From positions 693,253 through 757,252 of the forward strand of contig NZ_JAQNDN010000024.1 of assembly GCF_028369095.1 (NCBI RefSeq): a stretch of DNA of 64,000 nucleotides. The letters run 5' to 3'. The notes under the pieces are model-generated. The model was not told the DNA's origin. It saw only the letters and a list, made by a program, of their open reading frames with translations, and searched no databases. Position numbers and translations under genes: made by a program. This document shows positions 1 through 64,000 of the stretch, one piece after another. The first letter of the stretch is position 1. The number at the start of each line of letters is the position of its first letter. This DNA is from Nannocystis radixulma (GTDB lineage: Bacteria; Myxococcota_A; Polyangia; Nannocystales; Nannocystaceae).

Positions 1-175
1 CGAGGCAAGTGGGGCGTCAGTGGTCCACTGCGCCTCGATTTAGGCGTCCGGGGGCCGGTTGGCGAGCACGGTCTTGCTCTCGGGATCGTAGCGCTCGCCG
101 ACGATGAGTGTGACGGTGGCGCGGAAGCCCCCGGCCATCCAAGGGCGGCTAGCGAGCCCTGTTCGCCGTGCGCGC

Positions 176-682
176 TCAAGGGGCCTGCAGCTGGCCCATG
201 AGCCAGTAGGGGCCGACGCACGCGGCGTCCATGGGCGTCTTCAGCGCCTTGCGCAGCGGCTCGTCCAGCGAGACCTGGCCGCCGCCGGTGCGCAGCGGCT
301 CCCCGACGCGGGCGACGACCTTGCCGGTGCTGTCGACGATCTCCAGGCGGTCGCCCGTGCGGCGCGCGGTGTAACCCGGCTGCCAGATCAGCAGGTGACC
401 GGGCTGCTTGCCGTCGGGGCTGACGCGCAGGCAGCCGGACTGCTCGATCAAAGTGCCCGAGAGCAGGGCCTCCATGAACGCGTCGCTGGCCTCGCGGAGT
501 TCCGGCAGGGCGGGGATCGATCCGGCCGATGCGGAGGGCTGGGCGGCGGGCTCGGGTGCGGGCGCGGGCGTGGGTAGGGGTGCAGCGGGCGTCGCGGCCG
601 GGCGCGAGCCGGCGTCCTGGGCAGCCGGGGAGCAGGCGAGCGCGAGGGCGGGAACGAGGAGGGACAGGCAGAGGGAGCGCAT
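176..682 (-). CDS. Hypothetical secreted lipoprotein (169 aa)
   Basis: Internal ATG at 682 gives MRSLCLSLLVPALALAC, a signal peptide plus lipobox. The longer 321-aa ORF upstream of that ATG is Arg/Pro-rich and looks like an artefact. There is no recognisable catalytic motif. Confidence 0.45.
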   Translation of the reverse strand: MRSLCLSLLVPALALACSPAAQDAGSRPAATPAAPLPTPAPAPEPAAQPSASAGSIPALPELREASDAFMEALLSGTLIEQSGCLRVSPDGKQPGHLLIWQPGYTARRTGDRLEIVDSTGKVVARVGEPLRTGGGQVSLDEPLRKALKTPMDAACVGPYWLMGQLQAP

Positions 683-888
683 CGCCGAACGTACGCCGGC
701 GACGCGCCCGGGCTTACAGGAGCGACACCGACGGTCGCGCGTCGGTCCGGAGTGGACCTTCGTCGTCGACACGCACGATTGCGATCTGGCCAATGAATGC
801 GTGCCGGGCCGGTGAGGCCAATATCGCCGGGGCCGCGGGTATATGAGCCGACCCGCCTGGCTGGTGCTGCAATCGGCGATGGCCCGAT

Positions 889-3009
889 TCAGGGGTGGGC
901 GACGACGAGGAGGGTGGGGGCGCGCTCGAGGACGCATGCGAGGGCGATCCGCAGGGTCTCGGGATCGAGCGCCGCGAAGCTCTCGTCGAGGAGTGTCAGG
1001 TCGGCGCCCTGGAGCAGCGCGCGGGCGATGAACAGGCGGCTCTGCTCGCCGTGGGACAGCTGCCACCCGGTCTCGCCGACGACCTGCAGCAGGCCGGCAG
1101 GCATGCGCCCCAGGAGCTCGCCGAGCGCCAGCGCCTCGCACACCTCCTGCGCCTCGGCGAGGTCGTCCGCGGTCGGCGGCCAGCGTCGTCCCATCAGCAG
1201 GTTGAACGCCAGGGTGCCCGTCATCACGTGATTGTCGTGGAACTGCGGGACCGCGACGACGCGCTGGCGCCAGCCGGCGAGGCCGAGGGTCCGGCGATCG
1301 AGCGCGTCGAGCAGGACGAGCCCGTGCTGCGGTTCGCGCAGGCCGGCGAGCAGCGACAGCAGCGTCGACTTTCCGCCGCCCGAGCGGCCCTCGAGCAGCA
1401 CGCGTTCGCCGCGGTGGATCTGCAGGTTGCAGTGGTCCAGCGCCGGTTCGCTACGGCCCGGGTAATGGTGCGAGAGCCGATCGACGTCGAGGAGCGGCGC
1501 GGGCTCGCCGTCGGGGTCGAGCTCGCCGCGCAGCACCGGGGACACGCGCTCCTGGCCGGCGGTCGCGTGGAACATCGGCGCGATCGACTCCGACGCGACG
1601 CGGGCGCCGAGCAACTGCGTGAGGCCGCCGACGAGCGACCGCAGGGCGCGATGGGCCAGCAGCACGCCGCCGACGGCGACGACCAGCGCGGCGGCCGGGC
1701 TGGTGTCGGCGACGAAGGCCGGACCGAGGACGAGCAGGCCGAGGAGGAGCCAGCCGCCGGGGAGCAGGCCGGTGAGGACGATCATGGCCCGGTCCAGCCG
1801 CGCGCCGGCATCGAGGTAGCCGTGGAGCGCCTGGTCCTCGCGATCGGAGCGGGCCTCCGGCGCCTGCTGGGCGATCCGCGTGCGATGGCCGACGATCTGC
1901 TCGACGAGGTCGTGCGTCATGTCGAGGCGCAAGCCGGTCCAGCGGCGCCGGCCGCCGAGGTAGGCGCGGCCGAGCCAGACGACCGCGGCGAGGCAAACCA
2001 CCAGCGCCGGGACGAGCGGCCAGGCGTGGCCGCTGGCCGCGAGGACCGCGAACGCGGCGACCAGCTCGATCAGGGCGAACACACCGGCGAGCCCGCCGCT
2101 CAGCGCCAGCGACTCGATCGCGTCCGACTCGAGCACCCAGCCGAGGAACTGTCCCGCGCCGCGGAGGCGGACCTGCTGGCTGTCGAGGGCCAGCGCGCCG
2201 GCGAGGAGCCGCTGCTTGAGGAGCGCGCCGACGTCGATCGCCAGCCGGCCGGACGCGGCGGTGACGAGGGCCCGCAGCGCCGCGGCCGTGGCCAGCAGCA
2301 CCACCCAGGCGATGAGCCAGCCGTGATCGACGGTGCCGGTGAGCGCGCCGCGGCCGACGGCGATCCACGACAGCACGCCGAGGGCGACGACCGCGGCGTA
2401 GCCGGCGAGGACGCCGGCGGCGCGCCGCGGCAGGCGGAAGCGGCGGGCCTGGGCCCGCAGATCGGCGCCGGGCGGCAGGCGCAGCAGCCACAAGCCCTCG
2501 ACGGTGGCGGCGCGCAGCCACTGGGCGAGGATCTCGGCGCGGGCGCGGCCGCCCCGAGGGACGCCGGCCTCGTCGAGCATGCTGTCGAGGCGCGGGAGCA
2601 TCGGCGCCTCGACCTCCGCGCACAGCAGCGCCCGCACGTGCGCCCGCGGGACCGTCCGCTGCTCGTGGTCGGGGCCGAGGAGGATCAGGCCCTGCCTGGT
2701 CGCGCGCACCAGCAGGAGGAAGCTGCGCGGCTCGCCCGGCAGCTGCAGCAGCGCCGGACCGGCGGCGGCGAGGAAGCCGTCGATCTCCGGATAGGTCGTG
2801 ACGACCGGCTCGGCCTCGACGCCGAGCCAGTCGGCCGCGCCCTCGATCCAGCGGGCGAAGTTCAGCGGGTCGGCGTCGGCGAGCCCGGCCGGGGCCTCGC
2901 CGAGCTCGACCTGCCGCGGGGCCAGGCCGCCGACCTGGGCGAGGCACGCGATGGCCTCGGCGATCCGTCGCACGGGCCAGCGCGACGAGGCGGTCGTGTC
3001 ATTCATCAT
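889..3009 (-). CDS. ABC transporter, fused permease and ATPase, with an extra ~190-aa N-terminal domain; NHLM/bacteriocin-export ABC partner type
   Basis: Start MMNDTT at 3009 forms an ATGA overlap with the stop of the upstream gene at 3006-3008. There are multiple TM helices. Walker A is GRSGGGKSTLLSLLAG. The signature/Walker B region is LSHGEQSRLFIARALL...LTLLDESFAALD. The N-terminal extra domain contains GEPRSF...VRATRQG, which resembles a cNMP-binding fold. The first ~190 aa of the 899-aa ORF in the track are an Arg-rich artefact. Confidence 0.75.
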   Translation of the reverse strand: MMNDTTASSRWPVRRIAEAIACLAQVGGLAPRQVELGEAPAGLADADPLNFARWIEGAADWLGVEAEPVVTTYPEIDGFLAAAGPALLQLPGEPRSFLLLVRATRQGLILLGPDHEQRTVPRAHVRALLCAEVEAPMLPRLDSMLDEAGVPRGGRARAEILAQWLRAATVEGLWLLRLPPGADLRAQARRFRLPRRAAGVLAGYAAVVALGVLSWIAVGRGALTGTVDHGWLIAWVVLLATAAALRALVTAASGRLAIDVGALLKQRLLAGALALDSQQVRLRGAGQFLGWVLESDAIESLALSGGLAGVFALIELVAAFAVLAASGHAWPLVPALVVCLAAVVWLGRAYLGGRRRWTGLRLDMTHDLVEQIVGHRTRIAQQAPEARSDREDQALHGYLDAGARLDRAMIVLTGLLPGGWLLLGLLVLGPAFVADTSPAAALVVAVGGVLLAHRALRSLVGGLTQLLGARVASESIAPMFHATAGQERVSPVLRGELDPDGEPAPLLDVDRLSHHYPGRSEPALDHCNLQIHRGERVLLEGRSGGGKSTLLSLLAGLREPQHGLVLLDALDRRTLGLAGWRQRVVAVPQFHDNHVMTGTLAFNLLMGRRWPPTADDLAEAQEVCEALALGELLGRMPAGLLQVVGETGWQLSHGEQSRLFIARALLQGADLTLLDESFAALDPETLRIALACVLERAPTLLVVAHP

Positions 3010-5717
3010 TCGGATGGCCCCTCCTGCGGCCCGCGCACGGCTCCTCCTATCAATCGCAAATGACGCCAGGCGGGGTTCGCCCACAGCTCCTCGCGCAGCT
3101 CGGCCTCGGCGGCCACCAGCGCCGAATAGCGGGAGTCGGGTTGCGCCGCGAGCAGGTCGGGCGGGCCGTCCTCGACCACGCGACCGCCCTCGACCACGAG
3201 CACGCGATCGAAGCCGACGGCCTCGCCGACGTCGTGGGTGACGCACAGCAGGGTCGAGCTGCGCCAGCGCGCGCGCACCCGGGTCAGGAGCCGCTGCCGA
3301 CGCGGGCGGTCGAGGCCGCGGAACGGCTCGTCGAGCAGCACCAGCGCGGGCTGCTCGCGCGCCAGCGCCCGGCCGAGGCGGACCCGCTGGCCCTCGCCGC
3401 CCGACAACAGCGCGCCGCCCTCGCCGAGCGCCGTCTGCAGGCCCTCGGGCAGCTCGGCGAGCAGATCGCGGAGGTCGGCGTCGGCGAAGGCGCGCGCGAG
3501 GGCGGTCGCCTCCATGTCGGCGCGGGCGCCGTAGCGGAGGTTGTCGAGCAAGGAGCGGTTCCACAGGCGGACGCCGGGGTCGACCCACGCCGTCCAGGTC
3601 CGCAGGCGCTCGAGCACCTCACCGCGCAGCGGCTCGTCGTCGACCAGGACCTGCCCCTGCGCCGGGTGATGCCAGCCGAGCAGAAGGCCGAGGAGCGTGC
3701 TCTTGCCGGCCCCCGAGGGCCCGATGATGGCGACGTGCTCGCCGGGCCGCAGCTGCAGGTCGACCTCCGCGAGCAAGGCGTGACCGCCGGCCACCACCCC
3801 GACGCCCGCGAAGCGCAGACCCACCGCCGCGGGCCGCGGGCGGACCTCGCCGGCGCTTGCGGTGCTCGGCACCTCGCGCGCGCCGAGCGGCTCGAGCAGG
3901 CGCAGCGTGACGTTCCTGTGCGCGGGGACCTGCCGCAGCGCGGCCGCGATCTCCTGGCCGAGCACCGGCAGCGACAGCGCCCAGTAGAGGAACAGCAGCG
4001 TGCTGGCCCCGCCGCTGACGCGCTGGACGTGATCGAAGAACAGCCACGCGACCAGGCCGACGCCCGTCAGCGTCTGCATCGCCTCGACCGCCACGACCAC
4101 CGCCAGCAGCGCGCGCGACGTGTGCGCCCACTCGACCAACAGGCCCTCGTGCTCGCGCCGCACCGTCCGCTCGGCGCCGTGGGTGCGGATCGCGGTGAGG
4201 CCGAGCAGCGCGTCGAGGTAGAAGCGGCTCAGCGCCCCGGCGTGGCTGCGCACCCGCATGTCGCGCTCGCCCAGCAGCGGCTGGAACGCCAGCGGCAGCA
4301 GCACCGTCGCCGCGGCGATCGGCAGCGCCAGCCGCACGCAGTCGGGGTCGAGCCACACCAGGCCGGCGGTGACCAGCGCGAGCTCCAGCCCGCCGCGCAG
4401 CAGCTGGGCGGCGACCCCGGGGATCAGGCGCAGGCGGTGGACGCCGTGGCTGCGCTCGGCCATGTCCGAGGTGGGGCGGCTCTGCAGGTAGCGATCCTCG
4501 AGCCGGGGGATCTTGCGCAAGAAGGCGATCCGCAGCCGGGCCTCGAGCGCGCGGCCCATTCGCAGCACCGCCGCGGCCAGCGGGACCTCGACGGCCAGGA
4601 CGATCAGCAGCAGCGCGACGAGCAGCCCCCACGCCGCGGCGCGCTGCTCCGGCAGCCCCAACCACGCGCCGACGTCGAGGGCGCTGCGCAGCGCCACGGC
4701 CTCGAGCAGCACGCACACGGACGCCAGCGCGAGGCCCACGAGCAGCAGGGCCGGCGCGCCGAGGCCGTCGAGCCGGAGCAGCCCGAGCAGCGCGCGGCCC
4801 GGTCGGGCGGGCGGCTCGCGCAGCGCCTCGGCGAGCTCGGGCGAGCGCACGACGGCCCCCGCCGGCAAGCCGTCGTCGGCCGGGGCGCCACGCAGGCCGC
4901 GGAAGCTGACCAGCACCGCGCCACGCAGCATCAGCGCCTCCTCGCCGTCCTCGTCGGCCGGCGCCGGTCGGACCGACCAGAACAGCCGCGGGATCGTCTG
5001 GTGGGCCGTGGGGTGCGCGAGGTCCTCGACCCGCGCGCGGGCGAACACCGCGACGAGGATGCCCGCGGCGGGGCGACCGCGGGCGATCGCCCCGGCGCGG
5101 ACCATGCCGTGGACCATGCGCACCGCGGCGTCGAGCGCCGCCAGGGCGCGCCAGCCCGGCTCGGCGAGAGCTTCCGCGACGAGGGTCGCCCCGAGCTCGC
5201 CGCAGCCGATCTTCACGCAGCGGGCCCGCAAGGCCTCGACGAACTCCGGCGAGCTCGCCCACTCGCGCCAGGCCGCCGCGGGCGTGCGCTGCGAGTGGAG
5301 GTACGCGCTGTCCAGCAGCCGCCGCCGCTGCGTCCAGCGCCGGCCGGTCCCGGGGTCCATGAGCTGCACGAGGTCGCCGTGGCACGACCACACGACCAGG
5401 AAGTGATTGCTGCCACCGGGCTGGCGGACCACCAGCAACGCCGGCAGGGCGCGGGCGGCCGGCTCGAACACGTGGTCGAGCGGCACGATGAGCTGCTGCG
5501 CGTCGATCCCGAGCTCGCCGGCGATCTCCTCGAGCGTGTCGATCGACGTGCCGTCGATCCCGGTCTGGCAGGCCTCGCGCAGGCGACCGTAGCTGACGTG
5601 GATCCCGTGACCTTCGAGGACGCACTTGAGCGCCGCCGGCCCGCAGTCCATCGCCGAGGTCTGGATGACCTCGGGCGCGAACAGGCTGCGGCGGCGCGGG
5701 GCGGAGCGGGTGGGCAT
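3006..5717 (-). CDS. Peptidase C39-domain ABC transporter (bacteriocin/RiPP leader-cleaving exporter)
   Basis: The N-terminus CGPAALKCVLEGHGIHVSYGRLRE is a C39 Cys-protease motif. It is followed by a 6-TM domain and a C-terminal ATPase with Walker A GPSGAGKSTLLGLLLG and LSGGEGQRVRLGRAL...LVLLDEPFRGLD. Confidence 0.85.
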   Translation of the reverse strand: MPTRSAPRRRSLFAPEVIQTSAMDCGPAALKCVLEGHGIHVSYGRLREACQTGIDGTSIDTLEEIAGELGIDAQQLIVPLDHVFEPAARALPALLVVRQPGGSNHFLVVWSCHGDLVQLMDPGTGRRWTQRRRLLDSAYLHSQRTPAAAWREWASSPEFVEALRARCVKIGCGELGATLVAEALAEPGWRALAALDAAVRMVHGMVRAGAIARGRPAAGILVAVFARARVEDLAHPTAHQTIPRLFWSVRPAPADEDGEEALMLRGAVLVSFRGLRGAPADDGLPAGAVVRSPELAEALREPPARPGRALLGLLRLDGLGAPALLLVGLALASVCVLLEAVALRSALDVGAWLGLPEQRAAAWGLLVALLLIVLAVEVPLAAAVLRMGRALEARLRIAFLRKIPRLEDRYLQSRPTSDMAERSHGVHRLRLIPGVAAQLLRGGLELALVTAGLVWLDPDCVRLALPIAAATVLLPLAFQPLLGERDMRVRSHAGALSRFYLDALLGLTAIRTHGAERTVRREHEGLLVEWAHTSRALLAVVVAVEAMQTLTGVGLVAWLFFDHVQRVSGGASTLLFLYWALSLPVLGQEIAAALRQVPAHRNVTLRLLEPLGAREVPSTASAGEVRPRPAAVGLRFAGVGVVAGGHALLAEVDLQLRPGEHVAIIGPSGAGKSTLLGLLLGWHHPAQGQVLVDDEPLRGEVLERLRTWTAWVDPGVRLWNRSLLDNLRYGARADMEATALARAFADADLRDLLAELPEGLQTALGEGGALLSGGEGQRVRLGRALAREQPALVLLDEPFRGLDRPRRQRLLTRVRARWRSSTLLCVTHDVGEAVGFDRVLVVEGGRVVEDGPPDLLAAQPDSRYSALVAAEAELREELWANPAWRHLRLIGGAVRGPQEGPSE

Positions 5718-5724
5718 GGCGACC

Positions 5725-6867
5725 TCAGAACAGCGCCCCCGCGGCGCGCAGCAGGATCTCCGCCGGCGAGAGGGTCTCGACCTCGACCTCGACCGAGCCG
5801 GGCAGGCCGTGCTGCAGCCGCACGCCGGGCAGGGCCGCCGCCTCGACGCTCAGCTCGACGCGCACGTGGCCCTCGCGGGCCTCGTCGGCGACCCGCACCA
5901 CGGTGGCGGCGATCGATCGGTATTGCGTCCACGGGAACCCGTCGAGGCGCAGGCGGGCCGGCTGACCGGCGCGGATCCGGCCGACCGCGGTCGCGGGGGC
6001 GAACTGGCCGGCGATCCGCAGCTCGCCGCCCGGCACGACCGTGGCGATGTCGTCGCCGGCGGCCAGCACCGAGCCGGGCTGCAGCAGCGCGACCTCTCCC
6101 AGGCGCCCGGCTGCCGGCGCCCGCACGCGCCGCTGCTCGATCTGGTGGGCGATCGACTCGATGCTCGCGGTCGTCACCGCGATCTGGCCGTGCAGCTCGG
6201 CGCGCTGGCGCTCGAGCTGCGCCAGGTCCAGCTCGATCTCCGTGGCCGCCGTCGCGCCCTCGGCGTCGATCCGCGCCACCGAGAGCGCGGCGGCGCGGGC
6301 GGCCGTGCGGTGGATCAGGCCGTTGGCCCGCGTGCGCGACAGCTCGGCCTCGGACTCGACCTTCGCGTCGTACAGCCGGGTCGAGCGGTCGGCCTCGGTC
6401 TCGGCGTAGCGGGCCGAGATCCGGGCCGCGCGCGCCTGCACCTCGGCCTCGCGGTTGCGCCGCGACGCCAGCTGGTGCTGGTCGGCCAGGAGCGCCGCGA
6501 CGGCCGCGAGCTGGCCGTCGAGCGCGGCCACCTGGGCCGCGAGGCTGGCGCGCAGCGCCTGCTTCTCGGCCAGCGCGAGGGCCAGCGGCTGGCTGTCGAG
6601 CTCGACGAGCAGCTCGCCTGCCTCGACCTCGGCGCCGAGTCGCAGCCGGGTCTCGACCACGCGACCCGCGACCTCGGCCTCGACGCGAAACGCGACCGCC
6701 TCGACCCGCGCGCTCGTCGTCACCGCGTAGACCTTGACCCGCGCCAGCATCATCCACGACGTCCACGCGACCAGCAGCGCGGCGCCGACGACCAGCCCGA
6801 GGCGCCCCGAGCGGGCGCGCTGGGCCGCGAGGGCGGATAACGACTGCGAGAATGGTTGACCGGGCAT
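5725..6867 (-). CDS. HlyD-family membrane-fusion / secretion adaptor protein
   Basis: It has an N-terminal TM anchor (LGLVVGAALLVAWTSWMMLARV). A long coiled-coil segment is rich in A/L/Q/E. The C-terminal beta-barrel region (PGSVLAAGDDIATVVPGGELRIAGQF) is typical of HlyD/EmrA adaptors. It is 8 nt upstream of the C39-ABC gene. Confidence 0.8.
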   Translation of the reverse strand: MPGQPFSQSLSALAAQRARSGRLGLVVGAALLVAWTSWMMLARVKVYAVTTSARVEAVAFRVEAEVAGRVVETRLRLGAEVEAGELLVELDSQPLALALAEKQALRASLAAQVAALDGQLAAVAALLADQHQLASRRNREAEVQARAARISARYAETEADRSTRLYDAKVESEAELSRTRANGLIHRTAARAAALSVARIDAEGATAATEIELDLAQLERQRAELHGQIAVTTASIESIAHQIEQRRVRAPAAGRLGEVALLQPGSVLAAGDDIATVVPGGELRIAGQFAPATAVGRIRAGQPARLRLDGFPWTQYRSIAATVVRVADEAREGHVRVELSVEAAALPGVRLQHGLPGSVEVEVETLSPAEILLRAAGALF

Positions 6868-7078
6868 GGGCGGGATAATGTGCAGAGGGAATCGTCGGTG
6901 GCTACGCGAGAACGATCGATCGTCGGATTAGCACGAGACCCCCGCGCGACAAGCCGCTGCCATTCAATAAACCACATGTCTTTTGGGGCATGAGGCATGA
7001 TCGCGCGGGGGATGCGGGTGAAGATTCGGCGAGACCGACTGGCGAGGCCGCGGCGGTCCGGATAAGATCGCGGCGAAC

Positions 7079-7516
7079 ATGACCGAGCCGCACGTCCGCC
7101 CCATGCAACTCGACGACGCCGCCGGCGTGGCCAGGCTGTGCCTGCCGCTCGGCGTCACGGTGACCGCCGCCGAGCTCCGGCGGCGGCTGGCGGCGCTGCA
7201 GGGCGCGGCGAGCCAGGGCTTGTTCGTGGCCGAGGCCGGGGAGGGGGTGATCGGGTGGATGCACGTCCAGGAGCGTCCTTCGTTGCTCACGGCGGCCAGC
7301 GCCGAGCTCACTGCCATCGCGGTCGACGAGCGGGCGCGCCAGCGCGGCGTCGGCCGCCGGTTGGTGCAGGCGGCCGAGGCGTGGGCGCGCGCCCGGGATT
7401 GTGCGTACCTGGTCTTGCGGTCAGGTGCCTCGCGGACCGGCGCCCACGGGTTCTACGCGGCGCTGGGCTACGCGCGGACGAGCAGCTCCTACAAGTTCGA
7501 GAAGCCGCTCGGGTGA
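7079..7516 (+). CDS. GNAT family N-acetyltransferase
   Basis: 145 aa. The acetyl-CoA binding motif QRGVGRRLVQAAEAWAR (Q/RxxGxG/A) is present and the size is typical of GNATs. The gene converges on the JmjC gene. Confidence 0.7.
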   Translation: MTEPHVRPMQLDDAAGVARLCLPLGVTVTAAELRRRLAALQGAASQGLFVAEAGEGVIGWMHVQERPSLLTAASAELTAIAVDERARQRGVGRRLVQAAEAWARARDCAYLVLRSGASRTGAHGFYAALGYARTSSSYKFEKPLG

Positions 7517-7520
7517 GCGC

Positions 7521-8762
7521 TCAGGCCGCCCGCACCAGGATGCCCTCTGCGAGCAGCCGCGTGAGCGCGCCCTGGACCTCGGGCCATTCGAAGTCCGGGT
7601 CCCACTGCAGCGCGCTCTCGGCCACGAACTCCTGCTCGGCGGCGAGGCGGGCGACGAACTGCTGCGCCCCTTCGGGCAGCCGCACGTAGCGCTCGTCGCC
7701 GGCGAAGATGTACACCTCCGTCTCGGTCGGGTCGTCCTCCGACGCCGCCAGGCAGTAGCGGATCGGCACCGGCGTGGCGCGGGTCAGGCGCTCGTGCATG
7801 GTGACCGGCGCGGGCGGCGTCTGCGGGCGCCCGCCGTGGTGCTCCGCGACCTCGAGCGACCACTCCTTGTGGAGCTGGCGCAGGTCGAGCTCCGCCAGCT
7901 CGTCGCGCAGCCGCGCGATCGCCTCGGCGAACAGGCCCATGACGTGCTGGGGCACCGCCCCGGAGTGGCGATCGGCGCCGCGCAGCGCCGGGAAGCCCTG
8001 CCGCCACCAGCGCTTGCGTCCGATCTCGAGCTTGAGGACGTCGGAGATCAGCTTGTAGATCGGGCGGTGGCCGAGCGCGATCGAGATGTGATTGGAGTGA
8101 CCCAGCGAGCAGGGCGCGTGCCACACCCCCGGCGGCATGTACAGGAAATCGCCGGGGTGGAGCGTATCCTCGGGAAGGTCCTCCAGCCGCGGGGTCAGGA
8201 TCGCCTGCCCGTCGTAGTGGATCGCCGGCTCGCCCGGGCCCGCGAGGCCCGCCCCGTCGACCGGGGCGTCGACCGCGGGCTCGTGCCCGTAGCGCCAGTG
8301 CTTGGCGCCGGCGATCTGCAGGATGAAGTTGTGGTGCAGGTCCCAGTGCAGCTTGTAGCCGGTGTTGCCGCGCGAGGCGAAGCACAGCGCCTTGTCGACG
8401 TTGGACACCTTGCCGGACGGGAATTGCAGGCTCGCGCGCAGGCCGTCCATCAGCGCCGCGATGTGCGGCTGCGAATCGAGCCGGCCGACCGTCAACAGGC
8501 CCGCCTCGAAGAATTGATGCAGCTGCGCCGGCGGGATCGGCACGACGCGAGACAGCGGCACCCCGTCGTATTCGGTCTGATAGACGGCGGTGGTCTCGGT
8601 GAGCGGGACCGTCCGCCAGCGCTCTTCATCGTAGATCGCGGCGAACTTGTCCGGCGTCCCACGGATGATCAGCGTCTTGCGACCGTAATAATCGTGGAAG
8701 AACTCGTCCGCGCGCATCGGCGCGATCAAGCGTTCGAGGGCTTCGTCGAGGTGCTGTAACAA
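7521..8762 (-). CDS. JmjC / cupin-4 (ribosomal-oxygenase-like) Fe(II)/2OG oxygenase
   Basis: 413 aa. HWDLHH gives an HxD metal dyad in a double-stranded beta-helix context (FILQIAGAKHWRY). A distal His lies in GVWHAPCSLGHSNH. The overall architecture resembles YcfD/ROX-type JmjC proteins. Confidence 0.65.
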   Translation of the reverse strand: MLQHLDEALERLIAPMRADEFFHDYYGRKTLIIRGTPDKFAAIYDEERWRTVPLTETTAVYQTEYDGVPLSRVVPIPPAQLHQFFEAGLLTVGRLDSQPHIAALMDGLRASLQFPSGKVSNVDKALCFASRGNTGYKLHWDLHHNFILQIAGAKHWRYGHEPAVDAPVDGAGLAGPGEPAIHYDGQAILTPRLEDLPEDTLHPGDFLYMPPGVWHAPCSLGHSNHISIALGHRPIYKLISDVLKLEIGRKRWWRQGFPALRGADRHSGAVPQHVMGLFAEAIARLRDELAELDLRQLHKEWSLEVAEHHGGRPQTPPAPVTMHERLTRATPVPIRYCLAASEDDPTETEVYIFAGDERYVRLPEGAQQFVARLAAEQEFVAESALQWDPDFEWPEVQGALTRLLAEGILVRAA

Positions 8763-8832
8763 GGGAAATCCTCTATGGTGAATCCGGACCTTGGACTGTC
8801 GCTGCCCGGCATGACGCCGCGCAAGCGCATAC

Positions 8833-8886
8833 GGAGGCCCACGCGTCCGGACGCGTGGACCTCCGTGCGGCCCGGTCTACGGGCCT
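8833..8886 (-). terminator. Two stem-loops between the peptide gene and the JmjC gene (attenuator or terminator-like)
   Basis: 8833-8864 is a 32-nt near-perfect palindrome, GGAGGCCCACGCGTCC/GGACGCGTGGACCTCC. 8868-8884 has a GGCCCG-gtcta-CGGGCC stem-loop. No U-tract follows, which is common in high-GC genomes. Confidence 0.35.
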
Positions 8887-8903
8887 CGCGCTCGACCTAC
8901 GGC

Positions 8904-9011
8904 TCAGTCGATGCGGGCCGGAGCGGGGGCACCCGCGGCGCCGGCGCGGACGCCCGACTTGAAGGAGAGGTTCTTCTGCGACTTCTTGGTGTCATTCTTG
9001 TTCATGGTCAT
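8904..9011 (-). CDS. Small Lys/Asn-rich peptide, 35 aa (MTMNKNDTKKSQKNLSFKSGVRAGAAGAPAPARID), a candidate modified-peptide precursor
   Basis: The gene is absent from the six-frame track as a separate ORF; it appears only as the C-terminal tail of the artefactual ORF 8904..9965. Two in-frame ATGs lie 6-12 nt downstream of an AAAGGTAGA RBS. GC3 matches the genome. A sigma70-like promoter sits 50 nt upstream. Two hairpins separate the gene from the JmjC gene, which lies 140 nt downstream on the same strand. Confidence 0.5.
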   Translation of the reverse strand: MTMNKNDTKKSQKNLSFKSGVRAGAAGAPAPARID

Positions 9012-9057
9012 TCTACCTTTCACCGGCGCGGACTTTGATGATTGCCCCGGTCCGATG

Positions 9058-9086
9058 TTTATAGCAGCGGCACCGGACCGCGCCAA
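9058..9086 (-). promoter_or_regulatory. Sigma70-like promoter (TTGGCG-N17-TATAAA) for the small peptide gene
   Basis: Read on the minus strand, the sequence is TTGGCGCGGTCCGGTGCCGCTGCTATAAAC with a 17-nt spacer. It lies in a locally AT-richer stretch (9040-9130), ~45 nt upstream of the RBS. Confidence 0.35.
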
Positions 9087-10295
9087 TGATCCCACGATAA
9101 TTTTTTGCGAGTTGCGGCGAACGGGCCGCGATTTGCGTGCACACGACGACGCTTTCGAGGATGCGCCAATCTTGCGATCGCGTGAAACCCGGCCCGGCGT
9201 TCGACGGTGCCATTCATCAATGTTGCGCGCGCTCCCGGCATTGCGCGACGGCCGGCGCTCGCACGCGCACGCGCTGCGCGGCGAGCGACGCGAGCGGCAG
9301 TGACACGCCGACGGCATCGGCTCCGCGCAGGTGTGCAGAGCGATCACGTCCGGCCCGCCGGAGAATTCGCCGCGGCTGTCCGTCGGCGACGGCCGGGCCG
9401 GACGGCCACGCGAGGCTCGGGGGGGTCTCGGCGAGGACGCGGGGATGATCGCGTCACCGAGGAGCGCCGGGCTCCTGCGCGCCCGGGCGCGATCGACGAG
9501 CTCGGGGTCGGTGTCGAGGACGAGCCGCGAGGCCGGTGACACGTCGTCGCAGTCGCGCCAGCAATCACGGTCAAGCGCGCCCGAGCGCCCGCGGCTGACC
9601 CGAGAGACAGGGGGCCGGGCGCCGCGACGAGGCTCCCGCGCGACGGGGGTGTTCACGGGCGGCCGCGACCGCCTCGTCGTCCGCACGCTCCACGACACGA
9701 GGTCGTGGTCGACCGCCGAGCTGCACCGCGTGATCGTGCGCGGCGTCCGGCCACCGGCGAGCCGTCGATCGACCCGGCGCGCGCCCCATGAGCAGGTCTG
9801 GCGAGCGCACGCGCTGCGGCTGGTCGGTCGCGTCGCCGAGGCGCGCGGGCGGTGGGCCGCGCTGCTGGCCCCCTCGTTGCACAGCCGCCGCCTGCTTTCA
9901 CGTCCGAGCGGGCCGGGCCGGCAAGCGACGGTGACCCACATCTCGTCGACATGTTGCGAACCCACGGTTGTTCACGCATCCAATCACGGTCGTTGCCAAC
10001 GTCGAGGCCGACTGCATCGGCGGGCGGCGGGCTCTCGCTCGCCACCGCGAGCTCGAACTCTCCGCGAGCTGACGGACGCGAGGAGGACTTTCTGGCAGAA
10101 GAGAACCGTGGTGAACATGGTGCTCTCGATCCTGTGCATGGCGCGCGGGTCCTCGCGGGCGCGGTTGGAGCCGACCCACCGGGCGACGCAGGCGGTCCTC
10201 CGGTCGATCCGGTGGCGAACGACGGGCAGCCGCTCGGAACCGGAACAGAATCAGGAGACGAGAGATCGACGTAACCCAGGCACAAGGAGACAGCC

Positions 10296-10988
10296 ATGAA
10301 GATCCTGATGGTCCTCACTTCCCACGACAAACTCGGAAACACTGGCCGCAAGACCGGCTTCTGGCTGGAGGAACTGGCCGCGCCTTACTACGTGTTCAAG
10401 GACGCTGGCGCCGAGATCGTCTTGGCTTCGCCGAAGGGTGGCCAGCCGCCGCTCGATCCGAAGAGCAACGAGCCGAACTTCCAGACCGATCTCACTCGTC
10501 GGTTCGAAGCCGATGAGGCCGCCAAGGCCCAACTCGCAAGGACGGCCCGCCTCGACAGCGTCAGGCAGGAAGGCTTCGACACCGTGTTCTACCCTGGCGG
10601 CCACGGCCCGATGTGGGACCTCGCCGAAGATCGGAACTCGATCGAGCTGATCGAAGCGTTCCTCGCAGCCGGCAAGCCGATCGCGCTCGTCTGCCACGCG
10701 CCGGGTGCCCTGCGCAATGTCAAGACCCCGGACGGCAAGCCGCTTGTCGAGGGTAAGAACGTCACCGGCTTCACCAATGGTGAGGAGGAGGACGTCGGCC
10801 TGACGAAGGTGGTGCCCTTCCTCGTCGAGGATGAGCTGATGAGGCTCGGGGCGATCTTCTCCAAGGTCAAGAACTGGGGCGTTCATACGGTCAGCGACGG
10901 CCAGTTGATCACCGGCCAGAACCCGGCCTCCTCGGAGGCGGCCGCGAAGATCCTCATCGATCGCCTCGCCAAGGGCGGCAAGGCATGA
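10296..10988 (+). CDS. DJ-1/PfpI (type-1 glutamine amidotransferase-like, Hsp31/ThiJ class) protein
   Basis: AAGGAGA RBS lies 7 nt upstream of the ATG. The nucleophile elbow is LVCHAPGAL (Cys-His). Size is 230 aa and the layout is the typical DJ-1 alpha/beta fold. Confidence 0.85.
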   Translation: MKILMVLTSHDKLGNTGRKTGFWLEELAAPYYVFKDAGAEIVLASPKGGQPPLDPKSNEPNFQTDLTRRFEADEAAKAQLARTARLDSVRQEGFDTVFYPGGHGPMWDLAEDRNSIELIEAFLAAGKPIALVCHAPGALRNVKTPDGKPLVEGKNVTGFTNGEEEDVGLTKVVPFLVEDELMRLGAIFSKVKNWGVHTVSDGQLITGQNPASSEAAAKILIDRLAKGGKA

Positions 10989-11160
10989 CGGCGAGCGTCG
11001 GGTGACGTGGCTGCTGCTCGACGCGATGCAGCCGATGCTGGCATTCGCCGGCTGGTCGCTCGACGTTGGTGACACCCAGCAGTGGTTCACCTTCAGGCGG
11101 TCCCCGCGTTGACAGCGTGCTCGCCACGAGAGTAAGGTCTCAGGCGGAGAAACCACGCCA

Positions 11161-11490
11161 ATGACTACAGTGAGATTCTTGCCGAAATGGCAGCACGAAC
11201 AGGATGGCGTCCTGCGTCCCGGCGGGACGCTGCGCATCGAGTACGACGTCGATAGGCTCACTTGCTGCCGGTCCGAGCGGTATGGACAAGCTGCGTGGAG
11301 CATCGCTGCGTACGTCCGCTTTCACCCTGATGAACAGGTCCAGTCCGCTGCCGTCTCAACGGGGCCTGCGGAGTTCACGATCCCGGCGAATACCAACAGG
11401 GTCGAGATGTGGTTCCGCAACACCGACCAAACCGGCTGCTCGGCGTGGGACAGCCGCTACGGGCTGAACTACTCGTTCGATGTCGCCTGA
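11161..11490 (+). CDS. Hypothetical protein (109 aa)
   Basis: GGAGAAA RBS is present, with a clean ORF and high GC3. There is no recognisable motif beyond two Cys pairs. Confidence 0.45.
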   Translation: MTTVRFLPKWQHEQDGVLRPGGTLRIEYDVDRLTCCRSERYGQAAWSIAAYVRFHPDEQVQSAAVSTGPAEFTIPANTNRVEMWFRNTDQTGCSAWDSRYGLNYSFDVA

Positions 11491-11825
11491 CTGACCTGAG
11501 GGCCGGGGCAGGACAGCGAGACCTCGACAGGCTCAGGTCGCGCGGCGAGGGCAACGCGCCCAGGACGTCCGCCAGGTGCTCGTCGAGCAGCGGAGCGCGC
11601 CCTCGAGCCCCGTCGTCGGCCTCGCTCCGATTGACGGGGCCTGCGAGCCGACGTGTAGCGCCGACCAGAACACCCCGAAGAGCAGGCTAGCCGGCAGCCG
11701 AGCCGCCTCGGCGGCGAACCGCTCCGGCCACGTCGGACCCTCGCTGCGTCGCGGCGCATGATGCGACGTCACAAAACGCCTGTCGAGAGGAATGGGCCGG
11801 GGCGCGGTCGGGTTCACGCGCCTCG

Positions 11826-12569
11826 ATGCGACGAACCGAGAACAGAGCACAGAATAGAAAATGTCGACCGCAGGGCGTGGGGGCCGGATACCTCGTGTGG
11901 GCGGCCATCGTGGCCGGCGCCTGCGGCGATGAAGGTACCGGCTCGAGTGGCGGCACCGAGGGCACCTCCGGCGTCACCACGAGCACCACGGAACCCGGGA
12001 GTACGAGTTTGGAGAGCACCAACGACGCTGTCGAGCCCACGACCGAGATGGGAGCCAGCTCCGGCGATACCGGCGACGAGGATGCCTGCGCGGCCTTCTG
12101 CGCCGCGGTCGTGGCGTGCGATCCCACTGTCATGGTCGCGGAATGCATCGCGGCGTTCTGCGGTAACGAGGGCGAGACGCCGGCGTGTGTGGCGGCCACC
12201 GATGCCAGCTACATGTGCTTCGCCAGCATGAACTGCGACGACATCCTCGCCGTTCTCAACGAGGAAGATCCGGGGCCGTGCTCCGAAGCCCTGGCGCAGG
12301 AAGTCGAGATCTGCACTGGCCAGAACGCCTGCGACTACGAAGGGAATGGGGCAGTGGACGGCAGCGCCTGCCGGGTCGATTTCGAGTGCATCGGCGAGCC
12401 ACCGCAGGCGATCGTGTGCGACACGGAGACCTGTACTTGCATCGAGGACGGCAGCACGACCGGGGCGTGCGCATCCGAAGGGATCTGCGCGAAATGGACG
12501 GATCTCGACAGCTTCCAGGTGCTGGTGGAACTGGCCGCGACCTGCTGCAGCTTCGGGCCCGCCGCATGA
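11826..12569 (+). CDS. Cys-rich secreted lipoprotein (myxobacterial-type Cys-repeat protein)
   Basis: A signal peptide and lipobox (LVWAAIVAGAC) are present. A Ser/Thr/Gly linker is followed by a domain with ~20 Cys in CxxxC, CTC and CAxxGxC spacing. The start codon is uncertain. Confidence 0.5.
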   Translation: MRRTENRAQNRKCRPQGVGAGYLVWAAIVAGACGDEGTGSSGGTEGTSGVTTSTTEPGSTSLESTNDAVEPTTEMGASSGDTGDEDACAAFCAAVVACDPTVMVAECIAAFCGNEGETPACVAATDASYMCFASMNCDDILAVLNEEDPGPCSEALAQEVEICTGQNACDYEGNGAVDGSACRVDFECIGEPPQAIVCDTETCTCIEDGSTTGACASEGICAKWTDLDSFQVLVELAATCCSFGPAA

Positions 12570-13055
12570 CTCGGCCAGGGCGACGGTACGAACGCGTGGA
12601 ATAACGCGTCCACCGCCATGGTTGATGGCCGCCTGGCCGTCGTGCCAGCGCCCGACCATCGGGCTGTCAGCAGCGGCTCGCTCGCCCGGCCCGCGCGTCG
12701 CGCCCGTCGCCTCGGGCGGGGGCAGGGCATGCCTCTCAAAACATGTCTTTAAGCACATGTTCGAAAGGCCCACTCAACGAGCCCGAGCACGAAACCGAGA
12801 CCCGCCGTAGTGATGCGAGGTCAGTGCAAGCGAGTCTTCCGTCTTGGTGGCCCACGCTTGTCGGCGATCGCGTCGGTGAGCGCAGGCTTGATCGCCTCGC
12901 TCGGCTGCACGACGGAGGTGACGAGCGGGTCGGCGACGGGGAGGGCTGCGTCGCCGAGGAGCTCGACGGTGGTGGCCTGGCCGTCGGCGTATCGGCTCGG
13001 CGTGAATGCGCCCCGAGGGGGTGGTCTACACCACGTTTGACGCCCTGAAGCCCGT

Positions 13056-14663
13056 GTGCCAGGATGCTCTCGCAATGCCCACGGATGCCCAAGCGCGCGC
13101 AGGTCGCCCTGTTCCGAGATGTGCGTGATGGAAGTAGTGATTCGCATCGTCCTCGCCCTCGCGCTCTCCATCCTCGTGATCGCGCTGTTCAGGCTCGGCC
13201 GCCGCATCCCGGCCCCGCGGGAGGATGAGGTGCGTCCCCGGGGATGGGGCTCCATCCTCGGCAATGCGCTGTTTCTCGGCGCCTTGTGGGCCCTGGTCGG
13301 CGTCATCGCGGCGTTCATGGCTGTCGGCGGTAACGTGGTCGACGTCGTCCCACCGGCCGCCGAATTCGTCGAGATACGGGGCGAGCGCGACGACGCAGCA
13401 CCCGAGTGCGGCCCCCCTGGCCCACGCGGGCAGCCATACCTCGTCGAGGTCGTCCACAGCATCGACCAGGGGCCCTGGCTCACGCAGGCCGCCAGCGCCT
13501 TCATGGAGCAGTGCCCGAACGTCCAGCTCCGGCTGACCGCGCGCGACGATTACGACGCTGGCAGCGCCATCCTCCGCGGTGAACTGCGGCCGACGCTGTG
13601 GGCGCCGTCCGAGGAGCTCTCTCTGCGCTACATGGAAATCCGCTGGCGCGAGCAGTCGGACGAATTGCTGTTCCGGATCGACGAGCGGCGCCCCCTCGTC
13701 CGCTCGCCGCTGGTCGTCCTGCTCCACGAGGAGCAGTTCCGAGCGCTGCGGGCGATCCGCGAGGCCGACCGCGAAGGGCTGGGGTTCTGGGTCGACGCGC
13801 TCTGTCCCATGATTCCTCGCGCACCCGAGCTCGACGGTGTGCTGCAGGAGGACATGCTCCCGGGTGACTGGATCGACTGGTACCAGCAGCGGAACCCGCC
13901 GCCGCCGCCGCCGCCCGCCCCGCCGCGCGTGACGAAAAAAGGGAAATCCGCCCCTGTGGTCCTGCCGACGCCCGCCGCTCCGCTGATTCCGACGCCCGAA
14001 GAGCTGCGCTCCTGGGGCCGCGTCAAGCTGGGGTTCCCCGCGCCGAACTCCGCCGGCGGTACTTCGACGCTCGTGCTGATGGCCCGTCAGTACCTCCTCG
14101 CCGACACCGCCGGCGACGTCGCGCTTGCACTCGAGCGCGAGGGCGAGGTCTTGCAGCGGTGGCTGCGGCGCTGCAACGCGGGGCGTGACGACTGGTTCGC
14201 CTCCGCGGTCCTGCTGACCGACCATTTCTTCGACCTCGGCACGACGACCTATGACGGCGTCGTCACCTACGAGAGCGTCGTCTTCGCGATCCTCGCGCGA
14301 CTCAGCGCCGACGAGCTCGGAGAAGTCCGGGTGTACTACCCGTCGCCGACCTTCGTCGCCGAGCACCCCGCGGTGCTGATGTGGCCCGACGACGAGACGC
14401 GCGCCCGTGAACTCGACGCCGCGCGGTACTGGCTGCAATACCTCGAGAGCGAAGCGGTCCAGCAGAGCGCGATCAGGCATGGCCTGCGCCCGGGGCGACT
14501 CGAACGCCCGCTCAGCGCTTTCGACCTCGAGAAGAACCCCTTCCTCGAACAGCGTCGCTTTGGCATCGAGCTCGAGCCGACCCTCGCGGAGCCGCCGCGG
14601 CCAGACGGGCCGGTGCTGCGCAAGCTCCTCGAGCTGTGGCGAGACGCGACCGGCCGGACTTGA
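13056..14663 (+). CDS. Hypothetical membrane-anchored protein with a large extracytoplasmic domain
   Basis: An N-terminal TM helix is present (VVIRIVLALALSILVIALF). An alternative start is the ATG at 13119. The PPPPPPPAPP linker suggests a two-lobed solute-binding-protein-like architecture, but no family can be assigned. Confidence 0.45.
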   Translation: MPGCSRNAHGCPSARRSPCSEMCVMEVVIRIVLALALSILVIALFRLGRRIPAPREDEVRPRGWGSILGNALFLGALWALVGVIAAFMAVGGNVVDVVPPAAEFVEIRGERDDAAPECGPPGPRGQPYLVEVVHSIDQGPWLTQAASAFMEQCPNVQLRLTARDDYDAGSAILRGELRPTLWAPSEELSLRYMEIRWREQSDELLFRIDERRPLVRSPLVVLLHEEQFRALRAIREADREGLGFWVDALCPMIPRAPELDGVLQEDMLPGDWIDWYQQRNPPPPPPPAPPRVTKKGKSAPVVLPTPAAPLIPTPEELRSWGRVKLGFPAPNSAGGTSTLVLMARQYLLADTAGDVALALEREGEVLQRWLRRCNAGRDDWFASAVLLTDHFFDLGTTTYDGVVTYESVVFAILARLSADELGEVRVYYPSPTFVAEHPAVLMWPDDETRARELDAARYWLQYLESEAVQQSAIRHGLRPGRLERPLSAFDLEKNPFLEQRRFGIELEPTLAEPPRPDGPVLRKLLELWRDATGRT

Positions 14664-14670
14664 GCCGAGC

Positions 14671-15684
14671 TCAAGGGGCGGCGGGCGACGCGGAGGCCGG
14701 CGCCGCGGAGGCCGGCGCCGCGGGGGCCGGCGCCGCGGAGGCCGGCGATGCAGGGGCCGTCGTCGAGTCCGTCGCCGAGTCACCACCGACGTTGAACAGC
14801 AGCGAGGAGTTCGAGCCGCCCTTGCCGAGGACCAGCACCTTGGAGTTGGTCGACTTGGCGAGCTCCGACGTCACTTCGAGGTCGCGCCAGCGCAGCACGT
14901 CGGGGGAGAGCTCGCCGATGATCGTGTTGTAGTCGCGGATGCCGCTCGCCTCGGTCCGCTTGCGCTGGGCCTCCGCCTCCTCGCGCTCGAGTTTGTGGCG
15001 ATACTCGAGCATGAGCTGTGCCTGGCGGTACGTCTCGGCGATCGCGGTGAGGACGACCTCCGGCAGCTCGAGGTCGACCAGCTCGACCTCCTGGATCTGC
15101 ACGTACGGCTTCTCGCCCTTGCCGTCGCCGAGTTCGTCGCGGCCGAGCGTGGAGATCCGGCGCAATTCGAGCAGCAGGTCGTTGGCGCTCGAGTAGATTT
15201 CGTACGCCGTCCGATCCCCGAAGGCCCGCCGGACGTGGGCCTGGATGTCCGGCTCGATCGTCCGCGCGAAGTAATCGGGGCCGATGTCGCGGTGGAGATG
15301 CCCGAGCATGTCGCTGTACGGCCGGAACTTCACCGAGACGGCGACCTGCAGGTTGAGCCCCTCGTCGCTGAGGACGTCGAAATTCAACGTCTTCTGCTGC
15401 AGGCGCACCTCGTACAGCGTCAGGTGGTCCCACGGCGGGATGATGTGCAGCCCTTCGCCCCACACCCTGTCCGTCACGGTGCCTCCGGCGAAATAGCGGT
15501 ACATCACGCCCTCGCTTCCCGTCGGGATGGTGATGAACATCCGCGGCCACAGGAAGCCGAGCAACATCAACACCACGACCAGCGCGGTGTAGGTGAGGTA
15601 TTCGACCCGGCCGAGCGTCCTCTCGCTCCACTCGCGGAAGGGCGACCGGTCGTCGGCCTCCGTCGTCTCCCTGGTGTTCGCCAT
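14671..15684 (-). CDS. SPFH / band-7 (HflK/C-prohibitin-like) domain protein
   Basis: An N-terminal TM helix is followed by an SPFH core (GEGLHIIPPWDHLTLYEVRLQQKTLNF...) and a coiled-coil EREEAEAQRKR. The tail is Ala/Pro/Ser-rich. Confidence 0.8.
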   Translation of the reverse strand: MANTRETTEADDRSPFREWSERTLGRVEYLTYTALVVVLMLLGFLWPRMFITIPTGSEGVMYRYFAGGTVTDRVWGEGLHIIPPWDHLTLYEVRLQQKTLNFDVLSDEGLNLQVAVSVKFRPYSDMLGHLHRDIGPDYFARTIEPDIQAHVRRAFGDRTAYEIYSSANDLLLELRRISTLGRDELGDGKGEKPYVQIQEVELVDLELPEVVLTAIAETYRQAQLMLEYRHKLEREEAEAQRKRTEASGIRDYNTIIGELSPDVLRWRDLEVTSELAKSTNSKVLVLGKGGSNSSLLFNVGGDSATDSTTAPASPASAAPAPAAPASAAPASASPAAP

Positions 15685-15690
15685 GAGACG

Positions 15691-15879
15691 TCAGCCTGCT
15701 CGTCGTTTGGCCTGGCGTGGACCCGAGAACTGGGTGGCGATGAATCCGCCGATCGGCGTCAGCACGATCGACAGCAGCACCGTCCACCAGAAGCCGAGGC
15801 GCCGGGTCGTGCCGAGCAACCCGAGCGCCAGCAGGGTCACGACCGGCAGTGCATAGACGAAGAGCAGGGTCAATTCCAT
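15691..15879 (-). CDS. Small two-TM membrane protein (62 aa)
   Basis: MELTLLFVYALPVVTLLALGLLG...WWTVLLSIVLTPIGGFIATQF. It lies immediately upstream of the SPFH gene on the same strand. The upstream part of the listed 124-aa ORF looks like an artefact. Confidence 0.4.
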   Translation of the reverse strand: MELTLLFVYALPVVTLLALGLLGTTRRLGFWWTVLLSIVLTPIGGFIATQFSGPRQAKRRAG

Positions 15880-15895
15880 CGACCGCTCCTTCGGA

Positions 15896-16435
15896 TTACG
15901 CCGGCCCCTGGGGCGACACGTTCGGCGCGCCGGGTCGATTCCGCAGCTCGGCGACCTTCTCTTTCGCGCCCTCGAATTCGCGCCGGAAGTGCTCGCGCAT
16001 CCGGTGCGGATCGAAATCGAGGAAGGTGCCGCCGGATTCGAAGTGCATGACGAAGACGCGGCCAATGGCGTGAGTGAAGGCGCCGGACGCGACCGGCACG
16101 CTGATGATCCCCAGCGCCTGGCCGACCACCGGAATCAGCTTGGCGAGGCTCATCCCGAGCGCCGCGCCGACACCGACGCCGCCGATCCCGACGAGCAGCG
16201 AACCGACGAGCTTCTTGACGAGCTCCTCGCGGAACGCGATGCCGTAGAGCGCGGACAGCTCCTTGAGCAGCTTGACCTGCACCGCGCTGACGGCGAGCAC
16301 ATCGGCGATCGGGATCGGTACCGCCCCCGCGCCGAGCGCCCACAGCACGTTACGATGAATGATCGCGTCGGCCTGCAGCAGCCGCGTCTCCGGATCAGTG
16401 ACCAATTCTTTTGCTTGCGTCGTCTCGCTCGCCAT
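15896..16435 (-). CDS. DUF697-like (YcjF-type) membrane protein
   Basis: Start MASETTQ at 16435 has a GAGG RBS. The motif LWALGAGAVPIPIADVLAVSAVQVKLLKELSALYG plus Gly-rich TM segments matches my recollection of DUF697. The N-terminal 55 aa of the listed ORF are probably not translated. Confidence 0.45.
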   Translation of the reverse strand: MASETTQAKELVTDPETRLLQADAIIHRNVLWALGAGAVPIPIADVLAVSAVQVKLLKELSALYGIAFREELVKKLVGSLLVGIGGVGVGAALGMSLAKLIPVVGQALGIISVPVASGAFTHAIGRVFVMHFESGGTFLDFDPHRMREHFRREFEGAKEKVAELRNRPGAPNVSPQGPA

Positions 16436-17054
16436 GGACAGTACCTCACTGTGTTTGAGTCCCAATGTCAAGGTCATTGCATCGTTTTCCGTGCTGCGCA
16501 CGGTGCGCGATTCGGGCCCAGGAGCCCGCTCCGGCCCCGTCTGGCACGCATGAACGCTCACGCCCAGCGCGGTCGCCCGGCGTGACGATTCGTCGATCAT
16601 TGCACTGCGAGGCCTCCCGGGCCCACCCGAGGGGAGCGCCTTCCCAGAGCACCTGATGGGGCGCTCGTATGGTTCGGCGGCGCCCGTGTGACACGAGTCT
16701 GATCGTCGCCGGCGGGCCCCTCGATCTGCTCACGTTGGTGTGCGGGATCGAGGCCATGCGCGGCTCCCAGCACGGGTCGCGCAGATCCGCGCGGTTCGTC
16801 GCCAATGCCTGGAGATGTGCGCTCGAGACCTCGGCCATCGACGGTGAGTCGATACACGTGAAACGTCTTGTTCGCCGAAGGTCGGCGCTGCGACGACTCC
16901 GCGTCTGCCGGTTGGGGACACCGCACGTTTCAACGACCCTGATCACCGTCGTCGTTCGCCAGACGTCGCGCACCGGGTGTTGACGGCGACCGGCCGACGT
17001 GCGAGCGTCCTGCCGCTCTCCACATCTGGATTCCGACCGATCAGGAACACTTCC

Positions 17055-17285
17055 ATGCGCGACGACGAGACGGATGACACCCGGCGTTACGAGGTGGTTT
17101 TCAACCACGAGGAGCAGTACTCGATTTGGCCCGCCGACCGCGAAGTGCCGGTCGGATGGCGCAAGGCGGGCAAGAATGGCACCAAGCAAGAGTGCCTCGC
17201 CTACATCGATCAAGTGTGGACCGACATGCGGCCGCTGTCCTTGCGGCTCGCCATGGCAAAGGCCGCGGAAGACCAGAACGGCTGA
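17055..17285 (+). CDS. MbtH-like protein (NRPS A-domain chaperone)
   Basis: [39 protein letters not shown]...[18 protein letters not shown] shows the invariant MbtH signature NxExQYSxWP...GW...CL.YI...WTDxRP. The start is the internal ATG at 17055, preceded by an AGGAAC RBS. Confidence 0.85.
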
Positions 17286-17321
17286 GCCCGCTCGGCCAGC
17301 GGCGTACGACGGCATCGATTC

Positions 17322-18956
17322 ATGACTATCGTCGAACTGTTCCTCGACGAGGCAGGGAGGGAGCGACGCGCGGTGCTGACCGCGGCCAGCCTCGCCGGCG
17401 TCGCCAACGTGTTGGTGCTCGCGTTGATCAATACAGCGAGCGCTTCGTCCGACCCGACCGAATTTCGCATCTTTGCGATGTACGCGCTGGGCGTCATCCT
17501 TTACGCCATCACGGGGCGCGCCACGTACCACCGCTGTGTGGCCATCGTCGAGTCGGCGCTGCACCGCATGAAGACCCGGATCGTCGACAAGGTCGAGCGC
17601 GCCGATCTCGCCAGCATCGAACGCATCGGCTCCGCCGAGATCTTCGACCGCCTCACCGAGAACGCGGCCGTGATCTCCGGATGGGCAGGGAACATGGCCC
17701 ACGTGCTGCAGTCGGCCAGCATCTCCGTGTTCGCCTGCTTCTACCTCGCGTACATATCGCCGACCGCGTTCATCTTGCTCGCGCTGCTGACCGCGATCAG
17801 CGTGAGCATCTACCGCGTCAGGGTCCGCGAGCTCGACGGCTACTTCCAGGAGAAAGCGCAGACACGCCTGCGCTTCTTCGACTCTCTGACGGATCTGCTG
17901 CGCGGCTTCAAGGAGGTCAAGTACAGCCGTCGCCGCGGCAGCGAGCTGCGCGCCGGCATCGTCGCCCACTCCGAGCGGCTGCGGCGCGCGACGGTCCAGT
18001 CCGGCCGGATCTTCGACGACAACTGGATCTTCGCCAACTGCAGCCTGTTCGCGCTGCTCGGCGCCGTCGTGTTCGTGCTCCCCCAGTACGTCCCTACCGA
18101 CACGGCGATGACCGGCACCCTCGTCGCCGGCACGATGTTCATCTGGGGTCCGCTCAGCGGCATCATCAACGGCGTGGCCGCGTTCACTCGCTCCAATCAG
18201 GCGCTGGCCGAGATCGCGGCGCTCGAGGCCAAGCTCGACGCGGCGGGCCTCGAGAGCTCCGAACCCGGCGAGGACCCCTGGGGCGGGCGCTTTTCGTCGA
18301 TCGAGCTGCGCGGCCTTCAATACGGCCATGCCGGGGGCACCGAGCAAGGCTTCCACATCGGCCCGATCGACCTCACCGTGACTGCCGGCGAGGTGCTGTT
18401 CATCGTCGGCGGCAACGGCAGCGGCAAGACGACCCTGGTCAAGACGCTCACTGGTCTGTATGCGCCGAGCGGCGGGCGACTGCTGGTCGACGGCATCTCC
18501 GTCGAGCAGCACAACGCCGCCGCCTACCGCGAGCTGTTCACGACGATCTACTCCGACTTCCACCTGTTCTCGCGCCTCTACGGCCTCGCCGACGTCGACG
18601 CCAGCGAGGTCCACCGGCTGCTCGAGCAGATGCACCTTCGCAGCCAGACGTCCTTTGCCGAGGGCGGCTTCACCAGGCGCGAGCTGTCGACCGGCCAGCG
18701 CAAGCGCCTGGCGATGATCGTCGCGCTGCTCGAGGACCGCCCGATCTACGTGTTCGACGAGTGGGCCGCCGACCAGGATCCCGAGTTCCGCAAGTACTTC
18801 TACACCGAGCTGCTCCCCACGCTCCGGGCCCGCGGAAAGACCGTCCTCGCCGTCAGCCACGACGACCGCTATTTCTCCTGCGCAGATCGTGTCATCACGA
18901 TGGAGCAGGGACAGATCCGCGCCGTCCAGCACTCCGCGCAAAGCGCCGGTCATTGA
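17322..18956 (+). CDS. Cyclic-peptide/siderophore-type ABC exporter (SyrD/PvdE-like), fused TMD and NBD
   Basis: It has six TM helices. The NBD has Walker A GGNGSGKTTL and LSTGQRKRLAMIVALL...IYVFDEWAADQD (ABC signature and Walker B). A C-terminal H-loop SHDD is present. It lies beside mbtH, convergent with the NRPS operon. Confidence 0.8.
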   Translation: MTIVELFLDEAGRERRAVLTAASLAGVANVLVLALINTASASSDPTEFRIFAMYALGVILYAITGRATYHRCVAIVESALHRMKTRIVDKVERADLASIERIGSAEIFDRLTENAAVISGWAGNMAHVLQSASISVFACFYLAYISPTAFILLALLTAISVSIYRVRVRELDGYFQEKAQTRLRFFDSLTDLLRGFKEVKYSRRRGSELRAGIVAHSERLRRATVQSGRIFDDNWIFANCSLFALLGAVVFVLPQYVPTDTAMTGTLVAGTMFIWGPLSGIINGVAAFTRSNQALAEIAALEAKLDAAGLESSEPGEDPWGGRFSSIELRGLQYGHAGGTEQGFHIGPIDLTVTAGEVLFIVGGNGSGKTTLVKTLTGLYAPSGGRLLVDGISVEQHNAAAYRELFTTIYSDFHLFSRLYGLADVDASEVHRLLEQMHLRSQTSFAEGGFTRRELSTGQRKRLAMIVALLEDRPIYVFDEWAADQDPEFRKYFYTELLPTLRARGKTVLAVSHDDRYFSCADRVITMEQGQIRAVQHSAQSAGH

Positions 18957-18996
18957 CCTGTTCAGGACGATCGATGTCGGGCGCGCCGTGCTCATC

Positions 18997-19710
18997 TCAG
19001 ACCGCATGGCTGGGTGGAAACGCTGCGTCGAGGACCGCCTCCCAGTTCACCGGTAGTTGCGGGACGCCGGCGGCGGCGATCCGCGCCGTGAGCTCGTCGC
19101 GGGCGGTGATGCCGAACCTCCGGACGTAGGCCGACAGATACTCCGGGCGGGAGAACAGGAACATCAGATCGGTGAGCTGCATCGGCCGAATCACCAGCAT
19201 CGGGTGCGGTGCTTCGAGCGGGCGATAGTCGGGGTTGTGCAGGCCGGGCTCGAGGCAGCCGGGATAGAATTGGCCGATCATCAGACCCCGGGCGGTGATC
19301 TCGGGCTTCAGCGCCTCTTTCACGGGATCGATGAACCGCGGCCCCCCGTCGTTCGGCAACTCGGGAAATAGCGTCAGGATGGCCCGGAACTCGCGGCCCA
19401 TCCCGGTGGTGGGGAGCTCCGTGGGAAAGCGTGCCACCAGCGCGCGCATCACCGACTCCATGGCGGCGGGGCGGAGCTCGCCCTCGTACACATGAAAGCG
19501 GATCGATCGGAAGCGGTTCAGGCCGGGCTCGACAAAGGGACACACGGACCCCTTGCGACCGATGATCGGGTTCGGCCTGGAGATGAACGTCCTGAGCCAC
19601 GTCCGCACCTCCAGCAGTTGCGCGCGCGCAGCTGCCGGGAGGCCGGCGCTCTGCTCCTCGAGCTGCTCGGCGCATAACAGCCGAGCTTGCGATGGATCTG
19701 TCAATTCCAA
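18997..19710 (-). CDS. Conserved hypothetical protein (237 aa), translationally coupled to the NRPS 3' end
   Basis: Its start overlaps the NRPS stop by 10 nt. Single-Cys motifs GSVCPFVEPGL and GQFYPGC are present. I cannot assign a family by eye. It is a candidate tailoring, precursor-supply or release factor. Confidence 0.5.
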   Translation of the reverse strand: MELTDPSQARLLCAEQLEEQSAGLPAAARAQLLEVRTWLRTFISRPNPIIGRKGSVCPFVEPGLNRFRSIRFHVYEGELRPAAMESVMRALVARFPTELPTTGMGREFRAILTLFPELPNDGGPRFIDPVKEALKPEITARGLMIGQFYPGCLEPGLHNPDYRPLEAPHPMLVIRPMQLTDLMFLFSRPEYLSAYVRRFGITARDELTARIAAAGVPQLPVNWEAVLDAAFPPSHAV

Positions 19711-22700
19711 GACGTGTCCTCCGTTGCGATGAGTCGCCGCAGCGACGAGAGGAACGCTTCCGCGAGCCGCTCGATCGTCGAGGTCTCATGGACAGCGCTG
19801 CTGAAGCTCCAGCCGAGCCGCAGTCGCCCGTCCACCACGATGCAGCTCACCACGAGCTCATGATAAAGCGCCATGTTGGGGCTGATGCTCGTATGCCCCG
19901 TCCCGTCGAATGACCAGGGCGAGCCTGCCTCGTACTGCCCGAGGTAGTTGAACACCACCGGCATCGGTACGGACAGCGACGCGCGTACGTTCGCGTCCGG
20001 ATGTGCATACCGCAGCCAGCCGTATCCGAGGCCCCGGCCGGGCACGGATCGCAGCTGCTCTTTCACGTCCTTCAGCAGCACCGCAGGGTCGCAGCCCGGC
20101 AGCACACTCAGCCACAGCGGAAACAGCGACGAGAACCATCCCATGGTGCGGGACACGTCCAGGTCTGCCACGACAGGCTCGCGACCGTGGTGCTGCAGCG
20201 CCACGCAGACCGTATCTGTCCCGGAGGCGCCGCTCAGCGCGGATGCGAGGGCCGACAGCAGGACGGCGTCGATCTCCGTTCCCTGCGTCGAGCCCACGGC
20301 GCGGAGGAGTGCGCTGGTGTCTGCCGGCGCGAGCTCCACCTCCACCGTGCGGCTGTCGCCGAAGGTCCCCGGCGCGCCGTCACGATCTCGCACGATCGGA
20401 GTCATGCGACGAGCGCACTGCGCCTGCCAGTACTCGAGCTCCTGCGACAGACCGCCGCCGGCGATGAACGCGTGCAGCCGCTCGGACCACTGGCGGAGGG
20501 ACGTCGTCTTGGGCCCGAGCTGCGGCGTCCGCCCGGCGAGGAGCGCATCGCAGGTGTGCTGCAGGTCCTCGCACACGATTCGCCACGACAGGCCGTCCGT
20601 GATGAGGTGGTGCAGGACGAGGACCAGCTGCGCGCCGCCTTCGCCCAGATCCAGCCAGGCAGCGCGGCAGATCGGGCCGCTGGACAGATTCATGCCTCGT
20701 TGCAGCCGCGCCACTGCCTCGGCCGCCGCGGCGTCGCGGGCCGGGCGATCCAACGCCGACAGATCGACCCGCTCGAGCACGATGGTCGCCCCCGCCTCGT
20801 GCTCCTGAACCCACCCGGAGCCGCTGCGACGGTACCGCAACCGCACCGCGTCATGCTGCTCCGCGACGATCCGCAGCGCCTCCGCGGCGATCTCGGGCGA
20901 GAGCGCGGGCGGCGGCGTCCAGCGCATCGCCGGGCAGTAGTGATGCGCGTCCACGGGGTCCCCATCGAGGAACCAGTGCTGGATCGGCGTCAGCGGCACC
21001 GTCCCGCGGACGGCTTCCTGCTCCGCCAACACGGCGCTGTCTCGGCGCACCACCAGCGCCAGCTCGGCCACCGTCTGATGCGTGAACATGTCGCGCGCCG
21101 TGAGATGGAGGCCGGCTCGCTTCGCGCGACCGATCACCTGGATCGCCAGGATCGAGTCCCCCCCGAGCGAGAAGAAGTTGTCGTGGATCCCGAGCGGCGA
21201 GCGCTGCAGCACCGCCGACCACAGCTCGGCGAGCACGCGCTCGACCTCGGTCCGCGGCGCCACGCAGGACGTCTCGACCGCGTCGCGCGTCGCGTCGGGC
21301 GGCGGAAGGGCCTTGCGGTCCACCTTGCCGCTGGGGCTCAGCGGCAGCGCCGTGAGCCGCACGAACAGCGAGGGGACCATGTACGTCGGCAGCGCGGCCC
21401 CGAGGTGCTCGCGCAATGCATCGTCGGTGCATCCGCTGTCGCCGGGCACCACGTACGCGACCAGGCGCCTGTCACCGGGCGCAGGTTCCCACACGACCAC
21501 CGCGCACGCTCGCACGCACGGGTGCGACGACAGCACCGCCTCGATCTCCCCGAGCTCGATGCGGAAGCCGCGGATCTTGACCTGGTGATCGATGCGCCCG
21601 AGAAACTCCAGCGCTCCGTTCGCGTCCCAGCGGACGAGGTCGCCCGTGCGGTACATCCGCGCCCCGGGCACGGCGGAGAACGGGTCCGGTACGAAGCGCT
21701 CCGCCGTCAGTGCGGGCCGGCCCAAATAGCCGCGCGCGAGCCCGTCGCCCCCGATGTACAGCTCGCCCGGGATGCCCACCGGCGTGGGCCTCAGGTTCTT
21801 GTCGACCACGTGGAGCTGCGTGTTGGCGATTCCTCGACCGAGCCGGACGGGGCTCCGTCCGGAGTCGACGCGAGAGAGCGCGGACCAGATCGTCGTCTCG
21901 GTCGGCCCATACACGTTCCACACCGGGGATGCCCTGCGCGCCAGCTCGACCGCCAGATCCGGCGTCATCGCCTCCCCGCCGCACAGCACCTGCAGCGGCC
22001 TCTCACCCGTCCAGCCTGCGTCCAGCACCATGCGCCAGGTCGCCGGCGTCGCCTGCATCATCGTCGCGCGATCGAGGGCGCTCACCAGCGCTTCGCCGTT
22101 GCTCGCGTCGTCGCGGGACGCCAGGTGGATCGCGGCCCCGCGGATCAGGGGCATGAACAGCTCGAGTCCAGCGATGTCGAACGACATCGAGGTCACGGCC
22201 AGCAGCGCGTCCCGGGGCCCGATCCGCGTCTGCTCGGCGAAGGAGTGCAGCAGGTTCGTCAGCGCGGCGTGCAGGATCTGGACGCCCTTGGGCCGCCCCG
22301 TCGAACCCGACGTGTAAAGCACGTAGCTCGCGTGGTCCGGCCCCACGGCGACTGCGAGGGACGTGCGCGGCTGCTGCCACACGGGCGCGCCCGCGTCGAG
22401 GTGCGCGGTCACGAACTCGTGCGGCGGAAGGCTGTCACGCAGGCGCGCCTGCGTGAGCAGCACGGCGGGCCGCGCGTCCGTCAGCATGAATGCCAGCCGC
22501 TCTTGCGGATAGCTCGGGTCGAGCGGCACGTAGGCCCCGCCCGCCTTCAGGATCCCCAACAGCCCCACCACCATCTCGAGCGACCGCTCGACGCACAGCG
22601 CCACCAGCACCTCCGGGCCGACGCCCAGGCCGCGCAGGTGATGGGCCAGCTGGTTCGAGCGCTCGTCGAGCTCCTGGTAGGTCAGCTGCTGTTCGCCGAA

Positions 22701-25700
22701 CACCAGCGCCACCGCGGCCGGCGTCCGCCGGGCCTGCGCCTCGAACAGCTCGTGGATGCACCTGTCTGCGGGATAGGCCGCCGCCGTGTCGTTCCACGCC
22801 GCGAGCTTCGCCTGCTCCGCCGCCGTCAGGAGGTCCAGCTGCGACAGGCGCTTGTCCGGGTGGAGCACCCCGTCCTGTACCAACACCTGCAGGTGCCTGC
22901 CGAGTCGCTCCACCGCGCCGGCGTCCACGCGGCTGGTATCGTAGGTCAGGGAGAATTCGGTCCCCTCCGCGTCATGCAGCACCCCGAGCGCCAGGGCCTG
23001 CTTCGCAGTCACCACGCCGGTGGGCACGCCGTCGAGGAGCGGTGACCAGCCGGCCACGGCGCGGGTCGTCGGCGGCGTCACCTCGAAGAAGGTCACGTCG
23101 AACAGCGGATTCTCGCCGGCCTGCCGCGACAGCCCCTGATCCTGCACGACGACGTCGAACGGCAACGCCTGGTGCTCGTAGGTCTCCAGCGCCGTCCGCC
23201 GCGCCCGGGCGAGCAGCTCGCCGAACGTCGGATCGCCCGAGAGGTCGGTGCGCAGCACCACCGTGTTCGTGAAGAACCCCAGCAGATCGGCCGTGCCCGG
23301 CACCTCGCGGTTCGCAATCACCGCGCCGATCCCGAAGTCCTGCTGGCCGCTGTACCGCGACAGCACCGCCGTAAGGGCGGCATACCAGGCCATGAAGGGT
23401 GTGCATCCGTGGGCCCGCGCCAGCGCCTGCAGCCCGCGGCTCGCCGTCAGCGGGACGCGAAGCGCGACGCTCGCTTCGACGCCGGGGCCGCGCGCCGGAG
23501 CGGCGCGAACGATGGGCAGCTCCAGTCGGGGCACGCGCGCGAGCTTGTCCTTCCAGTAGGCCCGCGAGGCCGCGAAGCCGCCGGTCGTGAGGGCCTCCTG
23601 CTCGGCGCGTGCATGGTCCGCCAACTGGTAGGCGAGCGCCGGCAACTCCGCCGCTTCGCCGCGGCAGCACGCCTCGTACAGGCGCGAGAGCTCGGACAGC
23701 AGCACGCCGCTGGACCACTCGTCGGTGATGATGTGGTGCTGGAGGACGAGCACGACGTGGTGCTCGGCCTCCAGGCGTACGACCAGCACGCGCGTCAGCG
23801 GTCCGGTCGCGAGATCGAAGCGGGCCGCGATTTCGGCCTCCAGGTGCGCGCGCAAGGCGGCTTCCCGCGCCGCCTCCGACAGCGCCGAGACGTCCTCCAC
23901 GCGCAGGGGGATCGACACACTGTCCGCCACCCTTCGCGTCAACACGCCGTCGACCTCGGGATAGGTGGTGCGCAGGATCTCCTGCCGCTCCGCGAGCTGC
24001 TTCACGCTCTGGCGCAGCGCCGGCTCCGAGAGCGCGCCGCGGACGACGAACACGTGCGGGACCTGGTACGACCGCGCCTCGGGCGAGAGCTTGTCGACGA
24101 ACCAGATCCGCCGTTCGGTCCCCGAGAGCGCGTCGTATGCCGGCTCGGCCGCGCCGCGCGGGGAGGGAGAGAGCGCGGGCGCCGGTCGCGTCTCCGTCTC
24201 GGCCAGCAACGCCGCCAGGGCCGCCACCGTCGGCCGCTGCAGCAATGTGGCCAGAGTCAGCCCGAGCCCGAGCCTCGTCTTCACCGCAGACGCGACGCGC
24301 ACCGCCAGGAGCGAGTGGCCGCCGAGCGCGAAGAAATCGTCGTCGATGCCGATGGGCCGCACCTCGAGCAGCTCTTCCCAGATCGCCACGAGGGCGCGCT
24401 CGACCTCGGTCCGGGGCGCCATGAATGTCTCGTCCGCGCCGCGGGTCGCCTCGGGGGAGGGCAGGGCCTTGCGATCGACTTTGCCGTTGGCGGAGAGCGG
24501 CAGCGCGTCGAGGAAGACGAACGCCGACGGGATCATGTAGTCGGGCAGGTCGCTTCGCAGGTGCTCGCGCAGCACGGCCGCCGCGAGCGCGCTGTCCTTC
24601 GCCACCACGTAGGCGACGAGGCGGTTGTTCCCCGGCGTATCCTCTCGCGCGACGACGACGCACGACGCCACCGCGGCGTGCGACGAGAGGGCCGCCTCGA
24701 TCTCGCCGAGCTCGACCCGGAAGCCGCGGATCTTCACCTGATGATCGGCGCGCCCGAGGAACTCGAGCTCGCCGTCCTCGTTCCAGCGCGCGAGGTCGCC
24801 GGTGCAATACATGCGGGCGCCCGGCTCCTTCGCGAACGGATCCGGCACGAACCGCTCGGCCGTCATGGCGGGACGATTTAAATAACCGCGCGCGAGGCCG
24901 ACGCCGGCGAGGTGGATCTCACCGGGCATGCCGATGGGGACCTGCCGCTTCGCCGCGTCGAGCAGGTAGAGGCGAACCCCATGGATGGGCCGGCCGATCG
25001 AGAACCGCTCCGGGCGCGACGGATCGAACCAGGCCTGCGCGGCGAAGATGCTGAACTCGGTGGGGCCATAGGAGTTGAGCACCTGGCGGCCCTCGGCCCA
25101 CTGCGCCACGAGTGAAGGCGGCGTGCTGTCGCCGGCGAGGGTGATGTGGCGCAGCGCCGGCGCGCGGCAGCGGAGCACGCGCAACATCGCGGGCGGGATG
25201 AAGGAGAAGGTGATGGCGCGGTGTTCGAGGCACTCGGCGATGCCCTCGACGGCGTCGTAGGCGTTGCTGGGCAACACGCAGGTTGCGCCGTTGCACAGCG
25301 AGAGCATCCAGTCGACGATCGCCCCATCGAAGGCGATCGCGGCGCTCAAGAGGATGCGATCGCTGGGATGGACGACGATGTGCTGGCGCTGGAACGCGAC
25401 GCGGGCGGCGAGCCCGCGATGCTCGTTGATCACCGGCTTGGGCTTGCCCGTCGAGCCCGAGGTGAACACGACGTAGTTCGCGTGCTCGAGCGTCACGCCG
25501 CTCACGGGCGGCGTGATCGGTTGCGAGGCCCACTGCGCCGCATCGGCATCGAGCCGCACCACCGTCACGCCCGGCGCCGAGAGCCGGACGTCCGCGTGCG
25601 TCAGCAGCACCGGCGCCTCGGCCTCGGCCAGCAGCAGCGAGAGCCGGTCCGGCGGAGACGACGGGTCGAGCGGTACGAACGCGCCTCCCGCCTTCAGGAT

Positions 25701-28700
25701 CGCGACCAGACCCACCACCATGTCGAAGGACCGCTCGACACAAAGGGCCACACGCACCTCGGGCCCGACGCCGAGCGTGCGCAGGTGGTGCGCGAGCCGG
25801 TTGGCTTGCGCCTCGCATTCCCCGTAGCTCAGCTGCTGTCCGTCCTGCTCGAGCGCCACGGCCTGCGGTGCCCTGGCCGCCTGCTCGGCGATCAGCTCAT
25901 GAATGCACCGGGCGGCAGGATCGGTCCGCGGCGTGTCGTTCCACGCCGCGAGCTTCTCGGTCTCCTCGTCGGTCAGCAGATCGAGCTGCGACACTCGTCT
26001 GTCCGGGTGCGCCGCCGCGTCGGTCACCAGAGTCTTCAGGTGCCCGCACAACCGCTCCGCAGCCGTTCGTGAGACGCGTGTGGTGTCGTACAGGACCTCC
26101 ACGACGGTCCCCTCGGCCGCGTGCTGCACGGACACGGCCAGCGCGTTCTTGGCGGTCGCCAGGCCCTGGGGTACTGCGTCGAGGAGCGGCGACCAGCCGG
26201 CTGCGGCGTCGGTCGTCGGCGGCGTCACCTCGAAGAAGGTCACGTCGAACAGCGGATTCTCGCCGGCCTGCCGCGACAGCCCCTGATCCTGCACCACCAC
26301 GTCGAACGGCAGCGCCTGATGCTCATAGGCCTCGAGGGCAGTCCGCCGCGCGCGCGCGAGCAGCTCGCCGAACGTCGGATCGCCCGAGAGGTCGGTCCGC
26401 AGCACCACCGTGTTCGTGAAGAACCCCAGCAGGTCGGCCGTGCCCGGCGCCTCGCGGTTCGCAATCACGGCGCCGAGCCCGAAGTCCTGCTGGCCGCTGT
26501 ACCGCGACAGCACCGCCGTGAGGGCGGCATACCAGGCCATGAAGGGCGTGCATCCGTGGTCGCGCGCGAGCGCTTGCAATGCGCGGCTCGCCTCCAGCGG
26601 GACGCCGAGGGCGACGCTCGCCTCGGGGCCGCGCCCCGGGGCGGTGCGAACGATGGGCAGCTCCAGCCGCGGGGCGCCTGCGAGCCTGTCCTTCCAGTAG
26701 GCCCGCGACGCCGCGAAGCCGCCGGTCGTGAGGGCCTCCTGCTCGGCGCGTGCATGGTCGGCGAACTGGTAGGAGAGCGCCGGCAGCTCCGCCGCTTCGC
26801 CGCGGCAGCACGCCTCGTACAGGCGCGAGAGCTCGGACAGCAGCACGCCGCTGGACCACTCGTCGGTGATGATGTGGTGCTGAAGGACGAGCACGACATG
26901 GTGCTCGGCCTCCAGGCGCACGACCAGCACGCGCGTCAGCGGTCCGCTCGCGAGCTCGAAGGGGACCGCGATCTCGGCCTCCAGGTGGGCGCGCAAGGCG
27001 AATTCTCGCGCCGATTGGGACAGCGCCGAGACGTCCTCCAGGCGCAGCGGGATCGACACGCTGTCCGCCACCCTTCGCGTCAACACGCCGTCGACCTCGG
27101 GATAGGTGGTGCGCAGGATCTCCTGCCGCTCCGCGAGCCGCTTCACGCTCTCGCGCAGCGCCGGCTCCGAGAGCGTCCCGCGGACGACGAACACGTGCGG
27201 GACCTGGTACGACCGCGCCTCGGGCGCGAGCTTGTCGACGAACCAGATCCGCCGCTCGGTCCCCGAGAGACCGTCGTATGCGGGCTCGGCCGCGCCGCGC
27301 GGGGAGGGTGAGAGCGCGGCCACGGGCGCCGGTCGCGTCTCGATCTCGGCGAGCAATGTCGCCAGGGCCGCGACCGTCGGTCGCTGAAGCAATGTGGCCA
27401 GAGTCAGCCCGAGCCCGAGCCTCGCCTTCACCGCCGACACGACGCGCACCGCCAGGAGCGAGTGGCCGCCGAGCGCGAAGAAGTCATCGTCCATGCCGAT
27501 GGGGTGGACCTCGAGCAGCTCTTCCCAGATGGCCACGAGGGCGCGCTCGACGTCGGTCCGCGGCGCCACGAATGTCTCGTCCGCGCCGCGGGTCGCCTCG
27601 GGGGAGGGCAGGGCCTTGCGATCGACCTTGCCGTTGGGGTTCAGCGGGAGCGCGTCGAGGCAGACGTACGCCGAGGGGACCATGTACTCCGGTACCCTCG
27701 CGCCGAGCCACGCTCGCAGCTCGTTCGCCGTGGCGTCGTCGCCGACCACGTAAGCCACCAGCCGCTTGTCGCCGGTCGCGTCTTCCCGGGCCACGACCAC
27801 GCAGTCGCGCACCGACGGGTGCGCTGCGAGTGCGGCCTCGATCTCGCCGAGCTCGATGCGGAAGCCGCGGATCTTGACCTGGTGATCGATGCGGCCGAGG
27901 AACTCGAGCGCGCCGTCGTCGCGAAAGCGCGCCAGGTCGCCGGTGCGATACATGCGTGCGCCGGACTCGGGTGAGAACGGATCGGGCACGAATCGTTCCG
28001 CCGTCAGCCCGGGGCGGCCGAGGTAGCCGCGTGCGAGCTGCACACCCGACAGATACAGTTCTCCGGCGACGCCGACGGGGACGGGGCGAAATGCCGCGTC
28101 GAGCACGTAGGTGCGGGTGTTGTCGATCGGCCGTCCGATCGGCACCGGCCCCGTCTCCTCGGGCCGGCAGGCATGGCTCGTGACGTCGATCGCAGCTTCG
28201 GTCGGGCCGTACAGGTTGTGGAGCGCGCCGCGGCTGCCCGCATACCAGGCCTCCCGCAATTGCCCCGACAACGCCTCGCCGCTGGCGAAGACGTGGCGCA
28301 GCGACCCGCGCTCCTGCGGCTCCGTCGCCGCCAGGAACACGCCGAGCATCGACGGTACGAAATGCGCCACGGTGACGCCGCGCGCCGCGATGAGGGCCGC
28401 GAGGTAGCGCGGATCCTTGTGTCCCTCGGGCGCGGCGATCACCATGCGGGCGCCTTCCAGGAGCGGCCACCACAGCTCCCAGCCCGAGACGTCGAACGAC
28501 AGCGGCGTCTTCTGCAAGATCGCGTCGCTCGCGTTGAGCCCGTAGGCCCGCTGCATCCAGCGCAGGCGGTTGTAGAGCCCGCGATGGGTGTTGAGCACGC
28601 CCTTGGGCCGCCCCGTCGAGCCCGACGTGTAGATGACGTAGATCGCGTGATCGGGCCCGACGTGGACCGCAGGGGACGTGCGCGGCAGGTGCTGCCACGC

Positions 28701-31700
28701 GGGCGCATCGAGAAGCACGGTCACGACCGCGTGCGCCGGAAGGCCGTCTTGCAGTCGTGCCTGCGTGAGCAGCACGGCGGGTCGGGCGTCCGTCAGCATG
28801 AAGGCCAGGCGCTCGCGCGGATAGCTCGGGTCGAGCGGCACGTAGGCGCCGCCCGCCTTGAGGATCGCCAGCAGCCCCACGAGCATCTCGAGCGACCGCT
28901 CGACGCACAGCCCGACCAGCACCTCCGGCCCCACGCCCAGCCCGCGGAGGTGATGGGCCAGCTGGTTCGAGCGTTCGTCGAGCTCGCGGTACGTCAGCTG
29001 CTTCTCACCGAACACCAGCGCCACCGCGTCCGGCGTCCGCGCGACCTGCTCCTCGAACAGCTCGTGGATGCACCTCGCCGGGGGATACGCCACCGCCGTG
29101 TCGTTCCACGCCGCGAGCTGACGCAACTCCGCCGCCGTCAACAGGCCGAGCTCCGCCAGGCGCCTGTCCGGGTGCGCGACCATGTCGAGGAGGACGGTCC
29201 GCAGGTGCCCCCACAGCCGCTCGACGTCTTCGCCGCGAAGCGCTGCGGGTTCCCACATCCAGCGCAGGTCGATGGTCGTTCCAGCCGCCACCGTGATGGC
29301 GAGCGGGTAGCTCGTCTGCTCGAACGCCTGGAAGTTCTCGATCGGCAGGACCTCGGCCTGCTGCGCCGCTTCGTCCACCGGGTAGTTCTCGAACACGAGG
29401 AGCGTGTCGAACAGCGCGCGACCTCCACCCACCGCGCTCGCGCGCTGCACCTCGTACAGCGGGGTCGCCTCGTGGACGCGCAGCTCGACCTGCTCGGCTT
29501 GCAGCCGCTGCAGCCATTCGACCACGCCCTCCGAGCCGGACCACCGGGCCCGCAGCGGCAGCGTGTTGATGAACAGGCCCACCATCCGCTCGATGCCGCG
29601 GATCGGCGCGCTGCGACCTGCCGTCGTCATGCCGAAGACGACATCCGTCCGCCCCGTGATACGGCCGAGGATCTGCGCGAGCGCCCCTTGCACCACCGTG
29701 TTCAGGGTCAGCCCGTGCCGCCGCGCGAAGGCCGTGACCGCCTCGGTCTCGGCCGCGGTCAGCGAGGTGTCACGCTGTGCGTGCTCCCGCGTCGCCTCCG
29801 CGGGCGGCGGGAACGGCAGCCGCGTCGGCTCCTCGACGCCGTCCAGGTACTCGGCGAAGAACGCCGACGACGCCCTGTGGTCTCGCGTCGCGAGCCAGGC
29901 GATGTACCGCTCGTAGGCCACCGGCTCCGGCAGCGCGAGCGGTCGGCCGCCGCGGTGGGCAGCATAGGCGGCCTGCAGCTCTCCGAGCACGACCGGCATC
30001 GACCAGCCGTCGGCCAGGATGTGATGCGTCGTCTTCAGCATCCACGTCCGGCCTCCGGGCATGCGCACGAGCACGACCCGCGCCAGCGGGGCCCGCCCGA
30101 AATCGAAGCCGGCCGCCCGTTCCTCGCGCCGCAGGGCCTCCCACCGCGCCTCCGCCTCGACCGCGTCCAGCGCGGACCAGTCGTGCGTCGGCATCGCGAA
30201 GGCGACGCTCCGCCGCACCACCTGCAGCGGCTCCGGGACGCCCTGCCACAAGAAAGACGTCCGATACACCGCATGACGCGCGAGCACGGTCTTCCACGCG
30301 CTCTCGAGCGCCGCGGCGTCCACGTCGCCTCCCAGCTGCAGCGCGAGCTGGACGGTGTAGGTCGGCGAGTCCGGCTCGTTCAGGGCGTGGAACAACAGCC
30401 CCGCCTGTAGCGGCGAGAGCGGGTAGACGCTCTCCACGTCGCGCGAGGCCGCGAACAGTCCGTCCAGGGCCTGCTGCCCGAGCCGCGCGAGCGGGAAGTC
30501 CGAGGGCGTGTAGCCGAACGCCTCGCTCGACGTGCAGTGAGCGATGAGTCGCCGCAGCGAGGCGACGAACCGAGCGGCGAGCCGCTCCACCGTCGCGCTG
30601 TCGTGGGTCGCCGAGCTGTACGTCCATTCGAACCGCAGCCGTCCTTGCCACACGCCGCCGTTCACCGCCAGCGCGTGCCACAGCTCCATCCGCGAGCTCG
30701 TGGTCCTCCCCGTCGACTCCGCCGCCGGTCCGAGCATCCCCCGGCCCTGCGCCTCCATGTCGAACTGCCCGAGGTAATTGAACACCACCGGCGGATCCAC
30801 CGCGAGTGCGGCGCGCACCGCCTCGTCCGGGTGCGCGTAGCGCAGCCAGCCGTATCCGAAGCCCCGGTTCGGCACCGATCGAAGCTGTTCCTTGACCCCC
30901 TTCAGCAGCGCAGCAGGATCGTCGGTCCCCGGAACGGTCAGCCACACCGGAAACATCGACGTGAACCACCCGACGGTGCGGGACACATCGACGTCCTCGA
31001 TCAGCGTCTCGCGCCCATGCCCTTCGAGCGTGACGCACACCGTGTCCGTCGTGCAGAACCCGCTCAGCGCCGCTGCGAGCGCCGAGAGCAAGACATCATT
31101 GATCTCGGTGCGGTAGGCCGCGCTCACGTCGTGAAGGAGCGCCCGGGTCTCTGCCTCGGACAGCTCCACGTCCACCGTGCGGCTGTCTCCGACCGTGCCC
31201 GGCGCCGCCTCGTGGTCCCGCGGCAGCGGCGTGATGCCGCGCGCGCATTGAGCTCGCCAGAATCCGAGCTCCTGCGACAGGCCGCCGGCAGCGACGAATG
31301 CGTGCAGCCGCTCCGACCACTGTCGGAACGAGGTCGTCTTGGCCGCGAGCTCCGGCGTGCGTCCAGCCAGCAGGGCCTCGCAGGCGCGCTCGAGGTCCTC
31401 GTGCAAGATCCGCCACGACACGCCGTCGACCACGAGGTGGTGCACGACGAGCAGCAGCCGCGCGCCCTCCTCGCCCAGATCCAGCCACGCGGCGCGGGCC
31501 ACCGGGCCCGCGGACAGCGACAGGCCGCTCTGCAATGCGTCCGCCGACACCTCCACGGCCGCCCTGCGTACGTCGGGCGGCACCGTCGAGAGGTCCATCC
31601 GCTCGAGCGGCAGCGCGACCTCTTCCGCGTGGCTCTGCACCCACCCGGATTCGGTATGATCATACCGCAATCGCAGCGCGTCGTGCTGCCGCAATACGAC

Positions 31701-34700
31701 CTGCAGCGCCCCGGCCACCAGCGCGGGCGACAGCGCGGACGACGGCGTCCACATACAGGCCTGATTGAAGTGGTGCGCCTCTTCGGGGTTCGTGCCCAGG
31801 AACCACTGCTGGCTCGGCGTCAGCAAGGCCGCGCCGGTCACCGCCTGCTCGGCCACGGCTGCGCTCGATCTGCGCGCCACCTGCACCAGCTCCGCGACCG
31901 TCTGGTGCATGAACATGTCGCGCACCGTCACGTGCAAGCCGGCTCGCTTGGCCCGCCCGACCACCTGGATCGCCAGGATCGAATCTCCGCCCAGCGAGAA
32001 GAAGTTGTCGTGGATCCCCACCGACGAGGCGCGCAGCACCTCCGACCACACCTCCGCGAGCGCTCGCTCCGCTTCCGTGCGTGGCGCGGCGTACGAGGTC
32101 TCCGCGGCCTGCCGCGTGTCTTTTGGAACAGGCAGGGCCTTGCGATCGACCTTGCCGTTGGCGGACAGCGGCAGCGCGTCGAGGAAGACGAACGCCGACG
32201 GGAGCATGTAGTCGGGCAGGTCGCGTCGCAGGTGCTCGCGCAGCGAGCCCACGGTGAGCGCGCCATCCTTCGCCACCACGTAGGCGACGAGGCGCGGGCT
32301 CCCCGGGGTGTCCTCTCGCGCGACGACGACGCACGACGCCACCGCGGCGTGTGACGAGAGGGCCGCCTCGACCTCGCCGAGCTCGACACGGAAGCCGCGG
32401 ATCTTGACCTGATGATCGGCGCGGCCGAGGAACTCGAGCTCGCCGTCCTCGTTCCAGCGCGCGAGATCGCCGGTGCAATACATGCGGGCGCCGGGCTCCT
32501 TCGCGAAGGGGTCCGGCACGAATCGCTCGGCCGTCATGGCGGGCCGACTCAAATAACCGCGCGCCAGGCCGACGCCGGCGAGGTGGATCTCACCGGGCAT
32601 GCCGATGGGGACCTGCCGCTTCGCGGCGTCGAGCAGGTAGAGGCGAACCCCATGAATGGGCCGGCCGATCGAGAACCGCTCCGGGCGCGACGGATCGAAC
32701 CAGGCCTGCGCGGCGAAGATGCTGAATTCGGTGGGGCCATAGGAATTGAGGACCTGACGGCCCTTGGCCCACTGAGCCACGAGTGCGGGCGGCGTGCTGT
32801 CGCCGGCGAGGGTGATGTGGCGCAGCGCCGGGGCGCGGCAGCGGAGCGCGCGCAACATCGCGGGCGGGATGAACGAGAAGGTGATGGCGCGGTGTTCGAG
32901 GCACTCGGCGATGCCCTCGACGGCGTCGTAGGCGTTGCTGGGCAACACGCAGGTGGCGCCGTTGCACAGCGAGAGCATCCAATCGACGATCGCGCCGTCG
33001 AAGGCGACCGCGGCGCTGAAGAGGATGCGATCGCTGGGATGGACGACGATGTGCTGGCGCTGGAACGCGACGCGGGCGGCGAGCCCGCGATGCTCGTTGA
33101 TCACGGGCTTGGGCTTGCCCGTCGAGCCCGAGGTGAACACGACGTAGTTCGCGTGCTCGAGCGTCACGCCGCTCGCGGGCGGCGTGATGGGTTGCGAAGC
33201 CCACTGCGCCACATCGACGTCGAGCCGCACCACCGTCACGCCCGGCGCCGAGAGCCCGACGTCCGCGTGCGTCAGCAGCACCGGCGCCTCGGCCTCGGTC
33301 AGCAGCAGCGAGAGCCTGTCCGGCGGAGACGACGGGTCGAGCGGCACGAACGCGCCTCCCGCCTTCAGGATCGCGGCCAGACCCACCACCATGTCGAAGG
33401 ACCGCTCGACACAAAGGGCCACGCGGACCTCGGGCCCGACGCCGAGCGTGCGCAGGTGGTGCGCGAGCTGGTTGGCCTGCGCCTCGAATTCCCCGTAGCT
33501 CAGCTGCTGCCCGTCCTGCTCGAGCGCGACGGCCTGCGGTGCCCTGACCGCCTGCTCGGCGATCAATTCGTGGATGCACCGGGCGGCAGGATCGATCGGC
33601 GGCGTGTCGTTCCACGCCGTGAGCTTCTCGGTCTCCTCGTCGGTCAGCAGCTCCAACTGCGACACCCGCCTGTCCGGGTGCGCAGCCGCGTCAATCACCA
33701 GAGTCTGCAAATGCCCGCACAGGCGCTCCGCCGCCGTTCGCGACACGCGCGTCGTGTCGTACAGGACCTCGACGACGGTCCCCTCGACCGTGTGCTGCAC
33801 GGTCACGGCCAGCGCGTTCTTGGCGGTCGTCACGCCCTGCGGCACCGCCCCGAGCCGCGGTGACCAGCCGGCCGCTGCCGTCGGCGGCGTCACCTCGAAG
33901 AAGGTCACGTCGAACAGCGGATTCTCGCCGGCCTGCCGCGACAGCCCCTGATCCTGCACGACGACGTCGAACGGCAGCGCCTGATGCTCATAGGCATCGA
34001 GGGCAGTCCGCCGCGCCCGCGCGAGCAGCTCGTCGAACGTCGGATCGCCCGAGAGGTCGGTCCGCAGCACGACGGTGTTGGTGAAGAACCCCAGCATCGC
34101 CTCGGTCCCGACGATCTGGCGATTCGCGACCACCGCGCCGAGCCCGAAGTCCTGCTGGCCGCTGTACCGCGACAGCACCGCCGTGAGGGCGGCATACCAG
34201 GCCATGAAAGGGGTCGCGGCATGTTCGTGGGCGAGCGCCTGCAGTTGGCGGCTCGTCTCCGGCGATAGCCGGAGCGAGACGTGCCCTTCGGGTCCCGAGA
34301 CCGCTCCCGCAGCGGGAGCGACGATCGAGAGGTCGAGCCGCGGTACGTCGGAGAGGGCCTCCTTCCAGTGGGCCCGAGACGCCGCGAGCCCGTCGCCCGC
34401 GAGCGCCGACCGCTCTGCGTGCGCATAATCCGAGTACTGGTAGGCGAGGGCAGGCAGAGCGAGCGTCTCCCCGCGGCACGACGCTTCGTACAGCGACGAG
34501 AGCTCCGCGAGCAGCAGCCCCCAGGACCACTCGTCGGTGATGATGTGGTGCTGATGCACGACGACGACGTGCCGGTCCTCGGCTGTCTTTACGGCCAGGA
34601 CACGGGTCAGCGGCCCACGCTCCAGGTCGAAGCGGCCCTTCACCTCCGCGGCGAGCATCGCCTGCAACGCCGCATCGCGCTCCGCGGCGGGCAGCGACGA

Positions 34701-36959
34701 GACGTCCTCCACGCGGATCGGGATCTGCACGTCGTCGGACACTTCTCGCCGCGGCGTGCCGTCCACCTCCGGATAGGTCGTGCGAAGGATCTGGTGGCGC
34801 AATGCCAGCGCGCGCACGCTCGCCTCGAGCGCCGGAGCAGAGAGCGCGGACGCCACCTCGAACACGTGCGGGATCTGGTACGACCTCGCCTGGGGCGACA
34901 GCTTTTCAAGGAACCAGATCCGCCGCTCCGTGCCCGACAGGCCCACGAACGGCGCCTCGCCGTCCGCTCGCGGCGAGAGGCCGATCTGCGGCCGCTCCGC
35001 TCTCGTGTCCCAGAGAGCCGCCAGCGCCTCGATCGTCGGATTGCGAAACAGCGCGGCCAGGCTCGGCGCGCCCCCGAGTTGCGCCTGGATGGCGGATACG
35101 ACGCGAAAGGCGAGGAGCGAATGACCACCCAGCAGAAAGAAATTGTCGCTGACGCCGATGGGGCGGACCTCGAGCAGCTCTTCCCAGATGGCCACGAGGG
35201 CGCGCTCGACGTCGGTCCGCGGGGCCACGTAGGTCTCTGCCGAACCGCGGGTCGTTTCGGGGGAGGGCAGGGCCTTGCGATCGACCTTGCCGTTGGGGTT
35301 CAGCGGCAGGGCGTCGAGGCAGACGAACGCCGAGGGGACCATGTACTCGGGCACCCTCGCGCCGAGCCACGTTCGCAGCTCGTTCGCAGTGGCGTCGTCG
35401 CCGACCACGTAGGCCACCAGCCGCTTGTCGCCGGCCGCGTCTTCCCGGGCCACGACCACGCAGTCGCGCACCGAAGGGTACGCCGCGAGTGCGGCCTCGA
35501 TCTCGCCGAGCTCGATGCGGAAGCCGCGGATCTTGACCTGGTGGTCGATGCGGCCGAGGAACTCGAGCGCGCCGTCGTTGCGAAAGCGCGCCAGGTCGCC
35601 GGTGCGATACATGCGTGCGCCGGACTCGGGCGCGAACGGATCGGGCACGAATCGCTCTGCCGTCAGCCCGGGGCGGCCGAGGTAGCCGCGTGCGAGCTGC
35701 ACACCCGCCAGATACAGCTCTCCGGCGACGCCGACGGGGACGGGGCGAAATGCCGCGTCGAGCACGTAGGTGCGGGTGTTGTCGATCGGCCGTCCGATCG
35801 GCACCGGCCCCGTCTCCTCGGCCCGGCAGGCGTGGCTCGTCACGTCGATCGCGGCTTCGGTCGGACCGTAGAGGTTGTGGAGCTCGCCGCGGCTGCCCGC
35901 ATACCAGGCCGCCCGCAATTGCCCCGACAACGCCTCGCCGCTGGCGAAGACGTGGCGCAGCGACGCGCGCTCCCGCGGCTCCGTCGCCGCCAGGAACACG
36001 CCGAGCATCGACGGTACGAAATGCGCCACGGTGACGCCGCGTGCCGCGATGAGGGCCGCGAGGTAGCGCGGGTCCTTGTGTCCCTCGGGCGCGGCGATCA
36101 CCATGCGGGCGCCCTCGAGCAGCGGCCACCACAGCTCCCAGCCGGACACGTCGAACGACAGCGGCGTCTTCTGCAGGATCGCGTCGCTCGCGTTGAGGCC
36201 GTAGGCCCGCTGCATCCAGCGCAGGCGGTTGTAGAGCCCGCGATGGGTGTTGAGCACGCCCTTGGGCCGCCCCGTCGAGCCCGACGTGTAGATGACGTAG
36301 ATCGCGTGATCCGGGCCGACGTGGACCGCAGGGGACGTACGCGGCAGGTGCTGCCACGCGGGCGCATCGAGATGCACGACCTCCACCTCGTGCGCCGGAA
36401 GGCTGTCACGCAGGCGTTCCTGTGTGAGCAGCACGGCGGGCCGTGCGTCCGTCAGCATGAAGGCCAGGCGCTCGCGCGGATAGGTGGGGTCGAGCGGCAC
36501 GTAGGCGCCGCCCGCCTTGAGGATCGCCAGCAGCCCCACGAGCATCTCGAGCGACCGCTCGACGCACAGCCCGACCAGCACCTCCGGCCCCACGCCCAGC
36601 CCGCGGAGATGATGGGCCAGCTGGTTCGAGCGCTCGTCGAGCTCGCGGTACGTCAGCTGCTGGTCGCCGAACACCAGCGCCACGGTGTCCGGCGTCCGCG
36701 CGGCCTGGTCCGCGAACAACTCGTGGATGCACCTCGCCGGGGGATACGCCACCGCCGTGTCGTTCCACACCGCGAGCTGACGCAGCTCGTCCGAGGCGAG
36801 CAGCGGCAGGTGCCCGATCGGGCTGTTCGAACCGGCCACGGCGGCCCAGAGGAGCACCTCCCCAGCGTCGGGGCTGCCTGCATCCTGCTGCGCCGCGACA
36901 TTCTGCTCCGACCTCGGCTCGATCCCCCGAACGTCCCGGCTCTCGTCGTGCATGCTCAT
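19701..36959 (-). CDS. Non-ribosomal peptide synthetase, 5 modules, 5752 aa: A-T | C-A-T-E | C-A-T | C-A-T | C-A-T-E, with no TE domain
   Basis: Five A domains carry the motif series LTYxEL, SGSTGxPKG, FDxS, NxYGPTE, GELxIGG, YRTGDL, GRxDxQVKIRGxRIELGEIE and NGKVDRKAL. Five T domains are present (LGGHSL x3, LGGDSI x2). Four C domains have HHxxxDxWS; three read HHIITDEWS (LCL-type) and one, after the E domain, reads HHILADGWS (DCL-type). Two E domains start PLTP(S/I)QxWF and carry HHLVVDGVSW or HHLITDGLSW. Stachelhaus-style codes by hand alignment to GrsA: A1 and A3 give DVWHFSLIDK (Ser); A2 and A4 give DGVFTASIFK (unassigned, nearest to Tyr-like DGTITAEVAK); A5 gives DILQLGVIWK (Gly). An AGGAA RBS lies upstream of the start at 36959. 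Confidence 0.95.
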   Translation of the reverse strand: MSMHDESRDVRGIEPRSEQNVAAQQDAGSPDAGEVLLWAAVAGSNSPIGHLPLLASDELRQLAVWNDTAVAYPPARCIHELFADQAARTPDTVALVFGDQQLTYRELDERSNQLAHHLRGLGVGPEVLVGLCVERSLEMLVGLLAILKAGGAYVPLDPTYPRERLAFMLTDARPAVLLTQERLRDSLPAHEVEVVHLDAPAWQHLPRTSPAVHVGPDHAIYVIYTSGSTGRPKGVLNTHRGLYNRLRWMQRAYGLNASDAILQKTPLSFDVSGWELWWPLLEGARMVIAAPEGHKDPRYLAALIAARGVTVAHFVPSMLGVFLAATEPRERASLRHVFASGEALSGQLRAAWYAGSRGELHNLYGPTEAAIDVTSHACRAEETGPVPIGRPIDNTRTYVLDAAFRPVPVGVAGELYLAGVQLARGYLGRPGLTAERFVPDPFAPESGARMYRTGDLARFRNDGALEFLGRIDHQVKIRGFRIELGEIEAALAAYPSVRDCVVVAREDAAGDKRLVAYVVGDDATANELRTWLGARVPEYMVPSAFVCLDALPLNPNGKVDRKALPSPETTRGSAETYVAPRTDVERALVAIWEELLEVRPIGVSDNFFLLGGHSLLAFRVVSAIQAQLGGAPSLAALFRNPTIEALAALWDTRAERPQIGLSPRADGEAPFVGLSGTERRIWFLEKLSPQARSYQIPHVFEVASALSAPALEASVRALALRHQILRTTYPEVDGTPRREVSDDVQIPIRVEDVSSLPAAERDAALQAMLAAEVKGRFDLERGPLTRVLAVKTAEDRHVVVVHQHHIITDEWSWGLLLAELSSLYEASCRGETLALPALAYQYSDYAHAERSALAGDGLAASRAHWKEALSDVPRLDLSIVAPAAGAVSGPEGHVSLRLSPETSRQLQALAHEHAATPFMAWYAALTAVLSRYSGQQDFGLGAVVANRQIVGTEAMLGFFTNTVVLRTDLSGDPTFDELLARARRTALDAYEHQALPFDVVVQDQGLSRQAGENPLFDVTFFEVTPPTAAAGWSPRLGAVPQGVTTAKNALAVTVQHTVEGTVVEVLYDTTRVSRTAAERLCGHLQTLVIDAAAHPDRRVSQLELLTDEETEKLTAWNDTPPIDPAARCIHELIAEQAVRAPQAVALEQDGQQLSYGEFEAQANQLAHHLRTLGVGPEVRVALCVERSFDMVVGLAAILKAGGAFVPLDPSSPPDRLSLLLTEAEAPVLLTHADVGLSAPGVTVVRLDVDVAQWASQPITPPASGVTLEHANYVVFTSGSTGKPKPVINEHRGLAARVAFQRQHIVVHPSDRILFSAAVAFDGAIVDWMLSLCNGATCVLPSNAYDAVEGIAECLEHRAITFSFIPPAMLRALRCRAPALRHITLAGDSTPPALVAQWAKGRQVLNSYGPTEFSIFAAQAWFDPSRPERFSIGRPIHGVRLYLLDAAKRQVPIGMPGEIHLAGVGLARGYLSRPAMTAERFVPDPFAKEPGARMYCTGDLARWNEDGELEFLGRADHQVKIRGFRVELGEVEAALSSHAAVASCVVVAREDTPGSPRLVAYVVAKDGALTVGSLREHLRRDLPDYMLPSAFVFLDALPLSANGKVDRKALPVPKDTRQAAETSYAAPRTEAERALAEVWSEVLRASSVGIHDNFFSLGGDSILAIQVVGRAKRAGLHVTVRDMFMHQTVAELVQVARRSSAAVAEQAVTGAALLTPSQQWFLGTNPEEAHHFNQACMWTPSSALSPALVAGALQVVLRQHDALRLRYDHTESGWVQSHAEEVALPLERMDLSTVPPDVRRAAVEVSADALQSGLSLSAGPVARAAWLDLGEEGARLLLVVHHLVVDGVSWRILHEDLERACEALLAGRTPELAAKTTSFRQWSERLHAFVAAGGLSQELGFWRAQCARGITPLPRDHEAAPGTVGDSRTVDVELSEAETRALLHDVSAAYRTEINDVLLSALAAALSGFCTTDTVCVTLEGHGRETLIEDVDVSRTVGWFTSMFPVWLTVPGTDDPAALLKGVKEQLRSVPNRGFGYGWLRYAHPDEAVRAALAVDPPVVFNYLGQFDMEAQGRGMLGPAAESTGRTTSSRMELWHALAVNGGVWQGRLRFEWTYSSATHDSATVERLAARFVASLRRLIAHCTSSEAFGYTPSDFPLARLGQQALDGLFAASRDVESVYPLSPLQAGLLFHALNEPDSPTYTVQLALQLGGDVDAAALESAWKTVLARHAVYRTSFLWQGVPEPLQVVRRSVAFAMPTHDWSALDAVEAEARWEALRREERAAGFDFGRAPLARVVLVRMPGGRTWMLKTTHHILADGWSMPVVLGELQAAYAAHRGGRPLALPEPVAYERYIAWLATRDHRASSAFFAEYLDGVEEPTRLPFPPPAEATREHAQRDTSLTAAETEAVTAFARRHGLTLNTVVQGALAQILGRITGRTDVVFGMTTAGRSAPIRGIERMVGLFINTLPLRARWSGSEGVVEWLQRLQAEQVELRVHEATPLYEVQRASAVGGGRALFDTLLVFENYPVDEAAQQAEVLPIENFQAFEQTSYPLAITVAAGTTIDLRWMWEPAALRGEDVERLWGHLRTVLLDMVAHPDRRLAELGLLTAAELRQLAAWNDTAVAYPPARCIHELFEEQVARTPDAVALVFGEKQLTYRELDERSNQLAHHLRGLGVGPEVLVGLCVERSLEMLVGLLAILKAGGAYVPLDPSYPRERLAFMLTDARPAVLLTQARLQDGLPAHAVVTVLLDAPAWQHLPRTSPAVHVGPDHAIYVIYTSGSTGRPKGVLNTHRGLYNRLRWMQRAYGLNASDAILQKTPLSFDVSGWELWWPLLEGARMVIAAPEGHKDPRYLAALIAARGVTVAHFVPSMLGVFLAATEPQERGSLRHVFASGEALSGQLREAWYAGSRGALHNLYGPTEAAIDVTSHACRPEETGPVPIGRPIDNTRTYVLDAAFRPVPVGVAGELYLSGVQLARGYLGRPGLTAERFVPDPFSPESGARMYRTGDLARFRDDGALEFLGRIDHQVKIRGFRIELGEIEAALAAHPSVRDCVVVAREDATGDKRLVAYVVGDDATANELRAWLGARVPEYMVPSAYVCLDALPLNPNGKVDRKALPSPEATRGADETFVAPRTDVERALVAIWEELLEVHPIGMDDDFFALGGHSLLAVRVVSAVKARLGLGLTLATLLQRPTVAALATLLAEIETRPAPVAALSPSPRGAAEPAYDGLSGTERRIWFVDKLAPEARSYQVPHVFVVRGTLSEPALRESVKRLAERQEILRTTYPEVDGVLTRRVADSVSIPLRLEDVSALSQSAREFALRAHLEAEIAVPFELASGPLTRVLVVRLEAEHHVVLVLQHHIITDEWSSGVLLSELSRLYEACCRGEAAELPALSYQFADHARAEQEALTTGGFAASRAYWKDRLAGAPRLELPIVRTAPGRGPEASVALGVPLEASRALQALARDHGCTPFMAWYAALTAVLSRYSGQQDFGLGAVIANREAPGTADLLGFFTNTVVLRTDLSGDPTFGELLARARRTALEAYEHQALPFDVVVQDQGLSRQAGENPLFDVTFFEVTPPTTDAAAGWSPLLDAVPQGLATAKNALAVSVQHAAEGTVVEVLYDTTRVSRTAAERLCGHLKTLVTDAAAHPDRRVSQLDLLTDEETEKLAAWNDTPRTDPAARCIHELIAEQAARAPQAVALEQDGQQLSYGECEAQANRLAHHLRTLGVGPEVRVALCVERSFDMVVGLVAILKAGGAFVPLDPSSPPDRLSLLLAEAEAPVLLTHADVRLSAPGVTVVRLDADAAQWASQPITPPVSGVTLEHANYVVFTSGSTGKPKPVINEHRGLAARVAFQRQHIVVHPSDRILLSAAIAFDGAIVDWMLSLCNGATCVLPSNAYDAVEGIAECLEHRAITFSFIPPAMLRVLRCRAPALRHITLAGDSTPPSLVAQWAEGRQVLNSYGPTEFSIFAAQAWFDPSRPERFSIGRPIHGVRLYLLDAAKRQVPIGMPGEIHLAGVGLARGYLNRPAMTAERFVPDPFAKEPGARMYCTGDLARWNEDGELEFLGRADHQVKIRGFRVELGEIEAALSSHAAVASCVVVAREDTPGNNRLVAYVVAKDSALAAAVLREHLRSDLPDYMIPSAFVFLDALPLSANGKVDRKALPSPEATRGADETFMAPRTEVERALVAIWEELLEVRPIGIDDDFFALGGHSLLAVRVASAVKTRLGLGLTLATLLQRPTVAALAALLAETETRPAPALSPSPRGAAEPAYDALSGTERRIWFVDKLSPEARSYQVPHVFVVRGALSEPALRQSVKQLAERQEILRTTYPEVDGVLTRRVADSVSIPLRVEDVSALSEAAREAALRAHLEAEIAARFDLATGPLTRVLVVRLEAEHHVVLVLQHHIITDEWSSGVLLSELSRLYEACCRGEAAELPALAYQLADHARAEQEALTTGGFAASRAYWKDKLARVPRLELPIVRAAPARGPGVEASVALRVPLTASRGLQALARAHGCTPFMAWYAALTAVLSRYSGQQDFGIGAVIANREVPGTADLLGFFTNTVVLRTDLSGDPTFGELLARARRTALETYEHQALPFDVVVQDQGLSRQAGENPLFDVTFFEVTPPTTRAVAGWSPLLDGVPTGVVTAKQALALGVLHDAEGTEFSLTYDTSRVDAGAVERLGRHLQVLVQDGVLHPDKRLSQLDLLTAAEQAKLAAWNDTAAAYPADRCIHELFEAQARRTPAAVALVFGEQQLTYQELDERSNQLAHHLRGLGVGPEVLVALCVERSLEMVVGLLGILKAGGAYVPLDPSYPQERLAFMLTDARPAVLLTQARLRDSLPPHEFVTAHLDAGAPVWQQPRTSLAVAVGPDHASYVLYTSGSTGRPKGVQILHAALTNLLHSFAEQTRIGPRDALLAVTSMSFDIAGLELFMPLIRGAAIHLASRDDASNGEALVSALDRATMMQATPATWRMVLDAGWTGERPLQVLCGGEAMTPDLAVELARRASPVWNVYGPTETTIWSALSRVDSGRSPVRLGRGIANTQLHVVDKNLRPTPVGIPGELYIGGDGLARGYLGRPALTAERFVPDPFSAVPGARMYRTGDLVRWDANGALEFLGRIDHQVKIRGFRIELGEIEAVLSSHPCVRACAVVVWEPAPGDRRLVAYVVPGDSGCTDDALREHLGAALPTYMVPSLFVRLTALPLSPSGKVDRKALPPPDATRDAVETSCVAPRTEVERVLAELWSAVLQRSPLGIHDNFFSLGGDSILAIQVIGRAKRAGLHLTARDMFTHQTVAELALVVRRDSAVLAEQEAVRGTVPLTPIQHWFLDGDPVDAHHYCPAMRWTPPPALSPEIAAEALRIVAEQHDAVRLRYRRSGSGWVQEHEAGATIVLERVDLSALDRPARDAAAAEAVARLQRGMNLSSGPICRAAWLDLGEGGAQLVLVLHHLITDGLSWRIVCEDLQHTCDALLAGRTPQLGPKTTSLRQWSERLHAFIAGGGLSQELEYWQAQCARRMTPIVRDRDGAPGTFGDSRTVEVELAPADTSALLRAVGSTQGTEIDAVLLSALASALSGASGTDTVCVALQHHGREPVVADLDVSRTMGWFSSLFPLWLSVLPGCDPAVLLKDVKEQLRSVPGRGLGYGWLRYAHPDANVRASLSVPMPVVFNYLGQYEAGSPWSFDGTGHTSISPNMALYHELVVSCIVVDGRLRLGWSFSSAVHETSTIERLAEAFLSSLRRLIATEDTSWN
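24371..36842. repeat. Two ~4.8-kb near-identical direct repeats inside the NRPS gene, plus a third partial copy of the C domain
   Basis: A1-T1-C2-A2 (about 32040-36842) and A3-T3-C4-A4 (about 24371-29174) are ~96% identical at protein level. Duplicated six-frame ORFs recur at a 7665-7671-nt offset, for example 32549 vs 24878 and 33905 vs 26240. C5 repeats C4 at a 3147-nt offset (23093 vs 26240). Confidence 0.85.
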
Positions 36960-37292
36960 GCTAATTCCTGATCGATTCCCCTGGCGTCCATCCGCGCGCA
37001 GGTCGTACCGAGCGTCGTGCCGATCACGGGAGCACCATGCCCGTGCCCGAGGGTTGACCCTGGATCCACCGGCCCTTCGTGATCGACTTCGGCAACCTCG
37101 TCTCCCTCACCCTCGAGTGCGATGGCGGTGCCGCCGTCGCTGACGCCCTGCAGTGGTCCGGAGCTTGCCGTCATCGAGGGAAACCGCGTTCACATTCGGC
37201 TCGTCTTCGAAGAGAGAAAAGACATCATCGGAAATGGCGGATTGATCGGGGGAAATGAACGCGCCGTGGTGCTGACGTCATCGAGCGGTGGG

Positions 37293-37324
37293 TGGGCGCC
37301 CAGTGGGCGCCCAATGGGCGCCCG
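37293..37324. promoter_or_regulatory. Triple tandem 10-bp palindrome TGGGCGCCCA (operator-like) upstream of the NRPS operon
   Basis: gGTGGGCGCCCAgTGGGCGCCCAaTGGGCGCCCgA. Two copies are perfect palindromes and one is 9/10, spaced 11 bp centre to centre. The site lies ~335 nt upstream of the NRPS ATG and ~175 nt downstream of the oxidase stop. Confidence 0.4.
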
Positions 37325-37497
37325 ACTGAGCAGTGTAGAGTGCGATTGCACGCATGCTCACGTGCGTCGGCGAGCACATTGACTGCCCGTCAGCGCTCCA
37401 CGGCTCGCCACGGGCATTCAACGCAGTGGTCGAGGACGCCGAAGGTCATGGCGGAACGTTCCGGGCGAGCGGTCCTCCGCGGAGGGAAGGAGACTCG

Positions 37498-39441
37498 TCA
37501 GGTCTCGCAAGTGTCGTCTGTCGGCGGCGCCGGGCATGCCGCCTCCTGCACCTCGACGAGCTGCATCATGCCTTCATCCTCGTGCTCGAGGATGTGGCAG
37601 TGCAGCACGTACTGTCCCTGGAAATGCAGGAAGCGCGACAGGAACGTGAGGGTGCCGTCGGCGTTCGTGCCGCTCGTGGGGATGAGACACGTGTCGCGCC
37701 AGATAGGCTGCGCCGGAGTCTTCCCGTTGATGGACGTCACGAGGAACGAGTTGACATGGATGTGGAACGGATGAATCGACTCGCCCGCCGTATCGGTGAA
37801 CTTGTTGATGATCGTCCATTCCTCCACGGCGTCGAGGACGATGCACTGATCGACACGGCTCTCGCAGAACGTCCTGCCGTCGATGAGGAAGTGCGCTCCG
37901 TCGGCGTCCTGGGTCACCGAGAATTCGACCTGGCGTTTGTTCGTGATCGCGTTACCAGGCTTCGACATGTCGTCGAACGACGGGTAAAGCGCCGGCGGCG
38001 TGAGCACCTGCGGGATCTGAAGGCTCGTGTCCGGCTTCCCCGAGACGACCACGGTGGCGAGGACCTGCGGCGCCCAGCACACGAAGTCGAGGTAGCCGAG
38101 CGCCACCATCTGGTAGGTGCCCGCTTCGAATTGGACGAGCATGTCCACGCGGCCGCCCGGCGGGATGACGTACTCGATCTCGGAGACGGCGTTGGCCATC
38201 GGCATCTTCAGGGGCGCGCCGTACGTGACCCCGTCCGTCGCGACCTGGTAGTACGTGGCCGACTTCGCTCGCAGTTCGTCCCGGTTGAGCATGGGTGGGC
38301 CGTTCGACGAGGCGCAAGAATAGCCAAACGGATCATAGCCGGGCTTCGGCAACGCCGTCGTGGAGTCCACCTGATCGTCCGGCACGCGGAGGAAGGCGAT
38401 GTCCAGCGGGGCACGAAAGCCCGTGTGAAGCACACGAAGGCGCTGCACCTCGCTCGGACGCATGCGCAGGATCGGATTGAGCTGACCGTTGATGTGGAAG
38501 AAATCATCGACGCCAGCAGGCAGGGGACCGGAGTGGCCCATCTCCCCATACGTCGCGAGGCGGGTCTTCCCGTCGCACGAATCCTTGGTCTGGATCATGT
38601 ACTCGCCGACGACGAGGAGCTGCTCCTTGCCCTGGCCCGGACCGGGCTCGGTAGCAAACAGCTTGTCGAGGTCGTCTCGCTCTTCGTCGCGAATGATGAT
38701 CGCCCCGACCATGCCACCTGCCACCTGGATCGCCGTCGATCCGTGCATGTGCGGGTGGTACCAGTAGGTTCCGGCGGGATGGTTGGCCTTCGTCCCGTCC
38801 GGCATGTCGATGTCTCGCGGGATATCGAAGACGAAGTCGTAGCTTTCGCCAGGACCGATCACCAGGAAGACGTCATCTCCGGGCGGCCCGGGGTCGACGT
38901 GCAGGCCGTGCGTGTGGAGATTGGTCGTGTTGTTGTGCGTGCCCGCTCCGTGCCCGCCGCCGCCGTGCCCGCCGCTGCCGCTGCCCATGGCGCAGTCCTC
39001 GGGGTCCACGGCGCTGCCGTCGTCCGGAAGGTCGTTGATGAGCTTCAGCTTGAGCTTATCACCCGGGCGGAGCTCGATGCTCGGGCCCGGGACCGTCCCC
39101 GTATACGTCGTATCGCCGAGGCTCGACTCCCCGTGATTGACCTTGAGACCCGTGTACGCGCGGGTCATGAACGTATACTGGCCCACCGTCACTTCGGTCT
39201 CGGTGATGGTCAGCTCGATGTCGAGGAGTCCGTCCCGGGAGCGGACGCTGGCGGGCGTGAAGAGCTCTCCGTTCTCGACCGGTTGCGGATTGTCGTCATC
39301 GACCGAACTGCAACCTGTGAGATCGGGCAGCAAAAAGCCGGCGCCGAGCGTGGCGCCCACCCTGAGGAAGCCGCGTCGATCGAGCGTCAGCGCGACATGA
39401 GACCGGCTCGTGCCAGGCGAAGGTTTTTTCTGAAAGGTCAT
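37498..39441 (-). CDS. Multicopper oxidase (laccase-like), Tat-exported lipoprotein
   Basis: A twin-arginine signal RRGFLRVGATLGAG and the lipobox LTGC are present. The copper-site motifs are HTHGLH, WYHPHMHG and HCHILEHEDEGMM. It is transcribed in the same direction as the NRPS, immediately upstream of it. Confidence 0.85.
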   Translation of the reverse strand: MTFQKKPSPGTSRSHVALTLDRRGFLRVGATLGAGFLLPDLTGCSSVDDDNPQPVENGELFTPASVRSRDGLLDIELTITETEVTVGQYTFMTRAYTGLKVNHGESSLGDTTYTGTVPGPSIELRPGDKLKLKLINDLPDDGSAVDPEDCAMGSGSGGHGGGGHGAGTHNNTTNLHTHGLHVDPGPPGDDVFLVIGPGESYDFVFDIPRDIDMPDGTKANHPAGTYWYHPHMHGSTAIQVAGGMVGAIIIRDEERDDLDKLFATEPGPGQGKEQLLVVGEYMIQTKDSCDGKTRLATYGEMGHSGPLPAGVDDFFHINGQLNPILRMRPSEVQRLRVLHTGFRAPLDIAFLRVPDDQVDSTTALPKPGYDPFGYSCASSNGPPMLNRDELRAKSATYYQVATDGVTYGAPLKMPMANAVSEIEYVIPPGGRVDMLVQFEAGTYQMVALGYLDFVCWAPQVLATVVVSGKPDTSLQIPQVLTPPALYPSFDDMSKPGNAITNKRQVEFSVTQDADGAHFLIDGRTFCESRVDQCIVLDAVEEWTIINKFTDTAGESIHPFHIHVNSFLVTSINGKTPAQPIWRDTCLIPTSGTNADGTLTFLSRFLHFQGQYVLHCHILEHEDEGMMQLVEVQEAACPAPPTDDTCET

Positions 39442-39879
39442 GGCGGGGATCTCGAGCCTCGGGGTGGATTGGGCCCGCCCGGTTCAGGTTTCGTCGGAGG
39501 ACGACCGGCCCTTGCGAGGCTCGAGGGTGAAGAGCCAGGACCCTCCCGTTGCGATCCAAAAAACTTCGAACTTTTTTCGCGCCCTGCGCCTGGCTGTTTT
39601 CGCGCTTCTGGGCTCCCCGCATGCACGATGCACAACCGTCGGATCGGCGAGAACCCCGACGACGGGCTTGAGCACCGGCGACGGTTCCACCGCGATTCCA
39701 ACCGACACGTTCCACGTCGGGTGGCGGCGACTCGAACCCTCGCAGAAGACCGTTCCGGGCCAGAAAACGCGGGGGCCGGGATTGGGGGGCTTCTGCGCGG
39801 GTCGGGTGTTATTCGGGCCGCGAATACGAGGCCGAGGTGGCCCCGACGTGGGCGCTGGAATGGTGCCGCGCCGCGGCGA

Positions 39880-41670
39880 CTACGGGACGACGACCGGCTC
39901 GGCGCCGAGATCGCGGGCGAGGTCGGCGAGCTCGCCGATCGGGACCTGCAGCGCGGGCAGGCGGGTGATGTCGGCGCGCGCGGCCTGGGCGATCGACTCG
40001 CTGGCGCGCATGATGAGGCCGCCGTGGCCGTCGGCGACGACGGTGTAGCCGGCCTTGCGCAGGCGCGTGAGGCGGGCCTGGGCCTCCGGCGAGAGGTCGG
40101 TGGCGGACGGGCGCAGGGTGGGCACGCGGCCGGGCCAGATCGCCGCCAGGTAGGCGGTGATCCGCGGCGGGTAGACGACGCCGCCGGCTGTCTTTTCGTT
40201 CAGGTGGACGTCGACCAGGGCGGCGTAGCCGTGGACGTGGCAGCGGACGGCCCCGTGCAGGTGGCTGGTCCACATCGCCTCAGGGCTGACGGGGGCGGGC
40301 CACAGGCCGTCGAACCACGCGGCGATGGCGTCGTAGCTGGGCAGGCGCTGGCCGCCGAGGGCCTCGCCGAGGCGCTGGACCTCGGCGCCGAACCGCTCAC
40401 CGCGCTCCTCCCGGCGCAGGCGGAGGAGGACGGCGAGCACGGCGATCGGGGCGGCGACGTACCACAGGCCGAACACGACGAGGACGACGCAGACGACGGC
40501 GGCGAGCAGGAGGCCGGAGCCGCCGTCGCGGACCTGCTGCTGGCGCCGCTCGTCGGCGTGGCGGGCCAGGAGGGCCCGGCGGGCCACGGCGAGGGCGCTG
40601 GCGGGGATCCGGCCCTCGGGCTCGGGCTCGGCGGCGTCGGGCCGATCGGGGAGGAAGGAGCGGACGGCGGCGACGAGCTCGCTGGTCGATCGGACAGGTG
40701 GACCGTCGGCCGGATCGCGCACGGCGGTGACCAGCAGCGGCGCCTCGGCCAACCCGCCGGGCGGGGCGGCCAGGCCTGCCGTCGACGAGGGGGTGCTCAG
40801 GCTGGCGCCGGAGCGGTTGTAGAGGATCGCCAGGAGCGAGGAGTTCGAGGGGCCGGTGCCGGGGATGGTGTCGCCGGCGCCGACGGGGCTGGTCGAAAGG
40901 ACAGGTGATTGCGGGGCCGGCAGCGGGCCGGACAGGGCCGCTGGGTCGAAGGCCGGCGGGAGCGGGACGTCGGGGGACATGTCCGCTGGGACATGTGGGA
41001 TGGCCGCAGGGACAGGGTGTTCGAGGCTGGCCGCAGGGACAGGCGACGGGTGGCTGTCCGCAGGGACAGATGGGTCGTCGGGCGGCGAGAGGTGGGCGAA
41101 CACGCTGGCCGGGGCCGACTCGGCGACGAGGCCCTCGGCGGCGAGGCCGGCGGCCAACTCGGCCGCGAGCGAGCCGGGCTTGTGCCCGGGGACCGGCGGC
41201 CGGGCGGCGAGCTGGCCCGACAGGGTGGCGGGGCCGGGCCTGGCGGGGACCGGCGCGCGCATGGTCTCGCCCGGCATCGGCTCGTAGCTGTCCTTGGGGA
41301 CAGGATGCTCGGGGCCGGGGGCGGGGGGCGCGGGGGCGGGGCCGGGGCCGATCGACAGCAGGGTGGTGGGATGGACCGGCGCGCCGAGCAGTCTGGCGGC
41401 GGGGCCCGGCTCGCTGGGCGCGTAGGCTCGGGTCCGAGGCGGCGCGATTTCCGCGGGATCAGGGGAAGGCTCCGGGCTGACTGTTGGGACAGGTGCGCTG
41501 CGGACCAGATCGCTGACGGCCTGCTGGATGGCCCGCTCGTACAGGGCGAGCGCGTCGGCGACGGCGGCCGGCAGACCGTGATCCTGACCGCAGGCCGGGC
41601 AAGTGACGGCACCGCGGATGTCGGCGAGCCCGAGCGCGTGCTGGCAATGTGGGCAGCGCAACGCGAGAGT
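39880..41670 (-). CDS. Hypothetical membrane protein with an N-terminal zinc-ribbon (CPHC...CPAC), a Pro-rich linker and a C-terminal domain
   Basis: CPHCQHALGLADIRGAVTCPACG is a 4-Cys ribbon. It is followed by a long Pro/Ala/Ser-rich segment and a TM helix (LLLAAVVCVVLVVFGLWYVAAPIAVLAVLL), then a ~230-aa C-terminal domain. I place the start at the GTG near 41670. The listed ORF extends to 42186 only by translating the 72-bp tandem repeats in frame. Confidence 0.4.
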   Translation of the reverse strand, partial: TLALRCPHCQHALGLADIRGAVTCPACGQDHGLPAAVADALALYERAIQQAVSDLVRSAPVPTVSPEPSPDPAEIAPPRTRAYAPSEPGPAARLLGAPVHPTTLLSIGPGPAPAPPAPGPEHPVPKDSYEPMPGETMRAPVPARPGPATLSGQLAARPPVPGHKPGSLAAELAAGLAAEGLVAESAPASVFAHLSPPDDPSVPADSHPSPVPAASLEHPVPAAIPHVPADMSPDVPLPPAFDPAALSGPLPAPQSPVLSTSPVGAGDTIPGTGPSNSSLLAILYNRSGASLSTPSSTAGLAAPPGGLAEAPLLVTAVRDPADGPPVRSTSELVAAVRSFLPDRPDAAEPEPEGRIPASALAVARRALLARHADERRQQQVRDGGSGLLLAAVVCVVLVVFGLWYVAAPIAVLAVLLRLRREERGERFGAEVQRLGEALGGQRLPSYDAIAAWFDGLWPAPVSPEAMWTSHLHGAVRCHVHGYAALVDVHLNEKTAGGVVYPPRITAYLAAIWPGRVPTLRPSATDLSPEAQARLTRLRKAGYTVVADGHGGLIMRASESIAQAARADITRLPALQVPIGELADLARDLGAEPVVVP

Positions 41671-41844
41671 CGGGGAGAGCACGGCGGGACGATACCGCAG
41701 AAAATCGGCCCCGGGCCGGACGGGGCGCGGGCGCGGCCGCGCAGGTCGGCGAGGCCCGCGATGGCGGGCGCGCGAGGGGACGCGAGCGACCGGCCAGCGC
41801 GGTCGCGAGTCGTCGCGACGTAGAAGGTGACGCGCGTGACAGGT

Positions 41845-42200
41845 CGCGGCCGGAACGTGGGGCCGACGCGAGCGCGTGGCGGTGAGACCGGGGCGCGGAG
41901 GTGACGCGGGGGCTGCCCGTGGTCGGGGCGAGGGGCCGAGGCGAGCGCGTGGCGATGAGACCGGGGCGCGGAGGTGACGCGGGGCTGCTCGTGGTCGGGG
42001 CGAGGGGCCGACGCGAGCGCGTGGGGGGGAGACCGGGGCGCGGAGGTGACGCGGGGCTGCTCGTGGTCGGGGCGAGGGGCCGAGGCGAGCGCGTCGCGGT
42101 GAGCCGGGAGGACACTGTGCCGGGCCGAGGCGAGCGCGTGGCGGTGAGACCGGGGCGCGGAGCCGTGCCGAGCGCGGACGGGACACGGGCGGGCCTGCGG
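41845..42200. repeat. 72-bp tandem direct repeat array, about 4.5 units
   Basis: Unit CGAGCGCGTGGCGGTGAGACCGGGGCGCGGAGGTGACGCGGGG(G)CTGCYCGTGGTCGGGGCGAGGGGCCGAGG. Three copies at 41889-42105 are >95% identical, with degenerate copies on either side. The array sits in the divergent intergenic region between the zinc-ribbon gene and the M16 peptidase gene. Confidence 0.8.
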
Positions 42201-42388
42201 AGGCGCGGAAGGGCCTGGAAGACGCGGGAACGGCGGATCGCGGGGCCGTCGAGGCCGGTCATGGGCCGACGAGCTGCGGGCGCCGGGGCGATCGCCCGGA
42301 CGGCGCGGGTCGCGGGCCAGGATGCGCGCGGCGGCGACTCGGGGTATGAGGGGGCGCCGCGCGCGACAGGCGGGCGGCGAGCAACACC

Positions 42389-45097
42389 GTGCCCGATCTG
42401 CCCGTCTCGCCTCCCTCGCCCCGCGGCCTCGATCTTCCGGGTGCCGCCTCCGAATTCGCGTCGCTCATCGACGAGCGCCTGGCCAACGGCGCCCGCCTGC
42501 TGATCCTGCCGGCGCGCCCGGCCGGCCCCGGACCGGCGGCGATCCAGCTATGGGTGGGGTCGGGGACCGCGGCCGAGCGCCCGGACGAGCACGGCTGCGC
42601 CCACCTGCTCGAGCACATGCTCTTCAAGCCATGTGCTCTGGGACATGGCCCGAAGAGCATCCGCGCGCGCCTGGCGAAGGCCGGGGTGCGGCGGACCGAG
42701 CCGGCGCTCGACCTCGCGGGGGCGATCGAGGCGCTCGGCGGCGACATCAACGCGTTCACCAGCCACGACGAGACGGTGGTGCACGTGACGGCCCCGGCGG
42801 CGCGGGCGGCCGAGGCCGCGGCGCTGATCGCCGCGGCGACGCTGCACCCGACGCTCGATTCGACCACGCTGGCGCAGGAGCGCGAGGTGGTGATCGAGGA
42901 GATCAAGCAGTACGACGACGACCCGGGCCAGCGGGTGACGCAGGCGGCGCTCGGGCGGGTGTACGGGACGCACGCGTACGCGCGGCCGGTGCTCGGGCTC
43001 GAGGCCGAGGTCGCCGGCCACACGGCGGCGCGGCTGCGGGCCTATCACCGCCGGGCCTACGCGGGGGAGCGGCTGACGCTGGTGGCCGTCGGCGCGGTCG
43101 ACGTGGCGGCGCTGCGCAAGGTGGCGCGGGCGACCGTCGGGGCGCTGCCGGCCGCGCCGGCCCGGCGGCCGACGGGTGAGCCGGCGCCGCGGCCCGGGGT
43201 GACGGTGAAGCGCGCCGAGGTCCAGGAGGCCTACGTGCTGCTGGCCTGGCCGGCGCCCGCGGCCGGGGCGGCCGACGCGGCGGCGATCGACGTCGCGGCG
43301 GTGGTGCTCGGCAACGGCGAGTCGTCGCGCCTGGTCGCCGAGACACGGCGCAAAGAACAGGTCGTTTCGGACATCCAGGCCCACTGCGACACGCTGCGGC
43401 TCGGCGGGTCCCTGCTGGTGTCGGCGCGCACGACCGCGGCCCAGGCGGCCGCGGCGGTGACGGCGGTGCTGACCCAGGTGCGGCGGCTGGCGGCCGCGTC
43501 GGTGTCGCCCGAGGAGCTGGCGCGAGCCAAGGCGATCCTCGAGAGCGACCTGGTGTACCGGCGCGAGACGGTGCAGGGGCAGGCGCACGCGCTCGGGGCG
43601 TGCGCCACGATCTTCGGCGACCTGGCGCGCGAGCGCGAGTACTACGCGGCCCTGGCCGCGCTGACGCCGGAGGCGGTCCGCTCGGCCTGCGCGCGCTGGC
43701 TCGATCCGGCGCACGCGTGCGTCAGCCTCGAGCTGCCGCGCGCCGAGGTGGATGTCGCAAAGGCCAGGTCCGTCAAGACCGCCGTCGACGCCGCGCGGAA
43801 GCCGGCGGAGGGGCCGCGGCGCGGCGGGCCGGCACCGAAGCGGGCGCCCGACGGGATCGACACGCTGACGCTGCCGAACGGGCTGCGGCTGCTGGCGCGG
43901 GTCGAGCGGGCGGTGCCGGTGGCGGCGGGTTGGCTGATCTGGCCCGGAGGACAGCGGCGCGAGCCGGTGGCGCTGGCCGGCTCGAACTCGGTGGCCGCGG
44001 CCCTGCTCACCCGCGGCAACGCGCGCCTCGACGGCGAGGCGCTGAGCCGGGCGATCGACGGCATGGCGGCGGGGCTCGACGGGTTCGCCGGCCGCAACAG
44101 CCTCGGGCTGCACTTCGAGTGCCTGGCGCGGCACTTCCCGGCGGTGCTGGGACACGCGCTCGACTGCACGATCACGCCGACGTTCGCGGCCGCCGAGCTC
44201 GACGAGGAGCGGCGCGTGGCCCTGCAGGATCTGGCGGCCGAGGTCGACGACGCGGGCCAGGTGGCTTCCCGCGGGCTGCACAAGCTCCTGTACGGCGAGC
44301 ATCCGTTCAGCCGTCCGGTCCGCGGCACGCCCGAGGGGCTGCGGGCGCTGACGCCGGCCAAATTGAAGGCGCTGTGGCGACGCGACTACCCGATCGGCCA
44401 GGCGGTGCTGGCGCTGGCGGGCGACGTCGACGTCGCGGCGGCGGCGGCCCAGGTCGAGGCGGCGCTGCGCGAGGCTGGCCTTTGGGACAGGGTGTCCGAA
44501 GGGCCAGGCAAGGCGAAGCCGGTGCAGGCGCCGCGAGGGCCGCGCGAGCGCGAGATCTTCCAGGACCGCGAGCAGGCCCACATCGCCCTCGGATGGCCGG
44601 GGATCGCCGTCGGCGACGCGCGCGAGCCGACGCTCGACGTGCTCAGCGCGGTGCTCGGCGGCCAGACGGGGCGGCTGTTCACGGCGCTGCGCGAGGTCCA
44701 GGGGCTGGTGTACGAGGTGTCGATGTCGAGTGTCGAGGGCGTCGACGCCGGCCACGTGGCGATCCACGCGTCGACCAGCCAGGACAAGCTGCCGAAGGCG
44801 CTGGCCGCGATCGCGGCGGAGGTCGAGCGCGCGGTGCGGGAGCCGCCGTCGCCGGCCGAGGTGGCGCGCGCGCAGGCGTGGCTGGTCGGCCAGTTCGAAC
44901 TCGGGCAGCAGCGCCGCAGCCGGATGGCGTCACTGCTGGCGCTGTCGGAGGTGTACGGGCTGCCGCGGGCGCGCGCGTTCGCCTACCCGCAGCGGGTCCG
45001 GGCGGTCACGCCCGAGGCGGTGTGGACGCTGGCTCGCACGCTGTTCCGCCCGCAGGTCGCGGCGCGCTGCGTGGTGCGGGCGAAGCGGCGCAAGTGA
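42389..45097 (+). CDS. M16 (pitrilysin/insulinase) family zinc peptidase, tandem double-M16 architecture
   Basis: HLLEHMLF is the inverted zincin HxxEH motif in the first half. A second inactive-type M16 repeat follows. The start is the GTG at 42389 and is uncertain. Confidence 0.8.
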   Translation: MPDLPVSPPSPRGLDLPGAASEFASLIDERLANGARLLILPARPAGPGPAAIQLWVGSGTAAERPDEHGCAHLLEHMLFKPCALGHGPKSIRARLAKAGVRRTEPALDLAGAIEALGGDINAFTSHDETVVHVTAPAARAAEAAALIAAATLHPTLDSTTLAQEREVVIEEIKQYDDDPGQRVTQAALGRVYGTHAYARPVLGLEAEVAGHTAARLRAYHRRAYAGERLTLVAVGAVDVAALRKVARATVGALPAAPARRPTGEPAPRPGVTVKRAEVQEAYVLLAWPAPAAGAADAAAIDVAAVVLGNGESSRLVAETRRKEQVVSDIQAHCDTLRLGGSLLVSARTTAAQAAAAVTAVLTQVRRLAAASVSPEELARAKAILESDLVYRRETVQGQAHALGACATIFGDLAREREYYAALAALTPEAVRSACARWLDPAHACVSLELPRAEVDVAKARSVKTAVDAARKPAEGPRRGGPAPKRAPDGIDTLTLPNGLRLLARVERAVPVAAGWLIWPGGQRREPVALAGSNSVAAALLTRGNARLDGEALSRAIDGMAAGLDGFAGRNSLGLHFECLARHFPAVLGHALDCTITPTFAAAELDEERRVALQDLAAEVDDAGQVASRGLHKLLYGEHPFSRPVRGTPEGLRALTPAKLKALWRRDYPIGQAVLALAGDVDVAAAAAQVEAALREAGLWDRVSEGPGKAKPVQAPRGPREREIFQDREQAHIALGWPGIAVGDAREPTLDVLSAVLGGQTGRLFTALREVQGLVYEVSMSSVEGVDAGHVAIHASTSQDKLPKALAAIAAEVERAVREPPSPAEVARAQAWLVGQFELGQQRRSRMASLLALSEVYGLPRARAFAYPQRVRAVTPEAVWTLARTLFRPQVAARCVVRAKRRK

Positions 45098-45205
45098 GCC
45101 GCTCGCGGCCCGGTGCGCGGCGCAGCTGAACGAGCGGCGCCGCGGTGCTCGCGTCTGCGGGAGCGTGTCATGTCCGAAAGGACATGTGTTCACGGCCACT
45201 GCGGC

Positions 45206-45707
45206 TCAGTCGTCGTCGGTCTCGTCCGGCTCGGCCACCACGCGCTCGCCCTCGACGGTGAGGTACTCGTCGCGGTCCTGGAGGCGATCGACCCGCAGGT
45301 CACCGCCGACGTAGAACTCGGTCTCGAAGATGAAGAGCGCGCGGGCCACGAGGTCGCCGAGGACGACGGCGCACATCAGGCGGTCGGACACACGGAGCTC
45401 GCCGCGGACGGTGAGGTCGCCGGTGACGACGATGGTGCCGATGTCTTGCGGGGCGGCGGCGAGCTGCAGCTGCGACCAGTGCTCGTCGCCGAGCCAGGCG
45501 TCGCCGTCGACGGTGAGGTCGCCCTCGTACACCGCGCAGGCGCAGCCGTAGACGCCGCCGGAGGCGAGGCGGGCGCGGGTGCCGTGGCGGCGGTCGAGCT
45601 CCTGTTCGCTGATGACGATCGGCTGCTGCACGCGCGGAGTGTCGCACGCGGAGGCAGGGCTGTCATCGAGGGGGACGTGATTGAAAGGACATGCCTGAAG
45701 AAACATG
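45206..45707 (-). CDS. Hypothetical protein (167 aa), in an operon downstream of the LysR gene
   Basis: Start MFLQACPFNH lies 9 nt after the LysR stop. The C-terminal two-thirds are Gly/Asp/Val-rich beta-repeat-like (GDLTVDGDAW, GDLTVRGELRV, GGDLRVD) with an acidic tail. The upstream part of the listed 851-aa ORF is an artefact. Confidence 0.45.
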
Positions 45708-45716
45708 TCCTCGGGG

Positions 45717-46637
45717 CTAGCCGCGAGCGCGCCGCGAGCGGGCCGGGCCGCGCCCGACGTACGCGCCGAGGCCGGCCCACAGCGCGTCGAAGACGGTCCG
45801 GCAGCGCCGCGACGCCTTGAGATCTTCGTGCATGGCGAGCCACATCTCGACCTTCGGCGCGAACTCGCCGGCGAGCACGCGGACGAGCCCGGCGCGGCGG
45901 GCCAGCGGGACGTGGCAGGCACCGATCCCGCAGCCGGCCCGGATCGCCGCGAACTGGGCGACGTCGTCGTCGGTGCGGAAGCTGAAGGCGTCGCGCGTGA
46001 GCGGCCGGCCGCCGAGGCGCAGGGTGCCGGTGTACGGGGCGGGCACGTCGAAGCCGACCAAAGCGTGCCGGGCCAGGGCCGCGGGAGTGGTCGGGGCCGG
46101 CCGGCGCGCGAGGTAGCCGGGCGCGGCGAACAGGCCGAGCTCGAAGGCGCCGACGCGTTTGGCCAGCAGCGCGCCCTGACTCGGGCGCACCGTCCGCACG
46201 GCGATGTCGGCGTCGCGCCGCACGAGGTCGGCGATCCGGTTCGACACCACCAGCTCGACGACGATGCCGGGGTGCTCGGCCTGGATGGCGGCGAGGACCG
46301 GCGGCAAGACCTCGGCGGCGACGATCTCGCTGGCGGTGATCCGCACGGCGCCGACGTTCTCGGCCAGCGGGCCCGAGGCCTTGCGCAGCAGCGAGTCGGT
46401 GGCGGCGACCAGGGCCTCGACCTCGGGGCGCAGCGCCTCGGCGGCGGGCGTGGGCGTGAGGCCGCCGCGCGAGCGGGTGAACAGCGGCAGCCCGAGCGCC
46501 TCCTCGAGCGCGGCGACGTGACGGCCGAGCGTGGGCTGGCTGAGGCCGAGACGACGCGCGGCCGCCGACAGCGAACCCTCGCGCAGGACCGCGGCGAAGG
46601 CTCGGTACAGCGACCAGTCCGGCGGATCGGGTGACAT
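45717..46637 (-). CDS. LysR-family transcriptional regulator
   Basis: The N-terminal wHTH is LYRAFAAVLREGSLSAAARRLGLSQPTLGRHVAALEEALGLPLF. A LysR substrate-binding domain follows. It is divergent from the epoxide hydrolase gene. Confidence 0.85.
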   Translation of the reverse strand: MSPDPPDWSLYRAFAAVLREGSLSAAARRLGLSQPTLGRHVAALEEALGLPLFTRSRGGLTPTPAAEALRPEVEALVAATDSLLRKASGPLAENVGAVRITASEIVAAEVLPPVLAAIQAEHPGIVVELVVSNRIADLVRRDADIAVRTVRPSQGALLAKRVGAFELGLFAAPGYLARRPAPTTPAALARHALVGFDVPAPYTGTLRLGGRPLTRDAFSFRTDDDVAQFAAIRAGCGIGACHVPLARRAGLVRVLAGEFAPKVEMWLAMHEDLKASRRCRTVFDALWAGLGAYVGRGPARSRRARG

Positions 46638-46720
46638 GCAAAAATGAATAGATGGGCCCCAATTTTATGCAATTCCAAAGTGATGGCCGGGGCGGCAGGT
46701 TCGCGGGCGGAGACCGAAAC

Positions 46721-47833
46721 GTGCAGACCATCGACGTCCAGCCCTTCACCGTCGCGGTGCCCGAGGCCGCGCTCACCGACCTGCGGCGCCGCCTGGCCCA
46801 GACCCGCTTCACCGACGCGCTTGCCGACGCCGGGCCCGACTGGGGCATCGAGCCGGCGGCGCTGCGGGCCCTGGTGGCCCACTGGCAGCGCTTCGACTGG
46901 CGCGCCGCCGAGGCGGCGATCAACGCGTTCCCGGCGTTTCGCGCGCAGATCGGCGGGACCGGGGTGCACTTCGTGCACGTGCGCGGGCGGGCGCCGCGGC
47001 GGCTGCCGATCGTGCTGACCAACGGCTGGCCGAGCTGCTTCACCGAGCTGCTGCGGCTGGTGCCGCTGCTGACCGAGCCGGTCGACGGGGTCGCGTTCGA
47101 CGTGGTGATCCCGTCGCTGCCCGGATATGGCTTTTCGGACAGGCCGAGCCGGAGCGGCATGAACATCACCCGGATCGCCGCGCTGTGGGCCGAGCTGATG
47201 GCCGGGCTCGGCTACCCGCGGTTCTTCGCCCACGGCAGCGACATGGGCGCCGGGGTGGTCGAGCGACTGCGGGCCGACCACGCCGAGCGCGTGCTCGGCA
47301 TCCACATGGTCAATGTGTTCTGGGGCTATCCGCGGCCGCCGGCGCCGACGCCCGCGGAGGCGGCGTACCTGGAGCGCGGCCCGCAGTGGCAGCAGCGCGA
47401 GGGCGCCTATGCGGCGATCCACGCGACCCGGCCGCACACGATCTCGGCCGGCCTCAACGACTCGCCGGCCGGCCTGGCGGCGTGGATCGGCGAGAAGTTC
47501 GCGGCGTGGAGCGAGCGGCCGCCGTCGCTCGACGCGCTGTGCACGATCTTGACGATCTACTGGGTGACCGAGACGATCGCGTCGTCGCAGCGGCTGTACC
47601 GCGAGGCGTTCGCCGACGCGGGCGCAATGGCCCCGCCGCCCCGGCGCGGCCCGCCCGTCGCGGTGGCGATCTTCCCCGGCGACATCCTGCCGGCCCCGCG
47701 GGCGTGGGGCGAGCGGTGGTTCGAGCTCGCCCGCTGGACGGAGATGCCGCGCGGCGGCCACTTCCCCGGCCTGGAGGCGCCCGATCTGCTGGCCGCGGAC
47801 ATCCGCGCGTTCGCGGCGGGGCTCGGGGCGTGA
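46721..47833 (+). CDS. Epoxide hydrolase (alpha/beta-hydrolase with the epoxide-hydrolase N-terminal cap)
   Basis: The N-terminal FTVAVPEAALTDLRRRL...TRF is typical of EH_N. The nucleophile elbow is GSDMGAG. The HGxP-type oxyanion region is VHFVHVRG. The start is the GTG at 46721, with a GGAG 8 nt upstream. Confidence 0.75.
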   Translation: MQTIDVQPFTVAVPEAALTDLRRRLAQTRFTDALADAGPDWGIEPAALRALVAHWQRFDWRAAEAAINAFPAFRAQIGGTGVHFVHVRGRAPRRLPIVLTNGWPSCFTELLRLVPLLTEPVDGVAFDVVIPSLPGYGFSDRPSRSGMNITRIAALWAELMAGLGYPRFFAHGSDMGAGVVERLRADHAERVLGIHMVNVFWGYPRPPAPTPAEAAYLERGPQWQQREGAYAAIHATRPHTISAGLNDSPAGLAAWIGEKFAAWSERPPSLDALCTILTIYWVTETIASSQRLYREAFADAGAMAPPPRRGPPVAVAIFPGDILPAPRAWGERWFELARWTEMPRGGHFPGLEAPDLLAADIRAFAAGLGA

Positions 47834-48033
47834 CGCGCGATGGCTGGTCTTGAGGGCATGTCCTCACGGCCATGGGCGTGGGCGACCGGCTCCGCGATGA
47901 GCGCCGCGACGACCGGCGGCGCCGGCTGTGTGCATGTCCATGAGGACATGTCCTCGGGTTCACGCGCGTGCGCCCGACCGGCGGCGATTCGCTCTCCGGA
48001 GCCCGGCCCGGAGATGACCTTCAGGTCATGTCC

Positions 48034-48249
48034 TCAGGGCCAGTCGTCGAGGTCGAGGTCGCGGCCGAGCTCGGGGTCGGCCGCGAGCAGGTCTCGCAGG
48101 GTGGCCTCGCGCAGGCCGAGGGCGCGCGCGCCGGCGCTCACGCTGGCCTGGGCTGCCAGGACGGCCCGGACCTCGCGGCGGAAGGCGGCGGGGTCCGTGC
48201 GGCGCAGGGCCAGCAGCAGCGGCTCGCGGGGCTCGGCGGGGAGGGTCAT
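48034..48249 (-). CDS. Small Fis/HTH_8-like DNA-binding protein (71 aa), a putative call
   Basis: GC3 is very high (~97%). VLAAQASVSAGARALGLREATLRDLL resembles the HTH of Fis and NtrC C-termini. There is no clear RBS. The gene is flanked by palindrome hairpins. Confidence 0.35.
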   Translation of the reverse strand: MTLPAEPREPLLLALRRTDPAAFRREVRAVLAAQASVSAGARALGLREATLRDLLAADPELGRDLDLDDWP

Positions 48250-48305
48250 GCGCGGACTGTAGCGCGCTTGTCGCCGGCGGGGCGGTCGTGCTTCAGTCGC
48301 TCGTG

Positions 48306-48908
48306 ATGGCGAAGCGGCGGACAGGCGCGTGGTCGTTCGTGGGGCTGATGCTGCTCGGCTGCGACCCGGTGGGGCGCGAGCGGGCGGCGCTGCAGGCCGA
48401 GCTGGCGGCGACGTCGGCGCTGCTGGCCGAGCACCGGGCGCAGATCGTGGCGCTGAAGGTCGATCTGGCGAAGCAGCAGGTCGCGCTGCAGGTGTGCGAG
48501 GCCGGGCACAAGCGGCCGAGCGCGCCGGAGCTGCCGGCGCCGTCGGCGAGCGAACCGGGCGAGCCGGCGCTGACGCCGGTGTGCAGCGCCGGAGTGTGCG
48601 TGGTGAAGCGTGCCGAGTTCGACGCGTTCGTGGCGGCGCCGGAAACGGCGCCCCGGCTGGCCCGCGTGATCCCGGCGATGCGAGACGGGAAGACGGTCGG
48701 GTTCAACCTGTACTCCATCCGCGCCGGCTCGCCGCTGGCGCTCTTCGGCTTCAAGAACGGTGATCTGGTGCGCAGCGTCAACGGCGAGCCGATCGACGGC
48801 ATCGACGCGGCGCTGCGGCTGTACTCGCAAATGCGCTTGCTCGATCGCTGGACGATCGCCGGGACCCGCAAGGGCGAGCCGTTCGAGCTGACGATCGCGG
48901 TCGAGTGA
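48306..48908 (+). CDS. Lipoprotein with a coiled-coil and a GspC/PDZ-like C-terminal domain
   Basis: MAKRRTGAWSFVGLMLLGC is a signal peptide with lipobox. A coiled-coil (LQAELAATSALLAEHRAQIVALKVDLAKQQ) is followed by a C-terminal GFNLYSIRAGSPLALFGFKNGDLVRSVNGEPIDG, which is PDZ-like. Confidence 0.5.
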   Translation: MAKRRTGAWSFVGLMLLGCDPVGRERAALQAELAATSALLAEHRAQIVALKVDLAKQQVALQVCEAGHKRPSAPELPAPSASEPGEPALTPVCSAGVCVVKRAEFDAFVAAPETAPRLARVIPAMRDGKTVGFNLYSIRAGSPLALFGFKNGDLVRSVNGEPIDGIDAALRLYSQMRLLDRWTIAGTRKGEPFELTIAVE

Positions 48909-48929
48909 GGGGAGCGGCAGCCGCGGCGA

Positions 48930-49385
48930 TGACGATCGCGTGTCCGAAGGGACATGTCGCTCGCGCCAGCCGCGGTGAAGCCGGGCGGAGGAGCCGGGCA
49001 CGAGCGATATGTCCGCACGAGGGCAGCCCGCGCCAGGTGAGCGCGGCGACGGAGCCGGAGACGATAGGCGGCTGACCAGGCCGCGTGCCGGCGGCGGAGC
49101 GGGGCTCGATTGCTCGTCCGCATGGGACATGTCGCTCCGGCGGTCGAGCGTGTCCGCGGCGGAGCCGGCGCATGGATGTCCGCATGGACATGGCGCTCCG
49201 GCGGCCGCGGTTCGCGTCCGCGGCGGAGCGATGCTCACGAATGTCCGAGGGGACATGTCGCAAGGGACATCGGTGAACAGCGGGCCCGCGGGGGCGGAAC
49301 TGCCCGTGGACACATGTCCGCATGGACATGTCGTTCGCGCCAGCTCCGGTCGAGTGTCCACGAGCTGGGGATCTCGCATCGATCG
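48930..49385. repeat. Intergenic array of ~60-65-bp direct repeats, each carrying the TGTCC-N4-GGACATGT palindrome
   Basis: At least six copies are present, for example GTCCGAAGGGACATGTCGCTCGCG at 48933, GTCCGCATGGGACATGTCGCTCCGGCGG at 49119, GATGTCCGCATGGACATGGCGCTCCGGCGG at 49180, AATGTCCGAGGGGACATGTCGCAAGGGACAT at 49242 and ACATGTCCGCATGGACATGTCGTTCGCG at 49303. The conserved spacer is GTCCGCGGCGGAGC. The repeats create spurious CPHGH and MSxRTC peptides in all frames. Confidence 0.6.
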
Positions 49386-49532
49386 CCGGAACCTCGCCGG
49401 GACTCGCCGTCGCCGTCTCGAACTACATTCAGTAGCTGTGCCAAGCGCGGAGCGGGTTCGCGCTGTTGACCGGGGTTCAAGCGCGGCGCGTCGCCGTGTG
49501 GCGCGGGCCACACGGATCTGCACCGCTTCGGA

Positions 49533-51305
49533 TCAGGCGGCCGAGGCGACGCCGAGGCTGCGCGCGAGGGCGCGGGCGACCGCGAGCGGGCGGCCCTTGA
49601 ACACGCGCACATAAGGAATGGCGCTGGCCCGGGCGGCGCGGGCCAGGATCCCGTCGATGTTGTGGGCCTGGAAGCCGGTGGCGATGAGCACGTAGTCGTA
49701 GCTGTGGCGCGAGATGCTCTCGCACTGGGCCTGGACCTTGCGGGCGTTGCCGTCGCACCAGGTGATGTCGAGGCCGAGCGACTCCTCGAGCTTGGACTTG
49801 AGATCGGGGTCCTCGCGGTTGCTGACGAACAGGACCCGCTTGCCCTCGACCTTGGGCCGGACCTGGGCGACGAGGTGCGCGCCCGGATCGTCGACGTCGT
49901 CGGTCTCTTCCTCGAGGTCGCCGTCGCTGTCGGACGGCAGTACGCCGAGCTCGCCGCGCTTGAGCACGTCGTGCAGGCCGGTGAGGCGGCGACGCAGGCG
50001 GCGATCCTCGAACAGGTCGGGCCGCAGGGCGTCGATGCGCGGCCGGATCGGCTGGACCAGCGAGGCGACCTCCGGCGTGTTGTGGGCGTCGAAGGCCCGC
50101 TGCAAGAAGGCGAGCAGGACCTCGTCGTCGAAGCTGTCGGCGGCGGCCAGCGCGTCGCGTTCGGCCCGCACGGCCGCCTGTTGCTGGCGCACCTGATCGG
50201 CGGAGGGACCGGTCTTGGCCCGCTCCGGCGGCGGGATGAACTCGGGGTCGAGCCAGCGGCGGAGCAGCGGCAGACGCTCGCCGAGGCGTCCCGCGAGCCA
50301 GCGCAGGCGGCCCATGACGGCGCCCCAGGTCTCGGGATCCTCGGCGGCGATGAAGCGACGGATCTCGCGCAGCGCCTGGGCGTGCTTGAGGAGCGCGTCG
50401 AGCTGCTCGTTGGGCAGCTCCTCGGGCGGCGTGGTGAGGTGGCGCGGCGGCGGGTCGGTGACGTTGCCGGCGATGGCTTCGATGGCCCGCTGGGCCTCAC
50501 GCAAGAGCGTGCGCGGCGGGCCCGGCGGGGTCTTGCGCGCGCGATCGGCCCAGCCGTAATCGTCGACCGGGACCTCGCTGGTCAGCGCCCGCTCCTTGTG
50601 GTTCTGCACGAATTCGTGGGCCTCGGCCCAGGTCTTCGGCGCGTGCAGGGTCTTGAGCCCGAGCTCGGTGACCACACAAGCGGGCACGGCGTTCATCTGC
50701 AGCGCCTGCACCGAACCCGGCCACAAGGTCTTGCTCAGGTTGGTCAGCTCGTGGGCGATGCGCCGCACCAGCACGGTGATCTTGTGCTCGCCCTGGAACT
50801 GCTCGTCGAAGCTGCGCGCGCGCGAGATCCAGGCCAGCATGTAGACCTTTTGGTAGCGCGGGGACATGAGCGCGAAGTCGGGGCGCATGTCCTGGATGTC
50901 CTTGAGGATCTCTTCCAGCGTCTCGCGCGCCTCGGCGACCGCTGCCGCTGGATACGTGGGCAGCTGGATCCGGCCGACGATCGGGCTGCGCGGCTGCTCG
51001 GGCTCGGGCGAGGGGGCGGGCGCTGCGGGGGCGGAGATAACTTCGGTGGATACGGACGGCGGGACCGGCGCCGCGGGCGGGCGCGCTGGCTCCTGGAGGC
51101 CCTCGCGGAAGCGATCGAAGAGCTGGCGCGCGGCCGCCGAGGGGAACATCTGCGTCAGCGCATCTTCGAGGGCGCTGTCACGGTCGGGTCCGCGGCCGAG
51201 CCAGCGCTCCGCGTCGCGCCAGATCAGCACCTCGGTCCACTGATGGGTATACATCGCGTGGCGATAGCCGCTGTCCGCGAGAAACTTGGGTAGCCCGTCG
51301 TGCAC
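49533..51305 (-). CDS. Hypothetical protein (590 aa)
   Basis: A long ORF with consistent GC3 and no diagnostic motif that I recognise. The C-terminal ~120 aa resemble a small alpha/beta domain (GKRVLFVSNREDPDLKSKLEESLGLDITWCDGN). Confidence 0.5.
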   Translation of the reverse strand: MHDGLPKFLADSGYRHAMYTHQWTEVLIWRDAERWLGRGPDRDSALEDALTQMFPSAAARQLFDRFREGLQEPARPPAAPVPPSVSTEVISAPAAPAPSPEPEQPRSPIVGRIQLPTYPAAAVAEARETLEEILKDIQDMRPDFALMSPRYQKVYMLAWISRARSFDEQFQGEHKITVLVRRIAHELTNLSKTLWPGSVQALQMNAVPACVVTELGLKTLHAPKTWAEAHEFVQNHKERALTSEVPVDDYGWADRARKTPPGPPRTLLREAQRAIEAIAGNVTDPPPRHLTTPPEELPNEQLDALLKHAQALREIRRFIAAEDPETWGAVMGRLRWLAGRLGERLPLLRRWLDPEFIPPPERAKTGPSADQVRQQQAAVRAERDALAAADSFDDEVLLAFLQRAFDAHNTPEVASLVQPIRPRIDALRPDLFEDRRLRRRLTGLHDVLKRGELGVLPSDSDGDLEEETDDVDDPGAHLVAQVRPKVEGKRVLFVSNREDPDLKSKLEESLGLDITWCDGNARKVQAQCESISRHSYDYVLIATGFQAHNIDGILARAARASAIPYVRVFKGRPLAVARALARSLGVASAA

Positions 51306-51483
51306 CCGGTTACGCTAGTCTTTTCGCGCTGCTGCTGCAATGAAGGGGCAAAATGCCGCGCGCGGCCCGAGGTCCGCGCGGGCAGGGTGAGGGCCTGCCG
51401 TGGCGGAGGCTGTTCAGCGCCGCGCGCGCCGTGAGGACGCTGTTCGCCGCCCACGCAATCGGACCTGAACCGCGTGCCGCGGC

Positions 51484-52263
51484 TCAGGTGCCGAGGACCG
51501 AGCCGCCGTCGACGCTCAAAGTGGCGCCGGTGATGAAGCTCGACTTCTCGTCGGCGAGGAAGAGGTAGGCGCGAGCGATGTCGTCGGGCTGACCCGCGCG
51601 CCCGACCGGCGTATGCTCGATCATCGACTGCAGGACCTTCTCCGGGATGCTCTTGACCATGTCGGTCGAGATGAAACCCGGGGCGACGACGTTGGCGGTG
51701 ATGCCGTAACGGCCGAGCTCGCGCGCCCATACGCGCGTCATGCCGATCACGCCGGCCTTGGCGGCGACGTAGTTGGTCTGGCCGAAGTTGCCGTAGAGGG
51801 CGACGACCGAGCTGGTGCTGATGATGCGGCCGTACTTCTGGGCGATCATGGTCGGCACGACCGCCTGGGTGCAGTTGAACACGCCCTTGAGGCAGACATC
51901 GAGGACGAACTGGAACTGCTCGGCGCTCATCTGGCCGACCACCTGTCCGTCCTTGACCTTGACCAGCTGGCCGTCGCGGACGACCCCGGCGTTGTTGATG
52001 AGGACGTCGATGCGGCCGAACCGCTCGACCACGGCGGCGGCCGCGGCGACGCAGTCCTCGGGCTTGGTGACGTCGACCTTGCGGGCGATGGCGACGCCGC
52101 CGGCGGCGGTGATCGCGGACACGACCTCCTCGGCTGCCTGTTCGGCCAGGTCCCACACGGCGACGGCGTAGCCGGCGTCGGCGAGCATGCGGGCGGTGGC
52201 GCGGCCGATGCCGTTGCCGCCGCCGGTGACGATGGCGATCCGCGGTGAATTGGTGCTTGTCAT
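51484..52263 (-). CDS. SDR-family 3-oxoacyl-ACP reductase (FabG-like)
   Basis: Start MTSTNSPRIAIVTGGGNGIGRATA gives the TGxxxGIG Rossmann motif. The catalytic NNAG and YxxxK (NYVAAKAGV) are present. The N-terminal 166 aa of the listed ORF are an artefact. Confidence 0.8.
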   Translation of the reverse strand: MTSTNSPRIAIVTGGGNGIGRATARMLADAGYAVAVWDLAEQAAEEVVSAITAAGGVAIARKVDVTKPEDCVAAAAAVVERFGRIDVLINNAGVVRDGQLVKVKDGQVVGQMSAEQFQFVLDVCLKGVFNCTQAVVPTMIAQKYGRIISTSSVVALYGNFGQTNYVAAKAGVIGMTRVWARELGRYGITANVVAPGFISTDMVKSIPEKVLQSMIEHTPVGRAGQPDDIARAYLFLADEKSSFITGATLSVDGGSVLGT

Positions 52264-52435
52264 GGGGCGGCGAGCGTACGAGAGGCCGCCGGAGCCGCCT
52301 GCACCAAGAGCCAGCCCGAAGATGTGAGCTTGCGCCGTGTCGGTGGGGCAAAGCACGCTCCGCTCGGGCGTCCACGGAGGGGGAAGGGCGAGGCTTGTCG
52401 TGTCCCGGGCGATCCCCGTAGGATGCGCCGACCCC

Positions 52436-52726
52436 ATGACAGATGCCGCCCCGCCCGACGCGCTGGTCCGCGAGATCAAGGAGCTCATCATCGAGGCCCT
52501 GATGCTGCAGGACATGACCCCCGAGGACATCGACCCCGAGGCGCCGCTGCTGGTCGAGGGGCTGGGCCTCGATTCGATCGACGTGCTCGAGCTGGCGATG
52601 GCGATCGGCAAGAAGTACGGGGTCAAGACCAAGGCCGACGACGCGCAGAACCGGCACATCTTCGCCAGCGTGACCAACCTGGCCCGCTTCGTCGCCGAGC
52701 AACGGGCGGCCGCGGCGGCCAGCTGA
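52436..52726 (+). CDS. Acyl carrier protein
   Basis: GLDSIDVLEL is the phosphopantetheine-attachment Ser motif. The protein is 96 aa and acidic. It is divergent from fabG. Confidence 0.8.
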   Translation: MTDAAPPDALVREIKELIIEALMLQDMTPEDIDPEAPLLVEGLGLDSIDVLELAMAIGKKYGVKTKADDAQNRHIFASVTNLARFVAEQRAAAAAS

Positions 52727-52738
52727 GACCAGGCGGCC

Positions 52739-53392
52739 GTGATGGCGGACCCTGACGGCAAGCCGCAGCGGGCCGCGGGGGTCCCGAGGTGGCTCCCGGC
52801 GGTGTTCCGTTCGCTGCTGGTCGGCGGCTACCCGCTGGTGGTGTACCTCGGGATGACGCGCTGGAGCCCGCGCACGCTGGCGCTGGTGCTCGCCTGCGCG
52901 CTGCTGCCGGGGCTCGTGCTGCGCCTGCGCGAGGCCCGGCGCGAGGACCTGTGGCCGGTGCTGCGGGTGCCGCTGTCGCTCCTCGGGCTGTTCGCGGCGG
53001 CGGCGCTGTCGGGCGAGCAGCGGCTGTTCATGGCCCTGCCGGTGCTGGTCAACCTGGGGCTCCTGGCCAACTTCGCGGCCAGCCTGCGCGGGCCGGTGTC
53101 GCTGGTCGAGCGGTTCGCGCGGCTGCAGGAGCCCGAGCTGCCGCCCGGCGGGCCGGCTTACTGCCGCAAGGTCACGGTGGTCTGGTGCGGGTTCTTCGTC
53201 GCCAACGCGGCCGTCAGCGCCGCGCTCGCGCTGTGGGCCCCTGTGGCCTGGTGGACGCTGTACACCGGACTTTTGGCGTACCTGCTGATCGGGGTAATGT
53301 TCACCGTCGAGTACATCGTCCGCAAGGCGACCTTCCGCCGGTTCGGCGACGCGTTGCCCGACCGCTTGCTCCGCCGTCTGCTCCGCGCATGA
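52739..53392 (+). CDS. Integral membrane protein of the lipid-pigment operon, hypothetical
   Basis: It has 5-6 TM helices. Its stop overlaps the next start (ATGA at 53389-53392). Confidence 0.5.
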   Translation: MMADPDGKPQRAAGVPRWLPAVFRSLLVGGYPLVVYLGMTRWSPRTLALVLACALLPGLVLRLREARREDLWPVLRVPLSLLGLFAAAALSGEQRLFMALPVLVNLGLLANFAASLRGPVSLVERFARLQEPELPPGGPAYCRKVTVVWCGFFVANAAVSAALALWAPVAWWTLYTGLLAYLLIGVMFTVEYIVRKATFRRFGDALPDRLLRRLLRA

Positions 53393-55242
53393 GGTCCTTC
53401 GTCCCGCTCGTCCACACCGATCCCGCGGCGCGCGTCGCCGTCGGCGAGGCCGGCCCGCGCAGCGCGGGCGAGCTGATGCGCGACGCCAGCCTCGTCGCCG
53501 AGCGCCTGCCGCCGGCGCGGCCCGGCAGCGAGGTGCTGGTGGTCTGTGGCGACCGCTATCACCTGGCGGTCACGGCCCTGGGCGCGTGGCTGCGCGGCCA
53601 CGCGGTCGCGCTGCCGCCGAACGCCCAGCCGGCGGCGGTGCGCGAGCTGGCGGGGCGCGCCGACGTGGTGGCGCTGATCCACGACTCCGATCTGGCCGAT
53701 GCTCAGGACGTCCGCGACTGGCTGTCCGGACATGCCCCTGGGGACATGGTCGATCCGACATGGCCCGAAGCGCTGCCGGCGGACCGGCGGCTGGCGGTCG
53801 TGTACACCTCGGGCAGCACCGGCGACCACCAGCCGTGCGCCAAGACGGCCGGGCAATTGCTCGGCGAGGCGCAGGCGCTGGCGGCCACGTTCGCGCTGGC
53901 GGCCGGCGAGGTGGCGCTGGCGACGGTGCCGCCGTACCACCTCTACGGGCTGCTGTTCGGGGTGCTGGCGCCGCTGGCCGCGGGGGCGGCGTTCGCCCGC
54001 GAGACGCCGCTGCACGCCGAGACGGTGGCGAGGGCGGCGCGCGAGGTCGGGGCGACGGTGCTGATCAGCACGCCGGCGCACCTGCGCGGGCTGACGGTGC
54101 TGCAGCGCGGCGACCTGCCGCCGCTGCGGCGGGTGTTCTCGTCGGGCGCGCCGCTGCCGCGGGCGACCGCGGACGAGCTGCTGGCCCAGCTCGGGCTGGC
54201 GGTGACCGAGGTGTACGGCTCGTCGGAGACCGGCGGGATCGGCTGGCGGCGGCACGAACAGGTCCTCGGGGACATGTCCCCGGAGCCAGCCTGGACGCCG
54301 CTGCCGGGGGTCGCGGTCGAGGTCGCGGCCGAGGGGCGGCTGCTGCTGCGCTCGCCGTTCTTGGCCCCCGACGCGCCGCCGCCGTACCCCTGTGAGGATC
54401 GGGTCGAGCTCGACGCGCGCGGCGGGTTTCACCTGCGCGGGCGGCTCGACGGGGTGGTGAAGGTCGCCGGCAAGCGGGTGGCGGTGGCGGAGGTCGAGCA
54501 GCGGCTGCTGGCGTTGCCGGCGGTGGCCGACGCGGCGGTGGTGGCGATCGAGACGCCTGGCGCCCGCGGGCACGAATTGATGGCCGCGGTGGTGGCCCGC
54601 GACTCGGGTCGCGACGCCAGCGAGCTGGTGGCCGAGCTGCGGCGGGGGCTGCTCCCGTGGTTCGACCCGGTGGTGGTGCCGCGGCGGATCAAGGTGGTGC
54701 CCGCGCTGCCGCGCGAGCCCAACGGCAAGCTGACGAAGCGGCGCCTGCACGCGCTGCTCGGGCTGACGGCGGAGGAGCCGGCCGATGCGGGGCGCGGCGG
54801 ATCGACCGAGCCGACGGCGACCAGGCGCGATGAGCCGCGTACGGGCGGGAACGGAGCTGCGCGTGACTCGGCCGACGCGGGGACGATCGGGTTCGAGCTG
54901 CGCGGGCACGTGCGGGGCGACGCGGGCGACGCGGCGGTGCACGAGGTCGAGGTCGGGGTGCCGGTCGACCTGGCGTTCTTCCGCGGACACTTCGACGGCG
55001 CGCCGGTGCTGCCCGGGGTGGCGCAGCTGACGGCCCTGGTGGTGCCGCAGGTGGCGGCGCTGCGGCCCGAGCTGGGGCGGCTGCGGCAGGCGGCGCGGCT
55101 CAAGTTCACCCGGCCGATCGCGCCGGGCGACGCGCTGGTGCTGCGGCTCGAGGTGCGGGGGACGAGCGTCCGCTTCTCGCTGGCGCGCGCGGGCGAGGTG
55201 GTCACCGCCGGGGCGCTCGAGTACGAGGCGCGCGGTGACTGA
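53389..55242 (+). CDS. AMP-dependent synthetase/ligase fused to a C-terminal hotdog (FabA/FabZ-like) dehydratase
   Basis: The AMP-binding motif is VVYTSGSTGDHQ. The A5 and A8 motifs are YGSSETGG and GRLDGVVKVAGKRVAVAEVE. The C-terminal FFRGHFDGAPVLPGV is a FabZ/FabA-type dehydratase signature. Confidence 0.75.
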   Translation: MRSFVPLVHTDPAARVAVGEAGPRSAGELMRDASLVAERLPPARPGSEVLVVCGDRYHLAVTALGAWLRGHAVALPPNAQPAAVRELAGRADVVALIHDSDLADAQDVRDWLSGHAPGDMVDPTWPEALPADRRLAVVYTSGSTGDHQPCAKTAGQLLGEAQALAATFALAAGEVALATVPPYHLYGLLFGVLAPLAAGAAFARETPLHAETVARAAREVGATVLISTPAHLRGLTVLQRGDLPPLRRVFSSGAPLPRATADELLAQLGLAVTEVYGSSETGGIGWRRHEQVLGDMSPEPAWTPLPGVAVEVAAEGRLLLRSPFLAPDAPPPYPCEDRVELDARGGFHLRGRLDGVVKVAGKRVAVAEVEQRLLALPAVADAAVVAIETPGARGHELMAAVVARDSGRDASELVAELRRGLLPWFDPVVVPRRIKVVPALPREPNGKLTKRRLHALLGLTAEEPADAGRGGSTEPTATRRDEPRTGGNGAARDSADAGTIGFELRGHVRGDAGDAAVHEVEVGVPVDLAFFRGHFDGAPVLPGVAQLTALVVPQVAALRPELGRLRQAARLKFTRPIAPGDALVLRLEVRGTSVRFSLARAGEVVTAGALEYEARGD

Positions 55243-55243
55243 C

Positions 55244-56068
55244 ATGTCCGCAGGGACAGGTGAGAGCGAGATGTCCGAAGGGGCAGCTGAGATGTCTGCC
55301 GGGACAGGCGCGTTCCGGCCGTGCGCGCTGATCCCGACCTACGACAACCCGCTGACGGTCCGCGACGTGGTGCTGCGGGTCAAGGCGCACCTGCCCGACG
55401 TGGTCGTGATCGACGACGGCAGCGGCGAGGCGGGGCGGCAGGCGGTCGCGGCGCTGGGGGCCGAGGGGCTGGCGCAGGTGCGCCGGCGGGCGCAAAACGG
55501 CGGCAAGGGGGCGGCGGTCAAGACCGGGTTCCAGTTCGCGCGCGAGCTCGGCTACACCCACGCGCTGCAGGTCGACGCCGACGGGCAACATGACCTCGGG
55601 GACATTCCGAAATTCCTGGCGACCGCGCGCGAGCGGCCGGACGCGTTGATCCTCGGGGCGCCGGTGTACGACGCGTCGGCGCCGAAGGGGCGGCTGGTCG
55701 CCCGCAAGATCACGCTGTTCTGGACCGACTTCGAGGCCGGCCGCGGGGTCATCACCGATCCGATGTGCGGCTTCCGGGTCTACCCGCTGGACCCCGCGCT
55801 GGCGCTCGGGCGCACCGGCGATCGCATGGACTTCGACATCGAGGTGGCGGTGCGCCTGGTGTGGGCCGGGGTGCCGGTGATCAATCTGCCGACGAAGGTC
55901 CGCTACATCGGCCGCGACGAGGGCGGGGTGTCGCACTTCCGCGTGTTCGGCGACAACCTCAAGATCTCGTGGCTGCACACCCGGCTGTCGTTCCAGCGGG
56001 TGATGGTGCGGCCGTGGGTCAACCTCTACCGCCGCCTGCGGCGCCCGGCGCTGCCGGCCGGCCGCTGA
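55244..56068 (+). CDS. Family-2 glycosyltransferase
   Basis: The GT2 motifs VVVIDDGSGE, a DAD(G)-type region and QxxRW-like are present. The first ATG lies 1 nt after the stop of the upstream gene. Three in-frame ATGs occur within the first 20 codons (see the tandem-repeat finding). Confidence 0.8.
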   Translation: MSAGTGESEMSEGAAEMSAGTGAFRPCALIPTYDNPLTVRDVVLRVKAHLPDVVVIDDGSGEAGRQAVAALGAEGLAQVRRRAQNGGKGAAVKTGFQFARELGYTHALQVDADGQHDLGDIPKFLATARERPDALILGAPVYDASAPKGRLVARKITLFWTDFEAGRGVITDPMCGFRVYPLDPALALGRTGDRMDFDIEVAVRLVWAGVPVINLPTKVRYIGRDEGGVSHFRVFGDNLKISWLHTRLSFQRVMVRPWVNLYRRLRRPALPAGR

Positions 56069-56092
56069 GCGAGAGGACAGGTTCGATCGGCC

Positions 56093-57040
56093 ATGGCGGA
56101 GCAGGCAGGTTCGGAGGGACATGTCCCGGCGATCAGGCCCGACGACGGCGACCGGGCGTGGATGACCCGGCCCGAGCGCGGGACGGTGCTGGGGATCCGG
56201 GCGACGCTGCTGTTCTGCCGGGTGTTCGGGCGGCGGGGCGCGGGCGTGCTGCTGGCCGTGATCACGTTCTACTACGCGCTGTTCGCCGGCAAGGCGCGGC
56301 GGGCCTCGCAGGACTACCTGCGGCGGATCGGCCAGCCGCACGGGTTCTGGGCCAGCTGGCGCCACATCTACACGTTCGCCCGCTGCGCGCTCGACCGCGT
56401 GTTCCTGGTCCGCGGCGAGACCGGGCGGTTCCGCATCACCCACACCGGCATCGAGCACCTGCGAGCGCTGCAGGCCGAGGGGAAGGGGGCGCTGCTGCTC
56501 GGGGCGCACCTCGGCTCGTTCGAGGCGATGCGGGCCAGCAGCGTCGACAAGCGGATCCCGATCCACATCCTCGCGTACTGGCAGAACGCGAAGATGATCA
56601 ACGACTTCCTGCGCACGGTGCAGGCCGACTTCGACGTGCGGGTGATCCCGATCGACCCGCGGGACACGAGCTACATCCTGACCGCCAAGGAGGCGATCGA
56701 GCGCGGGGAGCTGGTGGCGGTGCTCGGCGACCGGGTCGGGGTCAACGACAAGGCCTGCACGGCCGAATTCCTCGGCGCCCCGGCGCGCTTCCCGACCGGG
56801 CCGTACACCCTCGCGGCGCTGCTAAAGTGCCCGATTTACTTGACTTTCGGTCTGTACCACGGGCCCGACCGCTACGATCTTTATTGCGAGCCCTTCGCCG
56901 AACAATTAGAAATGCCCAGGGGCCGCCGCGAGGCGGCCACCGCCGCCCATGTCCAGCGCTACGCCGAACGCCTCGAGCACTACTGCCGCCTCGCGCCGCT
57001 CAACTGGTTCAACTTCTACGAGTTCTGGAGGTCGGAGTGA
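56093..57040 (+). CDS. LpxL/HtrB-type lysophospholipid (lipid A-like) acyltransferase
   Basis: An N-terminal TM helix is present. The HX4D-type acyltransferase core is LLLGAHLGSFEAM. Size is 315 aa and the architecture is that of lauroyl/myristoyl-acyltransferases. Confidence 0.75.
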   Translation: MAEQAGSEGHVPAIRPDDGDRAWMTRPERGTVLGIRATLLFCRVFGRRGAGVLLAVITFYYALFAGKARRASQDYLRRIGQPHGFWASWRHIYTFARCALDRVFLVRGETGRFRITHTGIEHLRALQAEGKGALLLGAHLGSFEAMRASSVDKRIPIHILAYWQNAKMINDFLRTVQADFDVRVIPIDPRDTSYILTAKEAIERGELVAVLGDRVGVNDKACTAEFLGAPARFPTGPYTLAALLKCPIYLTFGLYHGPDRYDLYCEPFAEQLEMPRGRREAATAAHVQRYAERLEHYCRLAPLNWFNFYEFWRSE

Positions 57041-58566
57041 GTAGCGCGCGGGTGCTGCTCGTCGGTCCGCAAGGCCTCGGCCTCGGCGAGGTGGTGGAGC
57101 TGGCCGAAGGGACAGCTTTTCCGGCGCTCGACGACGCGCCGGAGTACCGGGCGCTGCTGGCCCGCGGCGCCGATCACCTGGCGCGCCGGCTGGCCGCGGG
57201 CGAGGTGGTGTACGGGGTCACGACCGGGTTCGGCGACTCGTGCGAGACGGCGGTGCCGGCCGAGCACGTGGCGGCGATGCCGGTCAACCTGATGCGCTTC
57301 CACGGCTGCGGTACCGGGCGGATCCTCGACGAGGTCGAGGCCGCGGCGGTGGTGGCGGTGCGCCTGGTCGCGCTGGCGCGCGGCTGGTCGGGCGTGCGCA
57401 TCGAGGTGCTCGAGCGGTTGTGCGACCTGCTCCGGCACCGGCTGTTGCCGCGGATCCCGGCCGAGGGCTCGGTCGGGGCCAGCGGCGACCTGACGCCGCT
57501 GTCGTACGTGGTCGCGGCGCTGGTCGGCGAGCGCGAGGTCTGGTTCAAGGGACAGGTGGTCCCGGCAGCCGAGGCGCTGCGCGCGGCCGGGATCCCGCCG
57601 CTGACGCTGCAGCCCAAGGAGAGCCTGGCGCTGATGAACGGGACCAGCGTCATGGTCGGGCTCGGTTGCCTGGCGTTCGCCCGCGCGCGGCGGTTGGCGC
57701 GCCTGTGCGCGGCGCTGACGGCGATGGGCAGCGACGTCCTGGGCGGCAACCCCGCTCACTTCGACGACCGCATCTTCGCCGCCAAGCCGCACCCGGGCCA
57801 GAGGGCCTGCGCGCAGTGGATCCGCGAGGATATCGAGTACCCGCGGCCGGCCGCCCCCGCGCGCATCCAGGACCGCTACTCGATCCGCTGCGCGCCGCAC
57901 GTGATCGGCGTCCTTCTCGACGCGCTACCCTGGGTGCAGCAGTGGCTCGAGATCGAGATCGTCGGCGCCAACGACAACCCGCTGGTCGACCCGGAGACCG
58001 GCGAGGTGCTGCACGGCGGCAACTTCTACGGCGGCCACGCCTGCTTCGCGCTCGACGCCCTGAAGACGGCGGTGGCCAACCTGGCCGACCTGGTCGATCG
58101 CCAGATCGCGCTGGTGTGCAACCCCGACACGAATGCGGGCCTCCCCGCCAACCTGGTCGGGCGGACGGGCCCCGATCGGGCGGCCCACCACGGCTTCAAG
58201 GCGATGCAGATCTCGGCGTCGGCGCTGGCGGCCGAGGCGTTGAAGCTGACGATGCCGGCCAGCGTCTTCAGCCGCTCCACCGAATGCCACAACCAGGACA
58301 AGGTGAGCATGGGCACGATCGCGGCGCGCGACTGCCTGCGGATCGTCGAGCTGACCGAGACGGTCGCGGCGATCGGGCTGCTCACCATGTGCCAGGCGGT
58401 CGACCTGCGCTCGGGTCACAACATCCACGCGCGCGCGCGGACGCTCCACGCGGCGGTCCGCGCCGCGGTGCCGATGGTCGACGCCGACCGCCGCCAGGAC
58501 CACGACATCGCCGCGGTGCTGGGGCTGCTCCGCGCCGGCGCGCTGCCGATCGGAGCGCTGCCGTGA
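57037..58566 (+). CDS. Aromatic amino-acid ammonia-lyase (HAL/PAL/TAL family, MIO cofactor)
   Basis: The MIO-forming Ala-Ser-Gly triad is in SVGASGDLTPLS. The selectivity dyad position reads NLMRFHGCGTG, giving Phe-His (HAL is Ser-His, TAL His-Leu, PAL Phe-Leu). The GTG start overlaps the upstream stop (GTGA), and GGAGG lies 6 nt upstream. Confidence 0.85.
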   Translation: MSSARVLLVGPQGLGLGEVVELAEGTAFPALDDAPEYRALLARGADHLARRLAAGEVVYGVTTGFGDSCETAVPAEHVAAMPVNLMRFHGCGTGRILDEVEAAAVVAVRLVALARGWSGVRIEVLERLCDLLRHRLLPRIPAEGSVGASGDLTPLSYVVAALVGEREVWFKGQVVPAAEALRAAGIPPLTLQPKESLALMNGTSVMVGLGCLAFARARRLARLCAALTAMGSDVLGGNPAHFDDRIFAAKPHPGQRACAQWIREDIEYPRPAAPARIQDRYSIRCAPHVIGVLLDALPWVQQWLEIEIVGANDNPLVDPETGEVLHGGNFYGGHACFALDALKTAVANLADLVDRQIALVCNPDTNAGLPANLVGRTGPDRAAHHGFKAMQISASALAAEALKLTMPASVFSRSTECHNQDKVSMGTIAARDCLRIVELTETVAAIGLLTMCQAVDLRSGHNIHARARTLHAAVRAAVPMVDADRRQDHDIAAVLGLLRAGALPIGALP

Positions 58567-58967
58567 GCCGCCTGCACGAGGTCTCGGTCGAGTTCGAGGT
58601 CCCGTTCCACGACGTCGACATCCTCAACATCGTCTGGCACGGGCACTACTACAAGTACATGGAGATCGGTCGGACCGCGCTGATGCGCGCGCGCGGGCTC
58701 GACATCGAGGACATCCGCCGCGCGGGCTACGCCCAGCTGCTGGTCGACAGCCACTGCCGCTACACCTACCCGCTGCGCTACGCCGACCGCGCCCGCGTCG
58801 ACGCGTGGTTCGTGTCGGTGACGCCGCGGCTGGTCATCGCCTACCGGATCCGCAACCTCAAGGACGACCGCTGCTCGGCCCGCGGGCAGACGATCCTCGT
58901 CACGACCGACCAAGAAGGTCGCCTCTTGCCGGAGACGCCCGATGCGCTGCTCAAGTACCTGGTGTAG
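58563..58967 (+). CDS. 4HBT/YbgC-type hotdog acyl-CoA thioesterase
   Basis: 134 aa. FEVPFHDVDILNIVWHGHYYKYMEIGR matches the YbgC/4HBT consensus with a catalytic Asp in HDVD. The GTG start overlaps the lyase stop. Confidence 0.75.
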   Translation: MSRLHEVSVEFEVPFHDVDILNIVWHGHYYKYMEIGRTALMRARGLDIEDIRRAGYAQLLVDSHCRYTYPLRYADRARVDAWFVSVTPRLVIAYRIRNLKDDRCSARGQTILVTTDQEGRLLPETPDALLKYLV

Positions 58968-58989
58968 CCAGCTCAGGTCCCAGTTGTCC

Positions 58990-59700
58990 GTGCGGACAGG
59001 TCTGTTCGGACATGTCCTTGCGGTCATGGTCGTCATGACCGGTTCGATCGGCCAGGCGGGCGCGACCGACCCGTTGCCGGTGGCCGCCGCGCCGGTGGCG
59101 GCCGCGTTGACGCTCGATCAGCTGCTCGGCCGGTTCGCCGGGATGAGCGGGCTGCAGGCGGCGTTCCGCGAGGAGAAGCGGATGGCCCTGCTGGCGGCGC
59201 CGCTGGTCAACGAGGGCACGATCTACTTCGTGCCCAACGGCAAGAAGTCGCGCCTGGCCCGGCACACGGCCAAGCCGGCGCGCTCGGTGGTGGTGATCGA
59301 CGGCTCGGCGCTGCGCATGGCCGACGACGCCGGGCGCGAGGAGATTTCGCTCGACAAGAGCCCGGCGGTGCGGCTGTTCGTCGACTCGTTCGTCAGGATC
59401 TTCGCCGGCGACGGCGAGGCGCTGGCGACGATGTACGCGATGGAGCTCAAGTCCGAGGGCCAGCGCTGGACGCTGAAGCTGAAGCCTAAGCTGGCGCCGC
59501 TCGACAAGCTGATCGAGCGGGTCGAGATCGCCGGCGAGGGGGTCGTGATCGCGACGATGCGCGTGGTCGAGATCGGCGGCGACGAGGCGGTCACCACGTT
59601 CTCGGCCGTCGACCCGCAGCGCAAGTTCACCGCCGAGGAGCAGACGACGCTGTTCAGCCTGCCGCCGAAGCCGGCCGCGCCGCCGCCGGCGGGCCGCTGA
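58990..59700 (+). CDS. LolA-like outer-membrane lipoprotein carrier protein
   Basis: The GTG start gives MRTGLFGHVLAVMVVMTGSIGQAGA, a signal peptide. The LolA-like fold cues are LQAAFREEKRMALLAAPLVNEGTIYFVPNGKKSRL. The 5' boundary is uncertain; the alternative ATG is at 58942. Confidence 0.55.
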   Translation: MRTGLFGHVLAVMVVMTGSIGQAGATDPLPVAAAPVAAALTLDQLLGRFAGMSGLQAAFREEKRMALLAAPLVNEGTIYFVPNGKKSRLARHTAKPARSVVVIDGSALRMADDAGREEISLDKSPAVRLFVDSFVRIFAGDGEALATMYAMELKSEGQRWTLKLKPKLAPLDKLIERVEIAGEGVVIATMRVVEIGGDEAVTTFSAVDPQRKFTAEEQTTLFSLPPKPAAPPPAGR

Positions 59701-59756
59701 CGCGGCGTCCGGCGGATGGACCTGTCTGACAAAACCTGGCTGATGGGACCTGCCTG

Positions 59757-62144
59757 ATGGAACCTGGTCGAGCGGACAGGGCGAGCGCGTGGCGGGCGGG
59801 CCTCGGCGCGGCGCTGGTGGCCGGGCTGGCGGCGTTCTGCGTGCTGCGCCTGCAGGTGGTCACCGACATCACCGCGTTCATGGCCGACGTCGCCGACCCC
59901 AAGCTGGCGGCGCTGTCGCGCGGGATGGCCAGCTCGGAGCTGACGCGCACGCTGGTGCTGTCGGTCAGCGACGAGCAGGGCGATCCGGACGTCGCCATCG
60001 CCGGGGCGCAGGCGCTGGCCGACCGGCTGCAGACCCGCTCCGAGGTGGCGTGGCTGCGCACCGGGCCGGGCGAGCTGCACGCCGAGGCGATCCACAACCT
60101 GTACTACCCGCGGCGGTTCTTCCTCCTGGCCGACGAGACAGGTGGCCTTCAGGACAGGTTGTCCGACGACGGGCTGCGGGCCGCCGCGCGCGAGCTGCGG
60201 CGCCAGCTCGGCCTGCCGACGTCGGGGGTGATCAAGCAGATCGCGCCGGCCGACCCGCTGCTGGCCTATCCGGCCCAGCTGCGCCGGCTCGAGGCGGCCC
60301 AGGGCGGCGGGGTCGGGCTGCGCGACGGGCACTTCGTGGCCGAGGACCAGCACGCGCTGGTGATGCTGGCGACCCGCAGCTCGCCGTTCGACGCCGCCGA
60401 TCAGGCGCCGCTGCAGGCGGCGATCGAGGCGGCGTTCGCCGAGATCGACGCCCAGTCGGGCGGGCGCCTGGTGCTCGAGCAGTCGGGCGTGGCCCGCTTC
60501 GCGCTGGCGTCCGAGCGCAGCATGCGCGAGGACATCGGCCGGATCTCCACCGTCTCGCTGGTCGGCATCGTCGCGCTGTTCCTGCTGATGTTCCGCTCGC
60601 CGCGGCTGGTGCTGCTGTCGCTGGCGCCGCTGGTGGCGGGCGTGGCGGCGGCGCTGGCGGCCTGCCTGGCGCTGTTCGGGTCGGTCCACGGGCTGACGCT
60701 GGCGTTCGGGGCGACGCTGATCGGGGTGTGCATCGACTACTCCGTGCACCTGTTCAACCACCACATGCTCGACCCGCCGCGCGGCGGGCCGCGGCAGAGC
60801 GCGCGGCGGATCTGGCCGGGCCTGTTGCTCGGGGCGCTGACGACGGTGGCGGGCTTCGCCGGGCTGGCGTGGACCAGCTTCCCCGGGCTGCGCGAGGTGG
60901 CGCTGTTCGCCTCGATCGGGGTGCTGGTGGCCGCCCTGGCGACGCGCTACTGGCTACCTGAACTTTTGCCCATGTCCCCGAAGCCAGGGTGGATCCAGCG
61001 CCGGGCGGCGGCCGGGCTGGCGCGGATGGTCGCGGCGATGCGACGGCGGCGCTCGGCGGTGGCGGTGCTGCCGGCGGCGGCGCTCGGGCTGTGCGTGGTC
61101 GGGCTGCCGCGCATCGAGTTCTCCGACGACGTGCGCCGGCTGACGGCGCTCGACCCGGAGATGCTGGAGGAGGACGAGCGGGTGCGGGCGCGGGTGTCGC
61201 GGATGGACGGCGGGCGCTTCGTGGTCGCGTTCGGGGCCGACGAGGAGGCGGCGCTGGCCGGCAACGACGCGGTCGCGGTCCGCCTGCGCGCGGCCCAGGC
61301 GGCCGGCGAGGTCGAGGCGTTCCGCAGCCTGCACGCGCTGGTGTGGTCGGAGCGGCTGCAGCGCGACAACGCGGCGGCGCTGGCCGACCCGAGCCTGCCG
61401 GCCCGCCTCGACGCGGCGTTCGTGGCCGAGGGCTTCCGCGCCGGCTCGTTCGCCAAGTTCTTTTCGGACATGTCCCATGGGCCAGACCCGATGCGGCCGG
61501 CCGACCTGGCCGCGACGCCGCTGGCCGAGGCGGCGCGGACGTTCCGCGCCGACATCGAGGGCGGCGAGGTGGCGTTGGTGACGCTGCTGCGCGGGGTCGG
61601 CGATGTGGCGGCGCTGCAGGCCCGCCTGGCCGACCTGCCCGACGTGCGCTACTTCGACCAGCAGGGCATGATGCAGGCGGCGTTCGGCCGCTACCGCGCG
61701 CGCACGCTCGAGCTGGTGGTGTTCGGCCTGCTGGCGATGCTCACGACGGTGTGGCTGCGCTACCGCCGGCTCAAGCTGGCGCTGGCGGCGTTCGCCCCGG
61801 CGGTGCTGGCGGCCGCGACGGCGCTGGCGCTGATCGCCCTGAGCGGGGTGACGATCGGGATCCTCCACGCGGTCGCGCTGCTGCTGGTGCTGTGCATGGG
61901 CGTCGACTACGGGGTGTTCCTGGCCGAGAGCCGCCACGACCCGCGGGGCTTCGACGCGACGGTGCTGAGCGTGCTGCTGGCCTGTCTGACGACGGTGCTG
62001 GCGTTCGGGCTGCTGGCGATGTCGGCCAGCCCGGCGCTGCAGGCGATCGGCGTCACCGTCGGCCTCGGGGTGCTGCTCAGCCTGGTGCTGGCGCCGGCCG
62101 CCCTGGTGCTGGCGGGCGCTGGCGAGGGGAAGGACCACGGATGA
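59757..62144 (+). CDS. MMPL/RND-superfamily exporter, a putative lipid-pigment transporter
   Basis: 795 aa. Two 6-TM bundles are each preceded by a large periplasmic loop, which is the MMPL topology. Confidence 0.8.
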   Translation: MEPGRADRASAWRAGLGAALVAGLAAFCVLRLQVVTDITAFMADVADPKLAALSRGMASSELTRTLVLSVSDEQGDPDVAIAGAQALADRLQTRSEVAWLRTGPGELHAEAIHNLYYPRRFFLLADETGGLQDRLSDDGLRAAARELRRQLGLPTSGVIKQIAPADPLLAYPAQLRRLEAAQGGGVGLRDGHFVAEDQHALVMLATRSSPFDAADQAPLQAAIEAAFAEIDAQSGGRLVLEQSGVARFALASERSMREDIGRISTVSLVGIVALFLLMFRSPRLVLLSLAPLVAGVAAALAACLALFGSVHGLTLAFGATLIGVCIDYSVHLFNHHMLDPPRGGPRQSARRIWPGLLLGALTTVAGFAGLAWTSFPGLREVALFASIGVLVAALATRYWLPELLPMSPKPGWIQRRAAAGLARMVAAMRRRRSAVAVLPAAALGLCVVGLPRIEFSDDVRRLTALDPEMLEEDERVRARVSRMDGGRFVVAFGADEEAALAGNDAVAVRLRAAQAAGEVEAFRSLHALVWSERLQRDNAAALADPSLPARLDAAFVAEGFRAGSFAKFFSDMSHGPDPMRPADLAATPLAEAARTFRADIEGGEVALVTLLRGVGDVAALQARLADLPDVRYFDQQGMMQAAFGRYRARTLELVVFGLLAMLTTVWLRYRRLKLALAAFAPAVLAAATALALIALSGVTIGILHAVALLLVLCMGVDYGVFLAESRHDPRGFDATVLSVLLACLTTVLAFGLLAMSASPALQAIGVTVGLGVLLSLVLAPAALVLAGAGEGKDHG

Positions 62145-62785
62145 ACCTTCGGGCATGGTCGATCGGGCATGTCGTCGGGGTCATGCTCCTGGGGGCATGC
62201 TCCAAGGGGCAGCAGGCCGAAGCGGCGCCGCCGCGGGAGCTGCGCGACGCCGACTACCCGGGGGCGCTGGCGACGACGCTGGCCGGGCCCGACTTCATGG
62301 CCCGCCAGCGCCTGCACGGCACGGCCCGCGGGCGCGAGATCGGCGGCGAGGTGGTGCTGCAGAAGCAGGGGGACGCGCTGACGCTGGTCGGGCTGACGCC
62401 GTTCGCGACCAAGGCGTTCGTGGCCAAGCAGCAGGGCGCCGAGGTGAAGATCGAGGTGTTCGCGCCGGAGGGCAAGCTGCCGTTCCCGCCGCGCTTTATG
62501 CTGCTCGACGTGCACCGCGTGCAGTTCCTCGGGCTGCCGGGGGCGCCGCTGCCCGACGGGACGCACACGGGCGAGGTCGGCGACGAGCGGGTGACCGAGG
62601 TGTGGCAGGGCGGGGCGCTGCTCGAGCGCCGCTTCGAGCGCAAGGACGGCAAGCCGGCCGGCGCGATCGTCATCACCTACGAGGGCGGGATGAAGGACGG
62701 GGCGTTGCCGGCGCGCGTGCGCCTCGACAACGGGTGGTTCGGCTACCAGATCGCGGTCGAGACGCTGCAGTGGCAACCGCTGTGA
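62141..62785 (+). CDS. Lipoprotein, DUF3261-like, as found in aryl-polyene clusters
   Basis: MNLRAWSIGHVVGVMLLGAC is a signal peptide with lipobox. The ATG overlaps the MMPL stop (ATGA). Confidence 0.5.
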   Translation: MNLRAWSIGHVVGVMLLGACSKGQQAEAAPPRELRDADYPGALATTLAGPDFMARQRLHGTARGREIGGEVVLQKQGDALTLVGLTPFATKAFVAKQQGAEVKIEVFAPEGKLPFPPRFMLLDVHRVQFLGLPGAPLPDGTHTGEVGDERVTEVWQGGALLERRFERKDGKPAGAIVITYEGGMKDGALPARVRLDNGWFGYQIAVETLQWQPL

Positions 62786-63939
62786 TCTCGCGGCGCGGCC
62801 TTCTCGGGCTGCTGGCGGCGGCGGCGTGCCGGCCCGACCCGCGTGATCCGCAGTGCCGGCGGGCGGTCGACTACGTGGGCGCGCCGTGGAAGGACGCGCC
62901 GGCGTCGCTGCTCGACGGGCGCCAGGCGGGGACGATCGACGGGGCGCTGGCCCCGGAGCTGGTGGCGCGGCTCGAGGCGCGGCTCGACGCGGTGATCGAG
63001 GGGTCGAAGGCGCCGGCGATCTCTGCCGCCTACGCGGTGCCGGGGGACGGGATGTGGACGGCCACGCGCGGGCTCGCGTGCGCGGAGCCGGCGACGCCGG
63101 TGACAGGCGACGCGAAGTTCCAGGCGTGCAGCATCGGCAAGCTGATCACGGCGGTCTTGGTGCTGCGACTGTGCGAGCGCGGGGTCCTGTCGCGCGAGAC
63201 GTCGATCGCCAAGTGGTTCCCGCGCTACCCGAACGTGACGATCGATCACCTGCTGACGCACACGAGCGGGATCTACAGCTTCAACAGCGACCCGAACTTC
63301 GAGCGCGAGCTCGCGGTGTACCGCTCGCCGGAGGAGTTGATCGAGGAGTCGGCGCGGCACGCCGACCTGTTCTGCCCGGGCGCGACGTGGTCCTACTCCA
63401 ATACCGGCTACGTGATGCTGGGGATGATCGTCGAGCGCTGTCACGATCGCCCGCTGGCGGATGTGGTCGCGGCCGAGGTGGCGACGCCGCTGGGGCTGCG
63501 GGGCCTGGTGGCCCAGCGGCCGGGCGTGGCGGTTCCGGGGCTGGTGCGGGGGCATCGCCAGCGGGCGCCGCTGGGCGAGACGCACTACGAGGTGCCGCAC
63601 GGGGCGGGCTCGATCGCCAGCGGGGCCGACGAACTGGTGCGGGTGCTGCACGCGGTGCTGGCGGGTCGGCTGGTCGGAGCGGCGTCGCTGGCGGCGATGC
63701 TGCGCGACATGGCGCCGATGTTCGACGACCCGGCGCTGCGCTACGGGCGGGGGATGATGCTGTACGAGGCAGCGGGCGGGCCGGGGCTGATGGTCGGTCA
63801 CAGCGGCGGCGCGCCGGGCTTCCGGGCGATCGTGGCCTATCTGCCCGCCGAGCCGGCGTTCGTCGCGGTGATGATCAACGACGAACGACCGGCCGAGGCC
63901 GGGCTGTGGGCGCTGGTGCAGGCGGCCCGCGGCGCCTGA
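62782..63939 (+). CDS. Serine hydrolase of the beta-lactamase/penicillin-binding family, Tat/lipo signal
   Basis: ISRRGLLGLLAAAAC is a Tat signal with lipobox. The SxxK active site is SIGKLI, with YSN (YSNTGY) and HSGG (KTG-like) motifs. The GTG start overlaps the upstream stop. Confidence 0.7.
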   Translation: MISRRGLLGLLAAAACRPDPRDPQCRRAVDYVGAPWKDAPASLLDGRQAGTIDGALAPELVARLEARLDAVIEGSKAPAISAAYAVPGDGMWTATRGLACAEPATPVTGDAKFQACSIGKLITAVLVLRLCERGVLSRETSIAKWFPRYPNVTIDHLLTHTSGIYSFNSDPNFERELAVYRSPEELIEESARHADLFCPGATWSYSNTGYVMLGMIVERCHDRPLADVVAAEVATPLGLRGLVAQRPGVAVPGLVRGHRQRAPLGETHYEVPHGAGSIASGADELVRVLHAVLAGRLVGAASLAAMLRDMAPMFDDPALRYGRGMMLYEAAGGPGLMVGHSGGAPGFRAIVAYLPAEPAFVAVMINDERPAEAGLWALVQAARGA

Positions 63940-64000
63940 CGATCAGCGGTTCGCGATCTTGAAGCCGGTCAGGCAGCGCTCGTTGCCGTTGCCGGTCTTG

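Follow-up and report, generated by a model that had tools for sequence, protein, structure and literature searches.

REP and BIME elements of Enterobacteria and Pseudomonas, including those of the REPIN-RAYT systems, are short, lineage-specific palindromes present in hundreds to thousands of copies, partly in clusters. They are extragenic, favor gene 3' ends and convergent gaps, lie between the cistrons of operons, turn over in number and position between relatives and are missing from recently acquired DNA. For Pseudomonas putida the REPs are reportedly biased to convergent over tandem over divergent gaps. The DUS of Neisseria and the USS of Pasteurellaceae are also lineage-specific, at about one per few kb; they are found immediately downstream of ORFs as inverted pairs whose spacer varies, occur in coding DNA as well and are absent from foreign DNA, and they are often found as single copies. 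HIP1 (GCGATCGC), the highly iterated palindrome of cyanobacteria whose origin is unknown, is a lineage-specific, hyper-abundant short palindrome of coding and non-coding DNA. Rickettsia palindromic elements (RPEs) are mobile elements of 100-150 bp with in-frame copies in variable or disordered protein segments. Finally, intrinsic terminators, as well as the U-tract-less "I-shaped" hairpins of high-GC bacteria, are stable post-stop hairpins that act bidirectionally in convergent gaps.

The window, i.e. the whole 64-kb stretch of Nannocystis radixulma DNA analysed here, contains a palindrome that resembles each of these systems in part. Probably (we would put it at about 0.6) it is a REP-like, genus-specific 3'-end and intercistronic hairpin repeat of Nannocystis/Nannocystaceae that would play its role at the 3' end on the RNA level. 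The complete unit, GGACATGTCC-N4-GGACATGTCC, can be described as a stem of 10 bp closing a loop of 4 nt or, equivalently, as a pair of 10-bp palindromes in a 14-nt register, so that each arm is a palindrome in its own right. The consensus unit folds with -17 kcal/mol, and individual copies range from -14 to -17 kcal/mol. A logo of 201 copies is two-fold symmetric, with GGACATGTCC on both sides and no conservation beyond. The loops are highly variable (the commonest accounts for about 6% of the 201 copies), and the GC content of the stem is 60% compared to 72% for the genome. Spacing of the core is rigid: 191 cores with N4 stand against 5 with N3 and 2 with N5 in the Nannocystis/Nannocystaceae loci. 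The 10-mers occur as 184 pairs and 19 longer runs, whereas shuffled sequences gave no pairs; lone 10-mers are rare (16/123, 13%), although about 0.6 would be expected by chance. Distances between neighboring copies peak solely at 14, 28 and 42 nt, and some copies carry locus-specific stem extensions to 15-18 bp.

The core TGTCC-N4-GGACA occurs 11 times in exact form in the window (0.02 expected) and 30 times with at most one mismatch (1.8 expected). A scan with a 24-nt-wide weight matrix trained on other Nannocystis loci gave 46 matches of at least 10 bits, 44 of them at 40.9-62.2 kb, against 0.9 in shuffles, and 34 of at least 14 bits against 0.1. The palindrome of the first-pass annotation is real and far above chance.

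The perfect 16-base form was found in 104 genome loci, 82 of which belong to Nannocystis or Nannocystaceae, and by this distribution the family is specific to the genus and its family. The 644 kb of these loci contain 191 exact cores, at 0.16-0.7 per kb in Nannocystis; as these loci were selected for having a perfect copy, both the densities and the proportion of perfect stems are overestimates. Extrapolation suggests roughly 1000 or more copies per Nannocystis genome. The octamer ACATGTCC is present 373 times in non-coding DNA (2.1 expected) and 84 times in coding DNA (8 expected), and this approximately 10-fold enrichment inside genes lacks an explanation from a role at 3' ends. The genes next to the copies are functionally unrelated; kinases and response regulators are the only gene families that recur. 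The same dyad is a promoter-proximal operator in Kribbella, Nocardia and Amycolatopsis, which means that proteins reading the 5-N4-5 geometry exist.

The copies in the window are as follows (strands refer to the genes; L numbers denote loci of relatives, L105 being from N. punicea).

40975..41073: four copies with a 27-nt period (40975, 40996, 41023, 41050) in the Pro-rich part of ORF 39880-42186 (-), where they are translated in frame into ..VPA(D/A).. repeats; the N. punicea orthologue has at least nine copies in the same region, most at the 27-nt period.
41284..41307: single copy GTAGCTGTCC-ttgg-GGACAGGATG (21.5 bits) in the coding sequence or 5' leader of ORF 39880-42186 (-), whose start is ambiguous.
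45166..45189: hairpin TGTCATGTCC-gaaa-GGACATGTGT (27.5 bits, -14.5 kcal/mol) between the convergent M16 peptidase gene (stop 45097) and gene 45206-45631 (-), 16 nt from the stop of the latter; a copy downstream of M16 is also found in L105 and L106.
45687..45724: degenerate pair of units (10.0 and 12.5 bits) immediately at the LysR stop (gene 45717-46637, -), upstream of gene 45206-45631 (-).
47854..48047: cluster of five overlapping matches (47854, 47930, 47944, 48010, 48024) between the convergent epoxide hydrolase gene (stop 47833) and the 72-aa gene 48034-48249 (-); the final unit shares bases with the stop codon of the latter, and this copy is kept in N. punicea (L105 13403/13417).
48936..49347: BIME-like cluster (48936, 49115 with a 1-nt indel, 49172, 49237, 49251, 49296, 49310, 49324) in the 624-bp convergent gap between the PDZ gene (stop 48908) and gene 49533-51254 (-); within the cluster, 49116-49261 is a tandem repeat (61-65-nt period) in which the hairpin is paired with a second GC-rich inverted repeat. 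The orthologous gap of N. punicea, barely alignable, contains five copies as well.
53728..53751: copy (21.3 bits) within the AMP-ligase/ApeI gene (53389-55242, +).
54256..54293: second copy within this gene, at a variable loop of the AMP-ligase and translated as E-Q-V-L-G-D-M-S; shared with N. punicea and the distant MAG L108 (ACCTGTCC-ccgg-GGACAGGT), missing in L106 and L107.
55240..55311: three units directly 3' of the AMP-ligase stop, whose TGA (55240-55242) already forms the initial 3 nt of the first one; the GT2 start ATG (55292) likely comes from the third. The array is an insertion compared to L106, L107 and L108, where the AMP-ligase and GT2 genes overlap.
56103..56140: two overlapping units near the beginning of the acyltransferase ORF (56093-57040), within codons 1-16 and with the motif ATG out of frame; N. 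punicea has a copy at the same position (L105 4915).
58980..59031: between the 4HBT thioesterase stop (58967) and the LolA-like start (59026) lie three units in the 14-nt register, the last of them degenerate and holding this start in its 3' arm; among all copies, the one at this junction is conserved most deeply (L105, L109, L106, L108), with differing loops.
59711..59777: degenerate array of GGACCTGTCT-like units (14-nt period, 4.1 copies) after the LolA stop (59700) and over the MMPL start (59757).
60138..60161: in-gene copy (15.9 bits) in the MMPL gene.
61466..61489: in-gene copy GGACATGTCC-catg-GGCCAGACCC in the MMPL gene, read D-M-S-H-G-P-D.
62149..62211: degenerate array of GGGCATGTCG-like units (14-nt period) after the MMPL stop (62144), containing the start (62183) of a lipobox-bearing gene.

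Nearly all coordinates of the first-pass annotation were recovered (at 40975, 45166, 45687, 47854, 47930, 48010/48024, 48936, 49172, 49237/49251, 49310, 53728, 54256, 55240/55267/55288, 56103/56117, 58980-59031, 60138, 61466 and 62165). Its 49119 is the copy with the 1-nt indel, 59711-59777 and 62149-62211 are degenerate arrays, and 57540 and 60962 are not members of the family. The hairpins that it placed between convergent genes at 45166 and 47932 are both present, the latter at 47930.

A concentration of copies at gene 5' ends, as had been proposed, was not found. With gene positions in the 82 loci taken from a codon-usage gene caller (compared with recorded gene calls at one locus only), copies are enriched 11.5-fold in convergent, 4.1-fold in tandem and 1.5-fold in divergent gaps, and depleted in coding DNA (0.3-fold). 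Most copies in divergent gaps belong to one disputed ORF. Overall, 70% of the copies are intergenic compared to a background of 15%, and about a quarter of the exact copies lie in frame inside genes. In tandem gaps a copy follows the upstream stop by a median of 26 nt and precedes the next start by 213 nt. The median distance of the hairpin past the stop is 22-26 nt; 56 copies are closer to a stop and 20 closer to a start, and 102 of 217 lie within 80 nt of a stop. The window gives the same picture, with copies in 3/3 convergent but 0/4 divergent gaps, save the ambiguous copy at 41284, while the operon copies, present at five gene junctions of the lipid operon, all lie downstream of the stop of the preceding gene. 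The apparent preference for 5' ends and Met-Ser starts results from the tight spacing of the operon genes. In loci that were not picked for the motif, 13 gene ends have a motif hairpin, 4 another perfect hairpin of at least 7 bp and 26 neither; the motif is the commonest post-stop hairpin there.

ATGTCC had also been read as the Met-Ser start of six genes. This plausibly holds for GT2 (55292, Met-Ser-Ala), where the recorded N. punicea gene call likewise uses the equivalent motif ATG, but not for the other five. The ORF at 45705, taken for a gene starting at 45707, is antisense to the real LysR gene. In the acyltransferase, ATGTCC at 56121 is out of frame with ORF 56093; in the LolA-like gene, the frame opened by ATGTCC at 59012 is not that of the gene and ends at a stop, the in-frame start being 59026. 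The starts of MMPL (59757) and the lipoprotein (62183) lie within degenerate units and are not ATGTCC. Since the ATG is part of the palindrome (ACATGT) and most frames are open at 72% GC, a motif ATG readily shows up as an ORF start. Among motif ATGs near predicted starts 14/31 are in frame, compared to about 10 expected by chance. A structure for translation initiation at a fixed distance from the ATG is not supported, given this missing frame preference and the proximity of the copies to stops rather than starts.

Like an intrinsic terminator, the palindrome is a stable hairpin soon after the stop. In contrast to such terminators, one stem sequence is reused genome-wide and is less GC-rich than the genome, and a U-tract is not found 3' of the hairpin as a feature of the family: only 4% of the oriented copies have at least four T in the next 8 nt, and the T profile 3' of the stem reflects merely the adjoining repeat unit. 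Consequently, the hairpin is not a canonical intrinsic terminator. No canonical terminator was found at any gene end at 44-64 kb of the window, and U-tract terminators appear to be rare in Nannocystis. Rfam 15 gave no match at gathering score anywhere in the window. An RNA-specific signature was not detected by the strand test of mismatches (62 G-U vs 49 A-C on the sense strand, p = 0.25); GNRA loops on the sense strand (15, vs 6 antisense) are suggestive only. Positions with double variants in the stem are complementary in 151/283 cases, compared to one third expected, and at the AMP-ligase site orthologues differ in both members of a flanking pair (A-T in L105, C-G in L108). Outside the 5-bp core, however, the two arms vary almost independently, and the loop edges have a symmetric Y...R preference without covariation. 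Together with a spacing stricter than folding needs, this fits a two-fold symmetric protein bound to half-sites at least as well as RNA folding.

Between orthologous copies, loops have 0.37 differences per site, compared to 0.10 for stems and 0.15 for flanks. The 4HBT-LolA hairpin is kept even in relatives where the product of the 49533-51305 orthologue is only about 54% identical. By these comparisons the stem sequence, beyond mere pairing, is conserved over deep divergence. Between close species, arrays appear, disappear and change in size. We infer that the stem is kept by a sequence-specific process, either a trans-acting factor or homogenisation, and not by recent copying. Positions 1..39880 of the window are essentially motif-free despite about 6.5 kb of intergenic DNA: all 30 matches with at most one mismatch lie at 38400 or beyond, and the weight matrix has two weak matches in this part. 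It encodes a multicopper oxidase, a 5802-aa NRPS and others, GC dips at 8-20 kb, and synteny with N. punicea and N. pusilla stops at about 39.88 kb. The motif-free 1-39.9 kb is a strain-specific island.

Taken as a REP-like 3'-end repeat, the hairpin would be part of the upstream gene's transcript and fold at the end of it. It may then mark or protect mRNA 3' ends, or partly attenuate read-through between cistrons; being symmetric, it would act in both directions. Within operons it falls between a stop and the next start and can by chance provide an ATG, as for GT2, or cover a start, as for LolA. One extension of this reading, which we offer tentatively and regard as unlikely, is that a two-fold symmetric trans-acting factor is dedicated to recognising the stem GGACAUGUCC/GGACATGTCC, which would make the family a genus-wide, sequence-specific 3'-end system instead of inert REP-like DNA. 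Such a factor could act specifically on the hairpin in termination, processing or protection, or could use the motif as a self-DNA marker for uptake or recombination. It would explain the rigid N4, the palindromic arm, the conserved stem, the free loops and the missing transposon hallmarks together.

The palindrome shares with REPs its length (24 nt, compared to about 20-40 nt), its hundreds or more of copies, its mostly extragenic position and the turnover of its arrays. A classical REP/REPIN family, i.e. selfish non-autonomous DNA moved by a single-copy RAYT (an IS200-like Y1 transposase) with the 3'-end role as a secondary co-option, would account for these traits, for the genus-specific range, for the order convergent > tandem > divergent, for arrays inserted or resized between close species, for the motif-free foreign island and for the BIME-like clusters (48.9-49.35 kb of the window, L033, L085, L029). 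Co-option of REP doublets as terminators has a precedent (PMC3337134). Such an origin is nevertheless doubtful: the fully symmetric logo has neither a GTAG-type tetranucleotide nor distinct a/b flanks that would give an orientation, the arm is palindromic, and copies prefer the 14-nt register and its multiples instead of a REPIN-type doublet spacing. The loops are not shared but hypervariable, both within a genome and between orthologues, which copying from a master sequence would not yield, and the quarter of exact copies inside genes is equally atypical. Apart from the kinases and response regulators no gene family recurs nearby, and tblastn with E. coli RayT and IS200 TnpA queries found no match in about 750 kb of sampled motif-rich Nannocystis loci. 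No target-site duplication accompanies the AMP-ligase/GT2 insertion, the sole case with an available empty site (L106). Thus, the earlier proposal of a REP/MITE-like family stands for a high-copy, genus-wide, mostly extragenic and 3'-biased repeat, but several defining traits of RAYT-REPs and MITEs are missing; a MITE has terminal inverted repeats around an internal segment and a target-site duplication on its flanks, whereas two 10-bp arms plus 4 nt make up the whole element here. A CRISPR array was rejected because the spacers are themselves tandem-repeated (65-nt period at 49116-49261, 57/115-nt period in L033).

Alternatively, the copies may be double-stranded binding sites of a two-fold symmetric protein with the half-site R-GGACATGT, whose dyad symmetry would bring the ability to form hairpins as a side effect. 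The protein could be a nucleoid-associated or roadblock-type factor, or the sites could serve self-DNA recognition or uptake in the manner of the Neisseria DUS pairs. Dyad symmetry, fixed spacing with a free spacer and independent half-sites are traits of an operator, and this geometry alone leaves room for a DNA-binding factor. The absence of strand asymmetry, the uncovarying spacer edges, a palindromic arm that a plain hairpin does not need, the stem sequence conserved over deep divergence and the operators of Kribbella, Nocardia and Amycolatopsis with the same dyad point the same way. So do the traits shared with DUS/USS, namely lineage-specific excess, inverted pairs after ORFs, presence inside genes and absence from foreign DNA. 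Yet in Nannocystis the pair is the unit, its half-site is palindromic, its spacer is fixed at 4 and lone 10-mers are rare. Moreover, the stop-codon coupling and the convergent enrichment have no obvious reason in a binding site, and both the excess of complementary double variants and the locus-specific stem extensions speak against one. We consider this alternative rather improbable. Strictly local readings, either an operator co-controlling the lipid/aryl-polyene-like operon and its neighbors, as the first-pass annotation had suggested, or an RNA structure gating translation initiation at the motif ATG, start from the copies at the five operon junctions, the likely GT2 start and the LolA start in a hairpin arm; local effects on coupling or initiation of these two genes are plausible. 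The census largely refutes them as explanations of the motif, and they are very improbable: copies are spread genome-wide beside unrelated genes with a bias to 3' ends, divergent gaps are scarcely enriched, arrays turn over and are missing at junctions of relatives with the same operon, and the claimed Met-Ser starts are mostly out of frame or antisense. The motif is neither a start-codon signal nor a local operator.

Two further systems share single traits with the REP-like hairpin repeat favored here. HIP1 is a lone 8-mer without a tie to gene 3' ends, whereas the Nannocystis 10-mer is nearly always paired as a hairpin. The in-frame copies in variable or disordered protein segments, for example those behind the VPxD-type peptides and behind the Pro-rich repeats in ORF 39880-42186, recall RPEs, but Nannocystis copies are 24 nt long or 27-nt periodic and mostly extragenic.

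One stem sequence serving as the default post-stop hairpin, with free loops, a strict spacing and no transposase signature, raises the question of whether it is kept by a sequence-specific factor or by some spreading mechanism. As a sharp signature of native DNA, the motif marks the 1-39.9 kb NRPS island, by its absence there, as a recent acquisition. Nannocystis is mined for natural products, and hairpins between the cistrons of biosynthetic operons, which are easily removed, may tune relative expression or stall heterologous expression. For annotation, recognising the element helps to locate true starts and stops, since the ATGs in the palindrome create spurious ORF starts; long out-of-frame ORFs that begin in motif-related arrays include 45705-46634 and 62155-63939.

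The palindrome with the core TGTCC-N4-GGACA occurs in the window in large excess over chance. Eleven exact cores were found where dinucleotide-preserving shuffles give 0.02, and with at most one mismatch there are 30 against 1.8, all within 38.4–61.5 kb. Scoring with a 24-nt weight matrix derived from motif copies of other genomes yields 46 matches of at least 10 bits (0.9 in shuffles), 44 of them at 40.9–62.2 kb. These counts rule out chance or base composition as the source of the motif and confirm the pervasive palindrome of the first-pass annotation. Nearly all copies located there were found again; 57540 and 60962 contain no members. The stretches 59711–59777 and 62149–62211 are degenerate arrays with a period of 14 nt. 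A search of Rfam at the gathering score matched the motif to no known RNA family, and a phage origin was rejected with just 8 single matches among 2.9 million viral contigs.

A logo of 201 exact-core copies gives the consensus GGACATGTCC-NNNN-GGACATGTCC, with no conserved positions beyond it. The unit is a 10-bp palindrome repeated in a 14-nt register, i.e. a 10-bp stem with a 4-nt loop, and the consensus RNA fold has -17 kcal/mol. The spacer is nearly invariant in length (N4 in 191 copies, N3 in 5, N5 in 2). Among runs of the 10-mer there are 184 pairs (0 in shuffled sequence), 14 triples and 5 longer runs, and just 16 of 123 perfect 10-mers stand alone; the pair is the normal form of the motif. 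Distances between neighbouring copies peak at 14, 28 and 42 nt only, and a REPIN-like doublet spacing was not found among them. Loop sequences are highly diverse, the most frequent accounting for ~6% of copies. Their edges show a symmetric bias without covariation, with a pyrimidine at the first and a purine at the last position. Since positions 1-4 and 2-3 do not covary, the loop is no extension of the palindrome, and an ancestral CCGG loop decayed by deamination was also rejected, YYRR being present in only 32 of 199 loops.

Scanning ACATGTCC-N4-GGACATGT over one genome per species gave at least 104 loci, and among the matches listed 82 of 104 belong to Nannocystis or Nannocystaceae (N. exedens, N. 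pusilla, N. punicea, N. bainbridge, strain RBIL2 and several MAGs). These 82 loci were ascertained through a perfect motif copy. The Nannocystis loci hold 191 exact cores in 644 kb, and ~0.16 per kb are left after subtraction of the ascertaining copy of each locus; by extrapolation, a 12-Mb genome would contain on the order of 2,000. With both strands counted, the octamer ACATGTCC was observed 373 times in non-coding DNA (2.1 expected) and 84 times in coding DNA (8 expected). The window is close to N. punicea and N. pusilla, to which the product of the gene at 49533–51305 is 94–95% identical; their orthologous loci carry 14 and 16 exact cores, respectively, in 22 kb. More distant Nannocystaceae, with 79%, 53% and 54% identity of the neighbouring gene product, have 1–2 each. 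The motif family is therefore old and has expanded in Nannocystis.

Gene models of the 82 loci were obtained with a codon-usage caller built for this analysis. For the N. punicea locus (L105) it reproduced nearly all recorded stop codons and most starts. The intergenic share of 217 exact cores is 70%, against a background of 15%, and the enrichment differs between types of gap.

Frequency of the motif by position relative to genes
Convergent gaps: 11.5-fold over background
Tandem gaps: 4.1-fold over background
Divergent gaps: 1.5-fold over background
Coding DNA: 0.3-fold of background

The majority of divergent-gap copies lie within a single disputed ORF. In tandem gaps the median copy is located 26 nt past the upstream stop (lower quartile 14) and 213 nt ahead of the next start; 56 copies are closer to the stop and 20 closer to the start. 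Within 80 nt of a stop lie 102 of the 217 exact cores, and in several copies the stop codon is part of the 5' arm, e.g. TGACATGTCC at 55240 in the window. Together with the low value for divergent gaps, these distances do not bear out the earlier view that the motif is concentrated at gene 5' ends. Of 43 gene ends with a gap, taken from loci selected without regard to the motif, 13 have the motif hairpin, 4 have another perfect hairpin of at least 7 bp and 26 have none. Within the window all three convergent gaps carry copies (between the M16 and 45206 genes, the epoxide hydrolase and 72-aa genes, and the PDZ and 49533 genes), compared with none of four divergent gaps, save an ambiguous copy at 41284.

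The region 52328–63939 is an operon resembling aryl-polyene/flexirubin-type lipid clusters, and its gene order is kept across Nannocystaceae (L105 and the loci of three more distant relatives, L106–L108).

Genes of the operon at 52328–63939
First part: ACP, unknown 217-aa protein, AMP-ligase fused to an ApeI-like dehydratase, GT2
Second part: lipid-A-type acyltransferase, aromatic ammonia-lyase, 4HBT thioesterase
Last part: LolA-like protein, MMPL transporter, lipobox protein

Copies sit after the stops of the AMP-ligase, 4HBT, LolA and MMPL genes. Third-position GC indicates that the 594-aa ORF at 62155–63939 is in the wrong frame; the real genes in its place are 62183–62785 (MLLGAC.. start, lipobox) and ~62782–63939.

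Many copies had been described as overlapping start codons, with ATGTCC encoding Met-Ser. The ATG belongs to the palindrome itself (ACATGT) and the genome has 72% GC; therefore, ORFs are opened on both strands. Near predicted starts, 14 of 31 motif ATGs are in frame and ~10 are expected by chance, which does not support a start signal. The supposed Met-Ser start at 45705 belongs to an ORF antisense to a genuine LysR gene, and ATGTCC is out of frame both at 56121 (acyltransferase) and at 59012 (LolA-like). The MMPL and lipoprotein starts (59757 and 62183) do lie inside degenerate units but do not encode Met-Ser. The GT2 start is the exception that holds, the recorded N. punicea call using the same ATG. 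This ATG comes from the last unit of a three-unit array (55240–55311) that is inserted by comparison with L106, L107 and L108, whose AMP-ligase and GT2 genes overlap. The LolA start (59026) is within the 3' arm of a degenerate unit. Effects of the hairpin on GT2 and LolA are plausible locally and incidental for the motif family overall.

The position behind stops, the bias towards convergent gaps, the stability of the fold and its symmetry lead us to propose that the motif is transcribed as a 3'-end or intercistronic hairpin. Such a hairpin would protect 3' ends or attenuate read-through in both directions, and may take the place held elsewhere by U-tract terminators. By membership tests it is no canonical terminator: no T-tract was found 3' of the hairpin, and a consensus scan detected no terminator at any gene end at 44–64 kb of the window, its one site being intragenic and below the shuffle count. 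The operator family suggested earlier likewise fails membership tests. A two-fold symmetric trans-acting factor that recognizes the motif, on RNA or DNA, is nevertheless a possibility, because folding alone leaves five features unexplained. The N4 spacing is rigid, the arm is itself palindromic, and the stem sequence itself is conserved beyond mere pairing. Moreover, outside the core the arms vary nearly independently, despite an excess of complementary double variants (151 of 283, p = 5e-12), and there is no sense-strand G-U or tetraloop signature: neither the balance of G-U to A-C mismatches nor the frequency of GNRA/UNCG loops differs significantly between the sense and antisense strands.

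In kind, the motif is a REP-like, lineage-specific extragenic palindrome, and a REP/REPIN family driven by a RAYT is a live rival to the 3'-end hairpin. However, the asymmetric flank and the doublet spacing of such families are absent, the loop is not shared between copies and tblastn for RAYT/IS200 transposases near copies was negative in the 750 kb of loci sampled. All-against-all clustering of the 82 loci returned only Ser/Thr kinases and response regulators as recurrent ORFs. Of the REP/MITE-like family proposed initially the REP-like character stands; by membership tests a RAYT-REP is not demonstrated, and the motif is no MITE.

Orthologous copies retain their stems, with per-site differences of 0.37 in loops, 0.15 in flanks and 0.10 in more distant sequence. 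The 4HBT-LolA junction hairpin is found in five taxa, down to ~54% identity of the 49533–51305 orthologue product, with the loops GTGC, GTGA, ATGA, CTTC and TGGA. A copy inside the AMP-ligase gene, in a part encoding a variable loop of the protein, is common to the window and the distant MAG locus L108; its flanking pair has changed in both partners, being A-T in L105 and C-G in L108. Comparison of the window with L106 had raised a de novo origin of this hairpin via substitutions, which was rejected because L108 has it at the same site; the hairpin is therefore ancient, and L106 and L107 have lost it. The 624-bp PDZ/49533 gap is barely alignable between the window, where it holds 6–8 copies, and N. 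punicea, where it holds 5; the AMP-ligase/GT2 array of N. punicea, at 228 bp, is also longer than the 70 bp of the window. Long gaps contain tandemly amplified hairpin-bearing units (period 65 nt at 49116–49261 of the window, 57/115 nt in another scanned locus, L033). A CRISPR-like reading of clustered arrays was rejected, because the spacers are themselves tandem repeats.

Predicted genes contain about a quarter of the exact cores, and these strongly favour one reading frame: 33 of 51 encode V-(P/L/R)-x-D, which preserves GC-rich third positions. ORF 39880–42186 contains copies as 27-nt periodic Pro-rich repeats (..VPAD..), of which N. punicea has at least 9. A separate 72-nt tandem repeat at 41859–42108, with 3.5 copies and 92% matches, is located either ahead of this minus-strand ORF or in its 5' part; if translated, it would give Arg/Pro-rich repeats.

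Alignment of the window with L105 and the N. pusilla locus L109 ends at ~39.88 kb. The preceding 1–39.88 kb have no counterpart beside the orthologous gene in either species and are read as a strain-specific island, with GC down to 0.66–0.69 at 8–20 kb.

Genes of the island
37498–39441, minus strand: multicopper oxidase
19701–37106, minus strand: 5802-aa NRPS, module repeats of ~3.15 kb

The motif is essentially absent from the island despite ~6.5 kb of gaps and would therefore build up slowly in resident DNA. From 39441 to ~39880, coding-like third-position GC persists in the multicopper oxidase frame without an in-frame ATG, GTG or TTG, which may reflect an unusual start, a frameshift or the remnant of a pseudogene. 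The genes for LysR (45717–46637, minus strand) and epoxide hydrolase (46652–47833, plus strand) have no counterpart here in L105, L109 or L106. From the sequence comparison, both are assigned as inserted in the hairpin-rich gap between the 45206–45631 and 48034–48249 orthologues, and hairpin copies are present at both borders of this insertion (45710–48010). In L109 (N. pusilla GCA_049060185.1), AMP-ligase, M16 peptidase and lyase genes are fragmented or missing at 3547–7098 and 14196–16810, and at the hairpin site an odd TGTTTTAAAGAC stands in place of the conserved sequence. These are probably assembly indel errors, not biology.

The searchable literature yielded no description of the motif in bacteria; GGACATGTCC appears there mostly as a p53 half-site of eukaryotes or as an incidental mention in work on eukaryotes. 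For N. exedens, msDNA-like repetitive sequences were reportedly described by Lampson and Rice in 1997 (Mol Microbiol 23:813), and msDNA-like repeats again in a 2002 report by Lampson et al. A review (PMC6868368) describes these repeats as duplicated msr/msd copies and, judged by this description, they appear to be larger elements than the motif.

At L031 5201, L064 3450 and L009 4067, an orthologous hairpin is followed by a conserved GGGTGTTGACAGGGCTGGCGGGGGTTGCAAGA. By its TTGACA this looks like the promoter of the next gene, so that a 3' hairpin and, behind it, a promoter would share a single gap.

Scan matches in Kribbella, Nocardia and Amycolatopsis were rejected as a repeat family and represent one conserved promoter/operator locus. 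Here TTGACA is directly followed by TGTCC-N4-GGACA, with two further dyads ~30 and 44 nt on. The dyad looks like a genuine operator of an actinobacterial regulator, unrelated to the Nannocystis repeats.

Dyad sites in Kribbella, Nocardia and Amycolatopsis (scan loci)
L014, 1001–1060
L024, 6725–6785
L043, 997–1058
L045, 2687–2745
L101, 2984–3042
L018, 6264
L056, 6453
L059, 6225–6283

A Bryobacter MAG locus (L048, 5860–6205) carries a different local repeat, with several copies of GTCCGGAC/GGACATGTCC-like units within 350 nt.

What the first reader, a model, noticed from the sequence alone, without database searches (positions are those of the whole stretch)
51484..63939. Aryl-polyene/xanthomonadin-like lipid-pigment operon with a MIO ammonia-lyase but no ketosynthase in the window
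The gene content and order match APE/DAR-type clusters. FabG and ACP are divergent. A membrane protein, an AMP-ligase::dehydratase fusion, GT2, LpxL-type acyltransferase, thioesterase, LolA-like, MMPL, DUF3261-like lipoprotein and a serine hydrolase follow, all chained by ATGA/GTGA overlaps. The ammonia-lyase would supply a cinnamate- or coumarate-type aryl starter, as in flexirubin DarA. Its selectivity dyad reads Phe-His, which is neither the HAL Ser-His, the PAL Phe-Leu nor the TAL His-Leu. The KS and CLF genes required for polyene extension are not present in 49-64 kb, so they lie elsewhere or beyond the window end.
Basis: partly seen in the sequence, partly recalled or inferred. Interest (0 to 1): 0.6.

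Follow-up and report, generated by a model that had tools for sequence, protein, structure and literature searches.

The report
Half of a split aryl-polyene cluster
This stretch of a Nannocystis (myxobacterium) genome carries the starter-loading, lipid-anchoring and export half of the widespread aryl-polyene pigment-lipid pathway, while the chain-building genes lie over a megabase away in sequenced relatives: an unusual layout of an ordinary system.

Summary
Window 52436-62785 (+) encodes an ApeE-type ACP, an ApeG-like membrane protein, an AMP-ligase::ApeI-dehydratase fusion, GT2, an LpxL-family acyltransferase, a MIO ammonia-lyase, a 4HBT thioesterase, LolA-like, MMPL and DUF3261 proteins. 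This order is collinear with complete aryl-polyene (APE) clusters of Ralstonia, Acinetobacter baumannii, Pseudoalteromonas and other Nannocystaceae. No ketosynthase exists anywhere in the 64 kb.

The missing genes do not lie beyond the window end. In four sequenced Nannocystis species the cluster stops at DUF3261. In N. exedens and N. pusilla a separate locus carries ApeO-KS, ApeC-CLF, ApeP-DH, ApeQ-KR and an FAD oxidoreductase. In N. exedens it lies more than 1.4 Mb from the lyase locus.

ApeR, ApeF, ApeD, ApeA and ApeB were not found. These are the genes whose deletion leaves E. coli pigmented.

The divergent FabG is not the pathway reductase, because it lacks the ApeQ signature. The beta-lactamase-fold gene is a species-specific add-on.

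The Phe-His dyad is real but not peculiar to this window. [F/Y/L]-His plus HNQD marks the whole APE-associated lyase clade. The enzyme is not a histidase; tyrosine is the likelier substrate but this is unproven.

Verdict: a new layout variant of a known system, of moderate-low interest.

The parts
52436..52726 (+). ApeE-type starter acyl carrier protein (96 aa); phosphopantetheine Ser47 in DSID, nt 52571-52582
   Evidence: PF00550 1.8e-9. NF006617 scores 105.6 bits against a cut-off of 70. 52.6% identical to E. coli CFT073 ApeE; no hit to ApeF. Orthologous to the first of the two tandem ACPs in Enhygromyxa, Plesiocystis and Nannocystaceae bacterium ST9 (56-67% id).
52742..53392 (+). ApeG-like integral membrane protein (216 aa, about 5 hydrophobic segments)
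   Evidence: No Pfam hit. tblastn: 39% id to E. coli ApeG at E 4e-21 and 44% to the Ralstonia counterpart. Hydropathy.
53389..55242 (+). ApeH::ApeI fusion: aryl-acid adenylating/ACP-loading ligase (aa 1-450) plus hotdog dehydratase domain (aa 520-600)
   Evidence: PF00501 1.3e-30, PF13193 1.3e-12, FabA 1.4e-6, ApeI-like 9.4e-6. Best NCBIfam hit is TIGR02372, 145 bits, below its cut-off. Hits E. coli ApeH at 1e-24 and ApeI at 2e-8. Motifs YTSGSTG, PNGK and GHFDGAPVLPG are intact.
55244..56068 (+). GT2 glycosyltransferase, the N-terminal half of ApeJ
   Evidence: PF00535 2.4e-13. Together with the next gene it matches E. coli ApeJ residues 5-550 at E 1e-108, 37% id. DAD motif.
56093..57040 (+). 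LpxL-superfamily acyltransferase, the C-terminal half of ApeJ
   Evidence: PF03279 5.2e-12. It scores far below the LpxL equivalog cut-offs, 18 bits against 298. HX4E motif HLGSFE.
57037..58566 (+). MIO-dependent aromatic amino-acid ammonia-lyase of the APE-associated clade (509 aa). Dyad Phe88-His89, nt 57298-57303. MIO Ala-Ser-Gly, nt 57478-57486. HNQD, nt 58288-58299.
   Evidence: PF00221 8.6e-159. Below every NCBIfam equivalog cut-off: BagA/FevW 465 against 1000, hutH 410 against 539, FlxA 310 against 700, PAL 306 against 519. Alignment to RsTAL and HAL, to SgTAM. Clade-wide motif.
58563..58967 (+). ApeK-type 4HBT/YbgC-family thioesterase
   Evidence: PF13279 5.5e-13. 33.6% id to E. coli ApeK at E 8e-22.
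58942..59700 (+). ApeL-type LolA-like periplasmic carrier (start uncertain, 58942 or about 59026)
   Evidence: PF19574 LolA_3 2.5e-11. E. coli ApeL at E 4e-11.
59757..62144 (+). ApeM-type MMPL/RND-superfamily exporter (795 aa)
   Evidence: PF03176 1.8e-11. HAE3 TIGR00921 2e-24. E. coli ApeM at E 1e-33.
62141..62785 (+). ApeN-type DUF3261 (LolB-like) lipoprotein; lipobox LLGAC at aa 16-20
   Evidence: PF11659 1.2e-9. Lipobox. Same position in all related clusters.
62782..63939 (+). Beta-lactamase-fold serine hydrolase, a predicted exported lipoprotein (SRRGLLGLLAAAAC; SIGK, YSN, HSG). Accessory, not a conserved cluster member.
   Evidence: PF00144 1.9e-50. Motifs. Present only here and in N. 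punicea FL3; absent after DUF3261 in N. exedens, N. pusilla, N. bainbridge and RBIL2.
51484..52263 (-). Divergently transcribed FabG-like SDR. Probably a neighbour, not the pathway ketoreductase.
   Evidence: PF13561 8e-65. 34% id to E. coli ApeQ, against 52% for the Nannocystis second-locus KR. Has APGF and GNFGQ and a 9-aa insert where ApeQ-type KRs have APGL and GNRGQ. Absent from KS-less loci L015, L016, L018-L020 and L039.

Best explanation
The window holds the initiation, lipid-anchoring and export half of an aryl-polyene (APE) pathway that is split over two chromosomal loci in Nannocystis.

Proposed steps (all inferred; none was assayed):
1. The MIO lyase deaminates an aromatic amino acid, most likely L-tyrosine to p-coumarate and less likely L-phenylalanine to cinnamate.
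2. The ApeH domain adenylates the aryl acid and loads it on the single ApeE-type ACP.
3. ApeO-ApeC (KS-CLF), ApeQ (KR) and ApeP, which pairs with the ApeI domain fused to ApeH, extend the aryl-acyl-ACP into a polyene. These four proteins are encoded at the second locus. Malonyl units would come from the housekeeping ACP and FabD, or from ApeE.
4. The ApeK thioesterase, the GT2 and the LpxL-type acyltransferase (a split ApeJ) attach the chain to a membrane glycolipid anchor.
5. ApeG, ApeM (MMPL), ApeL (LolA-like) and ApeN (DUF3261) carry it to the outer membrane.

Shown here: homology, gene order, intact motifs, absence of KS in the window, and existence and conservation of the second locus in congeners. 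Inferred: every enzymatic step, the lyase substrate, and the presence of the second locus in the source strain.
For: - Domain content.
- Collinearity with complete lyase-bearing APE clusters in Ralstonia, A. baumannii and Pseudoalteromonas, and in Enhygromyxa, Plesiocystis and Nannocystaceae bacterium ST9.
- Direct hits to E. coli CFT073 ApeE, G, H, I, J, K, L and M in the window, and to ApeC, O and Q in N. exedens locus 2.
- None of the 15 loci with a lyase at least 71% identical has a KS in the fetched flanks. 42 of the 65 more distant loci do.
- The second locus, SHMT | KS-CLF-ApeP-KR-FAD oxidoreductase, is present in N. pusilla and in N. exedens. In N. exedens it lies at 9.96 Mb and the lyase locus at 0.11 Mb of one 11.27-Mb contig. 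It is also present in metagenomic relatives with 72-73% KS identity.
- The KS is 92-96% conserved among Nannocystis species and keeps the Cys-His-His triad.
- The second locus has no ACP or ligase of its own, and the window has no KS, KR or ApeP. Each locus lacks what the other carries.
- ApeO-ApeC alone makes the full polyene in vitro and binds ACP1 tightly (PMC8358021).
- In E. coli, deletion of apeR, apeF, apeD, apeA or apeB leaves pigment production (PMC8253772).
- ApeH and ApeP are used together in A. baumannii assays, and FabG cannot replace ApeQ (PMC8041823).
Against: - The source strain's own second locus cannot be seen from a 64-kb window. The window is only about 90% identical in DNA to every sequenced species.
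- No expression or product data exist.
- ApeF, ApeR and ApeD were not searched genome-wide, so they may exist elsewhere.
- The ApeI-like Pfam hit is just under its cut-off (26.3 against 28.5 bits).
- Tyrosine as substrate is weakly supported. The switch position is Phe, and an RsTAL His89Phe change gives PAL activity (Watts 2006, as cited in PMC9002059).
- The TIGR02372 4-coumarate-ligase hit is also the best hit of E. coli ApeH, which uses 4-HBA. That hit is therefore not specific evidence for coumarate.
Confidence: 0.75

Rival explanations
1. The KS-less locus works on its own. The lyase plus ligase make coumaroyl- or cinnamoyl-ACP, which is transferred without extension to a lipid anchor and exported. 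The product would be an aryl-acryloyl (monoene) outer-membrane lipid rather than a polyene. The distant KS module would serve something else.
For: - The locus is self-contained for starter supply, activation, carrier, release, transfer and export.
- It has lost the malonyl-carrying ApeF-type ACP, the ApeR KS and the ApeD acyltransferase.
- It lies more than 1.4 Mb from the KS module.
- The lyase already supplies one double bond.
Against: - The KS-CLF-ApeP-KR module has no ACP or loading enzyme of its own. It is conserved in the same genomes with an intact catalytic triad.
- The window retains the ApeI dehydratase domain. Its known partner ApeP sits at the other locus (PMC8041823).
- The missing genes are the dispensable ones in E. 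coli (PMC8253772, PMC8358021).
Confidence: 0.12
2. A generic lipid A or ornithine-lipid modification operon with a true histidase.
For: - The acyltransferase is in the lipid A acyltransferase Pfam family.
- JGI annotates the homologous lyases as histidine ammonia-lyase.
- The HAL models score 410-418 bits.
Against: - The lyase is below the hutH cut-offs (410 against 539; 418 against 524).
- It has Phe, not Ser, before the His. It has Gln (HNQD) where HAL has the imidazole-binding Glu (QED).
- No hut genes are nearby.
- The acyltransferase scores 18 bits against the LpxL cut-off of 298.
- The whole gene order matches APE clusters.
Confidence: 0.02
3. A decaying remnant: an APE cluster that lost its KS genes and no longer makes anything.
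For: Loss of KS, CLF, DH, KR, the second ACP and ApeD from the locus, relative to other Nannocystaceae.
Against: - All catalytic motifs are intact, and third-position GC is 0.94-0.98 throughout.
- The same 10-gene block is kept across at least six Nannocystis species and in relatives down to 71% lyase identity.
- Protein identity (94-95%) exceeds DNA identity (about 90-91%).
- The lost genes were relocated, not deleted.
Confidence: 0.05

Closest known systems
E. coli CFT073 APE_Ec cluster (apeA-apeR, c1186-c1204), the genetically dissected aryl-polyene cluster
   Same: Homologues of ApeE, G, H, I, J, K, L and M, in the same order, plus DUF3261 in the ApeN position. ApeO, C, P and Q homologues lie at the Nannocystis second locus.
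   Different: - The E. coli cluster is one contiguous operon with no lyase. Its starter is 4-HBA from UbiC (PMC8253772).
- Nannocystis adds a MIO lyase between ApeJ and ApeK.
- Nannocystis fuses H with I and splits J into two genes.
- It lacks A, B, D, F and R at both loci.
- It keeps O, C, P and Q more than 1 Mb away.
Lyase-bearing complete APE clusters (Ralstonia solanacearum megaplasmid, A. baumannii, Pseudoalteromonas; Enhygromyxa salina and Plesiocystis pacifica among Nannocystaceae)
   Same: The order ACP-G-ligase(::DH)-GT-AT-lyase-TE-LolA-MMPL-(DUF3261) is identical. Lyases are 57-68% identical with the same [F/Y]-His-Gly-Cys-Gly and STE[C/S]HNQDKVSMG motifs. The APE BGC was already reported for Enhygromyxa and Plesiocystis (PMC6226438). 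An ammonia lyase has been called a characteristic APE gene (PMC8719888).
   Different: Those clusters continue directly into KS-(CLF)-DH-KR-KS and carry CLF, an ApeD-type acyltransferase and a second ACP. The Nannocystis clade has none of these at this locus.
Flexirubin pathway (FlxA tyrosine ammonia-lyase, FlxB, LolA2) of Bacteroidota
   Same: An MIO lyase supplies an aryl-acrylate starter to a type II FAS/PKS-like polyene pathway that has LolA-like transport proteins.
   Different: Scores are far below the NCBIfam equivalog cut-offs: FlxA 310 against 700, FlxB 192 against 340, LolA2_flexi 37 against 125. From my own knowledge, FlxA-type TALs have the His-Leu dyad. No dialkylresorcinol (DarA/DarB) genes were seen.
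Characterised MIO enzymes: RsTAL (2O6Y), HAL (1B8F, 6V6H), SgTAM (2OHY), cyanobacterial PAL (2NYN)
   Same: Same fold family and the same catalytic Tyr, MIO triad, Asn, Tyr and Arg. The second dyad residue is His, as in HAL and in the tyrosine-specific SgTAM.
   Different: It is roughly equally distant from all of them (223-250 bits). The HNQD motif is PAL/TAL-like, not the HAL QED.

Membership tests
Aryl-polyene (APE) biosynthetic gene cluster family | ApeH-type aryl-acid:ACP ligase next to an ApeE-type starter ACP | tested here: met
   ACP passes NF006617 at 105.6 bits against a cut-off of 70 and is 52.6% identical to ApeE. The ligase hits ApeH at 1e-24.
Aryl-polyene (APE) biosynthetic gene cluster family | Anchoring and export set: ApeJ (GT + acyltransferase), ApeK, ApeG, ApeL (LolA-like), ApeM (MMPL), ApeN (DUF3261), in conserved order | tested here: met
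   The order is identical to Ralstonia, A. baumannii, Pseudoalteromonas and E. coli.
Aryl-polyene (APE) biosynthetic gene cluster family | KS-CLF heterodimer (ApeO-ApeC) encoded in the cluster | tested here: not met
   No KS or CLF anywhere in the 64 kb. They are present at a separate locus in N. pusilla and N. exedens. The source strain itself cannot be tested.
Aryl-polyene (APE) biosynthetic gene cluster family | ApeQ-type ketoreductase (Leu at the aryl gateway position, Arg patch) and ApeP dehydratase | tested here: not met
   The window FabG has Phe (APGF) and GNFGQ, and no ApeP is present. Both are encoded at locus 2 of congeners. The ApeQ criterion comes from PMC8041823.
Aryl-polyene (APE) biosynthetic gene cluster family | Product is an aryl-polyene carboxylate bound to an outer-membrane lipid | not testable with these tools
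   Needs pigment and lipid chemistry.
Histidine ammonia-lyase (HutH) | Ser-His dyad, imidazole-binding Glu (QED motif), score above the hutH cut-off, hut operon context | tested here: not met
   Phe-His, and HNQD in place of QED. 410 bits against 539. No hut genes nearby.
Tyrosine ammonia-lyase (RsTAL / FlxA / BagA types) | His-Leu selectivity dyad; score above the FlxA or BagA/FevW cut-off | tested here: not met
   Phe88-His89 against RsTAL His89-Leu90. 310 bits against 700 and 465 against 1000. The activity itself was not tested.
Phenylalanine ammonia-lyase | Phe-Leu dyad; score above TIGR01226 | tested here: not met
   The first residue is Phe but the second is His. 306 bits against 519.
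MIO-dependent aromatic amino-acid lyase/aminomutase superfamily (PF00221) | Ala-Ser-Gly MIO triad, catalytic Tyr on the inner loop, conserved Asn, Tyr and Arg | tested here: met
   PF00221 at 530 bits. ASG at aa 148-150, Tyr59, NGTS, YSIRC.
LpxL/LpxM lipid A late acyltransferase | Score above the LpxL/LpxP equivalog cut-off | tested here: not met
   TIGR02207 at 18 bits against 298. Only the superfamily domain PF03279 is matched.
Xanthomonadin cluster | XanB2-type chorismatase supplying 3-HBA/4-HBA; single ACP; halogenated aryl head group | not tested
   No chorismatase-like domain appeared among the Pfam-scanned genes of the window, but no targeted search was made. The single ACP is shared with xanthomonadin clusters (PMC8253772).

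The most novel reading that the evidence does not exclude
There are two non-excluded readings.

(a) The KS-less locus acts alone and decorates the outer membrane with an unextended coumaroyl or cinnamoyl lipid. That would be a new, minimal class of aryl lipid derived from the APE machinery.

(b) The conserved [Phe/Tyr]-His + HNQD lyase clade found in APE clusters has a substrate or regiochemistry outside the His/Phe/Tyr scheme, for example m-tyrosine or DOPA. The clade includes the lyase of the much-studied A. baumannii cluster, whose papers read here use 4-HBA as starter and never mention a lyase. If so, the native starter of many APE pathways would have been mis-assumed.
Probability: 0.12. 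Interest if true: 0.6.

Novelty: new variant of a known kind. Interest (0 to 1): 0.35.

Why it matters
APE clusters are described as the most widespread bacterial biosynthetic gene-cluster family (PMC8253772).

Nannocystis offers a natural minimal version. The retained genes (E, G, H::I, J, K, L, M, N plus O, C, P, Q) include all the genes whose deletion abolished pigment in E. coli, together with J and K, whose deletion only reduced it. The genes not found (A, B, D, F, R) are ones whose deletion leaves pigment. This independently supports that dissection.

The split also has a practical consequence. KS-anchored cluster-detection rules would probably flag only the distant elongation locus and miss this half (my inference; antiSMASH was not run). 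Product prediction for these genomes would then omit the lyase, ligase, anchoring and export genes.

Finally, the APE-associated lyase clade has a conserved, uncharacterised selectivity signature. It occurs in pathogens such as A. baumannii and Ralstonia. A single enzyme assay would settle what starter these pathways really use.

Tried and rejected
1. KS just beyond the window end. Rejected. N. exedens, N. pusilla, N. bainbridge and RBIL2 end the cluster at DUF3261 and have no KS within 10 kb of the lyase gene, about 5.8 kb past the end of DUF3261.

2. The last gene as a mis-called KS. Rejected. It has a beta-lactamase fold with SIGK and YSN motifs.

3. KS domains inside the 5752-aa gene at 19.7-37 kb. 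Rejected. It contains only C, A and T domains.

4. FabG as the pathway KR. Rejected on the ApeQ signature and on synteny.

5. The TIGR02372 4-coumarate-CoA-ligase hit as evidence for a coumarate starter. Weakened by a control: E. coli ApeH, from a lyase-less 4-HBA cluster, has the same best hit. The scores are 75, 84, 95, 115 and 145 bits for E. coli, Pseudoalteromonas, A. baumannii, Ralstonia and the window.

6. My recollection of a characterised 'RmXAL' from Ralstonia metallidurans. Wrong: RmXAL is from the yeast Rhodotorula mucilaginosa.

7. A SwissProt Cupriavidus metallidurans TAL (Q1LRV9, named in PMC9002059) could be relevant. Its sequence could not be obtained, and no Cupriavidus record appeared among the plasmid hits. 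This lead is left open.

8. An exact-sequence look-up of the window's last gene found no source contig.

9. The P0197 'Nannocystis exedens' KS comes from a 2.7-kb hydrothermal-vent MAG contig and is uninformative.

10. Cimermancic 2014, Schoner 2016, Grammbitter 2019 and the SgTAM structure paper are not held in the library. Statements about SgTAM His93 binding the tyrosine hydroxyl, about ApeI:ApeP complex formation and about known APE head groups rest on my own knowledge or on secondary citations.

11. No structure prediction was run. It could not resolve substrate specificity without coordinates.

Full report
SEQUENCE AND GENES

The window has about 72% GC, so most long ORFs are spurious. 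I called coding frames from third-position GC and fixed the starts by inspection. The flagged interval contains one minus-strand gene, 51484-52263, and eleven plus-strand genes from 52436 to 63939.

- SDR/FabG-like, 8e-65
- PP-binding ACP; passes NF006617 at 105.6 bits against a cut-off of 70
- a membrane protein with no Pfam family
- AMP-binding plus AMP-binding_C plus a FabA/ApeI-like hotdog domain, in one 617-aa protein
- GT2
- Lip_A_acyltrans
- Lyase_aromatic, 8.6e-159
- 4HBT
- LolA_3
- MMPL
- DUF3261
- Beta-lactamase fold, 1.9e-50

Catalytic motifs are intact: the ACP DSID, YTSGSTG and PNGK, GHF..P.LPG, DAD, HX4E, the Ala-Ser-Gly MIO triad, and the SxxK, YSN and HSG motifs. Five of the ten junctions are 4-nt overlaps, not all of them.

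NO KETOSYNTHASE IN THE WINDOW

I ran tblastn against the whole 64 kb with these queries:
- E. coli FabF, FabH and FabD
- three Ralstonia APE ketosynthases and the Ralstonia CLF and DH
- E. coli CFT073 ApeC, ApeO, ApeP and ApeR

None gave a hit. Pfam scans of the remaining called genes show ABC/C39/HlyD exporters, GNAT, JmjC, SPFH, DUF6875, a five-module NRPS with C, A and T domains only, a multicopper oxidase, an M16 peptidase, LysR, an epoxide hydrolase and a PDZ protein. None has a KS domain.

SOURCE ORGANISM

The lyase is 93-95% identical to those of Nannocystis punicea, N. exedens, N. pusilla, N. bainbridge and strain RBIL2. The DNA of 49.5-62.8 kb is about 90% identical to each of them and syntenic. 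The source is therefore a Nannocystis of a species distinct from these representatives.

WHAT THE LOCUS IS

The Ralstonia solanacearum megaplasmid carries a lyase 59% identical to the window's, inside a complete APE cluster. Its order is CLF, acyltransferase, ACP, ACP, membrane protein, AMP-ligase (with fused DH), GT/acyltransferase, lyase, thioesterase, LolA, MMPL, KS, DH, FabG2, KS, KS. A. baumannii and Pseudoalteromonas have the same arrangement.

I compared the window with the genetically dissected E. coli CFT073 cluster, located at 1,143,727-1,158,748. The window hits ApeE (53% id), ApeG (39%), ApeH, ApeI (as the C-terminal domain of the ligase), ApeJ (E 1e-108, spanning the window's separate GT2 and acyltransferase genes), ApeK, ApeL and ApeM, all in the same order. 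DUF3261 occupies the ApeN position. E. coli has no lyase. In every lyase-bearing cluster the lyase sits between the ApeJ-type and ApeK-type genes, as it does here.

WHERE THE KS GENES ARE

A scan of one genome per species returned 80 loci that encode relatives of the lyase. I annotated them by tblastn.
- All 15 loci with a lyase at least 71% identical lack any KS in the fetched flanks. These are Nannocystis and its nearest uncultured relatives.
- 13 of those 15 show the same block: ACP-G-ligase::DH-GT2-AT-lyase-TE-LolA-MMPL(-DUF3261).
- Of the 65 more distant loci, 42 show a KS nearby.
- The other cultured Nannocystaceae (Enhygromyxa, Plesiocystis, Nannocystaceae bacterium ST9) continue straight from DUF3261 into KS-CLF-DH-KR-KS and have two tandem ACPs.

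The window's ACP is the orthologue of the first, ApeE-type, ACP.

I used the Enhygromyxa ApeO-type KS as a protein query. It found a 61%-identical KS in N. pusilla. That locus reads SHMT | KS, CLF (Ketoacyl-synt_2), ApeP-like DH, KR, FAD_binding_3/Trp_halogenase-like oxidoreductase. The KS is 92-96% conserved in N. radixulma, N. pusilla and N. exedens. It keeps the Cys-His-His triad and is 41% identical to E. coli ApeO, against 32% to FabF.

In N. exedens DSM 71 the two loci lie at 0.11 Mb and 9.96 Mb of one 11.27-Mb contig. That is at least 1.4 Mb apart even if the contig is circular. The same five-gene module occurs alone in metagenomic relatives with 72-73% KS identity. The split is therefore old within this clade.

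WHAT IS MISSING, AND WHY THAT IS COHERENT

Neither Nannocystis locus shows an ApeR-type KS, an ApeF-type second ACP, an ApeD-type lysophospholipid acyltransferase, ApeA or ApeB.

Published work bears on this:
- In E. coli, the apeR deletion strain still makes the mature APE lipid. The apeF and apeD deletion strains keep partial pigment. The apeA and apeB deletion strains still make APE carboxylic acids (PMC8253772).
- In vitro, ApeO-ApeC alone gives the fully extended polyene and binds ACP1 with about 70 nM affinity (PMC8358021).
- Xanthomonadin clusters also have one ACP (PMC8253772).

The genes Nannocystis retains therefore include all the genes whose deletion abolished pigment in E. coli, together with apeJ and apeK, whose deletion only reduced it. 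Each locus lacks what the other has. Locus 2 has no carrier or loading enzyme. The window has no KS, no ApeQ and no ApeP, yet it keeps the ApeI domain, whose partner is ApeP; ApeH and ApeP are used together in PMC8041823. This is why I prefer cooperation of the two loci over autonomy of the window locus.

THE DIVERGENT FabG AND THE LAST GENE

ApeQ-type reductases from Ralstonia, A. baumannii, Pseudoalteromonas and the Nannocystis second locus share APGL and GNRGQ. The window FabG has APGF and GNFGQ, as E. coli FabG does, plus a 9-residue insert. PMC8041823 reports that this Leu is conserved in ApeQ and that FabG cannot replace ApeQ. The FabG is also absent from the more distant KS-less loci. 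I treat it as a neighbour.

The beta-lactamase-fold gene overlaps DUF3261 by GTGA and carries a lipoprotein-type signal. It is present only here and in N. punicea. I treat it as a species-level accessory of unknown role.

THE LYASE

In the alignment to RsTAL, Phe88 and His89 fall on His89 and Leu90. In the alignment to a HAL they fall on the Ser and His. Where HAL has QED, the window has HNQD, as TAL and PAL do.

All catalytic residues are present. The protein scores below the cut-off of every NCBIfam equivalog: BagA/FevW TAL 465 against 1000, HAL 418 against 524, hutH 410 against 539, TAM 313 against 501, FlxA 310 against 700, PAL 306 against 519. It is about equally distant from all solved MIO enzymes.

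The signature R-[F/Y/L]-H-G-[C/V]-G plus STE[C/S]HNQDKVSMG is shared by:
- 118 of the 120 best database homologues for the dyad motif, and 117 of 120 for STE[C/S]HNQDKVSMG
- the lyases of the 80 genome loci, with few exceptions
- Ralstonia, which has Tyr-His
- A. baumannii and Pseudoalteromonas

So this is the hallmark of an APE-associated clade, not a peculiarity of this window. It is not a histidase.

The substrate is unresolved.
- For Tyr: the second-position His is also found in the tyrosine-specific SgTAM, whose dyad is Ser-His. That this His binds the phenol hydroxyl is my recollection, not checked here. A. baumannii ApeH, from a cluster that has this lyase, loads p-coumarate on ApeE (PMC12624758). 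Known APE head groups are 4-hydroxyphenyl types (my own knowledge).
- For Phe: there is a Phe at the switch position (Watts 2006, as cited in PMC9002059). A ring-hydroxylase/halogenase-like FAD enzyme at locus 2 could add substituents later.
- The ligase's best hit to the 4-coumarate-CoA ligase model is not discriminating, because E. coli ApeH gives the same best hit.
- My estimate is Tyr about 0.55, Phe about 0.3, other about 0.15.

COMPARISON AND NOVELTY

APE clusters are very common. An ammonia lyase has been called a characteristic APE gene (PMC8719888), and APE clusters have been reported in Enhygromyxa and Plesiocystis (PMC6226438). The four held papers that mention both aryl polyenes and Nannocystis came up in one search. 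I read the relevant passages of two; neither describes the split layout.

The window is thus a member of a known system in a new layout: a split, reduced gene set, with H::I fused and J divided. Its lyase belongs to a conserved but biochemically uncharacterised clade. A specialist would find this tidy rather than surprising.

Noticed in passing
window 19701-36959 (-), with 18997-19704 (-) and 17373-18956 (+): A single 5752-aa NRPS gene with about five C-A-T modules and no KS. A DUF6875 gene and an ABC transporter flank it. The product is unknown.
   Followed up: partly
window 889-6867 (-): Three-gene exporter: an ABC ATPase protein, a C39-peptidase ABC transporter and a HlyD-family adaptor. 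This is the type that exports and processes bacteriocins or RiPPs. No precursor gene was looked for.
   Followed up: no
window 49533-51254 (-): A 573-aa protein with no Pfam family. It lies upstream on the opposite strand in most Nannocystis-clade loci and in no locus that carries the complete cluster. Its function, and any link to the pathway, are unknown.
   Followed up: partly
window 8700-13100 and 16000-19000: Stretches with lower GC (0.66-0.68, against 0.70-0.78 elsewhere) and few confident high-GC3 ORFs. Only a DJ-1/PfpI gene at 10296-10988 was recognised. This may be foreign or poorly coding DNA.
   Followed up: partly
L092 (A. baumannii NZ_CP064203.1, lyase at 13992-15467): The A. baumannii APE cluster contains an RFHGCG-type lyase between the ApeJ-type and ApeK-type genes. 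Searches for 'lyase' (and 'ammonia' or 'tyrosine') in two of the three A. baumannii APE papers read here found nothing; all three use 4-HBA or benzoyl starters. The record is a 3.97-Mb sequence labelled as a plasmid in PLSDB.
   Followed up: partly
L011 (Nannocystis sp. MAG JADJRG010000013.1): A lyase 83% identical to the window's lies on a 2.86-Mb contig with none of the other cluster genes within 10 kb. It is either a relocated or second copy, or a further rearrangement.
   Followed up: no
L002 and L033 (MAG JASGHK010000004.1): One Myxococcales MAG has two lyase copies on one contig. One lies in a full APE-type cluster (L033). The other stands alone next to a radical-SAM/B12 gene, an MMPL gene and ACP-like fragments.
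   Followed up: no
L031, L034, L040, L043, L045, L052 (Tepidisphaeraceae/Phycisphaerae); L062, L072, L075, L076, L085 (Xanthobacter); L035, L074 (Acidobacteriota): The same lyase clade occurs in other small architectures, with no LolA/MMPL export genes detected: KR-KS-lyase in planctomycetes, KS-(KR)-KS-ligase next to the lyase in Xanthobacter, and lyase-ligase-KS-FabD-KR in acidobacteria. These may be other aryl-primed pathways.
   Followed up: no
L088 14510-15760; L089 14625-15875; L094 5143-6291; L095 14484-15647: A 380-416-aa Cys-rich predicted lipoprotein with no confident Pfam family always follows the FAD oxidoreductase of the separate elongation module. It may belong to the pathway.
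   Followed up: no
window 37498-39333 (-), 39880-41427 (-), 42389-45097 (+): A multicopper oxidase, a 515-aa protein with very high GC and no Pfam hit, and a 902-aa tandem M16 peptidase. The region 40-46 kb has strong positive GC skew.
   Followed up: no
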